Shown here: positions 1-64,000 of the stretch, one piece after another
How positions within the stretch are numbered: position 1 is the stretch's first letter
How the letters are laid out: every line of letters starts with the position of its first letter
From: Mytilus californianus
Lineage: Eukaryota
Length of the DNA: 64,000 nt
Assembly: GCF_021869535.1 (NCBI RefSeq)
Contig: NW_026262701.1
Location: 96,844,001 to 96,908,000, forward strand
Reading direction: 5' to 3'
Made by a program: the position numbers and the translations under genes
Notes under the pieces: generated by a model
Seen by the model: the letters and a program-made list of their open reading frames with translations, nothing else
Told to the model about the DNA's origin: nothing
Database searches by the model: none

Positions 1-70
1 GAAACATATTGATGCTACCGGAGATCAAATTGCCATATTATACTAAATACTTTCTTGTTTACAATAGCAG

Positions 71-112
71 ATGAAGTCAAAGGAAACAAAGATTGCAGAT
101 ATATTCGATTAG
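71..112 (+). CDS. Possible 42-nt internal exon of the mucin-like gene (xDEVKGNKDCRYIRL)
   Basis: Pyrimidine tract then tandem acceptor TAG/CAG (65-70). Donor TTAG|GTATTA at 112/113. Open in phase 1-1 like the downstream exons, with the same TTAG|GTA ending. Short, so it could be chance. Confidence 0.35.
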   Translation: MKSKETKIADIFD

Positions 113-609
113 GTATTAAGGACACTATTATACTTTAGATAATTTGCAAGGTCTAAGGAGGACTCGCGGGACACGAAAGGTGTCTTATTGGTCATAAATA
201 ATGTACATTTTTGCCGAATAAATCACGAAATTGTAACCTCCGGAAAATTAGTAGAATATATCCAAAATGTGTCAATAAAAGGAGGTGCACATGTTCCTTT
301 TTAACTTTTTTATACGAGCGTTAATGATGAATCTTTTTGTCGATCGTACAAAATGTCTAGCCTAGTATCTATGATGATTTTATGTTCTATGTACATGTAT
401 TTACATACATCAAGTTATGCAAAGTTTGGAAGATCTTAAAAAAGTTTTAAAAATGTGGGAGGAGCTTATTGCACTAAATGGGTACCCTCTCTTTCCGCTC
501 ACTTGCAAGTCCATCCTCCAACCGCCCGCAAAACTGACGTTCATTATATAACATAATAATACGATTTTTAATTATATGCAGCCCGTCCAACAGATTTAAA
601 CTGGAGTAA

Positions 610-1400
610 ACCTCCCTTTAAAGGGACATAAGATGTCAAATTCATGTTAATCGATGTGACTCAAATTCTCATATTTGATTTATAACATTTTAAACGTATA
701 TCCAAATTTCAAAAAGTCCAAAAACAAACAATTTACAATGCATGTACGCGTTATAATAGATCAGCGTTTCGTGTACTAAGTAATCTAGACTATACGCCTT
801 TAATTAACCATCGATGACCTCCGGAGACTACCGATGGGTATCGTCTCAATATTATCATAAATATGAATATAAATAAACATACAAGCACGTGCAATGGTAT
901 AACGACTATTGTTTTATAGATACAAGAAGATGTGGTATGAGTGCCAATGAGACAACTCTTCATCCAATTCACAATTTGTAAAATTTTATGTCTGTTTGAT
1001 TTCATGTCATTGTTTTAAAAAATATTTAAAATATAGTTTCACTTGTATTAGACTGATTTTTTTTGCGTACAGAATCAGTCAACGAAATGGATATTCCGTG
1101 TTGCTCCCTTGTTTCACTTTACAATGTTGACATTCTTTTCTTTTTAATGGCTAAACATTCGTAACCCTTCTACAGCAAGGGGTTAAATTGAAGGTCAGAT
1201 GAATACGGGTTCAAATCAGTGTATTTATTGACTTGCAAGCCAATACTACATTAGAGATGTTTTGGCTCATTTTGACAAAATAGAACCAAACTGACTGATA
1301 ATAGCGAAATATTATTTTGTAATTCCACTTTATAAATGTTTGAAATCAAAAACATCTTATCTTGATTTGTTGTCTAAATCATAGCAAATGCCTCTTACGT
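610..1400 (-). repeat. Diverged dispersed repeat, copy 1 (inverted relative to 4090-4780)
   Basis: The reverse complement aligns by eye in blocks to 4090-4780, e.g. tcaaattctcatatttgatttataac (661-686) vs gttataaatcaaatatgagaatttga (~4710-4735). A short second repeat is inserted at ~920-970. Confidence 0.7.
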
Positions 1401-2646
1401 TAAAAGATCCGTCGCTATTGATTTTGAAAATGCAAATATTTAAAATAACTTGTATATATTGTTTTAAATCATACGGGTGGGTAGGGAATGTGTTTCTCTC
1501 ACCCCGACTGCTTTCTCTCGGCTTCTCTTCTCTTTCTTCTGGATCCATTTCCTTTGTGCATCAATCTGAATCTATAATATTTATACCTCACGGAAATAAA
1601 TGTTATAGAATGATTATATTCAATTTTCGTAATAATGTTTCCTCTGTTATAAGAAACAAATATACGTTGTAATCAGCACTATGCAGTTCAAACATGAAAT
1701 TCAATTGATATGAGCTTGAATATACCTTTCGCCTATCTTATACGCAGGTAATTGAAATCTGTAAATCACATTTGTGTTAAAGTCTAATTTTTCAACCTCA
1801 GCGTCGAGTATATACCATTTCGTAACAGTCTGATAACATAGAATGTCTACCAAAGTAATTTTAGTCACGAATTATATGACACAAATTACTTAAAATAGCA
1901 TAAAAAATTAAGATCTGGAAAAAAAACGCAAAAAGGATCTAAGCTAAAAATCACAACACACAAAGACATTTATCTGAAAAGAAATGAAATTAAAGATATT
2001 AACTGTTTTGATGGATGATATCTATGGACCGTTGACTAATAATTTGTTGACTGGTTAGTTGATGCTTAATATTTAATATGGTAAGGTTATGTTGTTTGAA
2101 GAAAACAGTTCAAATATAGATGGTTTCCATTTTCATGTTAAAAATGGAAAACCAAATTTGTTCTAGCAATAATAAAATAATTACATGACATAATATAACG
2201 ATATTCGTCACCGATAACACACCCTTTCGTTCTTTGAAAAATTGCACAATTTGAGAAGTAATAAAGAAACACAACCTTCGACATACAAAAATCGAACATT
2301 TTTTTAGACACCTTTTTTTCTAAATTTGGTTAGTGTCGCTTCTTTAAAACGGATAACACATTCATAGTTATAGTCTTACCGATTTCTGCCTTGAATTAGC
2401 AGGTAAAACAAGCAAATATAAAATGTATTAACAAATACTTATAATTCTTTTTTTTGTTCTTTGTCCAATAGGAAAACACCTATGCTCCTTATTTATCCCT
2501 AAACATTAAATTGATTATGGTACCAAGGATATGTTCTGATGGTTTGAAATTAACTTACTAACATACTAATATTAACTCTTTGTGTATGTTCATTTCTAAC
2601 CATTAATAACAATGCACATACCTTGTTGGGTGAATGATCTTTTCAG

Positions 2647-3351
2647 AAACATTAACTACTGAAGCAGATACAACCGAATCCGTCAGCACAGAATATTCTA
2701 CCGTTTACGACGTAACAGATACATCTGAATCGCAGACAACACAAAACATGTTAATGATAAGTGATATTACAACAGATTTACTGAGTACGGATTACACGAC
2801 GTCTTTTGATATTTCAACGACAAATGAGCAGTCGACATTTCCTATAACATTTGAATCGACTATTGCAACAGATGAACTGACAACAGAATACCAATACACC
2901 ACAATGAGTCAATCCATGACAACAAATATTTTCGAAATATCTACGGAACAATATGCAACAACACAAGAGGAATCAACAACACAAAATGACGCAACAGCTC
3001 AGGAATTCACAACACAAAATGAAGTTACAACACGTGAAGAATCAACGACATTACAGCAGGTTACAACAAGCGAAGAATCAACTACAAAAGAGATGCAAAA
3101 TGAAGCTACAACTCGAGAGGAATTAACAACACAAAATGAAGCTTCAACTCAAAAGGACCAAACAACACATTATAAATTGACAACAGTAGAGGAATCAACA
3201 ACAACAGAGGAAGCAACAACACATGATGAAACAACAACAAGAGATGAAACAACAACACAATGTCTATTAGACCCAAAAGTTACCACAAGCAATGACGTAA
3301 CTCTAAAAATAACTACAGCCAATATAATATATAGAAGCACAAATAGTTTAG
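2647..3351 (+). CDS. Mucin-like membrane protein, large Thr/Glu/Ser-rich exon (235 codons)
   Basis: Acceptor tttcag at 2641-2646 and donor TTAG|GTACTT at 3351/3352; phase 1-1. Lies within ORF 2634-3446, with strong Thr bias and TTxEE/TTQNE repeats. Confidence 0.85.
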
Positions 3352-4089
3352 GTACTTTTATTTTCATGTTGATGTATGACATGTATGAAACTATATTTAA
3401 CGAGTCTCTTTTCTGCAAGGCATTGGTGACGCTAGTTCTTTTATAGTTAGCATATGCATGTAGCCTTTTATCTTGCATTTTCATGTTCTCTTCATTCTGG
3501 AATGTGTAAACGGGTTAATGTTAAAAAAAAGAATGATGAACATAAATTCAGATTTTTACCCAAATATTTTTTAAAAGAAAGCAACTCAATTTTCTTCTCC
3601 CGTACAAAGAAATTCGAGCTATAAATGGTTGTAAATGGTTCGGGTTTTTTTTTGTCGAATAGAAATCTCGCAAAACCTTCTTATTGAGTATTCGTTTTTC
3701 AGTTGATACTGCGTTTCCTACAAAGACTAACAGAATGTAAGAGTTCTTATTTGCAAAGTCTAAGTCGCCATCATATAAATTGCTTGATCTTACGGAAATA
3801 TCTGTCACTGCTTACATTAGTTTACATAGTTTTAAGTTAGGGTTTAGATTAATCAATCTAATAGTGTATATATGTAATATTTTGTTGACCAGTAGCTGAT
3901 ATTTATTTTCATTTTGGTTTGTTTTGGCCATCTTAGGGTTTTATTTTCAAATACCACGTGCATGATTTTTTTTTCTCTAACCAACATTTGCAAAATTTTG
4001 TACAATGAATTTCCTTTTGATTCCAAATTTTCGGCTTCAAAATCAAGTTAAAACCAATTCAGATGACTACAAAAGTAACGTAGATTTGT

Positions 4090-4780
4090 TAAATGGGCAT
4101 TAGCTACGAGATATAGAAAAAAAAATAAAATATGAAAAATCATTAATGAAAGTGAAATAGTGATATAATAATTCGCTTTTAGCAGCCAGTTTGGTTCAGT
4201 TTTGTCAAAATAAGCAAAGAAACATCGCTAATGAATTATTCACTTGCAAGTGAATAATTCGACCTCATTAAATCCGTATTCATGTGAACTTCAACTAAAC
4301 CCCTTAGCTAGAGATGGGTAACGCATGAACTAGGCGTGTTCAGCTATAAAAGAAAAGAATGTCAACATTGGAAGTGAAACAAGGGCAAACCATTTGATTG
4401 ACTGATTCGATCTTCAAAAATTCATTCTTATACAGGTAAAAACGATTATTAACATATGTTTTAAACCTATAATATGAAATCAAACAGACCTAGAAAAATC
4501 CAATTGCACCAGTTCGCTATCTATTCATATCTATGTTTATGTTTATATCGGGTTATATGACCGTCGGCAGTCTTCGGAGGTCACCTCAATGGTTAATTAG
4601 ATGGCGTCTAGACTAAAGTATACACGAAATGCTGATACATATTATCGTGTTAATGCATCGCAAATTGTTTATTTAGACTTTTTGTAATTTGGATATACGT
4701 TTTAGTATGTTATAAATCAAATATGAGAATTTGAGTCAAATCGGTGAAGATGAATTTGACAGCTAATGCCCCTATAAACT
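4090..4780 (+). repeat. Diverged dispersed repeat, copy 2 (inverted relative to 610-1400)
   Basis: Shared blocks such as aaagaaaagaatgtcaacattg and cagtttggttc..ttttgtcaaaat. Boundaries are approximate. Confidence 0.7.
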
Positions 4781-5177
4781 GAGTGTTGCTACAGTTCGCA
4801 TACCTATTTTGCAATATAAGAAAATACTTTAAATAACTGTTTCCGTGTGAAATTCGTAGGACATCCGTTTTCTAATGATGAACGTATTCAAACATCATAT
4901 TTAACGTTTTTTGCGGCAAATTGCATAACAAAAAAAATGTTTTCATCATTTAGTATTATTTTTGTAGAATCTTGACAAATTCCTCTCTTTAAAATTATTT
5001 ACAATCGTTCAAAATGTCAAAATGTATTGTTCTGAAATTGGGAAAGTAAGTTAATCAATGTAATGTTTTGAACCAAGAATTAACGTGAATTAGTAATATA
5101 GTTTGAACAGAATATGATAATTTTAATAAGTACTGATATCATTCTAAATTCCTATTCTATATTTTTCTACCAGAGTG

Positions 5178-5179
<2 letters not shown>

Positions 5180-5217
<38 letters not shown>
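5180..5217. repeat. (TC)n microsatellite
   Basis: Perfect TC dinucleotide run. Confidence 0.95.
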
Positions 5218-5223
<6 letters not shown>

Positions 5224-5431
5224 ATGATTGAATGTTTAATTCAATATTTGAAATTTACAGGATTTTCCGCGTTGTGTCATTGTTTTATTAAGTAATTGTT
5301 CGTAAATGGATATTTAAAGAAAATACTTATTGAGTGATGCCGTTTTGTATCAACAACTATGTTTTCATCTTTATTCAATGATCTCAGCATATATTTATGT
5401 TGCTGCACAAAGACATTTAGAAAAAGAAATG

Positions 5432-7040
5432 TTATTATTTTTAAGTCTCCCAAACGAAGTTTGGGAAGACTCATTGTTCTTCTTCTTCTTCTTTCTTCTT
5501 CTTCTTCTTCTTCTTCTTCTTCTTCTTCTTCTTCTTCTTCTTCTTCTTCTTCCGCCGCTTTTAAATTTGAACTTGTCCGCACCCGTTCTCCAAAACCGCT
5601 TGTCCGATTAACTTAGGGTTCCACAATATGTTAGACTAACATGTCTAGTGGTGCAATCAGGGTTTTGTTTGTGCAATGGGGTTTATAAAGGGGTACTTTG
5701 AGGGGCAAAAAGAAAAGAGGGCTTTACTATAGAACCCTATGGGATTTAATTTTTTTAAATTTTCAAATGATTATAAATTGAAAACCGTTTGTGATAAACA
5801 CAATCTTTTTAATTGAAAATGTTCTTAATGATAAAACCCATTAAATGAGATACAGGGTTAGTCCCCAGGGGTCACCCCCACCCCCTGCCATTTAAGAAAG
5901 TTCTAATACCTTGTAAGTGGTCAAGATCCCCACCCCTAAACCATATATATTTTGGTTTGTCATGCTAAGATGGTTTGAATGATATACAGGGTTAGTCCCC
6001 AGGGGTCATCCCGACGCCCTGCTATTTGAAAAGTTCTAATATCTTGTAAATGGACGAGATCCCCACCCCTAAACCATATATATTCTGGTTTGTCATGATA
6101 AAGCACATCAAATGTAATGCAGGGTTAGTCCCCAGGAGTCACCCCCACCCCATGCCATTTAAGAAAGTTCTAATATCTTGTAAGTGGTCAAGATCCCCAC
6201 CCCTAAACCATATATATTCTGGTTTGTCATGCTAAGATGGTTTGAATGATATACAGGGTTAGTCCCCAGGGGTCATCCCGACCCCCTGCCATTTGAGAAA
6301 GTTCTAATATCTTGTAAATGGTCGAGATCCCCACCCCTAAACCATATATATTCTGGTTTGTCATGATAAAGCACATCAAATGAAATACAGGGTTAATCCC
6401 CAGGGGTCACCCCCACCCCATGCCATTTAAAAAAGTTCTAATATCTTGTAAGTGGTCAAGATCCCCATCCCTAAACCATATATATTCTGGTTTGTCATGC
6501 TAAGATGGTTTGAATGATATACAGGGTTAGTCCCCAGGGGTCAACCCGACCCCCTGCCTTTTGAGAAAGTTCTAATATCTTGTAAATGGTCGAGATCCTC
6601 ACCCCTAAACCATATATATTCTGGTTTGTCATGATAAGGCACATCAAATGAAATACAGGGTTAGTCCCCAGGCGTCACCCCCACCCCCTGCCATTTAAGA
6701 AAGTTCTAATATCTTGTAAGTGGTCAAGATCCCCACCCCTAAACCATATATATTCTGGTTTGTCATGCTAAGATGGTTTGAATGATATACAGGGTTAGTC
6801 CCCAGGGGTCATCCCGACCCCCTGCCATTTGAGAAAGTTCTAATATCTTGTAAATTGTTGAGATCCCTACCCCTAAACCATATATATTCCTATTTGTCAT
6901 GTCTCGAACATTTGAATGACTGGACCAAACCAATTTTCACTGGACGTTGCCCAATGTCAGGCGACCCTGGGAATTACGAATTATGGGAGCTTCGTTTGGG
7001 AGACTTCGTAACAGCATCCTGTTACAATCATTTCTTGTTT
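5432..7040 (+). mobile_element. Non-autonomous Helentron-associated (HINE/DINE-like) element with TTC microsatellite and 134-bp tandem array
   Basis: Perfect 17-bp subterminal inverted repeat AAGTCTCCCAAACGAAG (5443-5459) / CTTCGTTTGGGAGACTT (6990-7006). 5' hairpin CCCAAAC-GAA-GTTTGGG, (TTC)n at 5477-5552, and 3' hairpin GTAACAG-CATC-CTGTTAC (7008-7025). T-rich flanks. Confidence 0.85.
5851..6905 (+). repeat. Tandem array of ~8 x 134-bp monomers alternating A/B (268-bp dimer)
   Basis: The motif T(A/G)CAGGGTTA recurs at 5851, 5985, 6118, 6252, 6386, 6520, 6654 and 6788. Confidence 0.95.
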
Positions 7041-8423
7041 TATTTGAAATTATATGAGTATGAATGTTAACGACTAATGTGCATTTATAATTCAATATAT
7101 CACTATCAATTCACTCTTTGTCATCATTTTATCTTGAAAGGTGTCTGGGATAGTTGTCTAGTTAAACGTCGTTTCACTTCTGATTTTGTGTTTTCCGGTT
7201 CCATGTCCGTTTAGCAAAATTTGACTACGTGCTTGCTTTCTTCTAATATTATACTAAATGTATCCTTTTCAATAGCAGTATGGTTATTTCCAACACCTTT
7301 TTCAGTGCACATTATGGTATTCTTTAACAGCATATAATAGGTTTCACACACGGGACAAGGAGGTTACATGTTCGGGAACCCATACCGCCAGTTTCCACGA
7401 GTCTGCATTACTTAAGTGTTGTTTTTCGTACGCGCATATCACTTTTTAAAATTTATTTGTGTTGTAAACTTTGTCTTTTTGGAGTTTATGTCCTTTAGGT
7501 TTACAATTTTTTTCTAGTGCGACAGACCCGTTCCGGTACTTTTCTTTTTAACCTTCAAAGAAACAAAAATCTTTTATCTAAAATCAACAATCATAGGAAC
7601 GAATTTTGGTAGATTAGTTACCAAAATTTGTAGCCCAGCACAAAAAAATCTCAAAAGTGGTGTACTTTTGTATGTACATTTATTCTTAAAAAAGTAAATA
7701 TTTTAAGGGAAATCTATAGATATGCATTAAGACGGTTTGGTGAAAATATCTTTTTATCGTCAACCTGTTACGGTAAAAAAATCTTTAAAATTTGCTGCCG
7801 CAACTTTATGGAACAGCTTCCAAACCATTTGAGGACTGAAAATAGTTTTTCACATTTTAAAAGTCTTGTTCAGTCCTGGAACGGTTTGGAATGTCGCTGT
7901 ACTGCATGTAGATAACTCTTGAGCTGTTTATTATTTATGTTGCTTTTTGTTTGCTTTGGACTAGTATTGATGTATTTCTTTAAGAATTTTTTATTTATTT
8001 AAATTTTTATTTCTGACAAGTATTTCCAGAAATTGGGTAATCAAGCATGTTGAAAATATTCTGTTCTTTGAAATTTCTAGATCTCAAAGCATATACTATA
8101 GTTCTAAACTTTTTTATTTGATTTTTATAAAAGTAATCTATTTATTTAAATAGTTACCATATTTTTAATCTAAATTTTAAACTTTTATATAGGTAAAAAA
8201 GGTTTTAAGTCATCCTGAATTTGTTGCTTAATTTTTATTGCATGCTATGTGTGTGAGATTCAACTTTGTATTACAGGTTGTTTTATATCTTAAACTGCTT
8301 TTATGTTATGTATATGTTTTTATATTGGGTCAAAAGCTCCTTAGAGCTTGTGTTGTATATCTAACTTATGCCGATTCAAAATAATTTGTTCTTATCTTAT
8401 CTTATCTTATCTACTTTTTTCAG

Positions 8424-8678
8424 AGGCGCAAACCACAGAAGCAACAACCGCATTGGTTAAAACAACAACTGAAACAACAACAGCAGACAAAATGACAACT
8501 GAAACAACAGACAACAAAGAAATAACAACAGAGACGTCAACGATCACAACTACTAGTCAAAACACTACACCAAAAGAAGAAACAACAACAAGTGAAAGAA
8601 CAACTAAATATGACACAACTACAGTTGTTATGACAACGAAAGAATCTACAGTTGAGGATACCACTACTACTCATTTAG
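8424..8678 (+). CDS. Mucin-like membrane protein, second Thr-rich exon (85 codons)
   Basis: Acceptor ttttttcag ending 8423 and donor TTAG|GTATTT at 8678/8679; phase 1-1. Translation EAQTTEATTALVKTTTETTT... Confidence 0.85.
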
Positions 8679-9119
8679 GTATTTTTGAAATTGTGTCTAA
8701 TGCCGAATAATGTGTTTAGTTTCTTCAAAATTATTTACGCTGCGTTTATCCTGTTTTTTTTTTATCAGAAAGGTTTTTTTAAAGAATTTTATGGTTTGGA
8801 GCTTTGCTAAATGATATCTATTTGTAGCAAGAAACGTGAAGCAAAGATGCATTTTTTGACAATACTATAACCTAAAGTAGAATGATCAGATGAGCTAAGT
8901 CAGAAACACATTGAAGACAACACAGATAACGAGATAAAAGTTAAACGTATACGATCAAACAAGTAACAAAAGATATTTGGGTGTTCGAATGACATTAAAA
9001 AAACTAGAGTTTTGGCAGTATAATATCAAAATAGGGGAAAAAATACATCGGGTAAAAGGACTGGTACGCATGCATTAATTTGCATGAAACACTAGTGTTA
9101 TTGTTCCAGAAGAAGGAAA

Positions 9120-9582
9120 TAAATAGCTGTGACACGAGTGCATGATACGCCCGTCGTCTTGTGTGTGAGGTTTTATGCAATAATCACAAATCGTTTTTGA
9201 GATACGGCGCGACATGTGACCCCCCCCCCCCCCTTTGTTTTTACAAAAAACTCAATAACTCTAAAATAAAATTTTGAATCATCACCGCAATAATCATAAA
9301 TCGTTTTTGAGATACGGCGCGACATGTGAAAAAAAACACCCCCCTGTTTTAGTTACAAAGTCCCGTAACTCAAAAAGTTTTAATCTTATTTTTACCAAAA
9401 AGTATACAGATCGTTTGACCATCATAAGATGACCATCATAAGAAACAACTATGTTAAGTTTTATGAAATTTGGATAAGTCGTTCTCAAGTTACGGTGCGA
9501 CATGTGGACGCCGGACAGACGGACTCCGGACATTTGTATACCATAATACGTCCCGTCAAGATTTTGACGCGCTTATAAAAAC
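9120..9582 (-). mobile_element. Short HINE/DINE-like element in reverse orientation
   Basis: The minus strand begins TTTTATAAGCGCGTCAAAATCTTGACG (hairpin) followed by a GTCY microsatellite. Internal duplicated block (aatc..aaatcgtttttgagatacggcgcgacatgtga twice). subTIR-like ATACGCCCGTC at ~9145-9155. Confidence 0.6.
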
Positions 9583-9901
9583 ATGTTAGAATAGAAAGGT
9601 ATTGCTTTTAAGTAACTCTGAAAATAATTAGTTAGATAAAAGAAATAATTAATTTCGGTAAAAATTATTAACAGGCAATCCATATAAGTTGAGTTATTAT
9701 CAATAAGTATTTTATTTAAATTTTGGATTGGACAGGTTTTTTCTTATCTTGTAAAACAACCAATTTATCTATGACATCAATTTGAATAAGTAAATGCCAA
9801 ACAATCTACTTTTGTAAATTTAAACAAATTTGAAGTATATTCATACGAGTTCTTGACTGAAGATTATACCCTGTAGTGATAATTCTATTTTGATATTGTA
9901 G

Positions 9902-10203
9902 TGTCCACGTTACCAGTTACTTCTGCACCTTCGTCGCCTGTGATATCTTTGTCGACACCATCGGATAACTCTTCATCCACAGACGCTATCCGGGTTGCAG
10001 CCACATCTAATAATAATACAGGGGCTATAGTAGGTGTCATTATTGGTGCCATAGTCGCTATAGCAGCATCTGTTTTTGTTTTGAAATATTTATTGGCGAG
10101 ACAAAAGAGGGGAAAATTTGAAGCAGACAATAAAATATCTCCGATGGAAACAAATGGAACAACAGGAAGCATGTCACCATCGTCTACACAACAAGTTGTT
10201 TGA
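9902..10203 (+). CDS. Mucin-like membrane protein, last coding exon: S/T/P stalk, TM helix, short cytoplasmic tail
   Basis: Acceptor AG at 9900-9901 in phase 1. TM GAIVGVIIGAIVAIAASVFVLKYLL followed by basic stop-transfer RQKR. Stop TGA at 10201-10203. AATAAA at 10536-10541. Confidence 0.85.
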
Positions 10204-12359
10204 ATTTCAATGTTATCTTCTTTTTGTAATGTGTTGGCAAACATAAATTGGTGCATAATAGGTTTAGGTACATGGAATGTGTAAATCGAAACATTTGTTT
10301 CATTTTTTTTTTTGGAATACTAATGGTTTTGTTCTTTGTTTTACTTTCCTTCTGTATTTCTTTTTCTTAATTACGTCTTTAGTAATCCATCAAACAGTGT
10401 TTACGTGTGGTCTTTTCACATACATTGTCAACGAAAATAACAAAGTAAAATCTAAATCAAGTGCTTTATTTTACAGTTTGATTGGGCTTAACTAAACAAG
10501 GTGATTCAAATTATGTACAATAAGTTTTATTTTGAAATAAAAGTAAAGAGAGCAGTGGACTGTTCCCTAAAGATACTAACTTTATGACTGAGACTGTTAT
10601 AACATTAAAGGTACACTTTTTACTTCACCAGATTAGCATGTTGACAATAAATGTCTCTTCGGTGATACTATAGGCCAACGTACTTGAAATTCCAAAACTT
10701 ATCCTAGGTTGGAAACCCCCTTTTAAAAATGACTGGATACGCCCCTGGTGTCTGTGGTATTGTGTTTTTATTTTACAAATGAGAATAATAATTGATCTAT
10801 TTCGATTTTTTTTGTACGGCTTTTTCTTTTCCTTTAAAAAAAAACATCTTGATTTTGTGTTAAAGGGTGTTTTTTTTTATGGCAATACGAAATGAACAGA
10901 CTTTCTTCAATATGCAATAAAAAAGGCAATTTTATAAAGTAGTTTTTTATCTCTGCATTAAAGAACCTAACTTCAGACATAAAGGATAGTCAATAGAATT
11001 TTAAAAAAGAGGCGAAAGATACCAAAAGGATATCCAAACTCATAGTCGAAAATAATCTGACAATACCATGGCAAAAAAACGAAAAACGACGAAACGTCTG
11101 TCTGAAAACAAAATTCTAAGTACCCACGATAATTCAAACCATTTTATTTTTGGCTTCTCTCTGTCCAAATAGATAATACACCTCTCACCCCAAATAAACG
11201 TTTACGCAATGCGGTACAAAGGAATTTTTAACTGATTTAATGAGTATTAAAGGGTGTTTAAAATCAAAACTAAAGTGGATATACTCTTGAAGCTCTATAT
11301 CAATCTATGATTCAGAGGTATGAGTCGGAATTGACTGATTTCAAAATCATTTACCACGTATACCCAGCTCATGTATAGTTTGATACGCCAAAAACTTTCC
11401 CGATGTTTCTTAGTGTGTGTATCAAAAGAGACATATTTCAACATAACATTCTGCTATATGTATAGAAAGTTCTGTCAGATAAATATATGTCTTTAAAGCA
11501 GTAATGAGTTTTATTCAAATGCTCAGGAAGTAGTTTTGTTCTTCGATTTATCGAGCATTGAATCTGTTTATCTCATTATATAAATATTCCATTATTTGTG
11601 CAATTGAACTCAATTTCAGATTGCAACTCCAGTAATAAAAGTTGACCGTAACATTTTAGCTTTTTTGTTAAAGCCCGTTTTAGTTTTAATGCTACAGAAT
11701 TTTGAAAAGTCATCAGTTATCTGCCAGGGTTGGATCAAGGTGTTACAAGAGGAACCGCTCCTCTTATGACCGAATTCATTTCAATTTTAGTTTCTTTTCT
11801 TGTTTTTTTACTGCCTCCTTGATAGGAAACTTGTTCCTTAAAGATCTTTGATCCGCTAATGTTCAATTTCCATCAAAACTAATATGATTTATGAGCTATT
11901 TGAAAACCAAATACTTATGTTTACCTAATTTGTTGAATTGATTTTCTATGCTATAGTGCCTTTGTATTACTAGTATTTAATGCTTTATAAAATGATATTA
12001 GATTGATATTTATTGCACGGGATGGGGGTCTCAACATACAAATTTGGGTACAGACGTCCCCCCCCCTCCAATCATATATTGATTTACGGGAAAATCCCTA
12101 GCCATTCATATATTTCATATGGGAATCACAACCCGTTTATATATATTTCCCAGCTATTAATACATCTTATTTAGATAAAATTATCAGAATATAGTTTTCA
12201 CAGATGCTAGAAACATGTATGACCCGACCCATTGACATGTAACTTCCTACCCATTGATATATGACCTCAAGGAAATTGCACCCCATTGATATATTTGAGT
12301 CCAAAAAAGAGACCCATACCAGCGGCACGTCTGTGTGAACCTGTATATAGGAAGAGACA

Positions 12360-12379
12360 CCCCCCCCCCCCCCCCCCCC
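12360..12379. repeat. Poly-C homopolymer (20 nt)
   Basis: Direct reading. Confidence 0.9.
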
Positions 12380-13307
12380 TGTAATAGTGATTCATTGTGA
12401 CCTTTTTTGAGTAAAATATCATGACAGGACCACATTCTGGGGCTGAGCTGTACTATTAACTACTGTTGCCTTAATTTGGGTGCAATCCGAGTTATCTCTC
12501 TTTTGACAGATCTGACCTGAGTTTAAATTTGTGTTGCAAAGACTGTATCGGTAGTATTCGTACTTTCAAAAACTGATTAAAAACCTTTCCCAAAGGAAGA
12601 TAGTTTATAACTGACTAAAAATCAAGGTTATTTCGTAGGTTTTCATTAATATTTAATCCAATGTTGGAGATAACAGTACATTACTTCTTTGTTTGAACTA
12701 CCGTGATATTGATTTGACCACAGTTTCAACCACTGTATTATAGTGTCTTACTAGTTTTTGTAAGTAGATGAATCCAGTAATCGATCAAAGGTTTTGTAAT
12801 TAATTCATCATAACATATTTGACACAATATTACTACTAAATATTGACTGCTGGATAATATCACATGTACAATTTCAACATGCATAGGTAACTTGCTAACC
12901 TTTCCTTGGGATTCGATATTGCTCACGATTTTCAGAGTCCAGTTCTTATTGTTGGTCATTGTCAAGATAAATTCCAATAAAACATGTTATTTATGAAGGT
13001 TACTCACGTGGTGTGTGTACTGAATTTTAAAAGTACCAAGCGTTGACAATTCTAGTGTTGTCTGATGTTACGTTGTATCATCTGTTAATTTCTTATTTAC
13101 CTTTGGAAGGACTTTTTGATACTATTCTAAATGCTTCACAGTCATTTAAGTATTTTATATAAAATACTGTTTGATAAAAGATGAACTTAAATACACTGTC
13201 TTCAGTTTATCCGTTCATAATGTTATGTTGCACCTGTTCCTGAAGGTCTTGTCGTGATACTTATTCTCACAAGTACATACGACAAGTGAAACGGGTAAAG
13301 AAGATTA

Positions 13308-13517
13308 CCGTAAATTCAGAAATCATTGCGTGCATTTATTATTGCAATTTTTGAATAATGGACAAAAATGAGAGATTATTTTTTGCGAGTTCAGGGAAAT
13401 CTGCATACAGATATATATATATCAGCTATCAGAATGTGAGTTCTTATCATTGCGATAATCGTCCAAGTTGCATTATTCGCATTAATAAAAACCTCGCAAT
13501 AATTTCTGAATTTACAG
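13308..13517. mobile_element. ~210-bp MITE, TIR C(T/C)GTAAATTCAGAAAT, TA-flanked (copy 1 of 3)
   Basis: Terminal inverted repeats with TA on both sides. Homologous to 21562-21766 and 49148-49355. Confidence 0.8.
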
Positions 13518-15204
13518 TATTACCTTGTTGACAAACCTGTCTCATGCAGCTCGGAGTTCATATGATTCCTATCAGTGATTTTCAAATATTTTGGTCTCGA
13601 GAATCACTGATCAGACATTGCAATTTGCATCTGGGGCTGTAAAGTTGATGCCTTTAATGTTATTAATCATAAAAAGGGTAAGTAGTGCTTTATATCAACG
13701 GAGTGTAGTATCATATGTAAATGGTGGATTAAACCTGGTTCTATAGCTAGATAAACCTCTCACTTGTGATGCCAGTCGCATAGAATTCCACTATATTGAC
13801 AACAATGCGTGAGCAAAACAAATAGACATATGATAGGCAAAAATTTCAATACCATTGGATCTGATTATTTGATAATACCACACCGACTAGTTGCCTTATA
13901 ACAATATAAGTCTGTATGCCCGCCCTAGCTGCATAAGTTTTATGTCGTATGAAAAGTTAAGATTATCTCATCTGATTTCCTTGAACGTTCCCGCCAATAT
14001 ATTTGTATAACGGAGGAAAATAACTGTCTTAATATTCCTGATTTGGCACAGGCATTTTCTAAAGAAAATGGTGAGTTAGACCTGGTTTCTAGCTAGCTAA
14101 AACGCCCACTTGTATGACAGTTGTTTAATGTTCCGTAATATTGACAAATTGGGTGAGCAACCCAAACAGACGTAATTGGTTAACGTGGCCATAACTCAAC
14201 TGAATTAAACGTTCAAACACACATATAATTAAATCAAACAAAGACAAAAAAAAAGAGTTTTTGTAATTGATAATACAGTCTGTATAGTCATATATAGTAA
14301 AGCATAATGACATCTACACTTTCCGGATAAAATACAAAAAAACAAAATAAGATCCTGCAAACCTACTCCAAACAGCTTTTTGATGCAAACTTGCGGTAAG
14401 TTTGCAGAAACCATTATGTGTGCAACAAGATCGCAGGAAAAAATTACGGGATGTTCGCACCTAGATTGCAGAAATCTTTGATCATTCTATATGTTTACAA
14501 GAGCATTGCAAGAATTACATAAAATGACTGAGCATGCCTATTTGTAACTTGGTGGATTTTAAGATTTATTATTTGGTTCTTGATAATGTTGATGGTGTTT
14601 GAGTCATGTTATATATTTGTGTTCATGGAGGCATTTTAGGTTGGATATTAAATGTTTAGTTTTCATTATTTGTAAGTACAAATTTTCCATAGAGCTGTAA
14701 ACTTATGAAAGTATTAATTTGTCACATCTACAAATATCTTAAAATTTGAAAAACATTTACAAACATGTTCAAAACATGCAGTAATCATTCTCTAATCTGT
14801 TTGGAGATTGTAACTTTATTAAATATTACGTTTCAATTTTCAATAAGTCATGTTGAATTGTAATGAAATTAACTAAAAAAATGCTAGCTATATGCACAAA
14901 ATACATTTCAAATAAACTCTTTTTTTGTATTTGTAAATATTCAACAACATTTGCATGGGCACTTCGACAAATAAATAACATTTTTTTCTTTAACGGTATT
15001 TACTAATGCTAAGATAACTTTGCAAACGATAAAGTATTTGAATATGAAACCAAACTTTTTTCAGAATTTGCTGTGTAATTTAAATAATATGATGTGTAGA
15101 CAACATGTTATTGAAAAATAATAATTTGTTTGTTTTCTGCAAAGTTGGGTGTGGTGGTCTAAGATGTAGATGATATTCGCCTAATCCTTCCAACAGACTT
15201 AATT

Positions 15205-15435
15205 AAGAATTAGATGCGACTGTCATACAAGTGAGTGTTTAGCTAGCTATAAAACCAGGTTCAATCCACCATTTTCTACATAAGGAAATGCCTGTACCAA
15301 GTCAGGAATATTACAGTTGATTTCCATTCGTTTGATGTGTTTGAGCTTTTGGTTTTGCCATTTGATAAAGGATCGACTTTCCGTTTTGAATTTTTCTTGG
15401 AGTTCGGTATTTTTGTTATTTTACTTTTTTATCGA
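15205..15435 (+). repeat. Dispersed repeat family (tagatgcgactgtcatacaagtgag...)
   Basis: Reverse-orientation partial copies at ~13725-13810, ~14025-14150 and ~52095-52260 share ctagc.ataaaaccaggtt.aa and ctctcacttgt. Confidence 0.65.
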
Positions 15436-15736
15436 ACAGTCGTCTTATCATTCGATAATTAATTTGCCCTCGGGTAAAAATATTAAATGGTGCGGAAGCA
15501 ACGAAAATCTTAAACAAGGAAACTTGTTTTGATTGATGTTTATTTGGTAAAAATCTATCAAGAAATAAGAAAGTTACACCATGTTAAAGGGGAAAACTCG
15601 GGAAATCATGTGAAACTGGCTTGACAGGTATGTTGAGTAAAATTGTTATAACACTAGCATCGGTGGCACTCGGGAAACAAGACTTATATGATTAACAAGA
15701 GGTGAAATTGCATCAGCAGACGATAGGCGCTGTTAA

Positions 15737-17170
15737 GGATGTTCGCTACTCTCCTTCAAAATAACAAGATTTTTAAAAGATTGTTATAAATTGATAGTAT
15801 ATAAATAGAGGAACTATAAAAGCAGAAAAAAAATAAGGGTCCGTGTGCTTCTTTTCGAGATATAAGCCACTGAAAATTTGGCGGGAAATGATTCTCTCTA
15901 GACTTTTCATACATTTAACATTGGCATCTTTTTAGCTCACCGGGTCCCGAAGGGCCCCATGTGAGCTTATGCCATCACTTGGCGTCCGTCGTCGTCCGTC
16001 GTCTGTCGTCGTAAACTATCTCAAAAATCTGAAACTACTGGGCCAAATACCTTCAAACTTTAACTAAATGTTCCTTAGGGTATCTAGTTTATAAATTGTA
16101 TCCGAAGTTTTGATCCATCGACAAACATGGCCGCCATGGCTAAAAATAGAACATAGGGGTCAAATGCAGTTTTTGGCTTATATCTCAAAAACTAAAGCTT
16201 TTAGAGCAATTCTGACATGGGGTAGAATTGTTTAGACAAATCGAACAACCCATTGTTGGGTTGCTGCCACCGAATTGGTAGTTTTAACAAAATTTTGCAG
16301 TTTTTTGTTATTATTTTGAATATTATTATAGATATATATAAATTGTAAGCAGCAATAATGTTCAGCAAAGTAAGATCTACAAAAAAGTTAACATGACCAT
16401 AATTGGCAATTGACCCCTTAAGGAGTTATTGCCCTTTAAAGACAATTTTACACAATTTGTTCATCAAGTTTGCTTACATTTAAAAATCTTCTCCTCTGAA
16501 ACTACTGGGCCAATTACCTTCTAACTTTAACTAAATGTTCCGTAGTGTATCTTGTTTATAAATTGTATCCGAAGTTTGTATCCATCGACAAACATGGCCG
16601 CCATAGCTAAAAATAGAACATAAGGGTCAAATGCAGTTTTTGGCTTATATCTCGAAAACTAAATCTTTAAGAGCAAATATGACAGGGGTAAAAATGTTTA
16701 ATTTGTCAAGATCTTTCGGCCCTGAAATGTTCAGACGAATCGAACAACCCATTGTTGGGTTGCTGCCACCGAATTGGTAGTTTTAACAAAATTTTGCAGT
16801 TTTTTGTTATTATTTTGAATATTATTATAGATATATATAAATTGTAGGGAGCAATAATGTTCAGCAAAGTAAGATCTACAAAAAAGTTAACATGACCATA
16901 ATTGGCAATTGACCCCTTAAGGAGTCATTGCCCTTTAAAGACAATTTTACACAATTTGTTCATCAAGTTTGCTAACATTTAAAAATCTTCTCCTCTGAAA
17001 TACAGGTGAGCGATTCAGGCTCCTGAGAGCCTCTTGTTTCTTTCACAAACTATGAAAAAATAACAAGGATTTTATAGTTAGCGCGCAAAATTTTTGATGA
17101 CACTACATGGATAAAACCAGAGAATTCTGAATATCTGGCAAAAATTTAAAAACAAGAGGAGCGAACTTCC
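15737..17170. mobile_element. TTAA-flanked MITE (Kolobok-like, GG termini) interrupted by a HINE
   Basis: TTAA at 15733-15736 and 17171-17174. TIRs GGATGTTCGCTACTCT / AGAGGAGCGAACTTCC match at 14 of 16 positions. About 320 bp once the nested insert is removed. Confidence 0.7.
15928..17039 (+). mobile_element. HINE/DINE-like element with two ~470-500-bp internal tandem copies
   Basis: 5' TTTTTAGCTCACCGG with hairpin, (GTC)n microsatellite, and repeated GAAACTACTGGGCCAA at ~16031 and ~16498. 3' subTIR CAGGTGAGC followed by hairpin AGGCTC-CTGA-GAGCCT. Inserted in a T-run. Confidence 0.85.
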
Positions 17171-18509
17171 TTAAGGGGTCGAACCGAGCCAAATTTTCTA
17201 TGGCGATTTGAAGAACAAAGTTCTTATCGCGTATCATTATGTCATATGTGAGAAATAACCTTGCAAAGGAAGAAATTGATATTTTTTCCAGTAAGGAATT
17301 AACTATTGGTATGAGCAGCATAACTTAATTACTGCCTTTAAAAGATTTTTTATGTAAATGAAGAAAAAGGTAATATATACATATACAGTAGAACCTAAGC
17401 TATTTTGATACACCCTTCCTGCTTTTCTATTGAATATATTTAGAAATGCAAACCATATTTACCATAATGTATTGCAATATAACTTTCAGCACTGGTTCGA
17501 TACCGAGTCTCAAATTGATTTGCGAAAAAGGGGGAAAACGGAAACTAGAAAATTAAAATGTTTTAAATGTGAAGTACTTTTATAAATAAAACCTAGGTGC
17601 CATTGTGTTGGTGTGTTGTGGTCATTTTTTTGTATTATTGTCATTCATTTCTGCTTATGTGCTTTGTCTATATGCCATTTTGTTTTTCTTTGTTGGCATA
17701 TTTGTTTGTTTTTATAGTCATTAAGATTATAACACAATGTTGACTGCTGTACCCCTATTTTTGACGGGTTTCAATATTTACAAGAAATAGCTGCTTAATT
17801 CTTTTTTCTCTCTATTCGTCACAAAAAAAAATAAAACTTTCAAGAAGTATTATGAATGTCGTTCGTCTGGAACAAATAAAGCTGTTCCCCGAAAAGGATG
17901 GAAGAAAATATCACTCAGAATTGACTTTACAGTCAAAGAAATATTTAATACATGCCACCAACCCATCGGGTTACAAATGTGCATTTATGAATAAATAAGA
18001 AACCATTTGTGAATTGATGATCATTATCTACATGTATTTAAACCTATAACAGGCTATTGGTTTCGATAGGTAACATATGTCGAAATCTGCTGTTCACGAT
18101 TCCCAAATCAACTGTATCAAAATCCGGGAAATCGGAACGACAGACAAACACTTGCTGCACACGATAGCAAAACAATTGTTGTAAACGACAATCTGTAACA
18201 TTAATTATAACTTAAGTTGTAGGGCCTATATTTATGCCATTTTCTGGAGTAAATATAACTTCACAGTCTTTGAATTTAAGAGGCAAAGCGTAAAATCAAA
18301 AAAATTAATCTGTTCGTGAATACATGTACGTACGTTTCTTAAGTATAGTGCCTGTTACATGATATACATGCAGGGGCGTAGCTGCCGTTAGGGACTTTAG
18401 GCACGTGCCTTCACATAATTTTTCCACAAACATTTTTTTTTATTAAAAAAAGAATTACAATGTTATCTGTAGATGCACCATAGATATCTTTCCACTTGGT
18501 CTTCTTCCG

Positions 18510-18790
18510 ATCTACAATAAAACCGTTGCCAAAGTGGGGCGTCCGTTTGGCTGTGCGGGATGTATAAATACGCAGTCATGTCTGGTCAGAATGAGCATGT
18601 TAAATCCTATGCCTAGTGTAGAGAGAATGCTACGCTCTCTGTGTGTTAAAAACACTTGCAACAACTCTTTGAGTGGTCCGAAAGGCAAAAATTCTGTCCC
18701 TATCCAAAAAACCCTCATTTTCTAATGGCATTTCCAAATTTCCAGACCTTTAAAGTCATCCTGGACGACCCCTATTACAGGACCTTATGT
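18510..18790 (+). mobile_element. Probable SINE central/3' fragment
   Basis: A GC-richer island resembling conserved-domain SINE bodies of molluscs. Recognised from memory only; needs a Dfam/Repbase check. Confidence 0.3.
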
Positions 18791-20114
18791 TTAAATGAGC
18801 AAGAGTATGGCATGATAGAGAATTATTTCGATTCTAATAGGAAAATTCAGAACTTTTATCCTCTGAAGGGGACCTATAAAAACCACAGCCAAAATGATAT
18901 AGAAAATCAACCTTTTCACCATAAAAAAAATGAACAGATACATGTAAACTTACTTTTAGAATGATTTTAATTAATTTCCCAGTGGGAACCACCAACACTT
19001 GTCAATGTCCATTTTGATCTCCGGCGTTATTTGAAATACAGCTGACGTTGCAATTTCAATTGTGACGTCAGTCACGTGTAGCCCATGTTTTATTAGAATT
19101 AGAACATGGCTTCGTTTCCAAAGCGAAAAAAGAACATCATATTAGAATGACCAGTAAATTTTATGTTTTTTGTACTCAAAATTTTGCAACTTAAAATGCT
19201 GAAAACCGTTTTCCGTCCTGAACCCCCTACAAGACTCTGCCTAGACCTGCTGCCCCAGACCACCTGCCGCAATTTGTGTCTACAGTTTATTGGAAACCTA
19301 GCTACTCCCCTGACATGTAGTACTGACAATTGGAAATCAGCTTAATTCAGTTTTTTTTTTCTTGTAATGCATGACTCAGTTCACGATTTATTCCATTGTA
19401 AACGGTGTGAATCTCAATAAACAAGTTCATCCCCGCCTTCATATATTCTAGTAAACAAGAAAACCTACGAAATCGGACAGTTCTACACGATGTCACTTTA
19501 AAGTTTTGGGCGTCAGTAAATGAAGGAAAAAATCATCAATTTCTTCTTAGGTAAATGCAGTTTCCTGATTCGTACCAGACAAAGAAGGCATAGTAAAAAT
19601 GTTTTGTCGAAAAATAATGAGAATAACCTGGGACTATTATATAATGCAGAGACACATATAAATATGTGTGTATTTATGTCTCTGTCTTATGTCAGTGCGA
19701 TAGTGCTAACTTACAGAAATAAACAAAAAAACAAATAAAATAGATAAGATCGTAAAATTATAACGAAATCCACCCAAATAATCAGAAAACACGCTTCCTA
19801 TTTGTTATCTATTCACGATCGGATACCAGATCTTTCACGATCCGAGCGCAATGCTTAGTGTCAGACTATCGTTAGTAATCTTTCACGATCATTTTTCTCG
19901 ATGTACCGAATATATGTCTCTGGACTGATCAAGGATTTTTATAGTCTTAAATTACTGTTGATAAAAATTAGGCATATATGCATTTATTTTCAAAAATGAA
20001 TAAAATTTAGTTATATATATATACGTTCGTTAAAATAAAAAGAGAAAGTATTTTCAGTAATCCCAATTTGAGCCCCACAGATACCTAATTCCATTGCATT
20101 CTGGGTAATACTTG

Positions 20115-20121
20115 TGAGTCA
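20115..20121 (+). promoter_or_regulatory. AP-1 consensus TGAGTCA ~93 bp upstream of the IgSF-ITIM start codon
   Basis: Exact consensus at the edge of a CpG-retaining region. Could be chance. Confidence 0.2.
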
Positions 20122-20213
20122 ACTATGGCGGATGTCATTTCAAATACTTTGGTTGTGACAGTGTAAAATTAAAAGGGTATTCTGCTTTATCAACAACGCA
20201 AAGAATTTGAAAC

Positions 20214-20271
20214 ATGGAATATTCAAAAAGCTTGATATTTTCTTTAGTGGTTTGTGTTTTTATCATAAATG
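20214..20271 (+). CDS. IgSF-ITIM receptor exon 1: signal peptide MEYSKSLIFSLVVCVFIIN(G)
   Basis: ATG in context aacATGG, hydrophobic core, canonical donor G|GTAAGT at 20271/20272 in phase 1 matching the next exon. Not in the ORF track. Confidence 0.75.
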
Positions 20272-21561
20272 GTAAGTGCAAAATGAACGCAGAGTGAATA
20301 GAAGTTCACTTTCAGGAAATCAAAACAAACGTGTGACGCTCCCGAAAAAGGGGATCGTCATGAGAATATCACTGAAAAGGTCTTTGCCTTTATAGATATT
20401 GATATAAATAGCCGACTTAAGTTTTACACGCACACATATTACAGCTTAGATAATTTTCCCTGATATAGTATTGTAACATGTCGGGTAGCTTTTCTCGACA
20501 TCACCCATTTGCTTTAAAGCTTTGTTCAATATCTAAAATCGGAGGGTATCATAAAGTGTTGCTTTGTTTTATTTAAAAATTAAGGAAAAATATCTTGATA
20601 CATTTAAAATTTGCTAGTGCATGTCAAAATGCATGTAGAGAGAAAGTATTTCTTTTCAATTAAAATGTCATCATGTCATACTGACAAATCTGACATCAGG
20701 AAATGCTGTTTTACAGCATTTGCTGTCAATCTTATCACAACCTAAAGATTAAATTAAAATACAGTGGTTTACGCTATTTAGATTTCCGGGATAGTTTTTG
20801 TTTCAATTTGGAGATTGAAAAAGTCATATCCTGTGACATTTTTCTATGCACATGCCTAGAATTTTACGCAGCCTAATTAAGCAAATGTTATAATTTTCTA
20901 AGATCTCCTCTTATAAAATATGACAATACTGACATTACTGTTCTAGTTTGACTTCCTCACTCTGATGAAAACCTACTGTAAAGTTACATCGTCAACATGT
21001 TCATGTTTTCATGCAGAAGTTGATGTACCGATCCCAACACTGCATATATAGATATCTGACTTTATCATGTGATGTTTGTATGTAAAATAACATGTAATAT
21101 CATACACAGTAAAACAAGTTTTTAGTCTAAAAGGTTACTTGTCAAAGGCTTAAACAATACCCATTGTTCATAGTTGTTAAAGATGTCCCCCAACATGCTC
21201 AAGTCAGGTAATTTCAGTCATTTTGTTGACATAACATTAAATGAAGGGACTTCAAGCTCAAAGGATGGACATTACCAGTAAGAATTATATTACTATAAAA
21301 AGGGAGTTGTCGTACATGTACAACATCTCTTTTTGGTATTGCATTTGATTGCGATAAATTATAAAAAATTTCTTACCAAGCCCCTTGTTCTACATTTTGT
21401 TCTACTGGACAAGTCTTCCTTCCAAAATACATGAATGAATATGTAAAAGTGTATGTACAAAAACTTGAAAACTGGCACCAGTATGCATATCTGCTTATCT
21501 CAACTTGGCTTAATTTGAATTATTTTGTAAAAAATAGGGTACATGTACATATTTATATATA

Positions 21562-21766
21562 CTGTAAATTCTGAAATTATTGCGTGCATTTATTATTGCG
21601 ATTTTGTCATTTTAGACCAAAATGCAATTTGAATTTTTGCAATATTGAGAAAAATCCTGCTTCATTCATTTAAAAATTCCAAAATGCGAGTTTAAATTAT
21701 TACGATTACAACACTGTCACATTTTTTGCAATAATAAAAACATCGCAATAATTTCCAAATTTACAG
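21562..21766. mobile_element. ~205-bp MITE (copy 2 of 3)
   Basis: TA|CTGTAAATTCTGAAATTATTGCG ... CGCAATAATTTCCAAATTTACAG|TA. Confidence 0.8.
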
Positions 21767-21891
21767 TATTCTGAAACCATGGAAATGTGATCATGAACCA
21801 CCATCCATAATATACTTTTTTTTGTACCTACATGTACCTGCTGTTTTCAGTGAAGCGATTTTCAACTGTCTCTTATTGAAGGCCCAAGATA

Positions 21892-22122
21892 CTGTAGATT
21901 CATATATTTTCATGGGTCCCAAATTTGGTGATTGGGGAAAACTTTCATACATGTATGTTTAAATTTTTGATTTCATGGTTTTGCTTAAGTCAGCAAATAT
22001 TCCTATATATAAAATTTGTAATTCGTTGAACATTTAAATTTGTGATTTCCTTACTTGTACCAACAAAAACCATGAAAAGTGATATCCAATGAATAATAAT
22101 TATATGTATAATGAATCCACAG
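21892..22122. mobile_element. MITE with CTGT(A/G)GATTCAT / ATGAATCCACAG TIRs
   Basis: TA-flanked inverted termini. A related copy lies at 36080-36286. Confidence 0.6.
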
Positions 22123-23360
22123 TAATATGTGTTCCTACGTATACCAGGCTAACATGGGAAAATTACATTCCTATCAAAAAGCTTTTTCTTTGCACTTTCA
22201 ATTTAAAAATTTTGCTCCATACCTTACCAGTAATTTGAAGTAAAAGTAGAAATTTATATTGAAAATTTATAAAAATGCATGTACATGTAACGTGTGTAAT
22301 TCTAAAATCAAATCATGAAACTTTGTGGATGATTTAATTTCATGTTTTTTTTAAAATGTAATTTGGGAAAACAGTATCATATATACCTTAGGCTTAACCA
22401 ATTCCTAAATGTCAATATATATATAAAACTACTAGTAGTGTAAAAAAGTAATAACATCTACAGTAGTAAACATTCTTTTAAAAAAACTTGTTATACAATG
22501 GTTTTACATGTTATGTAACCAAATTTACATCTAGATGCCATTAAATATAATTTGATATCCTGCATTTATCAAGTTTTTCCTAAATATAAGGTCATTGTTG
22601 TAAGAAACATCCTCCTAAACAATAGAAATCTATCCTTTTGCATTAACCATAATATCATGAATATTTAGATGTAAATTTGACAAATGTTTGATACATCCAA
22701 GTGGGTTAACATCCTCATGGATGTTACACTCCTTTAATGTTAATTTTAAAGGAAGATATTCGTATCTTGCAGGTATGCGGAAATTAGATACATTGTATGC
22801 CTGAATTAAAGTTGAAGTTGATCGGAAGTAAAAAGAAAGAAAGAAAATATAGAACATTTCAATAATAAATTATTTAATTTACATATTCAAAAATGTAATG
22901 GAACCTCTTTTCATAAACATATATCCTGTTAAAGTTGAGATGCTTGCTAGGTTCTAAACCTTCACAGACTGTAACTTGCAGCAGGTTGTCACTGAGCATT
23001 TTGAGAACATTTGACCAGATTGGTTGTACATGTATTAGTCCGTTTGGGATGTGAATTTTAAATACAAATTTACTGTAAAATATAAATTATAATTTGGATC
23101 TTTGCTGAAATATTAACGTATGACTAATAATAGACTGACTGTAAGTTCATTATGATTTTTATAAACTATAGTACTTAATCAAAAGAACAAAGATGTATTT
23201 AATTTTGTGGAAGAACCCTGATCTGTTTAGGATAAGATAGGCCAATAAAGTTGTAAAGAACTTTTTAACATTTGCTACTACAATGTATGACCACAGTTCT
23301 AAAACACTAAATCTGAAATGTTTTATTCTGATTATTCTTTTTTAAAAATTGTTTGAAACA

Positions 23361-23736
23361 TTTTTATGCTGAATTTTTCGTTTCCGTTTTCTAACTTTAG
23401 TTTGCCTCAACGAAATGTTATGAATCTTATACACAATGCTTATTACCACAAAACACAGATCAAGTTTGAATTTTGGTCACATCACTTTTACCGTTAAGTT
23501 ATTCCCCTTTACAAATGGAAAATTGCTGAATTTTTCGTTTCTGTTCTCTAACTTAAGTTTGCCTCAACCAAATGTTATGAAACCTATATATACACAATGC
23601 TTATTTGTTACCACAAAACTCAGATCAAGTAAGAATTTGGGTAGCGTAACTTTTACCGTTCTTGAGTTATGTCCCTTTATAACGTTATATGCATGCAGGG
23701 GCATCATCTGTGTCCCATGGACACATTCCCAATTTA
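23361..23736 (+). mobile_element. HINE-like element of the 161-bp family, internally deleted (~2 monomers)
   Basis: TTTTTATGC joins directly to TGAATTTTTCG. 3' end GGGGCATCATC-TGTGTCCCATGGACACA hairpin. Monomers match 30364-31300. Confidence 0.8.
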
Positions 23737-25689
23737 TTTCTATAGCTGTACAAATTAGCTTTGGACAAGTCGGGTATTGATTTTCAGAAAAGAAATTACA
23801 TGTACATTTGTAGTAAGAAATTACATGTACATTTGTAGTAAGTTTCTGTTTTATTTTGACAAAAGATTGACATGTACATGTACAATGTTTACAAAAAATG
23901 TAGGTTTATTTGTTTATGATATTAACGATAACAACTTCAACAATAAACCAAATTCATAAACTCCATGTATTTATTCTAATACTAAATGTATTTGATAAAG
24001 GTTTAAATTAGCATATTTAGGACACATTGAATTCTGACAATACTTTAATTAAAGCAAATTCATTGTTTTGACACTTGGGTAATAGATTATATCTACATTA
24101 ACCCTGGACATATGTGGAAACCTTCCAGGTTTGTATCAACACCTGTTGGTCTGAATTATCTAATTGGCTTGAGATTAAAACAGGTCTGTTTGGTAATAGA
24201 CAAGATCTTCCTGATTTTATCATCATATTGTTAGGTGTTATCTATTTAGAGTTGTCCACTTTTCAGAAAAACATACTTATCGATCAAGATTTTAGATATG
24301 AAGGAACATGCCCCAATACAATAAATACAGAGATGAATTATCCTTAATTAATGAACCTGAAATAGTTTAAATCTTGTTTATTCTATGCCTGAATACACAG
24401 GTACTTTTATGAAAGAAATTTTAAATAGATTTAGAATAGTAAATATATGCAAAAGTGTGGGAGTTGCATGTAGTAAGATGTTAAAACCTATGTACATGTA
24501 TACAGGTAGACAGGAAGTGTTACCTGTCATAACCTGAACATTGTCAGTTGTACATGATGACATGTAATTGACTTTTTATGGTTGATTTGATTATATAGGC
24601 CATGGGGTAATACAGGAAGGACTAGCTTGTATAACATTTATTGATCAAATATTTGATCTGTAGCTACCATGTCGCCCTCTGATCTTTTGTTATGTTTAAC
24701 AATAGGAAACAGAAAGTTTACAATGGAGGGTGTTCCTTGTCCTCAAATATCCTTATATCTGTAGACTTCTTATATTTACATTTGTATACAAATTCATTCT
24801 TGAATTCAATTACCAAGAAATAGTCATTTCAAGCTATAACATATTTTGCATAGAAATTTTACACATGTACAGTTTAGAAGTTTATTTGTAACGCATGTCT
24901 CAGTATACCGGTTAGGTGTTAGGCGGTTATAACCAGACTTTTAGACAGATGAGCTAAAACAAAACAACCGATTAGATTTTATGCAAATGAAGATTGTGAA
25001 AGGACAATAAGTTTTCTCTTTATGTTTGAACTTTATATTGCTGTGATTGAAAAACTCTGGGATTATTATTGTTTTTCCTTTTGGTCACTTGATTCATCAA
25101 ACAGAGAAAAATGTATATTGATAACTTTATATTAACAAAAAAATGTACTGTTCATTGTCATGTTAGGTAGTTCAATCCCACCCTTCATGTGTAAAATTAT
25201 TTTGAAAAAAATGAATGTTGTTTTAGCCTGTTAAATAAACCTCTTTTCCAAAACTTTATATTAAAGAATTGAGCTGTCATGCATTTACAAATGTATGTAA
25301 AAAATGGGAAATCCCTTTAAGAATGAAGTCATATTTGCACTCTTTATAAATAGAGTATTACTTCTTTGTGACACATTGAGTGAATTACAAAGCAAGGTAT
25401 GAGAAACTAGTATTGACATAAAATTGAGTATTTTAGTCATGACCTTTGGGAGTGGTCATGTGACACATCAGGGATATAAAAAGTCAATCATCACTCATTT
25501 AAAATACTGCACATCATTGACAATCATAAAAATCTCAATAATCACCAATAAAATACAATAAATCATTTCTGTAATTGAACATCAATTATAGGTCACCGGA
25601 AATCTCTATGAGAGATAAAACTCATGTACTTAAACATTAAATTTTATATGTTGTACAATTTTCTATACTCTTTTGGACTTCGAGTTAAG

Positions 25690-25906
25690 TGGGTCTCATT
25701 GGGGTGTAAGCGTGATGCGGGATTGAGCAATTTTTTGCAAGCTTGACATAGTCAAATTATTTTGTGTGAAAACGGGAAACGAAGTCGGGCGGAACATGTG
25801 AAATTACAAGCGCTATGATAAGCAGGATACAGGATTGGATTCTCACAAAAACAATAAGCGGGATCCGGGATCAGACCCCCCATCTCCCCGCCAATGAAAC
25901 CCCCTA
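25690..25906. mobile_element. Small MITE with GGGTCTCATTGG / CCAATGAAACCC termini
   Basis: Imperfect TIRs flanked by TTAA. Locally CpG-rich relative to the surrounding intron. Confidence 0.5.
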
Positions 25907-28806
25907 TTAAGTTCCTGAGTAGGATGTTAAAGACCCCAACTTACTAAGTTTCCACACTGACAGTTTGTGTTGTTTCATGCACACTACTCATGCTACTCAT
26001 AAACACATTAATACATGTATATCCTTATCCACACTGCACAGTTGTAAATATCAATGAATAGATATGGAACATAAAAGATTTTTACTGCAACAATGTGGGA
26101 CATATACTTGTATCGTCTTGTGAAGTGTTCAGGCTTAACTTGATTCAATCGTGTAATTTTATTATAAATTCTGAACAATTTTTCATGTAGGAAAACTTTA
26201 TTTTGTCTTGGGTTTAAATCCTCCTTGCTTGGATGAGTGGGATATTTTACAGAAGGACAGTTTACTGTCGCCTGAAATATCATGAGATACTTGGCCTGTT
26301 AATGCCTGTTATCAAGTTTCACTTTAACATAGACACCTTTTATATATTCTTTATATTTGAATATAGTTTTTTAAAACTGATATATATTCTTAATGGTGAA
26401 TTTCATTTATATGTATGTACAGTATTCATACCAAGCCGAGGTGACAAGTATTATTACTACATACATTGTATAGTAGGTTTAGTGTACAAGTTCATGGATA
26501 CATGTACATTGTATATACACTACTGTTTTCATTATTTTCCTTCAGATCTTTGTAAAATGTCACATGTGAAGTTAACACTCATTTATAAGATCTGTTGTCA
26601 GAATAGAATAGTTATTTGGGTTGAATGTTTTTAAAATGTGTGATTTAATTCTAAATCAATGAGACTGGTTATTTGTTATTTCAACCCAAGATCTAATCTT
26701 ATCATACATGCATAGATATATACTATATGTATTTAAACCATCTGAGGTCAAAAGCCCTAAGTATTTATTTAATGTAATTGGTATTCTAATGCCTGTTTAT
26801 GTGCATATAAATGTGATATTTACACAATTTAGCATAGAGAATTTGTAAATGAAGGATAGAAATTTAAATTGATATATATAATAACCCTGATATAACCCAG
26901 GTGTTGGTCATAATGCAAATTTATTTGGAGCATAGCCAGGCAGATCTACAAAATAACAATTATGTATCTGTTTTCACATCTTGTTTATTTGTTTAGAATT
27001 CTATATGGAGATTAAGATTTAGTGGTCAAAGATGCCAGATCGGAAGAAATGATCTGTAGTTCAGTATATCAAATAGAATTTTCATCAAAATTTCCTGTTT
27101 CTTTTCTTTGATGGACCTCTCTTTTTAAGACTTATCAGATCCCCGACTGACTTGTGATAAGTTAACATAAGTTTGAGTACCATTAGACTTCAAGTTTATA
27201 ATATTAGACCTGAGTGCAGGAACTATTTCACGATAAATAGCCTTTAAGCAGCTGTATATCTGACCTACTTTAATGCCAGGTATAACAAAACTTTGATTTA
27301 AGTTGATAATCAAGTGTGATAATCTCAACATTTTAAGATTAAGACAAATATTTGACTTTTGGTTTAATTCCATTGTTGTAAGCCTAAGGTCATAAGATTT
27401 TACTACATATTCTACACTACAAAATTACAACAGTTTACAAGATGAATGTTTAATTTTGTCTTCATGAGCATTTAATAAAAAGCATACTGGAGTTAACTGA
27501 GATTTGGAACAAACTGATTTTGACTCCTCAGAGTTAAAAATGCATTTCACATGTTTAACTTATAAGGTTTGACAGTAATAATTGTATTACCGGTATAGCC
27601 TATAGGAAACATTAAAAAAATGACAAGAACTAGATTCAAGTACACTTACAGAAAGAAAGTATACCATTGAATAAGATGGTAAAGAATAAAACTCAGCAGA
27701 CTCCCCGCTGTATGCAATTTTCATCTATTGTGGACTGGTTCATTGTTTTGAACCCTTTAAACATGTTAAACAGAAGAACCTTGATCATATTTTTTCATAA
27801 TTTGAAGTGTGTACATGTTTATATGACGTGTAATTTTGCAAAACATATAAGGATAGATGATATGGGTGGGCCTCATGCCAACTTATGATTACAGTGCATC
27901 TGTTATGTAATTATAGATACTATTTATCATGTTTATATCACAGTTTTTTTATCCCTGATTATAACTTCCCATATGATAAAGATTCAAACACAGATATAAT
28001 CATGTTAGTTTGTGTCCTGATTTAAACTACAGTAATGAAGAAACGCTCTATTTACCACAAGTTTAAAGGACTTCAAAGCATTGTAAAGATCCAATTATCA
28101 TACCTTATTCTGTGTTATGGAATAGTAGACATACCAGATAGGTAATTCTTTCTTATTAGGAACCTTTATCATTACCTGGTTGTTAACAGGTGTACCATGT
28201 AATGTCCTCTTACCTCCTGTTATAGTATGAGGACCTGACTGTCATTCTCCTTATAATGGGGTGTATTGTGGGTATATTGTCACTTGATGAATAGGTGCTT
28301 TATCCTCCATCTTTTAATTTGCATTCCATTCTCTTCCAAATATCCACACACATGTACATGTTTATTGAAACTGCATTAAGAATAAGTACAGATTAGAGTT
28401 ATTGACTTAAAAAAACTTTTAATAAAAGCAGTTCTTGTAACGCCCTAGACCCTTATAGTACCATGCTGTTATTTAAAATAGATTTTATAATAAAATGTTG
28501 TGTAGGTGTTGTGCTATAATTTTTTTGATATAAAAAGAAGAAGATGTGGTATGATTGCCATAGAGACAACTTTCCCCCAGAGAACAAATAACAGAAATTG
28601 ATTTTCTGTTTGAATAGTCTATGGAGTATGCTGAAGTTTAAGTAAGAACAGAAGCTTTTATGTGTTGGATGTTGGAAGTCCTAATTTTGTTGAGCACATT
28701 TCAACTTCATAATGGTCATCACTAGATCTCAAACATAAAAGATTTGAAACATTTATTGTAATTTATTTATTTGTTACTACATGTAATTGACTATTCCTTT
28801 ATTTAG

Positions 28807-29202
28807 GTATAGAAAGTATAAGTGTTCAGATACAGGCAGCGCCTTCAGATGGAATTTTAGGACCAACTAGTTTACAGTTGAAATGTTCTTTTACTACCTT
28901 GACAGGAGAAATTGTTACAGGTGTAAATATTCAGGCTAAAATAAACGGACAGTTTAAAAATATAGCAATATTTTACACTCCATCACTTCCATTAAATGCT
29001 AGCCTAACAACTGATGGCAATTATTTAACAAACAGAGTGACACTTACCAACCCAACAACTTCATCTGCAGATTCTGCTGTAATACAGTTTTCACAGATAG
29101 CCTGTGAAGATGAGAATGAGTACATGTGTAACGTAGCATATGCAGGTTCTGGTGGAAGTACTTCTGAAAATTCTGGTGTTGCTGCTAATATAATTGTTAA
29201 AG
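28807..29202 (+). CDS. IgSF-ITIM receptor exon 2: V-set-like Ig domain
   Basis: Acceptor tttag ending 28806 and donor AG|GTATGA at 29202/29203. B-strand LKC and F-strand DENEYMC motifs. Confidence 0.9.
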
Positions 29203-29639
29203 GTATGAAAAATTCACATTACAACATTGCTGTAAGTCTTCGCATTCTCCATGGAACATGTATATGTGCAAAACTACTTTGTATTAACCATGTTAACTGT
29301 ATATTGTAAATGTTTAATTTTTGAATGATGAAATCCAGCAAGAATTCTTTAATTTGTTCAACTATTTAGCTATAAATCTGAGCAAAATGTCACTTTTCAG
29401 TCAAGAAACTGTGCTTAATTGTCCTTCATCTTAAAACTGTACCCTCTGCCTTAAATCCTATCTAGAACTGCACCTGCAGTAAGGAAACAAGGACATTAGA
29501 TGTTGCTCTTGCCTTTAGATTTAAAAGAAGCAGGCTCCAAGCAGCTCAGTAATGTCAATCATGGAAAATCAAAAATGCTTAATTGTTTCTGTAGAAAAAA
29601 AACCTGTGAAAACTCTTAACAGTTCTTACCTTACTAGGT

Positions 29640-30115
29640 TGTGGGGGAGGGGGGGGACACATAAAATACTGGGCCGTCTGTCTGTCTGGTCTTGTAAGTG
29701 CACTAAATTCTTGCCAGATTTTTAAAAATTTATATCATACATGTAAGTTTATATCAGCAATGTCTCTGATAAGTTATAAAAACAGTGTTGATAAACTATT
29801 TTTAAAAGAGTAATGCCCCTTGGAAATATTAAATATATGGAAAATTTCATTGTTAGCGCTCTCATGTGTACAATTCTTGCCAGATTTTTATCAAATTTAT
29901 ATTAACAGTTTATGTCAGCACTGTCTTGGATAAGTTCGAAAAATCAGTGCCGATCTAATATTTTTAAAAGAGTTATGGCCCTTTGGAAATATTAATTATA
30001 TGGAAAATTGCATTGTAAATGCTCTCATGTGTACAATTTTTGCCAGATCAGTGCCAGTCAAATATGTTTAAAGGAGTTATGCCCTTGGAAATATTAATTA
30101 TATAACGCAGGGGAC
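29640..30115 (+). mobile_element. Degenerate HINE-like element with ~3 x ~170-bp units
   Basis: GTCT microsatellite near the 5' end. TCTTGCCAGAT / TTTTGCCAGAT recurs at ~29709, ~29875 and ~30040. Confidence 0.5.
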
Positions 30116-30176
30116 ATTGGAACTTTGTTCTTTTTTTAATTTCATGAATGTTTATTACTTGCTTATAAATAGGTTA

Positions 30177-31980
30177 ATTAGTCCCCTACCGACGAAGTCG
30201 AAGGGGGCTTTAGGTTTGCACTCTGTCCGTCTGTCCATCCGTCAGTCAGGGAAATAGGTTTTCCACACTTTTCATGCCCCGGCCATAGCAGAGGGGGCAT
30301 TAAATTTTACCCTTGTCCGTCTGTACGTCCATCCGTCCATCTGTCCGTACGTCCCAAAATTGGTTTCCGTTCTCTAACTTTAGTTTGCCTCAACCAAATG
30401 TTATGAAACTTATACACAATGCTTATCAACACAAAACACAGGTCAAGTTTAAATTTGGGTGGCGTCACTTTTACTGTTCTAGAGTTATGCCCCTTTACAA
30501 ATGGAAAAATTGCTGAATTTTTCGTTTCCGTTCTCTAACTTTAGTTTGCCTCAACCAAATGTTATGAAACTTACACACAATGCTTATTAACACAAAACAC
30601 AGGTCAAATTTGAATTTGGGTGGCGTCACTTTTACTGTTCTAGAGTTATGCCCCTTTACAGATGGAAAAATTGCTGAATTTTTTGTTTCTGTTCTCTTAC
30701 TTTAGTTTGCCTCAACCAAATGTTTTGAAACTTATACACAATGCTTATTACCACAAAACACAGATCAAGTTTGAATTTTGGTGGCGTCACTTTTACCGTT
30801 CTAGAGTTATGCCCCTTTACAAATGGAAAAATTGCTGAATTTTTCGTTTCCATTCTCTAACTTTAGTTTGCCTCAACCAAATGTTATGAAACTTGCACAC
30901 AATGCTTATAAACACAAAACACAGGTCAAATATGAATTTGGGTGGCGTCACTTTTACTGTTCTAGAGTTACGCCCCTTTACAGATGGAAAAATTGCTGAA
31001 TTTTTTGTTTCTGTTCTCTTACTTTAGTTTGCCTCAACCAAATGTTTTGAAACTTATACACAATGCTTATTACCACAAAACACAGATCAAGTTTGAATTT
31101 TGGTGGCGTCACTTTTACCGTTCTAGAGTTATGCCCCTTTACAAATGGAAAAATTGCTGAATTTTTCGTTTCCGTTCTCTAACTTTAGTTTGCCTCAACC
31201 AAATCTTTTGAAACTTATACACAATGCTTATTACCACAAAACACAGATCAAGGTTGAATTTTGGTGGCGTCACTTTTACAGATCTTGAGTTATGTCCCTT
31301 TATAACGTTATATGCAAGCGGGGGCATTATCTTTGTCCCATTGACACATTCCCAATTTTTTTCTTCACGCTTGAAGATATTGATTTGATATTTAGTGTAT
31401 TGTTTTATCATGACAAGTTACAGTTCAAGTTCAAATTTTGTTCTGGTCTGATGATTTTGTGCAGAGTAATGGTCCTTGGACTTAGAAAATTCACTAAAAT
31501 AATCAGTTTTCCGCACTTTTTTTTGTCATTCTTGAATATATTGATTTGATAATTGGTTTATAGTTTTATCATGACAAGTTACAGTTCAAGTTTGAATTTT
31601 GTTCCGGTCTGATGATTTTGTGCAGAGTTATGGTCCTTGGACTTAGAAAATTCACTCAAATAATCAGTTTTCCACCCTTTTTTTTGTCATGCTTGAAGAT
31701 ATTAATTTGAAAATTGGTATGTAGTTTTATCATGACAAGTTACAGATCAAATTCAAAGTTTGTTCTGGTCTGATGATTTTGTGCAGAGTTATGGTCACTT
31801 AAATAATCAGTTTTCAATACTTTTTTTCGTCATGCTTGAAGATATTGATTTGATATTTGTTATATAGTTTACACCAGGACAAGTTATAGATCAAGCTAGA
31901 ATTTTGTTCCAATACAATGAATTTTTAACCGGTAGGGGACTATGTATTGCCATGCAATACTCACAGAATGCTTTTGTTTT
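30177..31980 (+). mobile_element. Outer HINE-like element (~165-bp internal units) containing a nested HINE
   Basis: Perfect 12-bp subTIR AGTCCCCTACCG (30180-30191) / CGGTAGGGGACT (31930-31941). 3' hairpin GTATTGC-CAT-GCAATAC (31944-31960) and GTCY microsatellite. Units with tcatgacaagttacag repeat across 31360-31900. Confidence 0.85.
30271..31358 (+). mobile_element. Inner HINE-like element with 6 x 161-bp satellite monomers
   Basis: 5' ATGCCCC..GGGGGCAT hairpin and GTCC microsatellite. Monomers start at 30364, 30525, 30686, 30847, 31008 and 31169. 3' GCGGGGGCAT plus hairpin. Confidence 0.9.
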
Positions 31981-32022
31981 ATTAGTTGTTGATGCTTTTT
32001 ATTTACATTGAATGTATAATAG

Positions 32023-32373
32023 GTAACCCAGAAGAACCAGACAATGTACCAGTATATGTACCATCAGCTGGGATAGAAGAAGGCAATACTGTTGTCTTTA
32101 CATGTACTGGCAATGTCGGCAAACCACAAGGCAAATTCAGATGGGTGAGATACAGACGTAACTCCAATGGTGCTACTATACAGGAAACACCATATGAAAC
32201 AGAAACCACTACAGCTACTCAAATGCCAGGAACCTGTACATTTAATGGCACCAGTCAGCTGACACTGAAGATGGAACAAGAAGATAATAATGCAGTAGTT
32301 AGATGTCAGGTTGTTTATCAAGAAGTACCACAAGGAAGTTTATACAAACAGACGGATGACATAAATGTTTATT
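32023..32373 (+). CDS. IgSF-ITIM receptor exon 3: C2-like Ig domain
   Basis: Acceptor AG at 32021-32022 and donor T|GTAAGT at 32373/32374. Motifs FTCTGNVGKPQGKFRW and EDNNAVVRC. Confidence 0.9.
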
Positions 32374-32985
32374 GTAAGTAGGGGTTTAATAAGTTTTGAT
32401 ATATATGTATCATTCCATGGGTAAAATTTAAATCATGAAGGTTATAAAATAATGATTAACAATGATTAAGAAGTGATGAGGAAAAGTGGAATAGAATTTA
32501 CAAATGTTTTATTGTACCTACATTATTGCTGCATGGAAGGTGCTGTTACATAAAAACACCTTGTTTCCAAATATTTCAAGTGAGATGAAAGGTCCCTCAG
32601 ACTACACAATTTATTTTTTTAATTAAAAAAAAAAAATGCTGTCGGGCAAAAACATAAATAAAAATACCAGAATATCAACATGGCTTATAATCATGATTGT
32701 GGAAACTCATGTGTAATTGTCTTTTGTATGCTTCCCTCTCACAGTGTATATGAATAGAAATACAGCTGTGGAAGCATTTGTCATGTTTGTGAGAAGGCAA
32801 TAAATAATAAAGTACAAGTTTGCTAATATTTACATCTGTGTGTGTGATAGGATAAATGTGATAACAAAAACAATTGGTAAAGGAATATGAACATGATGTA
32901 AGAAGGGATTGTTTAAACAAAATTGTTTAGGAAATTGTTGTAAATAAATTTTTCTTACAGTGTTTTTCTCTTATTTTTACTACAG

Positions 32986-33270
32986 ATAGTGTTAGGAATG
33001 TACAAGTAACAAAGTCTCCCACCAATCCTTCCTTTGCTGAAGGAGCAGGACCCATAACTCTTACATGTACATCAGAGGGAAATCCTGCTGTAATAAACAC
33101 AGGTTATACTTGGTACAAAGAATCCAATACCAGTGTGTCACTAGGGACTGGTTCTACATATGTCATCAGTAATGTTGTGGTTAATGAAACAGATAACTAC
33201 ATATGTGTTGCACAGAACAGTTTCAATGGACAAACATTCAACATGAACAACTCTATACACATACAAATAG
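32986..33270 (+). CDS. IgSF-ITIM receptor exon 4: I/C2-set Ig domain
   Basis: Acceptor ttttactacag ending 32985 and donor AG|GTTGGT at 33270/33271. 95 open codons with LTCTSEGNP, YTWYK and ETDNYIC. Missed by the ORF track. Confidence 0.9.
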
Positions 33271-36079
33271 GTTGGTATCTATATACACACAAACACACAC
33301 ATTGAACAATATTTTCTCCTCAACTCACTGTTAATGTTAGGGAATGAACACCTCAAAAAAAATGTCTGCATACGACTCTTGTAACCATTAGGCTAAAAAC
33401 AAAATGGATATGATATGCTGTTAATAGTAAGTAGGGAAGGATCGATAACACAATACAAATATGGTTATACACATTAAATGATAGTTTCTCGTCAAATATT
33501 GATATTTAATATTTTATTTGTTTAATCTTATAATCAGAAATTTAGTAACTTGGAATAGCTATTGAACATGTGAAACACATGTATCGAGGTAATTTCTGCA
33601 TACTCAATGATACTTGTTGAAAACAAAACAAAAACTAAAAAAAAAGGAAGAAAAATGAATAAGGGCTTTTCTTTATAAATACAGTCAAATAAGGTTTGCT
33701 ATTATTTTGTTACCACAGATTTCCATATATATACATGATATTATATGCATATTTTGTTTTTTTAAATTACACAATTTACTGTTGGAAATAATTTTATTTG
33801 TTTATTTTGCTTTTTTTGTGCTGTGATGTTTTTTTTATAAAGACTTAATTATTATTGAATTCAAATTAAAAGAGTAAAAATGTTTGAATATATTTGCATT
33901 TTAGTTACATTTTTTTCGTTAATCTGTGCATGTGCATGCAAAACAATATTTTCTTTATTTCTCATGTTTATATTCTTATTCTATCAACAAGTTGATTGTT
34001 TTCTGGGTTGTTAAAAGTTTTATCTTTTAAATTTATTTTGCTTTTGTTTTATTTTTTGTTTTTGTACAAATCCTGAAAATTTACTTAAAACATCATCAAA
34101 AAGTAAAATATCTTATCATGCTAATTAGCAGAAATTGTAGAAAAATGAAATCACTAGTCACCAAAGACTATTGAACTATTTATGGAATTTGTATAATGGA
34201 ATTATGAAGCATAAAAGACTTGAAATATGTGTCAGCTGAAGGAATTTAGAAAAATGGTCAGTGAACAGGTAAAAATGTGGAGAGATCCGTCCAAAAAAAC
34301 AATAATTTAAAAAAAAATATTTTCTATTGCTAAAAATTGAAAAAAATTAATCAGATGCTAGGAAAAATGTACACTATATAATGCTTATTATCAGAGAATA
34401 TTTTTAAAACATATATTTAAATGGACATTATGTACTATAACACTTCTGCATGTGTCTTTAAAACAGGCACAGTTAATCAACAGTTTATAATATATTATCT
34501 ATTATATAAAGTATAAACTATGAAAGCATTGATAATAGAAATAGATCTTCTCAGAAGCTTCTCAAATATTGTATTTAAAAAATCAATGACCAAGTTGACA
34601 TGATGAGGGGGTTTGAAGAAATCCTATTTACCATTGAGACTTAAATTTGGATGTAACTGGCATAACTGTGATGCAGGTTGTGTTTAAGGATATTTAATTA
34701 AAAAACAGCGAAATTCACATCTGGTCCATGTGATGTTCTTTACACATACAAATGGTCATAATAGGCTTTTTAAGTGTAGCATGATATATAGTTCTCCATT
34801 ATCTCAGTTCTTCCTTCCTTCCTTCCTTCCTTTGGTTGTCCATTATCATTCCTAGGCTATATACCTCCAGTATAAAAAAAATTCTTTCAAAACAAAGTTG
34901 TATATTTCAACTGTATTTAGATACAGAATGACACACTTTTCTGTGTCATTGAAAGGATGCAAATTGAATAATGCCTGACAACCCAAAATTGCAAGAAAAA
35001 ATAAAAACATTACAGTTTAACAGATTTTTTTTTACTTATTTACTTAGTCTACATTGCAGAATTGTTGCTGCTTGTGTCTTCCAAACTCCCAAGTAACTTG
35101 AACAAAAAAAGGTAAACAGTCTTGTAAAGAGGCTAATATAATTATATAGTCAGGAGTAATTTGATGAATTAAAGGGAGTAGGACCCTAATATGGCCCCTA
35201 TTTGGAGCAAAAATTTCTTAATGAGTCATAGCTAACACTATGACTAGATAAGAAATAGGGCTCTGTAAGAGATTTATTCATCAGCATTCTTTTAATGATG
35301 CCACAATTAGTGCAAATTTTGATTTTCCATGAAATGTAAATAAAAGATAACAGTGCATACGTCAACAACAAATATCTTTTGACATTATGTTTTTTTTATA
35401 ACAAATTAAAATGTGGTTGAAATCCATGTGATTTTGTCAATTTTCACCAAAATCCCTATTCTTGGCCTATTTGGGGTGACCACTTATTAAAACTAGACGA
35501 CAATAATTCTATTTCAATTTCTTGTATGTCTATTCATTGATTTAAATCACTTTTTATCTTGAAACAATGGACTTAACATTTGAGACCAACTAGGGCCCTT
35601 ACCAAAATTAATCCCTGAATATAATTGTTATTTTTAGTTTGATTAGAAAGAAGACAACCCCATAAAAGTAATCATCCTTCAATGGCAGTTCTCACTGCAT
35701 AGCAGTGAATCCCAGTGACACATGATCGAATTATTAAGCTTTACTTGTAACTGAACCACAGCACTATACTTCTGAGAAGATTTTAGATAACTTTGTATAA
35801 GCTAGAGCTTTTTTTTCAGAGAATGACACCAATTAAATACAGTTCTTGATTTGTACATATGTTTTCTATGTTTTTATTTCATTTTATTGGTAAAGGTTTT
35901 CTAATTTTTAATAGATTATTGTATCTTGTATTCAGTTGATTTTGAAGGAGGAAGCAATTTCAAAAGAAAAACTGAGGAAATTTCCTCATACTATGTTCAT
36001 AATAAACCAAACGTGTTTGGTTATATGATATACAATATCCAAATGGTCATATGTTTTTTTTTTTAGTTTAAATAAGTTG

Positions 36080-36286
36080 CTGTGGATTCATTTATTTTCA
36101 TGGATACCAATTATGCGGATTACAGAAAATATGTAATTTCATCAATATTTGATGTCATTGTTTTGGCTTAGTCAGCATTTCATCCTTAATAAATTTCTTA
36201 TTTCATCGAACATTAAAATTTGTGGTTAACATATCCCCATGAAATCTACAAAAAATTGTATCTCACGAATAATGAGGTATCCACAG
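36080..36286. mobile_element. MITE related to 21892-22122
   Basis: CTGTGGATTCATT ... ATCCACAG termini and a similar interior (ttttcatgg..acca, catcgaacatt.aaatttgtg). Confidence 0.55.
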
Positions 36287-36452
36287 CAAAACTTTTATTG
36301 AAATTTCATCAAAATTCATCAAAAACAAAGGGCTTTACAAGAATCAAAGACAACTCTCACAATTACTGTTTTTTTGAGTAAAATAAGACTAAATCAAGAT
36401 CTGTATGGTGGTATATTTGGCAACTAGTGCATGATACTTTTTACTTTATTAG

Positions 36453-36536
36453 ACTTTACCACTACAACCTCAACTACAACTCCTTCTACTACTGCAGAGT
36501 CGAGTCCAACTGCAGCACCACAGCTACCCCAAAAAG
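36453..36536 (+). CDS. IgSF-ITIM receptor exon 5: Ser/Thr/Pro-rich stalk (DFTTTTSTTTPSTTAESSPTAAPQLPQK)
   Basis: Acceptor ttttactttattag and donor G|GTAAGT at 36536/36537; 84 nt, phase 1-1. Confidence 0.85.
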
Positions 36537-37714
36537 GTAAGTTTAACAAGTATATCAATGGGAGGGAAACTAATTAAAACTATTTCATTACATGAAGAAT
36601 CAAAGTAAAGCTGCATTAATAATTATCACCTGCAAGGGAATGATCACCTTATCTGATAACTATGTTAACTTAAACAGTTGTCATTTGAATGGTCAACAGA
36701 CTTAGTTACAAATCAACTTGCTTCGAAAGTGGCAAGTCCCACATAAAACTTCTTAAAGAGGTTGAGGTTAAAAGATGATAAACATGCCCCTTTTTAATGC
36801 AGGAAAAATCTATATACCTGTATTGTGCTTTGTTAAACTTGCTACATAAGGTGCAAATAGTTATAATGCTGTGTTTAGACAAGAAATGGACTAGGGGAAG
36901 TAGTTACCTATTTCATTCATCATTAAATATGTATACTGCTTTGAAGAAATGTTGGATGAATTGGCACACATTTTGGAGTTTTCTGATTATTTAATCAAAT
37001 GTTTAGCAGAGGGTACCTATTTGGTATGATCAGTTCCTTGTGCAATTCTTACAAAAATCCTTAAAACTTTAAAAAAAGGAGTGTACACAATTTGAAGTTT
37101 TACCTTCAGTTGTTTAATAAGAAAAAATTTCACAATTTTTTCCACACTTGGAATTGCAATTAAATTTGTGTAGGCCACACTAATAGCAGAAGGGGTGCAA
37201 GATATTTTGGTTTGTGCAACAGTTCGTTCATCTGTCAGTTCATCCCATATCCGGTAACAGATTTTTCGTGAATTCATTATCATGTCAACTTTAAAAATTA
37301 TTTTCAAAATTCGTGTTTTGACACCTGATTTAATTGTTTACTGAACTGTTCACTTGACAAAGAAATGTGATACTGTGATTGTTGTACAATGTACATTCTA
37401 AGGTTTAATTTTTTGTTCGAGGTAGTTTACCATAAAATTGTGGCCATATCAACTTGAAACATAACTTTTTAAATTTATGCCAAATTTCAGTTTTGACCCT
37501 GATTTCATGGTTTAATGCACATGGACACATGATTGTCCAATCAGAGCATAGTGTTGTTCATAATCATAAGTATTTTAAACAAGGATACACATTTTATGCA
37601 TTCAACTCCATCTATATACACATATTGATGTGCATTTCACATTTTGGAAGTGATATGGGTTTTTTGCCATTTTTAGGAACTTTAATAGCAACATGTTACC
37701 TAAGCATAGAAACA

Positions 37715-38065
37715 TATTAAAATGAGATGTGGCATGATTGCAAATGATACAATTATCCACCGTAGCCCACATGATGTGAATGTAAGAAACTATAGGTCAT
37801 TGTATGGTGTAAAAGCACAACATTATAACAAACAGTAGAAATAAGTTGGAAAGGATTTGACTCATCAGATCGGCTTATAGCACAATAATCTAACAAAAAG
37901 ACCAAATTTTGACACAAAGTAATGATCTAATATCAATCACTGTTATTGAAAGCTAGCTCAAAGCCATTTACAACTAATAAATACATCATGTTTTCCTAGA
38001 CTTTAATATCAATTGGTACACATCCAACAGATTTAGTGTAAAGACTTCATCAGCAGACTGACAAA
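37715..38065 (+). repeat. Deleted copy of the 39443-40095 repeat
   Basis: Shares head and tail blocks with 39443-40095. Confidence 0.6.
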
Positions 38066-38729
38066 TTTATATTTGAAGTTTAAAAGAATATTTACATACA
38101 CTTCATTATGGAATTTTTATTTTATACAAAACTATTTTAGTATTTACTCTTATAGTTAATTTCATTCTTTCATGAATTATTTTCATTTTAGACAAACTTC
38201 AGTTCTTGAAGAAACATATTTTTCTAATCATTTTTTTTATTCCATTTACTAAAGACATCAAAGTAGCTAGCAGTTAACAACTTTTTTGTACAGGGACTTT
38301 TATACGTATGACTGAAAATCTCCTACCAGATTGGTACTTATTTTAATTCAGTTTTTTTTGGAAAGAAAAGAAATTAGATAGCTGTTTGATTAATCCTGAA
38401 GGGAAAAACTATTGAAACAGATAGCAGATATTTCATTTTATTTAAGTGCTTTATAAGAAAAGCTAGACAAAAATAGTTCTATTTCACTTTCTTACATGTC
38501 TTTTCATCAACTTTAAACACTCTTTATCACGACTTAATATTCAGGGCCAAATAATGCCCATACTGAACTTATTCCTTTGGAATATCATGAAGCTCTAAGA
38601 TATCAGATATTGTCATGGAAACAGAATATAAACACATGATATGAATGTATGTTGCTAGAAGTGTAAAGTTTGAAATCACTTCTGAATTTTTGACTTTATA
38701 TTTACTTTTTGTTTTTCTTATCATTAAAG

Positions 38730-38858
38730 ATAGTGGGATAGGTACTGGTGAAATTGCAGGAATAGCTGTTGGTTTAGCAGTTCTCGTCATAATAATTATA
38801 ATCATAGTTATCTTTATTCTGAGGAAAAAGAGTAGAGGGAAGGATGACAGTATTGATG
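38730..38858 (+). CDS. IgSF-ITIM receptor exon 6: transmembrane helix and RKK stop-transfer
   Basis: Acceptor AG at 38728-38729 and donor G|GTAAGA at 38858/38859. Sequence GEIAGIAVGLAVLVIIIIIIVIFILRKK. Confidence 0.9.
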
Positions 38859-39442
38859 GTAAGAACAATGGCTTTCATAAACTGCATTTTGTAATATGGC
38901 TTATAAACATGAAAAGTTTTTGAAAGTTATACAGTGTCAAATGATACATTTAATCGTGAGAACAAACAAGTGTTCTTCAGAGTCATTATAAATTGAGGAA
39001 TTCATCAAACGAAAAACCAGCCAATTGATCACAAAATTGCACATTAGAAAGATATTGCAAACAGTTAACTTTATTACACATTTAGTTAGAAAACAAAATA
39101 TTTGAATGCTAACTGTTGAAAGGATTCTCGTAATGAAGCCATTCGTCCATTTCAACAGAATGTGTTTTGCTCTTGGAGACCAAGGTCAGGCAAATAAGTT
39201 GTGAACATATATAGAAGATAATGTTAATACTTCGTATGAATGTTCCCTTTTTAGCTTGGCCTAAAAGAGTTTTGTCAAGCTTAAGAAATAAAATCTCAGT
39301 TATGAAGAAAACATCAAATTAATTGTTGAACACTAAATACCCTTAATCTGAATGCCAAATTTGTTACATCTCTTACTTGTCAATTACATATATATCTGTG
39401 ATACTTATTTTCTTGTCCTCTGCCATGTAAATATAGAAATAA

Positions 39443-40095
39443 GAGAGGTGTGGTATGATTGCCAATGTGACAACTATCCACCAAAGTTCAAATGAAGTGG
39501 ATGTAAGCAATTACAGGCAACCATACAGCCTTCAACAATGAGAAAAATCCATACAGTATAGTGGGCTGTAAAAAGCGTGACTTGAAAAATATGAATAAAT
39601 GCAATTTAGAAAGCAAATGGCCTAATTTATAACAAAAAAATTTACGAAAAAAAAACCAAATATGACACACGAACCAATGACAACCTTTTAAGTACAGGCT
39701 CCTGACTTGGAACAGGCACATAAAGAATGTGGTGGGGTTAAACATGTTTGTGAGCACAACATAAGAACAAACTATAAAAATCAGTTGAAAAAGGCTTAAC
39801 TCATCAGATGAATACAAAGCAGAAAAACATCAAACAAAAACACAGACCAGACGTGGCAGGGGATTTATACATCCCTCATTCCTAACAACAAAAAAGACAC
39901 TAAGTACAGATCTGAGAGGACTCGTAGTTACCGACAGCTAGTTCACAGCCTTCAAAGCCCATAACAACTAATAAAAAAAAGTCATGTATCTAAGACTGAA
40001 ATATCAATCAACTCACATCCAACATCCAATGGATTTAGTGTAAAGACGTCATTAACAGTCAGAGAAAAGCATGATCTTGTGCAATGCCAAAATTC
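39443..40095 (+). repeat. Dispersed repeat family starting (a)gatgtggtatgattgccaatgagacaact; longest copy
   Basis: The head motif recurs at ~924, ~28538 and ~37720, and in reverse at ~54865, ~61085 and ~61465. Region 37715-38065 shares further downstream blocks (cttgactcatcagat, atccaacagatttagtgtaaagac). Confidence 0.7.
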
Positions 40096-40364
40096 ATTGT
40101 TGAATTCTGAATTGTTAAGGTCAAGGTGAAAACTGAGTTTAACACTACACTTCCAACTACTCAATATATTTCCAGTGCATAAAATCCAATTGAAGATATT
40201 TAGTAGTTCAGATGTCATTAGAATGGCTAGATGTATGGTCATGGTCATATGTACTAGTCTGTAGGTTCAAGAAGTATATGCTCTCAAATTTTGTGGCCTT
40301 TTCTTCCAAATGGGACAGGCTTCAGTTCAAAAATGGTAATAATTTCTTACAATTTTACTTTCAG

Positions 40365-40386
40365 AACCACCAGAGAAACCAAGAAA
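40365..40386 (+). CDS. IgSF-ITIM receptor exon 7: 22-nt micro-exon (EPPEKPR)
   Basis: Strong acceptor ttttactttcag and donor AA|GTAAGT. Its phase 1-to-2 change is what is needed to put exons 8-9 in frame. Confidence 0.75.
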
Positions 40387-41679
40387 GTAAGTTTCCTTTT
40401 GTATCTTATATTGTACAATTAAATGCAATTTTCTTAACCTTATTTTTCCTTTTTATATAGAAAACTGGAAAAAATATTATATCTATTGACTATATAAATA
40501 AATATGAATTCTCAGTGGATTGCTAAAAAGATACTTTTGCAAAGTATTTTGTGATTGTGTCAACTGCCAGCCAAGCTAAGAAAGTACTTTTGTTGCCTAC
40601 GACGTTTTCATCCGTGTTGTATTTTGTTAATTCACAATTTCCCAAAACAGCTTTACAGAAGTAAATAAAACACAGATTCTTCCACAGAATATAAAGTTGT
40701 GATCATGCATCTGATTATTAATCTCATACCAAATTATGGTCGTTTACCATTTCTGATTATAAAAAGAGAAGAAACCAAGGGGACAATCTAAAAATGAAAA
40801 GTCCAATGAAAACAGGACAACAGAATGGCAAGAAAGAATAAGTAATGAAAAGACAAACAACATTAACAGAACATTGCACAGAAAGCTAAAGATTGAGCAA
40901 CAGGAACTTCACCCAAAATTGTAGGTGAACTCAGATGTTCTAGAAGGGTCACAGTTCCTGCACCTTTAGTGACGCTCATCATGTTACACATGTAACAAGA
41001 CATTGATGAGTCATATCCAGTGATTAGTCATCATATAGCAGCGAATTGATAATGGCTCTTGTCTAAGCCTAAGATCCACAAAATTCTATTCCATCGGTAC
41101 ACATAAATTTCTTCAACCCTAAATATGACCGTATTGGAAAGTTTAAAATGACCATGAAATGTTCCAGACAAAAAAAAGACTTGAAATAAGAAACAAAAAA
41201 CCAAAAAAACACAATTACTTTACTGAAAACTAAAGCAGTTTTCCTATTCTGCTAGTGGCATCTGTTATGTTGCTCATTGAAGATAAAACATTGCATTCTG
41301 TCATGTCCAAATTGAGGAAAAAGGGTGGTACCGTTGTTACTCATTGGTACTTACAGTATTACATATACTTGGTATATGCAGATGGACCATTTTCTGCTTA
41401 TAACAGTTAGGCCATTTTGGATTTAGGTTTTGTTCATCAGCAACTTCTTTAAAACAGAATGGCAGAATTCCACAAAATTTAATTTGCACAGATTTTTTCT
41501 ACAGGAAGTGAAATTGTAGTTCCACATCCCAAAACACAGACTTGCCTATCTCTTGTTATAGTATTTTGAGACAGCAGGTGACACATGTCTATCTTCAAAG
41601 ACTCACACATTTTTCATCAATAAAATAGCCTAGTTTTAACATGAAAATATTATTATTGTTGTGTTTAATTTATTTTCAG

Positions 41680-41740
41680 CAACCTGAGTTTTGTAGATAG
41701 AAAAGATGCATTAGGGGATAAGAATGGTCCATTTAATAAT
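41680..41740 (+). CDS. IgSF-ITIM receptor exon 8: cytoplasmic spacer (NLSFVDRKDALGDKNGPFNN)
   Basis: Acceptor tttattttcag and donor AAT|GTAAGT; phase 2-0. Confidence 0.75.
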
Positions 41741-42049
41741 GTAAGTATAGGATACTATCTGAAGATGTAGACAGGTATTTTTACCTTATCTCATAATAAA
41801 ATCTTACAAAACAAATGTTCAGTTTAATTTAACTTTCTTTTATCATGTGGGAGGGGAGAGAACTCATTTCTGACTAGATAGGAGAAATTGTTGCAAGAAA
41901 GAACAATCCAATCTGAATGTTTATAGTTCAATACAAAATAACATAAAAATAACATAAAATAAAGAGTTATTTATATATTATATATTGAAGTATTAACATT
42001 GTGTTATAAGATGAAATGGTAACCTTGTATGGTTTTTATTTTATTTCAG

Positions 42050-42175
42050 CATAATATACATTATGCAGATTTGAATTTTGATGATCGTCCAAGAAGTCGG
42101 AAACCATTACAGTTGAGTCAAGATTCTGATTTAGATCATGCACCATACGCTGAAGTGATGATGCCAAGAGTGTAA
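42050..42175 (+). CDS. IgSF-ITIM receptor exon 9: HNIHYADLNFDDRPRSRKPLQLSQDSDLDHAPYAEVMMPRV-stop
   Basis: Acceptor tttttattttatttcag in phase 0 and stop TAA at 42173-42175. Contains the ITIM-consensus IHYADL and a second motif APYAEV. Confidence 0.85.
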   Translation, partial: HNIHYADLNFDDRPRSRKPLQLSQDSDLDHAPYAEVMMPRV

Positions 42176-45100
42176 CAATCATCAAATTTTGGTGCATTCA
42201 TTACAGAAATCATGCCATTAGACTTATTTGTGTATTTGTATGGCCTGTAGCTGTAAGCTTACTATGTGTGCCAAATTGTATGTGACTGTTAGTTTGTCAT
42301 GTGACATGATAACAGGTCAGGTGATTAAAATGATTTTTTTTTTATATTGATCATGTGATTGACAATTTTTAATAATTGTTGATATCATATTGGTGTTCTG
42401 ATAAGGAAAACAATTTTATTACTGAAAAATAGTTTTAAGCCTTGGCTTTATGCAATATCAAATAATTTTGTTTCTGAACTTGTACAAGTATAAATGCTGT
42501 CATGATAATTAAACGAAACCTAATTTGTAATTATTACTACAACTATGATTGCGGAAAATTTTACTATACAGTTTAACTTCTGTTTGTCAAGAATCTCAAA
42601 GTGATTAGAATGGAAATAATGATGAAAATCTATATAGTACCATTTATTGGGGATTTACCTTAAGAGAAAAATGGTAAAAAATGATGGCGCATGTTATTTG
42701 AATGGAACATTAGACCAACACATACAAACTTAAATCATTTTATAAGAAATGAAGGTCTTATATATACATGTATTTGGGAAAAAAAACTTAATTTTGAATG
42801 TAATGGCCTTTATCTGTCTATTGAATATGATATAATATCAGTAGTTGAATAAAATGGTTGAGGTGAATTATATTAATAATACATAGACGAGGAATTGCAT
42901 GTATTTCAATAATGTTTTAATATATTTCAAACAAAAGTGCTAATTGTACATAAAACTATTTTTTTATATAATTTTTAGCTACGTAATACATTCCATTAGG
43001 AGGGATCAGTTTAAGTATGAAAGATGATATTTCATTTCACTATTGGTTTATTATATTAAATAAGCATTACATTTGACTAAATCCATTTTGTTGGATTTGA
43101 AGTTGTATTAAACATATCTGAGCACTGTTCATGAATACATATATTTTTGTACTTTATGCAAAATCAAATTTTTTAATAATAAACTTTATCAAAATCCATT
43201 CCCTCCATGAGTAAGTGGCCTTGTAAAAAGTTTCGTCCATTTTTTGTTATTAAAAGTTACTGTTTAAATGCAAACTATTGAACCTACATTGCATTTTCGA
43301 GTTTTTGATATGGCTGTATGTTTTTGCAGTCTTGTTACTTTTATTTAAATTAGAAATTAGAACATATCATTCCAAATTTCTGTGTTGTGAAGTACAATTT
43401 ATGATTCAAATTATTTTATTAAAAAGTGTTGTGAAGTTCATATTAGTTAGACAATTTCCACATCATATATAATTTATCTGCATTGAAATATATGAATATT
43501 CAAAGAATATTTCCCAAAACCATGTGTTGTGAAGTAATGATACATTGTTTGACATTTTCAACATAATTATTTAAATTGAAAATGAATATTTGAGAATTTT
43601 TTGTCAGGACCTGTTTTATTTTGTCATGCAAGTAGGGGAAAAAACTGTCCTTGACCATCTTCCAATTGACCATTGATATGACTGATAATGTCTATAATTA
43701 TGTTGCTTCAAGGTCAATGTTTTAGAATTATTGCATGGTATAATTTTGAGTTAGATGTGTATGTGATTGATTAAATTTAGTAAATTTTTGCGAGTGTCTG
43801 CACTGTATTATACAAAAGTGATTGTGCTAGACACACTACCCTTTAGTATGACATTATAAGCTTATTATATATACAGCATTTATTAAATGTATAACCCACC
43901 AATATGGCATGTTACCTTCATTCATTCATAGTCATTCGTTCATTCATAATTTAACACTTTCATTCATAACTGTTTGTTCATTGAGTGTTATTCACATCTT
44001 TATGCATATTTCTGTGTGTGGCTGTTACTTATGGGACCATTAAAGTTAATAACAGCTTGCAGATATATATGATGATGATACTGTTTAGGAATTATGAATA
44101 TAAGTAATAATTAGTATTTTAAATCTGATTCATTTTCCCCTTAAATAAGTCAGTCAAAAAACATTGAACTCGGGTCTTTTACTGATAATTGATTTCCTTG
44201 GATTTTAGGTATCTTCCTTTGTGGTGTTAATAGATCTTACAAATTGTTTACAATAACTGTTGTATTGCTAACATTATCTATTTTGGTTTAAAGTGAAGTT
44301 ATTGTTCCTTTGAAGTTTAAAGTAAAATCATTTAATGAGCCAGTAATGCTATTTCAGCTATTTTATTTCATACATTCGTATGCATGAATCCAATGAAAAA
44401 TAGCGGATACAAATTTCTTTCATGTATACAGCAGCCATATATTTGAATATATTAACTGCAATACTATATGCACTTGCCATTGTAGATATATCATCGTAAC
44501 ATAATATCATAGATATCTCATTCACCTTTGTAGTATACTATTGTAGATATCTCCTTGTACTATATATTATATCATCTATGATATTACCATTTACTAGTCA
44601 TGTATAATATGTCATTGTATTATAGACTATATCAGTTTTTCTCCTTATTTTGATGAAGAAATCATATAATGTCTACCGTTTATTTATTTTTTACATGGAA
44701 AACATTTTAGTAAGGGGTGATCCATCATGTTACGTGTATTTAAATATAGTTTTTACAAGGGATTTGGACCATAGGAGAAATTTTAGTTTTTCCTTACCCT
44801 AATTTTTTAATTTTTTAGACTTTTCCATAGAAAAGATTTCAGGCTGCCTTTTGCAATTATTTTCAGTGTTTGAATTTAAATAGTCTTAAGGAATTGATCT
44901 TTTAAGTTGTAGCAGCCTTCTTTGACCTCAAATGATCTGTATTGACTTTACTGAAATTAACAAACTATAGAAATGCATTTTTTTGCGTGAATTTTAATTT
45001 CATTGTAAGACCTAACATTTTCTTCATGGCTGTTATTAACAAATACATGAAAAAATAATGATTAATTCATATTTGATGTATGAGGGGAGATTATTCATAT

Positions 45101-46340
45101 AATTAAATTTTATGATAAATTGAACTGTAGATTTACCTATGTTGTGATATAGCAAGAACAAGAGTATGCACATTTTAAAAAAAATCATTGAAAACATTTA
45201 ATAATACCTTTCTTCTCATCTTTGATTTAAAAATTGATCATTCAGCTTTGTTTTACATATTATTATGCATATCTTTTTTTTTTTTAACAAGCCTAGTTAC
45301 ATGCTCTTTTATTATATTTTGATAATAGCACAATAGGTCTTAAACTTAGTAAAGTAAAAACAAAATTCTGTCATTTTCTCTGTAGTGGTAATCTTCCTTG
45401 ATACCTTCAATCATGAATTAAAAGTTAAATTCAGTTCCATTAAAATGCAATGACTTTATGGGCTAAAGATATTATAAAAGATTGAAAGGAACAGTATATT
45501 TGTAGCTAAGAAGAGACAATGTTTACCACTTTATTAGCCTATCAGATGTAAACTTTTGATGAAAATTTACATGGAATACTAGATAAACATATCCCCAGAT
45601 AACCCAGCAGTTATAGTGTGTTGATGTAAAGCAATATTGATTGTTCAAGTTACCAAGTTTTATTGTATTTTTTTATTTACACATATACACAAATCATGAA
45701 ATTTGAAAATGTAAATGGTGGGTGAATATTCAGATCAAGTTAACAGGAATAATTAAGTAAACAATCCATATGTATTTCCAATACAGTACTATTTTCAATA
45801 GCAATAAGCAAGAAAAATATGGGCATCTTTAATCATTATTCAGGTTGTCTATTAGTCATTATCTTGTAAATATCAATTTTTACAAAGAGATGATGATTTT
45901 GACCAGTGTATGTAAAGGGAACAAGGATAAGGTGAATTCAATCAAGTTACATATATTTTATCATTTAGCATAACATTTAGATTGTTTTTAAGAATTCCAG
46001 ATTCTAAGTTACCTTGTTAATAAAATTTTGAATTTCTGTAGTAGTTGTGTTATGTTGTGAGTTGTGTTGTAATTTAGAAAATTTAGAGAAGAAATACTTT
46101 ACAGGTATGTCAGATGTAAAAACAATACCAAAGGAGAAATAAAATTCTTGAAATTAAAAAAATGACATTTATAAAACAAGTTTGATTAGTAAACCAGAAT
46201 TTCACAAAGAAAGCCATAATACAAGACTGACTGACCAATTTGAGACATTCATAGAAGAATTTGTAATTAAATGTCATACTCTAAACTTGGTACAAATAGG
46301 CATTTATAGAAAGTTAAATTTGTTTTGCAGCACCATGTCT

Positions 46341-47521
46341 TTTTTTATGCCCCCGCCGTAGCGGAGGGGGCATTAAGTTTTACCCTTGTCCGTCTGTACG
46401 TACGTCCGTCCGTACGTCCCGAAATTGGTTTCCGTTCTCTAACTTCAGTTTGCCTCAGCCAAATGTTATGAAACTTAAACACAATGCTTATTACCACAAA
46501 ACACAGATCAAGTTTGAATTTTGGTGGCGTCACTTTAACCGATCTAGAGTTATGCCCCTTTATAAAAGGAAATATTGCAAAATTTTTAGTTTCCGTTCTC
46601 TAACTTAAGTTTGCCTCAACCAAATGTTATGAAACTTATACACAATGCTTATTACCACAAAACACAGATCAAGTTTGAATTTTGGTGGTGTCACTTTAAC
46701 GGATCTAGAGTTATGCCCCTTTATAAAAGGAAAAATTGCAAAATTTTTATTTTCTTCTAAATATCAAGTTTATATAATATATTTTTAAAATTGGAGTTAT
46801 CTTCCTTTGACCATGATTATAGTTGGATCAACTAAAATCAATGCTTTATACAATGCAATGTTTAATATTGACTTCCACTGATAAAACACAGATCAAGTTG
46901 AATTTGGGTAGTGTCACTTTAACCATTATTGAGTTATGCCCCTTTATAAATAGAAAGATTGCAAATTTTTTTAGTTTCCATTCTGTAACTGAAGTTTTCC
47001 CCAGCCAAACATTATGAAACCTATACACAATATTCATTACCACAAAACTCAGTAAGGATCAAGTACAATTTTTTTGTTTCAGTTCTCTAACTTGAGTTTG
47101 CCTCAACCAAATGTTATGAAACTTTTACACAATGCTTATTACTACATAATACAGATTAAGTACGAAATTAGGTGGCAACACTTTTACCATTCTAGAGTTA
47201 TGTCCCTTTATAAACATAAAAATTGCTGAATTTTTTAGTTTGTCTCAACCAAATGTTGTAAAACTTATACACAACTGTTCTAGAGTTATGGGTGTTTACA
47301 AATAGAAAAATTGCTGAATTTTTAGTTTCTGTTCTCTACTTAAGTTAGCCTCAACCAAATGTTATGAGACTTACACACAATGCTTATTACCACAAAACTC
47401 AGATCAAGTTCAAATTTGGGTAGCGTCACTTTTACCGTTCTTCAGTTAAGTCTCTTTATAACTATATGATATGCAAGCGGGGGCATCATCTGTGTCCACA
47501 TGTGGACACTATCCACATTTA
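46341..47521 (+). mobile_element. HINE-like element of the 161-bp family (~6 partly degenerate monomers)
   Basis: 5' stem ATGCCCCC-GCCGTAGCGGA-GGGGGCAT. 3' GCGGGGGCAT (47477-47486) followed by the perfect palindrome GTGTCCACATGTGGACAC (47492-47509). Confidence 0.85.
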
Positions 47522-47611
47522 TTCTTTATAGACTAAAACACTTGTATTTCTGAAGTCCTATCACAACACATAGTATTTTGTTAAAACCTACAACTGATTG
47601 CACCATGAAAC

Positions 47612-48036
47612 TTTTTTGTGCCCGGAAGAAGCAGAGGTGGCATTAAGTTTTACCATTGTCCTTCTATCCGTCCGTACATCCCGAAATTGGTTTCCGTTCT
47701 CTAACTTAAGTTAGCCTCAACCAAATGTTATGAATCTTATACACATTGCTTATTACCACAAAACATAGATCAAGTTTGAATTTGGTGGTGTCACTTTTAT
47801 AGTTCTAGTGTTATGCCCCTTTACAAATGGAAAAATTGCTGAATTTTACATTTCTGCCCACTAACTTAAGTTTGCCTCAACTGAATGTTATGAAACATAC
47901 ACAATGTTTATTACTACAAAACTCAGATCTAGTACGAATTTGGGTAGCATTACTTTTACCGTTCTTGAGTTATGGGCCTATATAACATATGCAAGCGGGG
48001 GCCTCATCTGTGTCCCACGGACACATTCCCCACTTA
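47612..48036 (+). mobile_element. HINE-like element of the 161-bp family (~2 monomers)
   Basis: Degenerate 5' hairpin, the same monomer, and 3' GCGGGGGCCTCATC-TGTGTCCCACGGACACA. Confidence 0.8.
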
Positions 48037-48614
48037 TTTAATGATATTTTTGTATGGTTTCTTATCCGTGGAACCATTAAATGATCAAAATGGTAGGTAT
48101 CTAGTTAATGTTAACTGTAAATTTGTGCATTTTGGAATTCATATCTGTATATTTAGTAACCTACCAAAAGTATTGATAAACCCTTTACCAAAAAGAAATA
48201 TTGCTATAAATCTGGCTTCAGTGATTAAAAATGTCGCTTGGTTGCAAATTTTCTAAACTGCCATATACACTCATATTGGTTGGTTTCTTTTTAACCACCA
48301 AAAAAAATTTTGAAAATAACACTTGATAAATTCCTGAATCGCTTTTCTGGATTTACCTTCTGGAACGCTCAAAGACAAACATTCTAAAGCTAGGGCTGTA
48401 TTAGAACTGAAACAGTTGAAGAGCTATTCGACCAACAAGAACATAAAACAATAGCCAAATCCATCTAAGGACAAGTGAAGAGAATCTTGCATTTTAAAAT
48501 TATTTGAAGGCACTGAAGCCCGTTCTTCAAAACAGCACTGCAATGCAGAGGAGTATTGATATTCTTATAAACTAATACAAAATAATTTTTAGAAATGACC
48601 ATGTTAGAGTGAAA

Positions 48615-49025
48615 TTAATAGGGCCCCGCCTAGTGGTGGGTCACCCTATAGTGATCAGTCTGTTTGTTCTCCGTAACAAATTGTGTCTGCTTTCTATCTA
48701 GAGAACCGTTGTAATTTCATACTTTATACTTGATATGTATATTAACCAACACTAGAGGGTGTGTCATAATGTATGTGCAACTTCTTAGGTCAAAGGTCAA
48801 GGTCAAAAACTGGTTTCAGTTGACAACCCCATGTCCTATGGTACAGATCAAGTCCGCTCTATATCATGAGAACCGTTATGGTTTCAAAGTTTATACTTGA
48901 CATGTATATTAATCAACACTAGAGGGTGTGTCATAATGTATGAACAACTTCCTAGGTCAAAGGTCCGTTCGTCTGTCTGTCGGTCCGTCTGTTTCTAACA
49001 AATTGTGTCCGCTCTATATGACTTA
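48615..49025 (+). mobile_element. Partial HINE-like element with ~2 internal units
   Basis: 5' hairpin-like GGCCCCGCC..GGTGGGTCACC and a duplicated block (atacttga.atgtatattaa.caacactagagggtgtgtcataatgtatg). No clear 3' end. Confidence 0.5.
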
Positions 49026-49147
49026 AAAAAGTGCTTCATATCAGCTTATTCATACAAATTTTTTACCACACGTTATTTACAGCGGGGCCCACAGAGATGA
49101 CTCCTATCTCAATGATGTCTAGTTAATTCAACAATCTTTTGACAGTA

Positions 49148-49355
49148 CTGTAAATTCAGAAATTATTGCGTGCGTTTATTATTGCGATTTTTCAAGTAAG
49201 AACAAAAATGCGAGTTTAATTGTTGCGATTTTAGGAAAAGCTTTATACAGATATACATACATAACAGCTATCAGAATAGTTTTCATTTTTGCGATACTCA
49301 AGGAGTCGCATTATTCGCATTAATAAAAACCTCGCAATAATTTCTGAATTAACAG
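49148..49355. mobile_element. ~208-bp MITE (copy 3 of 3)
   Basis: TA|CTGTAAATTCAGAAATTATTGCG ... CGCAATAATTTCTGAATTAACAG|TA. Confidence 0.8.
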
Positions 49356-50100
49356 TAAATGGTAACTTAATTATGAAGTTGTTGGATGGTATATATGGAT
49401 CATCATTGAGATCTTCTATAAAACAAATTGTGACCAAATATATTGGCTTTTGTATACTATACCGGTATTTGCCTTTTTGAGCAGGAGAAATTTGAATTAT
49501 GTGAAATGTCCAAATGGTGCATAGAACTTCAGTATCTTGTAGCTTTGTATCAGTAACACTAGACCAATGCCACTGCTGGTGGACTACAACACCAGAGGTA
49601 ATTAATAGCCTGGTAACCAAAAGTAAACCAAAAATTATTCACTTTATACAAAAACATTCGCATTCCTGGAGCGTCAATTTATTAACACATACACGGATGA
49701 ATAGCAAAATCATTAAAGAAAATCTGTAAAAAAATCAATTTGATCGGCAATTAAGTCAGTGGGTTTGTCGTTTATGTGAACCATGGTAAATCAAACATTG
49801 AATTCCCTCACAAAATCTTATTACACACTTTAGGCCAGTTGATGTACAGTGTCCAATCACAGTTGTTAGTTTATGGGAACAAATCCAGTCTGTTTTGAGC
49901 AAAAGACTTGACAAGTATTCAAACGAATTTGATTATCAAAGGGAAATTGATGTGATTTGATCAACGATTGATTGTGTATCCCTGTAAACTCCTTCTTTGA
50001 ACTATTGATATTTAAGATAAAAAGAAGAAATTATTTTGTTCCAAATTTGTTGAAATCGTTGCGAGAATTTCGAAAAAGTTTTCTATCCCCCATTGAACAA

Positions 50101-50152
50101 TGACATACGTGATGTCAGTTTAACAAGTCAACAGCACAAGCCGCTATATATA
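50101..50152 (+). promoter_or_regulatory. Candidate proximal promoter of the TRIM-PHR gene: palindrome TGACAT-ACGTG-ATGTCA plus TATA-like run
   Basis: Dyad at 50101-50117 and TATATATA at 50145-50152, about 90-140 bp upstream of the ATG. Motif presence only. Confidence 0.3.
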
Positions 50153-50242
50153 TCAATTTTTAAGAGGTAAACAAAGATAATAATTATCTATAGATATATA
50201 CTAGTAAATGTATATTACTTCCTTTTTCATGTGGGCGTTAAA

Positions 50243-51859
50243 ATGGCGACATCGATTGAGAGTCATGTCGTTGATATAACTACATGTGGGATTTGTCTGG
50301 AGAAATTTAACATTCCAAAGTATTTACCATGCTTACATACATTTTGCGAACGTTGCATTCAGACGTATATATCTTCCAAATTTGAGAAAAGACATACGCA
50401 AAGTATTCATTGTCCGGTATGTAGGACCAATGTAACTTCACCGAATGAAAACTATTCTTCTGAGGAATGGGCTAAAGCATTACCGCTAAATTTTCTCATT
50501 GCTGGGTTATTACAGAGGGAAAAGGTGGAAAGTCCGCAAAAACAGTGCATGGTATGTGAACGAATGGAAAATAAATCGGATGCCATCTTCATATGTTTTG
50601 ATTGCTCTGATTTGTTGTGTGATAACTGTTGCAAACATCACAAGGCGAACAAATATACAGCGGACCATGAAATCAATCCAATTGAACAGCTTACATCAGA
50701 CATTCATTTATTAAAATCTTTTAGAAACAAATGTTCTGAACATAAGGGAAAAGACCTTGAGCTTTATTGTGTCGATCACGAGATTCCCTGTTGTTCGATG
50801 TGTGTATCGATCTATCATCGCAAGTGTGAAAAAGTTCTATCTATAGAGGATGCTGCTCGAGATTACAACGGAGCAGAGAAGGTAAAGGATTTGAGAACCC
50901 AGCTCGAAAAAGTAGAAGATGATATTAAAGACTTAATTAAAGATCGCCAGTCTGCTATGGACAAGTTAGAAAGTCAGTATAGGGGTCAGAAAAAGAAACT
51001 TGATAATGTTTTCAGTGAGCTTGTTTCTAAGATAAATGATCTCAAAGTTCGAAGAGAGACAGAACTTTTGAAAATATACGATGAGGCAAAAGAAAATATT
51101 GATATGATTAAATTGATCTTTACAAATAAAAAGAAAAATATAGAAAACGAGAAACAAATTCTTGACGCATGCACGAGTAAGGCATCCGATGTTCAAGTCA
51201 TGGTAGAAGTCAAGAGATTAAAGCGACATCTAGAGGAACATAAGAAAATTATACAAAGTAAAGCTGACGAAATCGTTGATTATAAACTTTCTTTTCAAAA
51301 TGAAAATATTTCTGATTTGCTTGTAAGAACAGAAAGTTCATGCAAAATTTCGATGGATAAGACAAAAACTGTTACAAGAACAGGATCCACAAAATTGTCA
51401 GAGATATATAGTTGTAATCGTTTAATGTTAAATGCATCTTGTTGGGATGTTAATGGAGACAACGATGCTATATGTTTTCGAGTGTCTAAAGAAATTGAAC
51501 TGTGCGGAATTCTATCTTTTGTATGTAAAGATGGCGCATCAACATGTAACCTGACTGCTTTTGTTAAAGATGATTCAGATCAAGATCTGGTTGTAGTGTC
51601 GGATACAATTGACAGTAAATTAGCCGAGAACAAACATGTCAAGGTCCATTTTCTGAAACCCGTTAAACTATTAGCTAATAAAAAGTACCATGCTATTGTA
51701 GTGATGACAGGTCCACAATGTTATTCTGGCAGAAATGGGACAACTGAAGTAGACAGCAACGGTGTACGTTTTACGTTTGAAAAATCTCAATTTGATAACA
51801 ATGGGACATCTACCACTGGAGGTCAAATTCCTGGTTTTTTGTTTAGAATTCTTCTGTAA
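50243..51859 (+). CDS. TRIM-type RING E3 ligase with uninterrupted CDS: RING-Bbox1-Bbox2-coiled coil-PHR domain, 538 aa
   Basis: C3HC4 RING (CGIC...CLHTFCERC...CPVC, 50285-50422), two Cys/His B-boxes and an E/K-rich heptad region. The C-terminus carries the PHR-type signature (DAICFRV...F.KPV.L...KKY...NGT...GGQIP.FLF). ATG in context aaaATGG; AATAAA at 52011-52016. Confidence 0.9.
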   Translation: MATSIESHVVDITTCGICLEKFNIPKYLPCLHTFCERCIQTYISSKFEKRHTQSIHCPVCRTNVTSPNENYSSEEWAKALPLNFLIAGLLQREKVESPQKQCMVCERMENKSDAIFICFDCSDLLCDNCCKHHKANKYTADHEINPIEQLTSDIHLLKSFRNKCSEHKGKDLELYCVDHEIPCCSMCVSIYHRKCEKVLSIEDAARDYNGAEKVKDLRTQLEKVEDDIKDLIKDRQSAMDKLESQYRGQKKKLDNVFSELVSKINDLKVRRETELLKIYDEAKENIDMIKLIFTNKKKNIENEKQILDACTSKASDVQVMVEVKRLKRHLEEHKKIIQSKADEIVDYKLSFQNENISDLLVRTESSCKISMDKTKTVTRTGSTKLSEIYSCNRLMLNASCWDVNGDNDAICFRVSKEIELCGILSFVCKDGASTCNLTAFVKDDSDQDLVVVSDTIDSKLAENKHVKVHFLKPVKLLANKKYHAIVVMTGPQCYSGRNGTTEVDSNGVRFTFEKSQFDNNGTSTTGGQIPGFLFRILL

Positions 51860-53054
51860 ATGTAATCTTTACTCAGAAACTTTATTATTCTTAAAAGAAA
51901 TGTAATGGTTTTTTTTTCAATGTGTGATATGACGCTGAATATAACATAGTGTATAGCCGCCTTTTGTTGATAATGTTCAACGCTTTCTACACACATAAAA
52001 CTACAAGTAGAATAAAAACGGATCAAAGTATAATGTTTAATCATGTGTGATTTAAGGTAGCTGATGTGTCTAAATTTACGACGATAGATTTTCTAAAACT
52101 TTATAAATGGCAAAATCAAAAGCGCAAACACACCAAACGAGTGGAAAACAACTGCCTTGTACCTGACTTGGTATAGGCATTTTGTTATGTAGAAAATGCT
52201 GTGTTAAACCTGGTTTTATAGCTTGCTAAACCTCTCACTTGTATAACAGTCACATACAATTCCATTATGTGGTTCTGGAACAAAGTTATCGTCCTTAGAT
52301 TTTCAATGTACAGACATAGTCCCTTGTGTCGACAGACAGTGTATTACTTGCAATTTTTGTTCATACCCCTTCCAAATTTATTTGTTCATGTTTTATGCCT
52401 CAAATAGCAAGTAAGCATTGTAGGGCGGGGTTGAAATTACACTGAAACACAAAATTTAAGTCATGAATTTAAAAGTAAAGTAGTGATTTGGTTCAGCTGA
52501 AAAGGGTTTGAAAATTAATATGGCTGAAGTGGTCAAAAGAATTGAAAGCATGAGTCTAAAATTGAGGCGGAGGAAGCCGTGTCTGTTGTTCTTTTAATTT
52601 CTAGTTCTAAAAGATATATTAATGGAATCCAAATCAGAAAAGTTTGGATTGTTAAAGGAAAGAACATTGTCAATATATCTGAAATTAAATGATCTGGCTT
52701 CTTTTACAAGTGTCTGATGGAACTCTGACTCATAAACTGTTAAAAAAAAAGACAAGACACGCATAGCTCGGATGAATTATTCAAACTGCAAAATATATTT
52801 TTTACAAAGTAAAATGAAACGGTCAATTGCATTTTAGAATTTTTACAGGTAAGTCTTTTCAAGTGCCCGTTCTTTTGATTTGGCTATCTGCCACATGAAA
52901 TTTGCGACTCGCTAAAAGTGCATGTGACCTCTTTCGCCGCCAAATTTTGTTAACGTTTTTCACTAGAATTTTGTGGTCAACTCAACTGTTACACTTTTGC
53001 GCATATAAGGACCAAGTTTGAAGATTTAATTCATCACAGCGTTAAAACGCTGCC

Positions 53055-53863
53055 ATGCCAAGGTTGGACTCTGCTATTCGAAATATCGTCATCGGTTGCC
53101 TTCAGGCTGGAGTATCCCAAAAAAAAGTAGCAAGAACTGAAAATGTTAACCAGAGCACAATTTCGCGACTGTAGAACAAATACCAGCAGACTGGCTGTAC
53201 TAAGGACCTCCCGAGGAGTGGACGACCTCGCCTAACGACTCCTTGACCAGATCGCTACAACCGGCTATTTCATCTCCAGAATCAAACCGTTACCGCAACA
53301 GACACTGCAGTTGGGAGACCAGGATTGAGAAGAATCAGCTCACAAATAGTCTGCAATCGACTGCTACAACATGGCATTAGACCCAGGAGGGCGTTACACA
53401 GTACACAGACGGAATAGAGTCCGATGGTCCAACAGATTGAGGGGCTGGATATTCCGCAACTGGCGCAGACTCTGGTTTAGTGATGAGTCCGTTTTATGCT
53501 TCAGAAATGTGATGGAAGAACTCGTGTCTACCGGCGCATGATTTTTTTTTGCTTCCTCGTGTGTCCTCACACAGTGCGTTTAACAATGGACTACCTTGAG
53601 CAGAATAACATCAATGTGCTACCTTGACCTTTCAAATCACCGGATTTGAATCTTTTTGAGCACCTATGGGACCAACTTGATAAACGTGTACGCCAGCGTC
53701 AACCCCCGCCTCAGAGTGACAGACCCTTGATCAACTCCGACAAAAGTTGCAACAGCAATGGCGAGCAATTCCACGCACCAACATTAGAACATTGATAGCA
53801 TCCATGTCGTCGAGGAGATACGAAGCAGTTTTAGCAGCGAGAGGTGGTCATACACGGTACTAA
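53055..53863 (+). pseudogene. Degenerate Tc1-family transposase
   Basis: Translates with stops and frameshifts as MPRLDSAIRNIVIGCLQAG..., LPRSGRPR, WRRLWFSDES (first catalytic D), SPDLNLFEHLWDQL (catalytic E motif) and a C-terminal GGHTRY-stop. The central part with the second D is deleted. Confidence 0.9.
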
Positions 53864-54039
53864 CTTTAATGGCACCGGAAGTAACTCTAATTGTGATAAA
53901 TTGACCTTTATTCATCAATCTCGAAGGAATTGAATGCCCTTTTCTCAATCAAACACGTTTTGAGTGAATATCTTTATTAGTAATTGAAAAATTTCCTTTC
54001 AAAATAAATGTACTACAATTCTTAAAAAATCATTTTGAG

Positions 54040-54130
54040 TATATATGAAATTAAGAAGATGTTGGCAAGGAGAGGCGCACAGTTCGTTCCCATGGGAATG
54101 CCGACAATTTGTTGAAAAAATAATTTCGTA
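54040..54130 (-). mobile_element. Penelope-like RT fragment (QQIVGIPMGTNCAPLLANIFL)
   Basis: Same motif as the larger fragment at 56380-56965. Confidence 0.65.
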
Positions 54131-55544
54131 TGGTATCCCAAAGCAATAAATTTATAGCGTATGCTACCATTTTTATACTGAAAAGCATTGTGGATTATTT
54201 CTTTTAGACGATTTTTCAATTTTACATGGAGAATAGTGGTATAAAGGGTTCAGTGAAAAATCCAAAGGTTTTGAATGAAATAATTTCAGAGAAAGATCGA
54301 GATTTAAAATTATCAAGCAGTTCTTTACAGTTTTTATGGTTAATACCACTACGCGAGTAAAGACTTCTGGTCAATGTACTTTCAAATTTCATTATAAAAA
54401 CTGGGGGTCACGGACCTTGTTTTTTTCTTGAAAATACATTGAAATTAATGAAATCACAGTTATTTCATATGGATTATGTAGGAGAAACTTAATTTTTTCC
54501 TGATTGAGGAAGCATTAAACGATAGAAATGGTTTGAATTCTATAATTGATAGGTTTACAGGTTTTAATTTCATAGATAGCTTTACACAAAATAAACTTGA
54601 TTAGGAATCTGATGTTCAGTAGTTGTCGTTTGTTGATGTGGTTCATAAGTGTTTCTCGTTTCTCGTTTTTTATATAAATTAGATCGTTGGTTTTCCCGTT
54701 TGAATGGTTTTACACTAGTAATTTTTTGGGGCCCTTTATAGCTTACTGTTCGGTGTGAGCCAAGGCTCCGTGTTGAAGACCATACTGTGACCTATAATGG
54801 TTTACTTTTATAAATTTTGACTTGGATGGAGAGTTGTCTCATTGGCACTCATACCACATCTTCTTATATCTATTGATGACCTTGCCGACTTTCCGTGGGA
54901 ATGTGTTATTTATTATAAACACTTTTTTAAGACTTTTTAAGTGTAGAAGATATCATGGTTATCCTTACTGAATTTCTGAGATTTGAACATGGGTAAGCTA
55001 CTTTTGTCTAAAAAAAAATGTACAATAAAAAATACAGGTTGAAAAAGTCAAACACTATGGACAAAAGATGCATACACCATAGAACATTTGACGTTACAAT
55101 TAAATTTTTACCAATGAAGAACTCAGATCAAAAGAACCACACGTTGATTACTAGTATAAAACAATAATCAAACGGTCGGGCAAAATATAAATCGGGTATG
55201 CATTAGAGAAATATGTTTCCATCAATTATAATGATATTCTAAGTTTGTGTTTCCTATAGGAATTTCAATGATTGCGAATTAATGTTCCCAAAGAAACTAA
55301 AGATCCATGAGTTCTTAAAGATAAATTTAAAGTCATTTTTTAGGCAGATTTACGGTCGCTATCATGACTTGAATGATCGCTGTGTACCAAATAATTACGG
55401 ATTATTTCCACGTAAAGTAAACACATTCCCGTCCTTCTTTCCTCGTTTATGACTTATCACCGAAATATTATTTATCGAAAGGGAAAAGAAAACCAGAGGG
55501 TAAAACCAGTAGGAGCTTCAGGTTGTAATTTTCTGATTTTAAAA

Positions 55545-55900
55545 TTGTCTGTTAGCGTGCCTGCCTGGAGTCCGATGTCGTGGGTTCGATCGCTGGGTAA
55601 GGCAAAAACCAATGACTTTAAGATTTGGATTGACTGTTTTTCCGCCAAAAACACGACATTCAGGAGTAAGAGATATAAGACCGATAAAAACTGGTCAACT
55701 CGTGGTCAGCAGGTCTGAATGGGTTTGCGTATCTTCCTGTGGAGTTTTACCTTGTCAACTAACCCGTTAAGATTCGATGCATTGTGTTGATCTATGTAAA
55801 AAATCCATAAATCCGTTTCCCATTAACATGTTATCATCCTGGATATGCATGGAACATTTGCTGTTGAAAGTTACACTACTATCAATTATCAATCAAGCAA
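55545..55900 (+). mobile_element. tRNA-derived SINE (Meta-domain-like), degenerate
   Basis: B-box-like GGGTTCGATC at ~55581-55590, a following gacttt..attgg..tgttttccgc..cacg.catt.aggagtaagag segment, and an (ATCA)n-like tail. The subfamily assignment is from memory. Confidence 0.5.
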
Positions 55901-56029
55901 TGAGATTTTTATCGATCCAGATGTGTCTAAAATTTGTATTATTCCAAACTTTCACCATCGTTCTGGTTTTAGACTAGGAAAAGTTACTTGTAACGATGGT
56001 TTATTTGGTAAAATGTAAAGAGACATCTA

Positions 56030-56965
56030 CAAGAGAGGCGAAAGATACCAAAGACATTCAAACTTATGAGTCGAAAATAAACTGACAACGCCATGGCAAA
56101 AAAAAAAGACTAAAAGACCAACAACGGTACATAAAACACAACATAGAAAACTAAAGACTGAGCAACACGAACCCCACCAAAAAACGGGGGAATCTCAGGT
56201 GCTCCGGAAGGATAAGCAGGTCCTGTTTTAAATGTATCACCCGTCGTGTTCCTCATGTAAATACTAACCTGGTGATAAGTCTAATTCGATAGGTCGCATT
56301 CGGTAAAAAAAGAGGGCGGGGTTGTGGTTACGACAACTGAAACATATCCGTCGTCATCTGTGAAACAGATATTTCCATAACGGTCAAGCAACTCGTGATG
56401 GCGTCCATAAAATTTACGAAGTGATGAATTCAACTTCACCACTTGGAACTCTTGGTTTTATACAATCCTTGTGAGCAGCAACTCTTTCTCAAGGAAATCA
56501 TGATAGGAAATGCAAGCCCTGGAATAACGTTTCAACTGGGAGATATATACTCCATATGCAGGCGCTGCTGGAATGTTGCTACATAGAACTGGAAAGTTCA
56601 TAATTGGTAAGCTGAAATCATCACTTTTGTCGTAAAATTTTGTTTTCAGCCCTCATTATTAACTTCTAGATGTAAGTTGGGATGTGAGGCATATTTAACT
56701 GCATCTGTTGTATCCTTTATGTCAAGTTCGATGAGAGAGGTGCGTTCATCATAGTCACCAAACTTTGAATTATTTAATGAGAGGACATCATCGATATATC
56801 GGAAAGTGAAGTTAAAGGATAATGCCAACTTCTTTTCATTCTTCCTAAGAAGTTCCTTAATGAAGTAAGAGTCATATGAATAGAGGCAAAAGTCGGGAAG
56901 AAGAGGTGCACAGTTGGTTCCCATGGGAATGCCGTTTGTTTGTTGAAAACACGTCCCCAAAACGT
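56030..56965 (-). mobile_element. 5'-truncated Penelope-like retroelement (RT C-terminal half and 3' region)
   Basis: GIPMGTNCAPLL...FRYIDDVLSLNN, then frameshifted YDK.DDF..P.NFP..CSNIPAAPAYGVYISQL.RY.RAC. The 3' segment (agaggcgaaagatacca...) also occurs alone at ~11005-11100. Confidence 0.8.
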
Positions 56966-57524
56966 AAATTACAACTTTGCCATTATACGATACCTGAACA
57001 TGAATAAGTGTATTTTACTGTTTAAGCAGTAACTAAATTCACAGGAACACCTTAATCTCTAATTCAAACGTTTTGTTTTTATTTTCTCTTCACTTATATC
57101 TGTAATATTTGTGGACTTTTTTTTAGTCAAATCACGAAGTGTTTTTCTATCGAGTTAACTTGATGAGATGATGGATTGATTTTAACATTCGGTAAATACT
57201 TTTAGTATTACCGCAGATGACATATGAATATACCAGACAGGTTGAGTAAGATCTTAATGCAAACTGTCCAAAATATTACGTGTCGGTTCCTTCCGAACTC
57301 ATTATTCTGACTCGAAGCAAAATAGTCTTCTTTATTCTTTCGCATAAATGCTGCAAGGTTTGGTGAATAAATCTCTAATGGGTGTATCTAAACACAACGA
57401 TCTCCCACACTCGAGGTGAGCATGCAAACTAGAACCTCAAAAGCAATAACACAGCTACATCTCATAGAAGGGATAAATATTATCTGAAGATGTTTGTAGA
57501 TAAAACAAATAAATCAGTACATAT

Positions 57525-57751
57525 CTAAGTTATTGTCAAAATTAACACAACCATTGAACAAGCATAAACAAGAAAATAACTATTTAACAAACAAGATGCC
57601 GTATTTTGGCCTGTTTGTTTGTCTGATAAACCTGTACTTGATTTAACATCATTTGTAGGTTTAACTTCTATCTTGATATCCAGCGTGCCTTGTTTCGTTA
57701 CCTCAGTCGTTGACACCAAGCCATTTTTCTCTGTCGCCATTTTATGATTTT
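57525..57751 (-). CDS. Single-Ig protein exon 4: T/S/K-rich stalk and hydrophobic C-terminus (GPI-signal-like)
   Basis: Acceptor TTTTTTTATCCACAG in phase 1. Ends QNTASCLLNSYFLVYACSMVVLILTIT-stop with no cytoplasmic residues. Confidence 0.8.
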
Positions 57752-59340
57752 CTGTGGATAAAAAAATACAATATTTACAATTGAATTGGATAACAGTTTT
57801 TCATCGGACGCAATGTGCTTTTCGGTAGCATACAAGCTAAACTATTCTACCTAAGAATTGAATGCTTCTTTAGGTAATATTATTGTAGTGTAAAAGCGTT
57901 GCATGAAGCACATTTTGTATGCAGCGCGAAGGCCAATCAAAATTACGGATTCTTAATGAAACATACATGTAATGTAGTTATCGAATTTTTACTGTCATAT
58001 TAATTTTTTTAAATTTTGTAGCGTTTACTTATTTTCATTTTCATAAGCCTTCTCATAAATTTCGAATATATTTTGATGTTATTTGACCGTCTGTTTAAAT
58101 GAATATAATTATGGGTCAAGGAAACAGAAACCCAACGACACACGCACACATAGAGACTTACAAAGATCTGTCATCAACTAGACATTCTATTTAGGAAGAA
58201 AACATTAAGATGTCCTAAAAAATAGAAAGGAAAAAAAAACGCTGGCGAGGTTCTTCACTAGTGTCATTGCCATCAAACCGTGGCGAATTTAAAACAGTTT
58301 ATATAACAATTTTTGTAATAAGAATTTCATTAAGGAGTATCTCGTAAGCTTAGATATATGGTTATTATCACTGTTGCCGTTGTTTTTAACTTATTACAAT
58401 GTATGTCTCTGATTTCGTTATGCTCATATGTTTTGACGAGCACATGAGTTCCGATAGATCTGAATACTCATTAGATTACAGTTGTTTGCAATCAATTTTC
58501 TATTTGAATTTGCTGTTCTTAAAGTTTTCTGTTTAAGTAAGTAAGCGAAAAACGGAATTTTACTAAGAAATCTGAAGCTATCAATTAGATCGATAACATT
58601 CGTTACTGATCCGAGGGACTTTGGGAGAAATAGTTGGTACTATATTAAGTAATGACTCATTGCGGCGTGTTATGCTCGTTGGAAAAAAAAACGTGTCAAA
58701 ATGACATAGCAAGTAGTTAATATCAAATTTAAAACATACCATACCATGCTATAATTATAACAAAATGTGTATGTTTATTCAGGTAAGGTGTCAAGATGAC
58801 CAAAATATCTGACATATCACATTCTTCATCTTTATTTTAAGCTTAATGTGTGTTTATATAAATATACTTTTTCTGATTAATTCATTACATGTTCCATGAA
58901 AACTTGTGTCGTAATATAAGTGAAAGGATAATTTTCCCCAAACGCTTAACATAAATTGCAGTAAATTTTCGTTCATAAGTTTTAAAATATCTCTAAGAAT
59001 ATACTTTTTGGGGAGAAACAAAACGATAGGATAATTTGGTTAAAATACTAGCTCAATGAGGATTGTCTTCTCTGATAACTATGGTTTGTGGTATTCCATT
59101 TGAGATGCCTCTTGTAATATTTCGTCATTTACTCACCTTTTATTGATAATTTAAATGTTCTGTCTCTCTGCCCTCGAGGACTATAAACTACTGATTTATC
59201 ATGGTGAGGCAATAGATTAGTTTGGTGATAGTAAGGCAGTCTATTTTTGATAAACTTTTAATTTTAAATGACGCATTGATATTAATCCCACAATTCATTG
59301 GCTGATACCTGTGCAGTAACCATATTTTTTTTTATCATAC

Positions 59341-59581
59341 CTTTAACATGAATAAAACCATTTTCCTTTGGCCATGCTGGGTATGCAACTCTGGGTATTC
59401 TTATAACACAACGGTACATTCCTTCATCCCCAAAATGTACAAAACGAACGGTCAATGTACTGACAGTAATGTCGCTTGTGTTTGAAGTTTCCTCAACATG
59501 ATATTTTTCATGTGATATTCCTTTTCCTAACTGTAAACCAATAGCAATACTCTTCTTACCGCTTACAAACCACCACTGGAT
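59341..59581 (-). CDS. Single-Ig protein exon 3: second half of the Ig domain (IQWWF...STLTV...GDEGMYRC)
   Basis: Acceptor TTAATTTCAG and donor G|GTATGA. 80 open codons with the C-strand Trp and DxGxYxC motif. Missed by the ORF track. Confidence 0.9.
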
Positions 59582-60231
59582 CTGAAATTAACATAATTAG
59601 TATTAAACATTCAAACGTATTCAATTTCAAGTTTTTCCTGATTTGAGATAGCATCCCATATACAAGTAGTGCTGAGAGCAATACATGATGAATGAAAAAT
59701 GTGCATCCCTGCTTCTTTTACTTTTTATTGTAAATTTATTTTTTTCTTTCTTTGAAGCTGACTGCCCCAGAGAGCACGTTAAACTTTTGTGCCTATCAAA
59801 ATTCGACAGTTTTGTTTATTTGCGTTTTCTGTGCTTCCTTAAAAAGGTGACGTAGTTTTTGATAGTTGTTAGTATGTGTAAAGTCATCTCAAAGTTGCAA
59901 TGAGTTTTTTTTTATATATCAGTATTTTTTATATTTTCCGTGGTGTTTAATTTTTTTGTTCCGGTGCCTATAAGAATATTGGCCTGCGTTTCTGTACTAC
60001 TTTTTCTATTTTACAAGAACCACTTTTCTCTCATAATTTGATAATTTATTCGACGTTGTCTAGTGCCTTTTCGTATGATACAAACTATGACTTTACTTCT
60101 TGATAGTTTTATTATAAAAATTTATTATACTACTCGTCTAAATTTTCGTTGATAACTCATGATGTTTTGTAAAGGGTAACAAAATACGAAATGGACAATA
60201 AAATTTGAAGGCTGACAATGCTAGCTTTGAG

Positions 60232-60234
<3 letters not shown>

Positions 60235-60306
<72 letters not shown>
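60235..60306. repeat. (GA)36 microsatellite in intron 2 of the single-Ig gene
   Basis: Perfect dinucleotide run. Confidence 0.95.
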
Positions 60307-60309
<3 letters not shown>

Positions 60310-60569
60310 TGCTTGTCTCACACATTAAGTAGACAAATAAATGTTAGAAAAAGTAAAGGACGATACATCCTTTTAGTTTCTATAACGTCTATAATTGTGT
60401 TTTTCTCGCAGTGTAACGTTGTATGAATTAAACGCCCGGAGTCCTGTTGAACTTTCCCCTGTACTTTTTATTCTTGAGGTAAATCGTCTATATGACTTTA
60501 CAGTTAATTGTTCACATTGCTGATATTTCCTTTTTTTTAAATTTCTGTTGAGCTTGTTTTCATACTTAC

Positions 60570-60673
60570 ATTTGAGTCTCCTCTTTTTGTCACGGTGCAG
60601 TGAAACCTAACGTCTGTCCCGGCTTCCGCTGTAATATTTTGAAGTCTTGATGCTATGTCTGGTGTAGAGTCAG
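60570..60673 (-). CDS. Single-Ig protein exon 2: first half of the Ig domain (ADSTPDIASRLQNITAEAGTDVRFHCTVTKRGDSN)
   Basis: Acceptor TTCTTGTTGTTCAG and donor AAT|GTAAGT in phase 0. B-strand Cys in VRFHC. Confidence 0.85.
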
Positions 60674-60957
60674 CTGAACAACAAGAATATTTTCCGTTGA
60701 ATATATTGAAAATACAAAATATGTACGGGGTGTTTGCTTCAACATATTGTAAGCCTGACGGTGCCAAAAGTACCAAAAATCAACATGAAATGCAGGTATA
60801 AATATTTGGTTTGATTCGAACAACGTTTAAATTAAATTTTCTAAGTGTCAATAGAAGGCTGCATTTACAAAAATATATGACAGTAACAATATCTAAAATA
60901 GCAGATTATTGAATTTTAGCTGAGCAGACGTTTCCTTGTGCTGACGATGCATTTGTC

Positions 60958-61470
60958 GTTCTGAATATGCAAGTCCACTTTTCTCAATGTTGAAGGCCGT
61001 ACGGTTGCCTATAATTGCTTATATCCACTTCATTTGAACTTGAGTGGATAGTAGTCTCATTGGCAATCATATTTCATCTCCTTATTTTTATATGGTATGT
61101 TTGCATCTTGAGTTAAGCAAACAATAATCAATCAAACAAATTATAAATAAACTGTCCCAGGTTAGGGGGAGGGTTGAGCGCTCACAAACATGTTTAACCC
61201 CGCCACATTCTTTATGTGCCTAGGAGCCTGTAGTTCAGTGGTAGTCGTTGGTTTATGTCTGTCATATTTGTTTTTTTTATAAATTAGGCCGTTAGTTTTC
61301 TCAATTGAATTGTTTCTTAACTTTCATGTCGGGGCCTTTTATAGCCGACTATACGGTATGTGTTTTTCTCATTGTTGAAGGCCGTACGGTTGCCTATAAT
61401 TGCTTACATCCACTTTATTTGAACTTTGGTGGATAGTTATCTCATTGGCAATCATACCTCATCTCCTTAT
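60958..61470 (-). repeat. Two reverse partial copies of the 39443-40095 repeat family
   Basis: ttgaaggccgtacggttgcctataattgctta..tccactt occurs at ~60990 and ~61375. Confidence 0.65.
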
Positions 61471-62051
61471 TTTTATTATGATATCATTAATGAGTTTTAT
61501 TATCTCTTAATATATTCTGTACTACCAGAGACTTTAGGAGGGGGCAGGGGTCTCGGGCTCCCCCTATGGGGCTACATATATGATAAATGCATAGACTTTT
61601 TACAAGTAACGCTCCAAAAGTTGGCTTGTCAATGCCCCCCTTTTTTCAATTTCTGCTAATCTGTTTCCATGAAACAATTCTAAGTCGTCAAGTTTCGTGT
61701 ATTGAGAACTTTGAGTCGTTTAATTTTATTGTCCAATTAAGTTTCGGTGTCATTTTGTTGTATACATTTATATCTTGAATTCAGCCCATGCATTTTAGAA
61801 CTGCATTTTTGCACTTGTGATATGAATTTGCCAATCTAACAATGGAATTATAATGTTATTAGGCTGAACTATAAAAGACGAATTATGAATAATAAGTTTA
61901 CAATACATCATTAAATGAGAAATTAACGACTTGTTACGGATTTATTTTGAAAAAAAAAACAGTAACTTTATAAAAAATGCACTTTATTTTTTGGAAAACA
62001 AATTTCTGAAATTATATAAATCTTATATACTAGTACATTAGGTATTCTTAC

Positions 62052-62100
62052 CGAATGTGGCACAAAAATATTCTAAAATTAAAATGAGACAAATCCACAT
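62052..62100 (-). CDS. Single-Ig protein exon 1: signal peptide MWICLILILEYFCATF(A)
   Basis: ATG in context accATG, hydrophobic core, donor G|GTAAGA in phase 1. Confidence 0.7.
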
Positions 62101-63169
62101 GGTTGTTGTTTATTAAAATGGTCATTGATACAAAGTAGACGGTACATGTCGTACATAACTTATACCCTAAGGGCAAAATATTTACACATCATAGTCTAAT
62201 GTGTGACGGAAGTTCTGAATCAGAGATGATATCGGGATAGTCCCTTCCACTCACTTTGTGGTTTATATTCTGAATCACATTTAGCTTTTATTTTCAATCT
62301 ATGCTAAAAATGAAAATAATAAAAAAAAAAAATAACTATATTTTTTTTACGCGTGAGTCTGGTAAATGTCTCAAGGTCCAATTTATCACACTAAAACCAA
62401 GTACAACTCCTTTTACCATATTGTTAGTAACTATTATATAAACCTCGACTGAAGTCATGTACACATTGAAAGCAACCTGCATCTGAAGTAAATGATACAG
62501 ATAGGATATAGATAGTAAAGATTATGATGATTATTTGTCACATGAAAATAATATAAATTACCATGTATCACCAGTGAAAAAAAACATGTACTATTTGGTG
62601 GCGATCACATATATAGAAAACAAATTGCTTTCTTAAAAAAAAAGAAAAGCAACACGTGAACCCGAGACCACTGATTGGTCATCAAGAATGTTTCTGAATT
62701 ATTTTGCTTTTGATTTGAAATGATTTACTGTGAATAGAATAAGGTATCGTAACGATGATATTAAAATACCTTTATTGAAAATTTGTAATTGTGTGTTGAT
62801 TCTTGCACAAGTCAATTGAAAGCGATGTTGGATTTTAGTTGTGAACAGAAAAGTATATGTATACAGCTACTTATTGAATTTAACTTTCAGGCTTGATTAT
62901 TTTATTTATTACTTGGGAGTGTACATCATTTTTCTTAATCCTATTGCAAATCACAGTTTCCGCAAACTCGATATCTAATGCAAATTGCGCAAACCAATCG
63001 CAATATAGGTTTAAGCACTCAGTTTGCTTTATAATATGGATGCATTTATTCAATATGAACCACCTGACTCAAGCTAGCGAACAATTAGCTAGCGAATAAT
63101 TAGGAGGTATAACTAAAAACCACAATATCACATAAGGCAATCACGTTTTATCGAGCTAGCGAACAATTA

Positions 63170-64000
63170 CAAAGACCAATTTCAGTTTTTAAACATAACT
63201 TCAGATTTTTAAACATAAACCTATCTGGAGTTTTTCTTAATAGATACGATAATGTCTCCTTTACGTTACCGATACAGTCGTTGCCCATCACAATCTCTAT
63301 AAATTGGTCAAAAATCAACTTACGGTATCCCTCCTTTTAGTTTTTTACAATTTCAGATTTTTTAACCTAACTTCAGATTTTTGAACATAAAACATTCTTG
63401 AGTTTTTTTTTAAAGATACGCAAATGTCTCCTCTACATCACCTTTGCAATTGTTTCTCCGTCACAATCTTTTTCAATGGGTCAAAAATCAACTTAAGGTG
63501 TGCCCCTCCCATTTTTGGTTTTTACAATTTCAGATTTTTGAACATAAATCATTCTGGAGTTTTATTTTTTTTTAAAGATACGTCAATATCTCCTCTATAT
63601 TACCTATACAGTCGTTGCCCGTCACAATCTCTATAAAGTGATCCAAAATCAACATAAAGTACGCCAACCCCTTATTTTGGTTTTCATAATTTTTGTTTAT
63701 TTAACTTAACTTAAGATTTTCGAACGTAAACCCTTCTTGAGTTTTTATTAATAGATACGATAATGTCTCCTCTACATAACCTATGCAGTCGTTGCCCGTC
63801 ACAATTTCTATAAATAGGTCAAAAATCAACTGAAAGTATGCCCCCTCCCCCCTTTTCGTTTTTGCAATTTCAGTTTTTTAAACCTAACTTCAGATTTTTG
63901 AACATAAACCATTCTGGAGTTTTTACTAAATAGATACGCAAATGTCTCCCCTACATCATCTTTGCGGTTGTTTCCCGTCACAATATTTTTCAATGGGTCA
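63170..64000 (+). repeat. Satellite-like tandem array, ~160-180-bp monomers, ~5 copies, running off the window
   Basis: GTCAAAAATCAAC-like anchor at 63307, 63480, ~63640, 63818 and 63997. Confidence 0.85.

What the first reader, a model, noticed from the sequence alone, without database searches (positions are those of the whole stretch)
20214..42175. Complete V-C2-I Ig receptor with tandem ITIM-type tail: a candidate invertebrate inhibitory (SIRP/Siglec/PD-1-like) receptor
Seen: nine exons splice into a 503-aa type I membrane protein. The last exon, invisible in the ORF track, has IHYADL (exact I/V/L/S-x-Y-x-x-L/V ITIM consensus) and APYAEV 28 residues later. Known: paired ITIM/ITSM motifs with roughly this spacing engage the tandem SH2 domains of SHP-1/SHP-2 in vertebrate inhibitory receptors, and Hydractinia Alr2 is an Ig receptor with an ITIM-like tail. 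Inference: a haemocyte checkpoint or self-recognition receptor. If the host is a mussel, this would be relevant to tolerance of allogeneic transmissible cancer cells.
Basis: partly seen in the sequence, partly recalled or inferred. Interest (0 to 1): 0.75.

Follow-up and report, generated by a model that had tools for sequence, protein, structure and literature searches.

The report
Mussel nectin-like receptor, ITIM/ITSM tail
This is a real, transcribed California-mussel gene for a three-Ig-domain surface receptor whose tail carries two conserved tyrosine motifs of the type that dock SHP-type phosphatases; the receptor type is already known in bivalves, but this family, found across molluscs, has not been studied.

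Summary
Nine GT..AG exons (20214-42175, + strand) give a 503-aa type I membrane protein identical to RefSeq "uncharacterized protein LOC127700327" of Mytilus californianus. RNA reads confirm the junctions of exons 5-9 in two species.

The outer part folds like nectin/nectin-like adhesion molecules (V-C2-C2), not like SIRP, Siglec or PD-1.

The tail is the most conserved part of the protein:
- IHYADLNF is an exact ITIM with a hydrophobic residue at pY+5.
- A second tyrosine lies 28 residues later. It reads APYAEV in this allele but TPYAEV (exact ITSM) in other M. californianus transcripts and in four other Mytilus species.
- Both tyrosines, their spacing (23-30 residues), a juxtamembrane EPPEKPRNN motif and a C-terminal MPxV recur in scallops, oysters, pearl oyster, Solemya and two gastropods.

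These residues match published SHP2 SH2 preferences, so a phosphatase-docking adhesion or inhibitory receptor is the best reading. Binding, haemocyte expression and any self-recognition or cancer role are untested.

ITIM-bearing Ig receptors are already shown experimentally in oysters, and this scan found others in this genome on other DNA, so this is a new member of a known kind.

An extra finding: mytilid paralogues share about 80% identical ectodomains but carry a different transmembrane segment (polar Gln/Glu) and tail. Ectodomains group by lineage rather than by tail type, which suggests paired receptors.

The parts
20214..20271 (+). Exon 1: start codon and signal peptide (MEYSKSLIFSLVVCVFIIN), ends in phase 1
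   Evidence: The same 58-nt exon is present in M. edulis and M. trossulus.
28807..29202 (+). Exon 2: domain 1, V-like Ig (Cys46, Cys127 in a D-x-x-x-Y-x-C motif, extra conserved Cys119)
   Evidence: Pfam V-set E 0.007. Only 86 relatives at E<=0.001 among 1.84 billion proteins. The AF2 model superposes on nectin-1. It is the least conserved Ig domain: 70-80% identity among Mytilus.
32023..32373 (+). Exon 3: domain 2, C2-set (CD80-like C2-set_2)
   Evidence: Pfam PF08205 E 2.1e-11. Invariant Cys179, Cys223 and Cys246.
32986..33270 (+). Exon 4: domain 3, Ig_3 / I-set-like
   Evidence: Pfam Ig_3 E 4.6e-10, I-set E 4.8e-4.
36453..36536 (+). Exon 5: Thr/Ser/Pro-rich stalk
   Evidence: The joint to exon 6 is seen in RNA reads and contigs.
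38730..38858 (+). Exon 6: transmembrane helix (no charged residue) and basic stop-transfer RKKSRGK
   Evidence: Joints 36536|38730 and 38858|40365.
40365..40386 (+). Exon 7: 22-nt micro-exon encoding the conserved juxtamembrane motif EPPEKPR
   Evidence: Joints with 7 and 8 reads, plus contigs of three runs. The motif is invariant or near-invariant in 17 mollusc homologues.
41680..41740 (+). Exon 8: 61-nt cytoplasmic linker exon
   Evidence: Joints 40386|41680 and 41740|42050.
42050..42175 (+). Exon 9: tail with both tyrosine motifs, PRSRKP, C-terminal MPRV and the TAA stop. The 3' UTR continues beyond 42400.
   Evidence: 16 junction reads, and transcript contigs that run past 42400. Translation.
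42056..42079 (+). Motif 1: I465-H-Y467-A-D-L-N-F472. Exact ITIM with hydrophobic pY-2 and aromatic pY+5.
   Evidence: Y, A, D, L and F are invariant in the 10-sequence alignment. Pattern [ILM]xY[AS]x[LF]x[FL] in 17 species.
42140..42157 (+). Motif 2: A493-P-Y495-A-E-V498. A G>A variant at 42140 gives T493, which makes TPYAEV, an exact ITSM.
   Evidence: Variant seen in X1, X2 and X3 contigs. Thr in all other Mytilus proteins. Thr at -2 in 12 of 17 homologues.

Best explanation
LOC127700327 encodes a nectin-like (V-C2-C2/I) single-pass cell-surface receptor.

Proposed mechanism (inferred): on engagement of its still unknown ligand, a Src-type kinase phosphorylates Tyr467 and Tyr495 in the cytoplasmic tail. 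The two phosphotyrosines then act as a bidentate docking site for the tandem SH2 domains of an SHP-1/SHP-2-type tyrosine phosphatase. The N-terminal ITIM (IHpYADLNF) would bind the N-SH2 domain and the C-terminal ITSM-type motif (T/A-P-pYAEV-M-M) the C-SH2 domain. This would bring the phosphatase to the membrane, switch it on, and dampen or reshape tyrosine-kinase signalling at cell contacts.

Shown here: the gene structure, transcription, domain folds, the motifs and their deep conservation.

Inferred from vertebrate and oyster precedent: phosphorylation, phosphatase binding, the sign of the signal and the cell type.

It is the Mytilus orthologue of a family found across molluscs.
For: Gene model and transcription.

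Ectodomain: AF2 model with pLDDT 93.5. The best structural matches are full nectin-1, Necl-4, CD155 and nectin-3 ectodomains (E down to 2.5e-16, TM 0.66/0.75). At sequence level nectin-1 is the best non-antibody PDB hit.

Tail:
- Motif 1 is an exact ITIM and motif 2 an exact ITSM in the common allele, by the consensus in PMC8631942.
- The Tyr-Tyr distance is 28 residues, against 25 in PD-1 and BTLA (PMC8631942).
- Published SHP2 rules (PMC8113834) ask for a hydrophobic pY-2, a C-SH2 consensus of (T/V/I/y)XpY(A/s/t)X(I/V/L), and a hydrophobic, often aromatic pY+5. The first motif (I, A, L, F) and the second (T, A, V, M) meet these rules.
- The order ITIM then ITSM fits the PD-1 mechanism, in which the ITIM binds N-SH2 and the ITSM binds C-SH2 (PMC6994217).

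Conservation:
- Cytoplasmic exons are 97-98% identical among Mytilus, against 70-80% for the V domain.
- Cytoplasmic dN is 0.006-0.012.
- Y467, A468, D469, L470, F472, PRS, P481, Y495, V498 and V503 are invariant from mussel to abalone. The motif table covers 17 species.
- Positions that a plain YxxPhi sorting signal does not need (pY-2, pY+1, pY+5) are conserved as well.

Other support:
- The TM helix has no charged residue, as expected for a receptor that signals through its own tail.
- Precedent: CD155alpha is a nectin-like receptor whose ITIM is phosphorylated by Src and recruits SHP-2 (PMC7037299). Oyster ITIM Ig receptors inhibit haemocyte responses, and one binds SHIP2 (PMC11841013).
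Against: - No experiment or data set here shows tyrosine phosphorylation, binding of any SH2 protein, or expression in haemocytes.
- The reference allele has Ala, not Thr, at pY-2 of the second motif. Ala is outside the published C-SH2 consensus.
- M. gigas has a one-residue insertion in motif 2, and Pinctada has His at -2.
- YADL and YAEV also fit YxxPhi adaptor-protein sorting signals.
- ITIM-bearing adhesion receptors such as CD155, PECAM-1 and SIRPalpha can signal positively through SHP-2, so 'inhibitory' is not implied by the motifs alone.
Confidence: 0.62

Rival explanations
1. It is mainly a cell-cell adhesion molecule of epithelia, nerve or other tissues, a molluscan nectin/CADM counterpart. 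The tyrosine motifs act chiefly as YxxPhi sorting or endocytosis signals for clathrin adaptors, with no dedicated phosphatase recruitment and no immune role.
For: - The ectodomain is nectin-like by fold.
- Automatic names of homologues are 'cell adhesion molecule 1/2/3-like' and 'nectin-like'.
- The family occurs across bivalves and gastropods with a very constrained tail, typical of a housekeeping adhesion or signalling molecule.
- The CD155alpha tail also binds the mu1B clathrin adaptor subunit for basolateral sorting (PMC7037299).
- Both motifs fit YxxPhi.
Against: - Residues that adaptor binding does not need are conserved: hydrophobic pY-2, small pY+1, hydrophobic or aromatic pY+5, and Thr at -2 of motif 2. 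So is the 23-30-residue spacing. All fit tandem-SH2 docking (PMC8113834, PMC8631942).
- The tail lacks the C-terminal motifs that I recall for nectins (E/A-x-Y-V) and Necls (EYFI). It ends MPRV.
- In mytilids the family has expanded into forms with other tails and into secreted forms, which is unusual for a plain adhesion molecule.
Confidence: 0.22
2. It is a polymorphic self/non-self (allorecognition-type) receptor of haemocytes, with the V domain as the variable recognition surface.
For: - The V domain is the fastest-evolving Ig domain.
- Two M. trossulus copies or alleles differ by 30% in V but are identical in the tail. M. galloprovincialis sequences differ by 14% in V. An M. edulis V domain is identical to one from M. 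galloprovincialis.
- Ectodomain exons appear to be exchanged among paralogues.
Against: - dN/dS of the V exon is about 0.4, so there is no gene-wide sign of positive selection.
- Alleles could not be told apart from paralogues or uncollapsed haplotypes.
- The family is old and keeps its architecture across molluscs, unlike known allorecognition genes, which are not conserved between phyla (abstract of PMC12582321).
- Solitary mussels have no known fusion or rejection biology.
- No expression or ligand data exist.
Confidence: 0.08

Closest known systems
CD155 / PVR / Necl-5, alpha isoform (vertebrate nectin-like family)
   Same: Three-Ig V-C2-C2 ectodomain of the nectin type: CD155 D1-D3 is among the top structural matches. 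It has a single TM and a cytoplasmic ITIM that is phosphorylated by Src and recruits SHP-2 (PMC7037299).
   Different: CD155 has one ITIM. The mussel protein has an ITIM plus an ITSM-type motif 28 residues apart, a conserved EPPEKPRNN juxtamembrane motif and a C-terminal MPxV. Sequence identity is only about 18-21%. No orthology was shown.
PD-1, BTLA, SIRPalpha, PECAM-1 and CD33-type Siglecs (vertebrate ITIM+ITSM receptors)
   Same: They share the order ITIM then ITSM and a spacing of about 25 residues, which allows bivalent binding of the tandem SH2 domains of SHP-1/2 (PMC8631942, PMC6994217). From memory, and not tested here, tails of the form L-x-Y-A-x-L-x-F ... T-x-Y-S-E-V/I in SIRPalpha and CD33-related Siglecs look strikingly like the mollusc consensus.
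   Different: The ectodomains differ. PD-1 has a single V domain. SIRP is V-C1-C1. Siglec and CD22 models superpose poorly (TM about 0.4), and SIRPalpha reaches 0.48. The similarity is confined to short linear motifs, so convergence cannot be separated from common descent.
Oyster IgSF inhibitory receptors CgSiglec-1, CgIgIT, CgIgIT2 and CgNCAM1
   Same: They are bivalve type I Ig receptors with cytoplasmic ITIMs. They are reported to lower cytokine expression in haemocytes, and CgNCAM1 binds the phosphatase CgSHIP2 (PMC11841013 and its references 24-26).
   Different: The domain make-up differs. CgNCAM1 has 3 Ig plus FN3 and 617 aa (PMC11841013). CgIgIT2 is described with five Ig domains (PMC11999971). 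The oyster member of the present family is another protein: P0135, 533 aa, with no FN3. I found no paper on this family. The sequences of the published oyster receptors were not at hand for a direct comparison.
Vertebrate paired receptor families (SIRPalpha/beta, KIR, Siglec-5/14)
   Same: In mytilids an ITIM-tailed gene coexists with paralogues that have about 80% identical ectodomains but a different TM, with conserved polar Gln/Glu, and a different tail. Ectodomains group by lineage rather than by tail type.
   Different: The polar TM residue is acidic, not basic. No adaptor is known. The alternative tail carries its own tyrosine motifs, so it need not be activating. The genes lie 3.9 Mb apart, not in tandem.

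Membership tests
ITIM/ITSM-bearing inhibitory Ig-superfamily receptors (functional class) | Type I membrane protein with Ig ectodomain and an uncharged TM helix | tested here: met
   Signal peptide, three Ig domains and a TM (GIAVGLAVLVIIIIIIVIFIL) without charged residues.
ITIM/ITSM-bearing inhibitory Ig-superfamily receptors (functional class) | Cytoplasmic ITIM S/I/V/L-x-Y-x-x-I/V/L (consensus from PMC8631942) | tested here: met
   IHYADL at 465-470. The motif is conserved as [ILM]xY[AS]x[LF] in 17 mollusc homologues.
ITIM/ITSM-bearing inhibitory Ig-superfamily receptors (functional class) | Second ITIM or ITSM (T-x-Y-x-x-V/I) about 25 residues downstream | tested here: inconclusive
   The window allele reads APYAEV, with Ala at -2, outside both consensus patterns. 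Other M. californianus transcripts and all other Mytilus read TPYAEV, an exact ITSM. The spacing is 28 residues here and 23-30 across the family.
ITIM/ITSM-bearing inhibitory Ig-superfamily receptors (functional class) | Tyrosine phosphorylation and recruitment of SHP-1, SHP-2 or SHIP, with an inhibitory outcome | not testable with these tools
   This needs biochemistry. Only the fit of the sequence to published SH2 preferences could be assessed (PMC8113834).
ITIM/ITSM-bearing inhibitory Ig-superfamily receptors (functional class) | Expression on immune cells (haemocytes) | not tested
   The RNA runs used are coded and their tissue is not given.
Nectin / nectin-like (Necl, CADM) family | V-C2-C2 ectodomain of the nectin type | tested here: met
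   The top Foldseek matches are nectin-1 D1-D3 (E 2.5e-16, TM 0.66/0.75), Necl-4, CD155 and nectin-3. By phmmer, nectin-1 scores E 5e-6 over residues 35-304.
Nectin / nectin-like (Necl, CADM) family | C-terminal afadin-binding E/A-x-Y-V (nectins), or 4.1-binding plus EYFI PDZ motif (Necls). These motifs are recalled from general knowledge. | tested here: not met
   The protein ends ...EVMMPRV, and all homologues end MP[RSQ]V or KHRV.
Siglecs (some homologues are auto-named CD22) | Sialic-acid-binding V-set domain with the essential Arg on strand F (general knowledge), and a Siglec-like fold | tested here: not met
   The F-strand region reads EYMCNVAY, with no Arg. CD22 and MAG D1-D3 superpose poorly (TM 0.39-0.42, rmsd about 14 A).
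SIRP family | V-C1-C1 ectodomain | tested here: not met
   D2 matches C2-set_2 at E 2e-11 and C1-set only at E 0.11. SIRPalpha gives TM 0.48, below the nectins.
PD-1 / CD28 family | Single IgV ectodomain | tested here: not met
   The protein has three Ig domains.

The most novel reading that the evidence does not exclude
This gene is the inhibitory (SHP-docking) arm of an invertebrate paired-receptor system. An ancient mollusc nectin-like ITIM/ITSM receptor has spawned paralogues in mytilid mussels with a polar-residue TM and a different tyrosine tail, plus secreted forms. Their ectodomain exons are kept alike by exon-limited gene conversion while the signalling modules stay distinct. That would be a convergent re-invention of the SIRP/KIR/Siglec logic, possibly driven by pathogens or by contact with foreign (including transmissible-cancer) cells.
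Probability: 0.3. Interest if true: 0.7.

Novelty: new member of a known kind. Interest (0 to 1): 0.45.

Why it matters
It defines a concrete, testable candidate for SHP-type phosphatase signalling in molluscs. The receptor has a nectin-like outer part, and its docking motifs have been kept from protobranch bivalves to gastropods. Their residues match what human SHP2 SH2 domains prefer, position by position.

This pushes the ITIM-then-ITSM bidentate arrangement, best known from PD-1, BTLA, SIRPalpha and Siglecs, well outside vertebrates in a single conserved family. It offers a cleaner entry point for biochemistry than the lineage-specific oyster receptors studied so far.

The mytilid paralogues with swapped TM and tail modules and homogenised ectodomains could be a model for how paired receptors arise. 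For the gene itself the practical value is modest: it is already annotated, the receptor class is known in bivalves, and function remains inferred.

Tried and rejected
- **Whole-protein query.** I did not type the 503-aa sequence. The V exon by reference gave relatives, which led to the identical RefSeq protein P0095.
- **Tail-only word search.** Querying P0095 residues 428-503 found only 7 proteins, because few 5-residue words are shared. It missed scallop, oyster and gastropod members that the profile search then found. It therefore says nothing about vertebrate tails.
- **Other copies in the window.** tblastn of the model and of the paralogue tails against the window found no second copy and no alternative tail exon. 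The alternative tail is therefore not an alternative 3' exon of this gene.
- **Exact look-ups.** Isoforms P0091 and P0094 are not on record; their longest isoforms were.
- **Positive selection on V.** dN/dS is about 0.4, so this is not supported at gene level.
- **Excess synonymous divergence in the ectodomain.** I first read ectodomain dS of 0.3-0.4 against cytoplasmic dS of 0.03-0.14 as excess divergence. Orthologous introns are only about 76% identical, so the ectodomain value is roughly neutral. The cytoplasmic value rests on very few sites.
- **Siglec, SIRP and PD-1 readings of the ectodomain.** Rejected by fold and domain type.
- **Papers.** J Immunol 2020 on CgIgIT is not held. No paper combining Mytilus, ITIM and immunoglobulin deals with such a receptor.
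- **Earlier notes of this scan.** A search by sequence was blank, which means nothing according to the operators.

Full report
**What is there.** The window is AT-rich eukaryotic DNA (GC about 0.32). I confirmed this: the protein encoded here is identical to a RefSeq protein of Mytilus californianus, located at JAKFGE010000005.1:96,864,214-96,886,175.

On the + strand nine exons with canonical AG/GT borders join into a 1512-nt CDS of 503 codons. The exons are 20214-20271, 28807-29202, 32023-32373, 32986-33270, 36453-36536, 38730-38858, 40365-40386, 41680-41740 and 42050-42175.

**Transcript evidence.** I laid one raw stranded RNA-seq run and three sets of transcript contigs (three studies, two species labels) on 36420-42400.
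- Four GT..AG joints appear with the cuts I had derived from phase and splice signals: 36536|38730 (5 reads), 38858|40365 (7), 40386|41680 (8) and 41740|42050 (16).
- All are in the orientation that means a + strand RNA, and all are present in the contigs.
- So the 22-nt and 61-nt micro-exons are real.
- The tail exon is spliced in the stated frame to the TM exon. The refutation condition 'transcripts end before exon 9 or use another frame' is not met.
- The contigs continue past 42400, so the 3' UTR is long.

Joints between exons 1-5 were not seen directly. Three things support them:
- the identical RefSeq model;
- the same nine exons in M. edulis and M. trossulus, with the same lengths except exon 3, which is 348 nt in M. 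edulis; these reproduce their annotated proteins exactly;
- an intron-less 4.7-kb transcript contig from an ENA assembly that encodes a full-length 494-aa homologue, from signal peptide to MPRV.

**The protein.** It has these parts in order:
- a signal peptide;
- D1, V-like. Pfam V-set reaches only E 0.007, with the canonical Cys46...D-x-x-x-Y-x-Cys127;
- D2, C2-set_2 (E 2e-11);
- D3, Ig_3 (E 5e-10), with I-set at 5e-4;
- a Thr/Ser/Pro stalk;
- an uncharged TM helix;
- an 82-residue cytoplasmic tail (residues 422-503).

An AlphaFold2 model of residues 20-365, built on 34 homologues, is confident (pLDDT 93.5, pTM 0.77). Its best matches among solved structures are complete three-domain ectodomains:
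- human nectin-1 (E 2.5e-16, TM 0.66 by query and 0.75 by target);
- Necl-4/CADM4, CD155/Necl-5 and nectin-3;
- CD22 and MAG align with TM about 0.4 and rmsd about 14 A;
- SIRPalpha reaches TM 0.48.

At sequence level nectin-1 is the best non-antibody PDB hit (E 5e-6 over residues 35-304). The outer part is therefore nectin/nectin-like, not SIRP-, Siglec- or PD-1-like. Two extra cysteines, Cys119 in D1 and Cys223 in D2, are conserved throughout the family. They may pair across the domain boundary, but I could not check this without coordinates.

**The tail.** Only two tyrosines lie in the tail, Y467 in N-I-H-Y-A-D-L-N-F and Y495 in H-A-P-Y-A-E-V-M-M, 28 residues apart.
- The first is an exact ITIM by the consensus quoted in PMC8631942.
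- The second has Ala at -2 in this assembly, so it is strictly neither ITIM nor ITSM.
- Position 42140 is G>A in transcript contigs of the same species label (X1, X2) and of a second species (X3). This turns Ala493 into Thr and the motif into TPYAEV, an exact ITSM.
- All 13 reads of run X14, which belongs to the study of the best DNA holder, carry the Ala codon.
- All annotated orthologues (M. trossulus, M. edulis, M. galloprovincialis) have Thr.
- The other tail differences seen in the reads are synonymous, apart from K424R.

The V exon has only 86 relatives at E<=0.001 among 1.84 billion representative proteins. Several of these, and further hits of a profile search, share the whole architecture and tail:
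- scallops (Mizuhopecten, Argopecten);
- pearl oyster (Pinctada);
- oysters (Magallana gigas, Crassostrea virginica, Ostrea edulis);
- the protobranch Solemya;
- the gastropods Haliotis and Pomacea;
- two unnamed mytilid-like transcripts from ENA.

In a 10-sequence alignment these residues are invariant: I433, E435, P436, E438, K439, P440, N442, N443, N462, Y467, A468, D469, L470, F472, P476, R477, S478, P481, Y495, V498 and V503.

Across 17 species:
- motif 1 reads [I/L/M]-x-Y-[A/S]-x-[L/F]-x-[F/L];
- motif 2 reads [T in 12; S, V, H or A in the rest]-x-Y-[A/S/T]-x-[V/I]-x-M;
- the tyrosines are 23-30 residues apart;
- the proteins end MP[R/S/Q]V.

Among Mytilus species the cytoplasmic exons are 97-98% identical, against 70-80% for V, 81-86% for C2 and 84-88% for D3. 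Cytoplasmic dN is 0.006-0.012 against about 0.1 in the ectodomain. dN/dS is about 0.4 for V, so it is relaxed but not positive. The tail is thus the most constrained part, from mussel to abalone.

**Most likely mechanism.** The conserved positions are those that SHP2's SH2 domains read. PMC8113834 states three rules:
- both SH2 domains need a hydrophobic pY-2;
- C-SH2 prefers (T/V/I/y)XpY(A/s/t)X(I/V/L);

Motif 1 supplies I/L at -2, A at +1, L at +3 and F at +5. Motif 2 supplies T at -2, A/S at +1, V/I at +3 and M at +5.

In PD-1 the downstream ITSM binds C-SH2 and recruits SHP2, while the upstream ITIM binds N-SH2 and activates it (PMC6994217). The spacing of about 25 residues is thought to allow 1:1 bivalent binding (PMC8631942). 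The mollusc tail has the same order and a similar spacing.

I therefore read the protein as a nectin-like contact receptor that, once phosphorylated, docks and activates an SHP-type phosphatase (confidence 0.62). The conserved micro-exon motif EPPEKPRNN is proline-rich and might bind a kinase SH3 domain, but that is a guess. Phosphorylation, the partner, the sign of the signal and the expressing cells are all inferred.

**Rival readings.**
- Plain adhesion molecule with YxxPhi sorting signals (0.22). This fits the nectin fold, the ancient conservation and the fact that CD155alpha's tail also binds the mu1B adaptor (PMC7037299). It does not explain conservation of pY-2, pY+1 and pY+5, nor the spacing.
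- Polymorphic self-recognition receptor (0.08). This is hinted at by large V-domain differences within species: 70% identity between two M. trossulus sequences with identical tails, and 86% within M. galloprovincialis. But alleles could not be separated from paralogues, dN/dS is below 1, and the family's spread across molluscs argues against it.
- The link to transmissible neoplasia has no evidence here.

**Comparison with what is known.**
- The nearest analogue that combines both halves is CD155alpha: nectin-like ectodomain, ITIM, Src phosphorylation, SHP-2 (PMC7037299). It has one ITIM only, and sequence identity is about 18-21%.
- The protein fails the tail criteria of nectins and Necls, because it ends MPRV.
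- It also fails the criteria tested for Siglec, SIRP and PD-1 membership.
- Bivalve ITIM-bearing Ig receptors are already described experimentally in the oyster. These are CgSiglec-1, CgIgIT, CgIgIT2, and CgNCAM1, which binds SHIP2 (PMC11841013; PMC11999971).
- Those have other domain compositions. The oyster member of the present family (P0135) appears to be a different, unstudied protein.
- This scan has also noted other ITIM/ITSM-tailed Ig receptor genes elsewhere in this genome, on other DNA.

Hence: a new member of a known kind, and already annotated as 'uncharacterized'.

**An unexpected extra.** Mytilus genomes also hold paralogues whose three Ig domains are 79-81% identical to this protein. 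That is about as close as its own orthologues, at 82-83%.
- Their stalk, TM and tail are unrelated to those of this gene (BLASTP E 0.08). The TM carries a conserved Q-L-[G/A]-E, and the tail reads ...TVYADV...IHVYSTM...DYNEIH.
- In M. californianus these are LOC127700196 and LOC127700198, at about 92.98-93.2 Mb, 3.9 Mb from this gene.
- Forms that end after D3, possibly secreted, also exist.
- The alternative TM/tail module is old. It is recognisably the same in an ENA mytilid transcript (E 3e-17).
- Yet in a maximum-likelihood tree of the ectodomains, the ITIM-type and alternative-type sequences group by lineage, not by type. AU tests reject a single clade of alternative-type ectodomains (p 1e-90) and of mytilid ITIM-type ectodomains (p 1e-6). 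These groups were named after a first quick tree had been seen.
- At DNA level the window gene and LOC127700198 are alike only within the three Ig exons (85-88%), with no alignable intron. Orthologues are collinear through the introns.
- The paralogue's ectodomain dS (0.27) is no larger than the orthologues' (0.30-0.38).

This pattern is what exon-limited gene conversion between receptors with different signalling modules would give. It is the hallmark of vertebrate paired receptors. Whether the alternative form signals in the opposite sense is unknown.

**Verdict.** Interest is moderate (0.45).

Noticed in passing
window 42140 (codon 493): A G/A polymorphism switches the -2 residue of the second tyrosine motif between Ala (reference, and all 13 reads of run X14) and Thr (X1, X2 and X3 contigs, and all other Mytilus species). 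The reference individual therefore carries the non-consensus form of an otherwise exact ITSM.
   Followed up: yes
not in the window: JAKFGE010000005.1 about 92.98-93.2 Mb (L003 and its neighbour), 3.9 Mb from this gene: Paralogues LOC127700198 and LOC127700196 have about 80% identical Ig exons but a TM with a conserved Q-L-G-E and a tail TVYADV...HVYSTM...DYNEIH. DNA similarity to the window gene is confined to the three Ig exons. Ectodomains group by lineage, not by tail type, which suggests possible paired receptors with gene conversion.
   Followed up: partly
window 39420-40220 (intron 6): A repeat covered by RNA on both strands, at 100-200x in raw reads against 3-9x for the gene's exons. 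It has many loose ends and foreign joints. It looks like a very abundant transcribed transposable-element family, not part of this mRNA.
   Followed up: no
window 29706-31796 (intron 2): Three tandem arrays of units of about 161-163 bp: 30363-31302 (5.8 copies, 92% match), 31349-31796 (2.8 copies) and 29706-30048 (2.1 copies). A related unit lies in the orthologous M. edulis intron (L004 about 10483-10805). This accounts for the repeated short ORFs in the ORF list.
   Followed up: partly
P0097 versus P0098 (M. trossulus), P0129 versus P0131 (M. galloprovincialis), P0100 (M. edulis): V domains within a species differ as much as between species: 70% and 86% identity, with identical tails. An M. 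edulis V domain is 100% identical to one M. galloprovincialis sequence. The cause could be alleles, haplotigs or recent paralogues; this was not resolved.
   Followed up: partly
protein residues 119 and 223 (window about 29101-29103 and 32235-32237): One extra cysteine in D1 (E-F loop) and one in D2 (before strand E) are conserved in the whole family.
   Followed up: no
window 37620-38020 and 38420-38620 (intron 5): Further short stretches with RNA and contig depth on both strands and with variant letters. They are probably dispersed repeats.
   Followed up: no
L006, L007 (ENA assemblies ERZ27229297 and ERZ27229290): Intron-less contigs from an unnamed, mytilid-like organism encode both an ITIM-type homologue (494 aa) and an alternative-tail homologue (460 aa). 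The source species was not identified.
   Followed up: partly

Follow-up and report, generated by a model that had tools for sequence, protein, structure and literature searches.

A single-exon TRIM-type gene of Mytilus with a C-terminal PHR domain

Introduction

TRIM ubiquitin ligases are classed by their C-terminal recognition domain, which sets their target. In a 64,000-nucleotide stretch of the genome of Mytilus californianus (hereafter the window), a reading of the sequence alone had pointed to a TRIM gene in which this domain would be a PHR domain, a module foreign to the classical TRIM classes. The locus raises the question of whether such a protein is real and maintained, where its PHR domain came from, and what the domain may do at the end of a TRIM. 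The reading that we favor, with a probability of roughly 0.7, is that of a Mytilus gene that is functional and transcribed, has a single exon, and encodes a RING E3 ligase of the TRIM type, with a single PHR domain as its C-terminal recognition module.

Results and discussion

Domain architecture

On the + strand, a frame free of internal stops extends from 50231 to 51859. The ATG at 50243, which gives the N-terminus common to the orthologs, opens a complete single-exon coding sequence (50243–51859, 538 codons plus the stop). The identical 538-residue protein is present in the protein collection (P0001).

The N-terminus forms a C3HC4 RING finger (residues 15–60, 50285–50422), which is recognized by the Pfam profiles PF00097 (31.4 bits for a cut-off of 21) and PF13445 (35.2 bits for a cut-off of 25.2). 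Its best solved relatives are the RING domains of TRIM2 and TRIM3, with E-values of 4e-16 to 1e-12. The set of zinc ligands (C15, C18, C30, H32, C35, C38, C57, and C60) is complete and invariant in the family, as are residues I17, P58, and R61. From general knowledge of RING–E2 complexes, we take I17 and P58 to be E2-contact positions and R61 to be the linchpin; their conservation suggests an E3 ubiquitin-ligase activity.

The RING is followed by two B-boxes. The type 1 B-box (residues 102–142, 50546–50668) scores 24.3 bits with PF22586 over residues 102–144, below the cut-off of 27, and is identified by its ligands C102, C105, C118, C121, C126, C129, H133, and H142, the spacing of which (C-x2-C-x12-C-x2-C-x4-C-x2-C-x3-H-x8-H, readable from the translation) fits the B-box 1 pattern, and by matches to the B-box 1 structures of TIF1-beta (6o5k, E = 1.5e-4), MID1 (2jun), and PML (2mvw). 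The type 2 B-box (residues 164–195, 50732–50827) matches PF00643 over residues 162–194 with 29 bits for a cut-off of 24.1, and the B-box 2 structures of TRIM63 and TRIM54. No zinc ligand, in B-box 2 or elsewhere, varies among eight family members with 35–63% identity to the protein of the window. A coiled-coil helix (residues ~201–310, 50843–51172), a linker (residues 311–388, 51173–51406), and the PHR domain (residues 389–536, 51407–51850) complete the protein.

The succession of a RING, one or two B-boxes, and a coiled coil defines the TRIM/RBCC proteins and is found here, the dimer of the coiled coil being a prediction. No PRY/SPRY, NHL, filamin, FN3, PHD/bromo, MATH, or ARF domain was detected in the protein by Pfam at E-values up to 10, and the C-terminus, which corresponds to PF08005, fits none of the classical TRIM classes C-I to C-XI. 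The match to a RING-B1-B2-CC-PHR architecture is far beyond chance. The sequence-only reading is thus borne out as to the single frame, the order of the domains, and the placement of the protein outside the classical TRIM classes; it had set the start of the PHR domain at ~51401, in agreement with the boundary found at ~51407.

The same build recurs at the four further intact loci in this genome and in four independent assemblies, in one stop-free frame at the locus itself, and contigs of three sequencing runs pass the junction unbroken. An artefact of assembly or gene calling, joining a TRIM gene to an adjacent PHR exon, is effectively refuted, and we hold it to be next to impossible. Nothing was found in its favor, though mis-joined models do occur in the TRIM-PHR family, as shown by P0140, in which a PHR domain precedes a B-box and coiled coil.

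The PHR domain

The sequence-only reading had proposed the PHR domain from a pattern of residues. The profile PF08005 gives a strong and full-length match (E = 5.6e-27, 95.6 bits for a cut-off of 23.6), aligning residues 393–534 with positions 2–150 of 151. Sequence matches to solved structures include the PHR domains of BTBD2 (3no8, E = 3e-9) and MYCBP2 (3gbw, E = 1.6e-8). The isolated domain was modeled by AF2 as an all-β sandwich with a pLDDT of 92.6, ending with the segment G-Q-I-P-G-F-L-F. When the model was compared with known structures using Foldseek, the TM-score was 0.83 with 3no8, 0.80 with 3gbw, and 0.79–0.84 with 3hwj, the last two covering PHR1 and PHR2 of MYCBP2, and the matches that follow the solved PHR domains drop to E > 1e-4. 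The predicted structure of the C-terminus is confirmed as a PHR fold by these matches.

Coiled coil and linker

The full-length AF2 model has a poor mean pLDDT of 61.5, too weak to read the packing of the domains. It contains a continuous helix over residues 212–310, with a low pLDDT of 56–69. A homodimer prediction with residues 160–385 scored 0.69 for 0.01 with the best control, a pass that may reflect the memory that the model has of solved TRIM dimers. The three runs agreed on at least 92% of the contacts, with a pLDDT of the partner of at least 84. As residue pairs in contact, for example 293:232 and 246:279, correspond to an antiparallel arrangement, the coiled coil is predicted to pair antiparallel with that of a second copy.

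The linker is the least conserved part of the protein and that with the lowest model confidence, the pLDDT falling below 50 at residues 302–355 and 366–385. The similarity to RBCC paralogs devoid of PHR domain stops within it, at residues ~335–375.

The TRIM-PHR family in Mytilus

Five intact TRIM-PHR copies and at least five broken ones are present in this genome, alongside a large expansion of BTB-BACK-PHR proteins. By their PHR domains, the 23 TRIM-PHR sequences all group in a single clade (UFboot 95, SH-aLRT 71, 94% of the bootstrap trees). Two members are divergent, P0020 and P0104, with best matches in this genome of only 46 and 38%. No ortholog of P0024, a lineage of M. edulis, exists in this genome, where the best match is 41%, and the P0022 lineage is represented by a pseudogene riddled with stops.

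All TRIM-PHR relatives with a named organism are from Mytilus, and, among the best 150 of 1163 profile matches, none that belongs to a named organism outside this genus is a RING-B-box-PHR protein. As far as names show, the family would be restricted to this lineage. A search of the word index with the PHR region alone added no taxa; nor did one with the eight-sequence family alignment, which missed even P0104, and little weight is given to either blank. No large cluster pairing RING or B-box with PHR was found in the ESM Atlas, where a blank proves nothing. The subfamily is small, evolves by birth and death, and is known by name from Mytilus only. The lineage restriction proposed by the sequence-only reading holds for every named member, within the named records and the best 150 of the 1163 matches.

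TRIMs without PHR from Mytilus and oyster share the RBCC part at 29–46% identity and have a region of ~300 residues without Pfam domain where the PHR would sit; those of Mytilus cover only 57–70% of the query. As a side observation, the recombination of RBCC modules with unusual C-terminal domains is a broader pattern in this genome.

Conservation of the locus

Orthologs of 540 residues, with 81–83% identity and encoded by a single exon, are found in M. galloprovincialis, M. trossulus, and M. edulis. The locus, flanked by genes of Ig-domain proteins, is collinear across the four Mytilus species, and the reading frame is intact at the syntenic position in all of them. The divergence of ~12% between the copies of M. 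edulis, M. galloprovincialis, and M. trossulus was considered as a possible property of the gene, which was rejected since the non-coding flanks are equally divergent.

Pairwise dN/dS ratios of 0.30–0.43 over the whole gene point to purifying selection. The zinc-binding domains are the most constrained (0.09–0.23 for the RING and 0.13–0.31 for the B-boxes), and the PHR is the fastest-evolving domain (0.38–0.71), with a dN about twice that of the RBCC part. The raised ratio of the PHR domain, still below 1, could reflect a relaxed constraint rather than adaptive change.

Transcription and presence in samples

Transcript-like contigs from three runs, representing at least three samples, cover the whole coding sequence and cross the junction between the coiled coil and the PHR domain without a break. 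The longest, from run X1 (1784 bp, 50237–52020, + strand), comprises the coding sequence and ~160 nucleotides of 3′ untranslated region; an AATAAA hexamer is found at 52011–52016. Run X3 yielded a contig of 1704 bp (50237–51939) and run X4 three contig pieces (50246–51992). The depth is 6–15x over the gene, for 0 on the unique flanks (49476–50066 and 52628–53800). It is from this coverage pattern alone that we infer transcription of the gene and of its junction, with X1, X3, and X4 presumed to be RNA. The contig ends are not necessarily the true 5′ and 3′ ends of transcripts. Position 50237, where two contigs start, was rejected as a splice site, no AG acceptor preceding it; it may be a graph break due to the N-terminus shared with paralogs. 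Essentially no reads fell on the reading frame in X21, the sole certain raw RNA-seq run, of which ~6% was read. The expression is therefore low or conditional.

The search returned five DNA samples of the species, and the gene occurs in each of them; among these, its words are present at 0.73–0.88 in the four further to the first.

These data bear on the suggestion, also made from the sequence alone, that the gene may be dispensable. It would then be a lineage-specific copy drifting towards a pseudogene, intact in the reference by chance and without maintained function. The heavy turnover of the family, with its broken copies here and the fate of the P0024 and P0022 lineages, would suit such a copy, as would the silence of X21. 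Against it stand the intact syntenic frame in four species, the dN/dS ratios, which are lowest in the zinc-binding domains, the conservation of all zinc ligands and putative E2-contact residues, the transcript-like contigs, and the presence of the DNA in the five samples. The notion of a dispensable gene was therefore not supported, and we regard it as very unlikely.

Origin of the gene and of its PHR domain

High-copy repeats flank the gene on both sides (49082–49475 and 52037–52627). Together with the lack of introns, they are what would be expected of a recent retrocopy or chimeric retrogene, put by retroposition into a transposon-rich region, as the sequence-only reading had proposed. However, four Mytilus species have this locus in common, with the same flanks and a single exon, and there is no poly(A) tract after the 3′ end of the gene. 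Nor is an intron-bearing parent evident, because every intact paralog lies in a long single open frame, as do, for the most part, the ~80 related RBCC matches that were scored in this genome. Intronlessness is therefore a trait of the family, and single-exon coding sequences are also found in the large TRIM expansion of bivalves. With a collinear locus, single-exon relatives, and no 3′ A-tract, the gene does not qualify as a processed retrogene, and a recent retroposition is not supported and appears highly improbable. Retroposition may have occurred long ago, at the root of the entire RBCC expansion of bivalves, but such an event would not be particular to this gene.

The favored origin of the subfamily is a single event in which a PHR domain would have taken the place of the C-terminal region in a bivalve-expanded RBCC lineage. 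This domain most resembles the PHR domains of BTB-BACK-PHR proteins, which are greatly expanded in this genome. The nearest PHR domains outside TRIMs all belong to BTB-BACK-PHR proteins, and the TRIM-PHR clade sits among their lineages with a backbone support of only 42–46. In the tree, L001, the canonical BTBD ortholog here, is not the nearest PHR, and the PHR structures of BTBD2 and MYCBP2 match the domain about equally well. A BTBD-type donor, put forward by the sequence-only reading, is compatible with these data. The phylogeny thus gathers the TRIM-PHR domains into one clade among the BTB-BACK-PHR lineages; with such backbone values, it does not name the donor.

Comparison with known ubiquitin ligases

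The mussel protein has the same order of a RING, B-box 1, B-box 2, and a coiled coil as TRIM/RBCC ligases such as TRIM2 and TRIM3, its closest relatives by the RING, and TRIM56, TRIM45, and the TRIM71-like TRIMs of bivalves, and an antiparallel coiled-coil dimer is predicted likewise. It differs from them by its C-terminus, which in TRIMs is filamin/NHL, PRY-SPRY, COS-FN3, PHD-bromo, MATH, ARF, or transmembrane, instead of PHR.

BTBD1, BTBD2, BTBD3, and BTBD6 are BTB-BACK-PHR adaptors of Cullin-3. As here, their PHR is the C-terminal domain of a component of a ubiquitin ligase. In contrast to them, the mussel protein has no match to BTB (PF00651) or BACK (PF07707) by Pfam, and a BACK profile built for this work matches no TRIM-PHR protein, which leaves no route through Cullin-3. 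The ligase activity would therefore be intrinsic, through the RING.

The presence of a PHR domain and a RING in one chain is not unprecedented, because both occur in MYCBP2/Highwire/RPM-1. MYCBP2 has ~4,000 or more residues, with two PHR domains in mid-protein and a C-terminal RING, whereas the mussel protein, of 538 residues, has its RING at the N-terminus, then B-boxes and a coiled coil, and a single PHR at the C-terminus. The PHR1 and PHR2 domains of MYCBP2 share the fold but form clades separate from that of TRIM-PHR.

Three proteins of ~1,000 residues from metagenomic contigs (P0103, P0105, and P0108) also have an N-terminal RING followed by PHR domains. Unlike the mussel protein, they have four PHR domains in tandem and no B-box by Pfam. 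Their PHR domains form a long, separate, and fully supported branch, and the genes of the host contig are arranged compactly, in a protist-like manner. The combination seems to have arisen independently.

Proposed function

In the function that we propose for the mussel protein, the RING would recruit an E2 charged with ubiquitin. Like other TRIMs, the protein would form an antiparallel homodimer, built by the long helix together with both B-boxes, and the linker would fold both PHR domains back to the middle of the rod, where they would bind the target for ubiquitination.

An alternative is a real TRIM E3 in which the PHR is a dock for localization or assembly, the substrates being chosen elsewhere. 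Docking to a structure or partner was proposed for the PHR domains of MYCBP2/RPM-1, to which the mussel domain is as close as to that of BTBD2, and no PHR ligand is known for the TRIM-PHR family. On the other hand, the C-terminal domain is the specificity module in TRIMs generally, and the PHR evolves fastest, which suits a variable target more than a fixed dock. The human PHR-bearing proteins can be called upon by both sides: BTBD1 and BTBD2 co-localize with TRIM5delta in cytoplasmic bodies, but their C-terminal halves, PHR included, bind the client TOP1 (PMC3002306). A mere dock appears unlikely.

Beyond the recognition role favored here, the TRIM-PHR proteins might serve, in mussels only, as restriction factors or as immune sensors inside the cell. 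The PRY-SPRY of vertebrate TRIM5, TRIM21, and TRIM25 is a fast-evolving surface that recognizes pathogen or danger molecules; the PHR would take this role, and its recognition surface would be displayed in pairs on the antiparallel dimer. The fusion would further serve as a "Rosetta stone", meaning that PHR-bearing BTBD proteins and TRIMs share targets, which would echo the co-localization of their human counterparts. This extension is speculative and we consider it doubtful.

TRIM-PHR proteins in the literature and in databases

The term PHR does not occur in the major papers on TRIM evolution (Sardiello 2008; Marin 2012). Literature searches for TRIM and PHR returned only plant papers on the photolyase homology region, those for PF08005 matched mostly Plasmodium gene identifiers, and those on bivalve and mollusc TRIMs yielded nothing on an RBCC-PHR architecture. 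TRIM-PHR is a real TRIM variant, undescribed in the TRIM literature searched, and adds a class that is missing from the usual classifications and from both main surveys of TRIM evolution. It also provides the poorly understood PHR domain with a second and simpler context, a self-contained E3 of 538 residues instead of a 4,000-residue giant or a Cullin-3 complex. The recombination of RBCC modules and the expansion of BTB-BACK-PHR proteins bear on how bivalves, which are devoid of adaptive immunity, diversify their ubiquitin and immune systems. The finding is no surprise of principle, domain shuffling being expected in the expanded TRIM families of invertebrates. Public annotation already contains TRIM-PHR proteins, to which automatic naming has given misleading labels such as TRIM56-like, TRIM2/3, or meiotic P26-like.

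Domain composition of the encoded protein

The window gene encodes a TRIM-PHR protein, a real, conserved and transcribed TRIM variant of which no description was found in the literature searched. An uninterrupted open frame extends from 50231 to 51859 on the forward strand, and translation from the ATG at 50243 yields 538 residues, the N-terminal ones being common to all relatives. Pfam identifies a C3HC4 RING (residues 15–60), a B-box2 exceeding the cut-off (162–194) and a PHR domain, PF08005 (393–534), the latter with E = 5.6e-27, 95.6 bits for a curated cut-off of 23.6, and a nearly full-length match (profile positions 2–150 of 151). Residues 102–144 match B-box1 slightly below the cut-off; they are read as a B-box1 because of the ligand spacing and of matches to the solved B-box1 of TIF1-beta, MID1 and PML. 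When solved structures were searched by sequence, TRIM2 and TRIM3 were nearest to the RING, and the C-terminus matched the PHR domain of BTBD2 (3no8, 3e-9) and PHR1 of MYCBP2 (3gbw, 1.6e-8). AlphaFold confidently models the last 159 residues as all-beta (pLDDT 92.6), and Foldseek aligned it to solved PHR domains with TM scores of 0.79–0.84, all other folds scoring far lower. The RING-B1-B2-CC-PHR arrangement in a single ORF, proposed from the sequence alone, was thus borne out in each element. The only other window ORF of at least 150 residues lies at 2634–3446 (forward strand, 270 residues), and no Pfam model matched it at E ≤ 0.001. The analysis involved no runs of N.

Transcription and presence

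Contigs of three runs with the same species label were aligned to window 47900–53800. They cover 50237–52020 (1784 bp), 50237–51939 and 50246–51992 at a depth of 6–15x, and the unique flanks (49476–50066 and 52628–53800) have zero depth in the three runs. This gene-only coverage is transcriptome-like and not that of genomic DNA, the RNA label of the runs having been guessed by software. The contigs of all three runs span the coiled-coil/PHR boundary unbroken. An AATAAA hexamer is present at 52011–52016. The one certain raw RNA run contains hardly any reads from the gene, which is therefore expressed at a low level or conditionally. The likely source sample contains 99% of the gene's sampled words, and DNA runs of four further samples contain 73–88%, in a search that returns only individuals with the gene.

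High-copy repeats directly adjoin the gene on both sides (49082–49475 and 52037–52627). In the transcript-like runs, their summed contig depth is in the thousands, with many loose ends.

Conservation of the locus and selection

Named records of full-length relatives that combine RING, B-box and PF08005 come from M. galloprovincialis, M. trossulus, M. edulis, M. coruscus and M. californianus, with identities to the window protein from 83% down to 37%. The three closest orthologs (M. galloprovincialis, M. trossulus and M. edulis) are each single-exon and encode 540 residues. Window segments 41.6–46.3 kb and 55–62 kb, together with the gene, are collinear with these three loci at 79–88% nucleotide identity; the window gene is therefore a positional ortholog, and the locus is older than the split between M. 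californianus and the M. edulis group. In M. trossulus and M. edulis, Ig-domain genes flank the TRIM-PHR gene on either side.

Divergence among the three ortholog loci (L044, L045 and L046) is about that of each from the window. Pairwise, their flanks are 85–92% identical and the gene dS is 0.22–0.31. For species this closely related, such divergence looks large; ancient haplotypes, introgression or general hypervariability of the region are possible causes. Arrays of a 161–163-bp satellite occupy window 30363–31796 and 46428–46754, and also 29706–30048; copies of the unit occur in the syntenic intergenic regions of the same three species.

Among the four Mytilus orthologs, the Nei-Gojobori dN/dS is 0.30–0.43 for the whole gene, 0.09–0.23 for the RING, 0.13–0.31 for the B-boxes, 0.28–0.51 for the coiled coil and 0.38–0.71 for the PHR domain, the dN of which is about twice that of the RBCC part. 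The gene is kept by selection, and its recognition end, the PHR domain, evolves fastest. This is usual for TRIMs with variable targets. All values are nevertheless below 1 and fall short of proving adaptive change.

The sequence-only reading had taken the intron-free frame in a transposon-rich neighbourhood as a sign of retroposition or shuffling, and possibly of a dispensable gene. For the window gene, neither retroposition nor dispensability is supported: the locus is syntenic in four species, the family is single-exon throughout, no poly(A) remnant is present, and the gene is transcribed and under purifying selection, all of which speak against both. The family as a whole does gain and lose members.

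Family turnover in the M. californianus genome

Scanned in six frames, the 1.65-Gb assembly contains 61 PF08005 matches. Five of them lie in intact, single-exon frames that encode RING-B1-B2-CC-PHR proteins: the window gene and those at C121:98.947 Mb, C165:98.576 Mb, C121:3.462 Mb and C110:125.395 Mb (Cn, contig n). At least five further copies are broken: two frameshifted, one with two stops, one C-terminal fragment and one stop-riddled (C143:39.43 Mb). One Mytilus lineage (P0022) is intact in M. edulis and M. galloprovincialis and present only as a pseudogene in M. californianus; for another, from M. edulis (P0024), the genome search found nothing above 41% identity. The family turns over by birth-and-death.

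The remaining PHR matches are mostly BTB-BACK-PHR genes, of which vertebrates have only a handful, far below the number here. Most PF08005 matches are last exons of about 350 residues; some contain stops, and several are clustered in tandem (L016, L018, L019, L022, L023, L026, L028, L029 and L035–L037; for example C13:71.64–71.74 Mb, C165:86.28–86.45 Mb and C94:4.47–4.55 Mb). Four loci on three contigs (L030, L031, L033 and L034; C99:110.01 Mb, C102:0.92 Mb, C121:24.15 Mb and C99:76.39 Mb) bear BTB-BACK-PHR frames of equal length, 433 residues, with identical first 40 residues, which points to dispersed duplication in the very recent past or to a mobile-element-borne gene; their PHR domains have a very long tree branch.

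Among some 2,000 first-look candidates, genome searches with family members also list roughly 80 further RBCC matches. Most are in open frames of about 650 residues, and the C-terminal ~300 residues of those sampled have no Pfam match. Tandem clusters of such single-exon frames occur (for example C35:8.35–8.45 Mb, C86:2.90–2.93 Mb, C46:25.62–25.67 Mb and C100:0.31–0.38 Mb), with 30–44% identity to the TRIM-PHR N-terminus; several of the frames carry single in-frame stops.

Origin of the PHR domain

An unrooted IQ-TREE phylogeny built from 98 PHR domains has a branch that sets apart all 23 of the TRIM-PHR domains (UFboot 95, SH-aLRT 71, seen in 94% of bootstrap trees), which indicates that the family acquired its PHR domain once. 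Similarity of the window protein to PHR-less RBCC paralogs stops at about residues 335–375, and the swap point was therefore placed in the linker before the PHR domain; the present-day gene has no intron there.

It had been proposed that a BTBD module moved onto a RING E3. Both the tree neighbours and the best-scoring non-family domains belong to BTB-BACK-PHR proteins (106–112 bits vs 123–240 inside the family), and a BTBD-type donor is a plausible and the most economical reading. It falls short of demonstrated, because the nodes linking the two groups have a support of 42–46 and the tree is unrooted. The canonical BTBD ortholog of M. californianus (L001) groups away from TRIM-PHR, with PHR1 of MYCBP2. 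In MYCBP2, PHR and RING are already joined in one protein.

Proposed assembly and function

The eight RING ligands, the B-box ligands, I17, P58 and R61 are invariant across members 35–63% identical to the window protein; we take I17, P58 and R61 to be E2-contact and linchpin positions. Homodimer prediction for residues 160–385 scored 0.69 vs 0.01 for the best control (contact agreement ≥92%, partner pLDDT ≥84). By the predictor's own account, 21 of 30 proteins solved as one-chain pairs attain this mark, against 0 of 23 solved as single chains, and the pass may stem from the predictor's memory of solved relatives. Predicted contact pairs sum to about 525, and the helices would thus run antiparallel around residue ~262. 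Such contacts suggest a standard antiparallel TRIM dimer, in which the RINGs would sit at the ends and the two PHR domains near the middle, as a presumed target-binding surface.

The PHR-including C-terminal halves of human BTBD1 and BTBD2 bind TOP1, and both proteins co-localise with TRIM5delta bodies (PMC3002306). These human results establish that a region with a PHR domain can bind a client and hint at a TRIM connection, with no direct bearing on mussels.

Distribution of the architecture

A profile of eleven TRIM-PHR PHR domains was searched exhaustively with HMMER against 1.84 billion representative proteins. Among the best 150 of the 1163 matches, all those with a TRIM-type N-terminus belong to the Mytilus family or its fragments, apart from P0020 and P0104, proteins of two run assemblies; the long matches are MYCBP2-like and the other sampled ones BTB-BACK-PHR. 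PF08005 is absent from the nearest oyster TRIMs. The family thus appears Mytilus-restricted, in that every named member found, within those best 150 of 1163 and by word-index searches of poor recall, is from Mytilus; the claim of lineage specificity holds within these limits. So does placement outside the standard TRIM classes: the string "PHR" occurs in neither of the two main evolutionary TRIM surveys (PMC2533329 and PMC3503706), and, in the literature searched, no paper was found joining TRIM or B-box to a PHR domain in this sense. The proteins are already in public annotation, under misleading automatic names.

A set of proteins of about 1,000 residues (P0103, P0105, P0108 and P0212; locus L047:10001–13021) carries four PHR domains behind an N-terminal RING, with no B-box detected by Pfam. 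They form a long, fully supported separate branch in the PHR tree. The contigs they come from are metagenomic and gene-dense, with a protist-like layout (neighbours: Ank, cNMP-binding, TTL and PI3/PI4-kinase), and the proteins appear to be an independent RING and PHR combination. Other unusual builds (P0095, 1923 residues; P0098, 1790; P0110, 1095; P0101, 610) include proteins with three or four to five PHR domains and no other Pfam domain, and one BTB-BACK-PHR-PHR protein.
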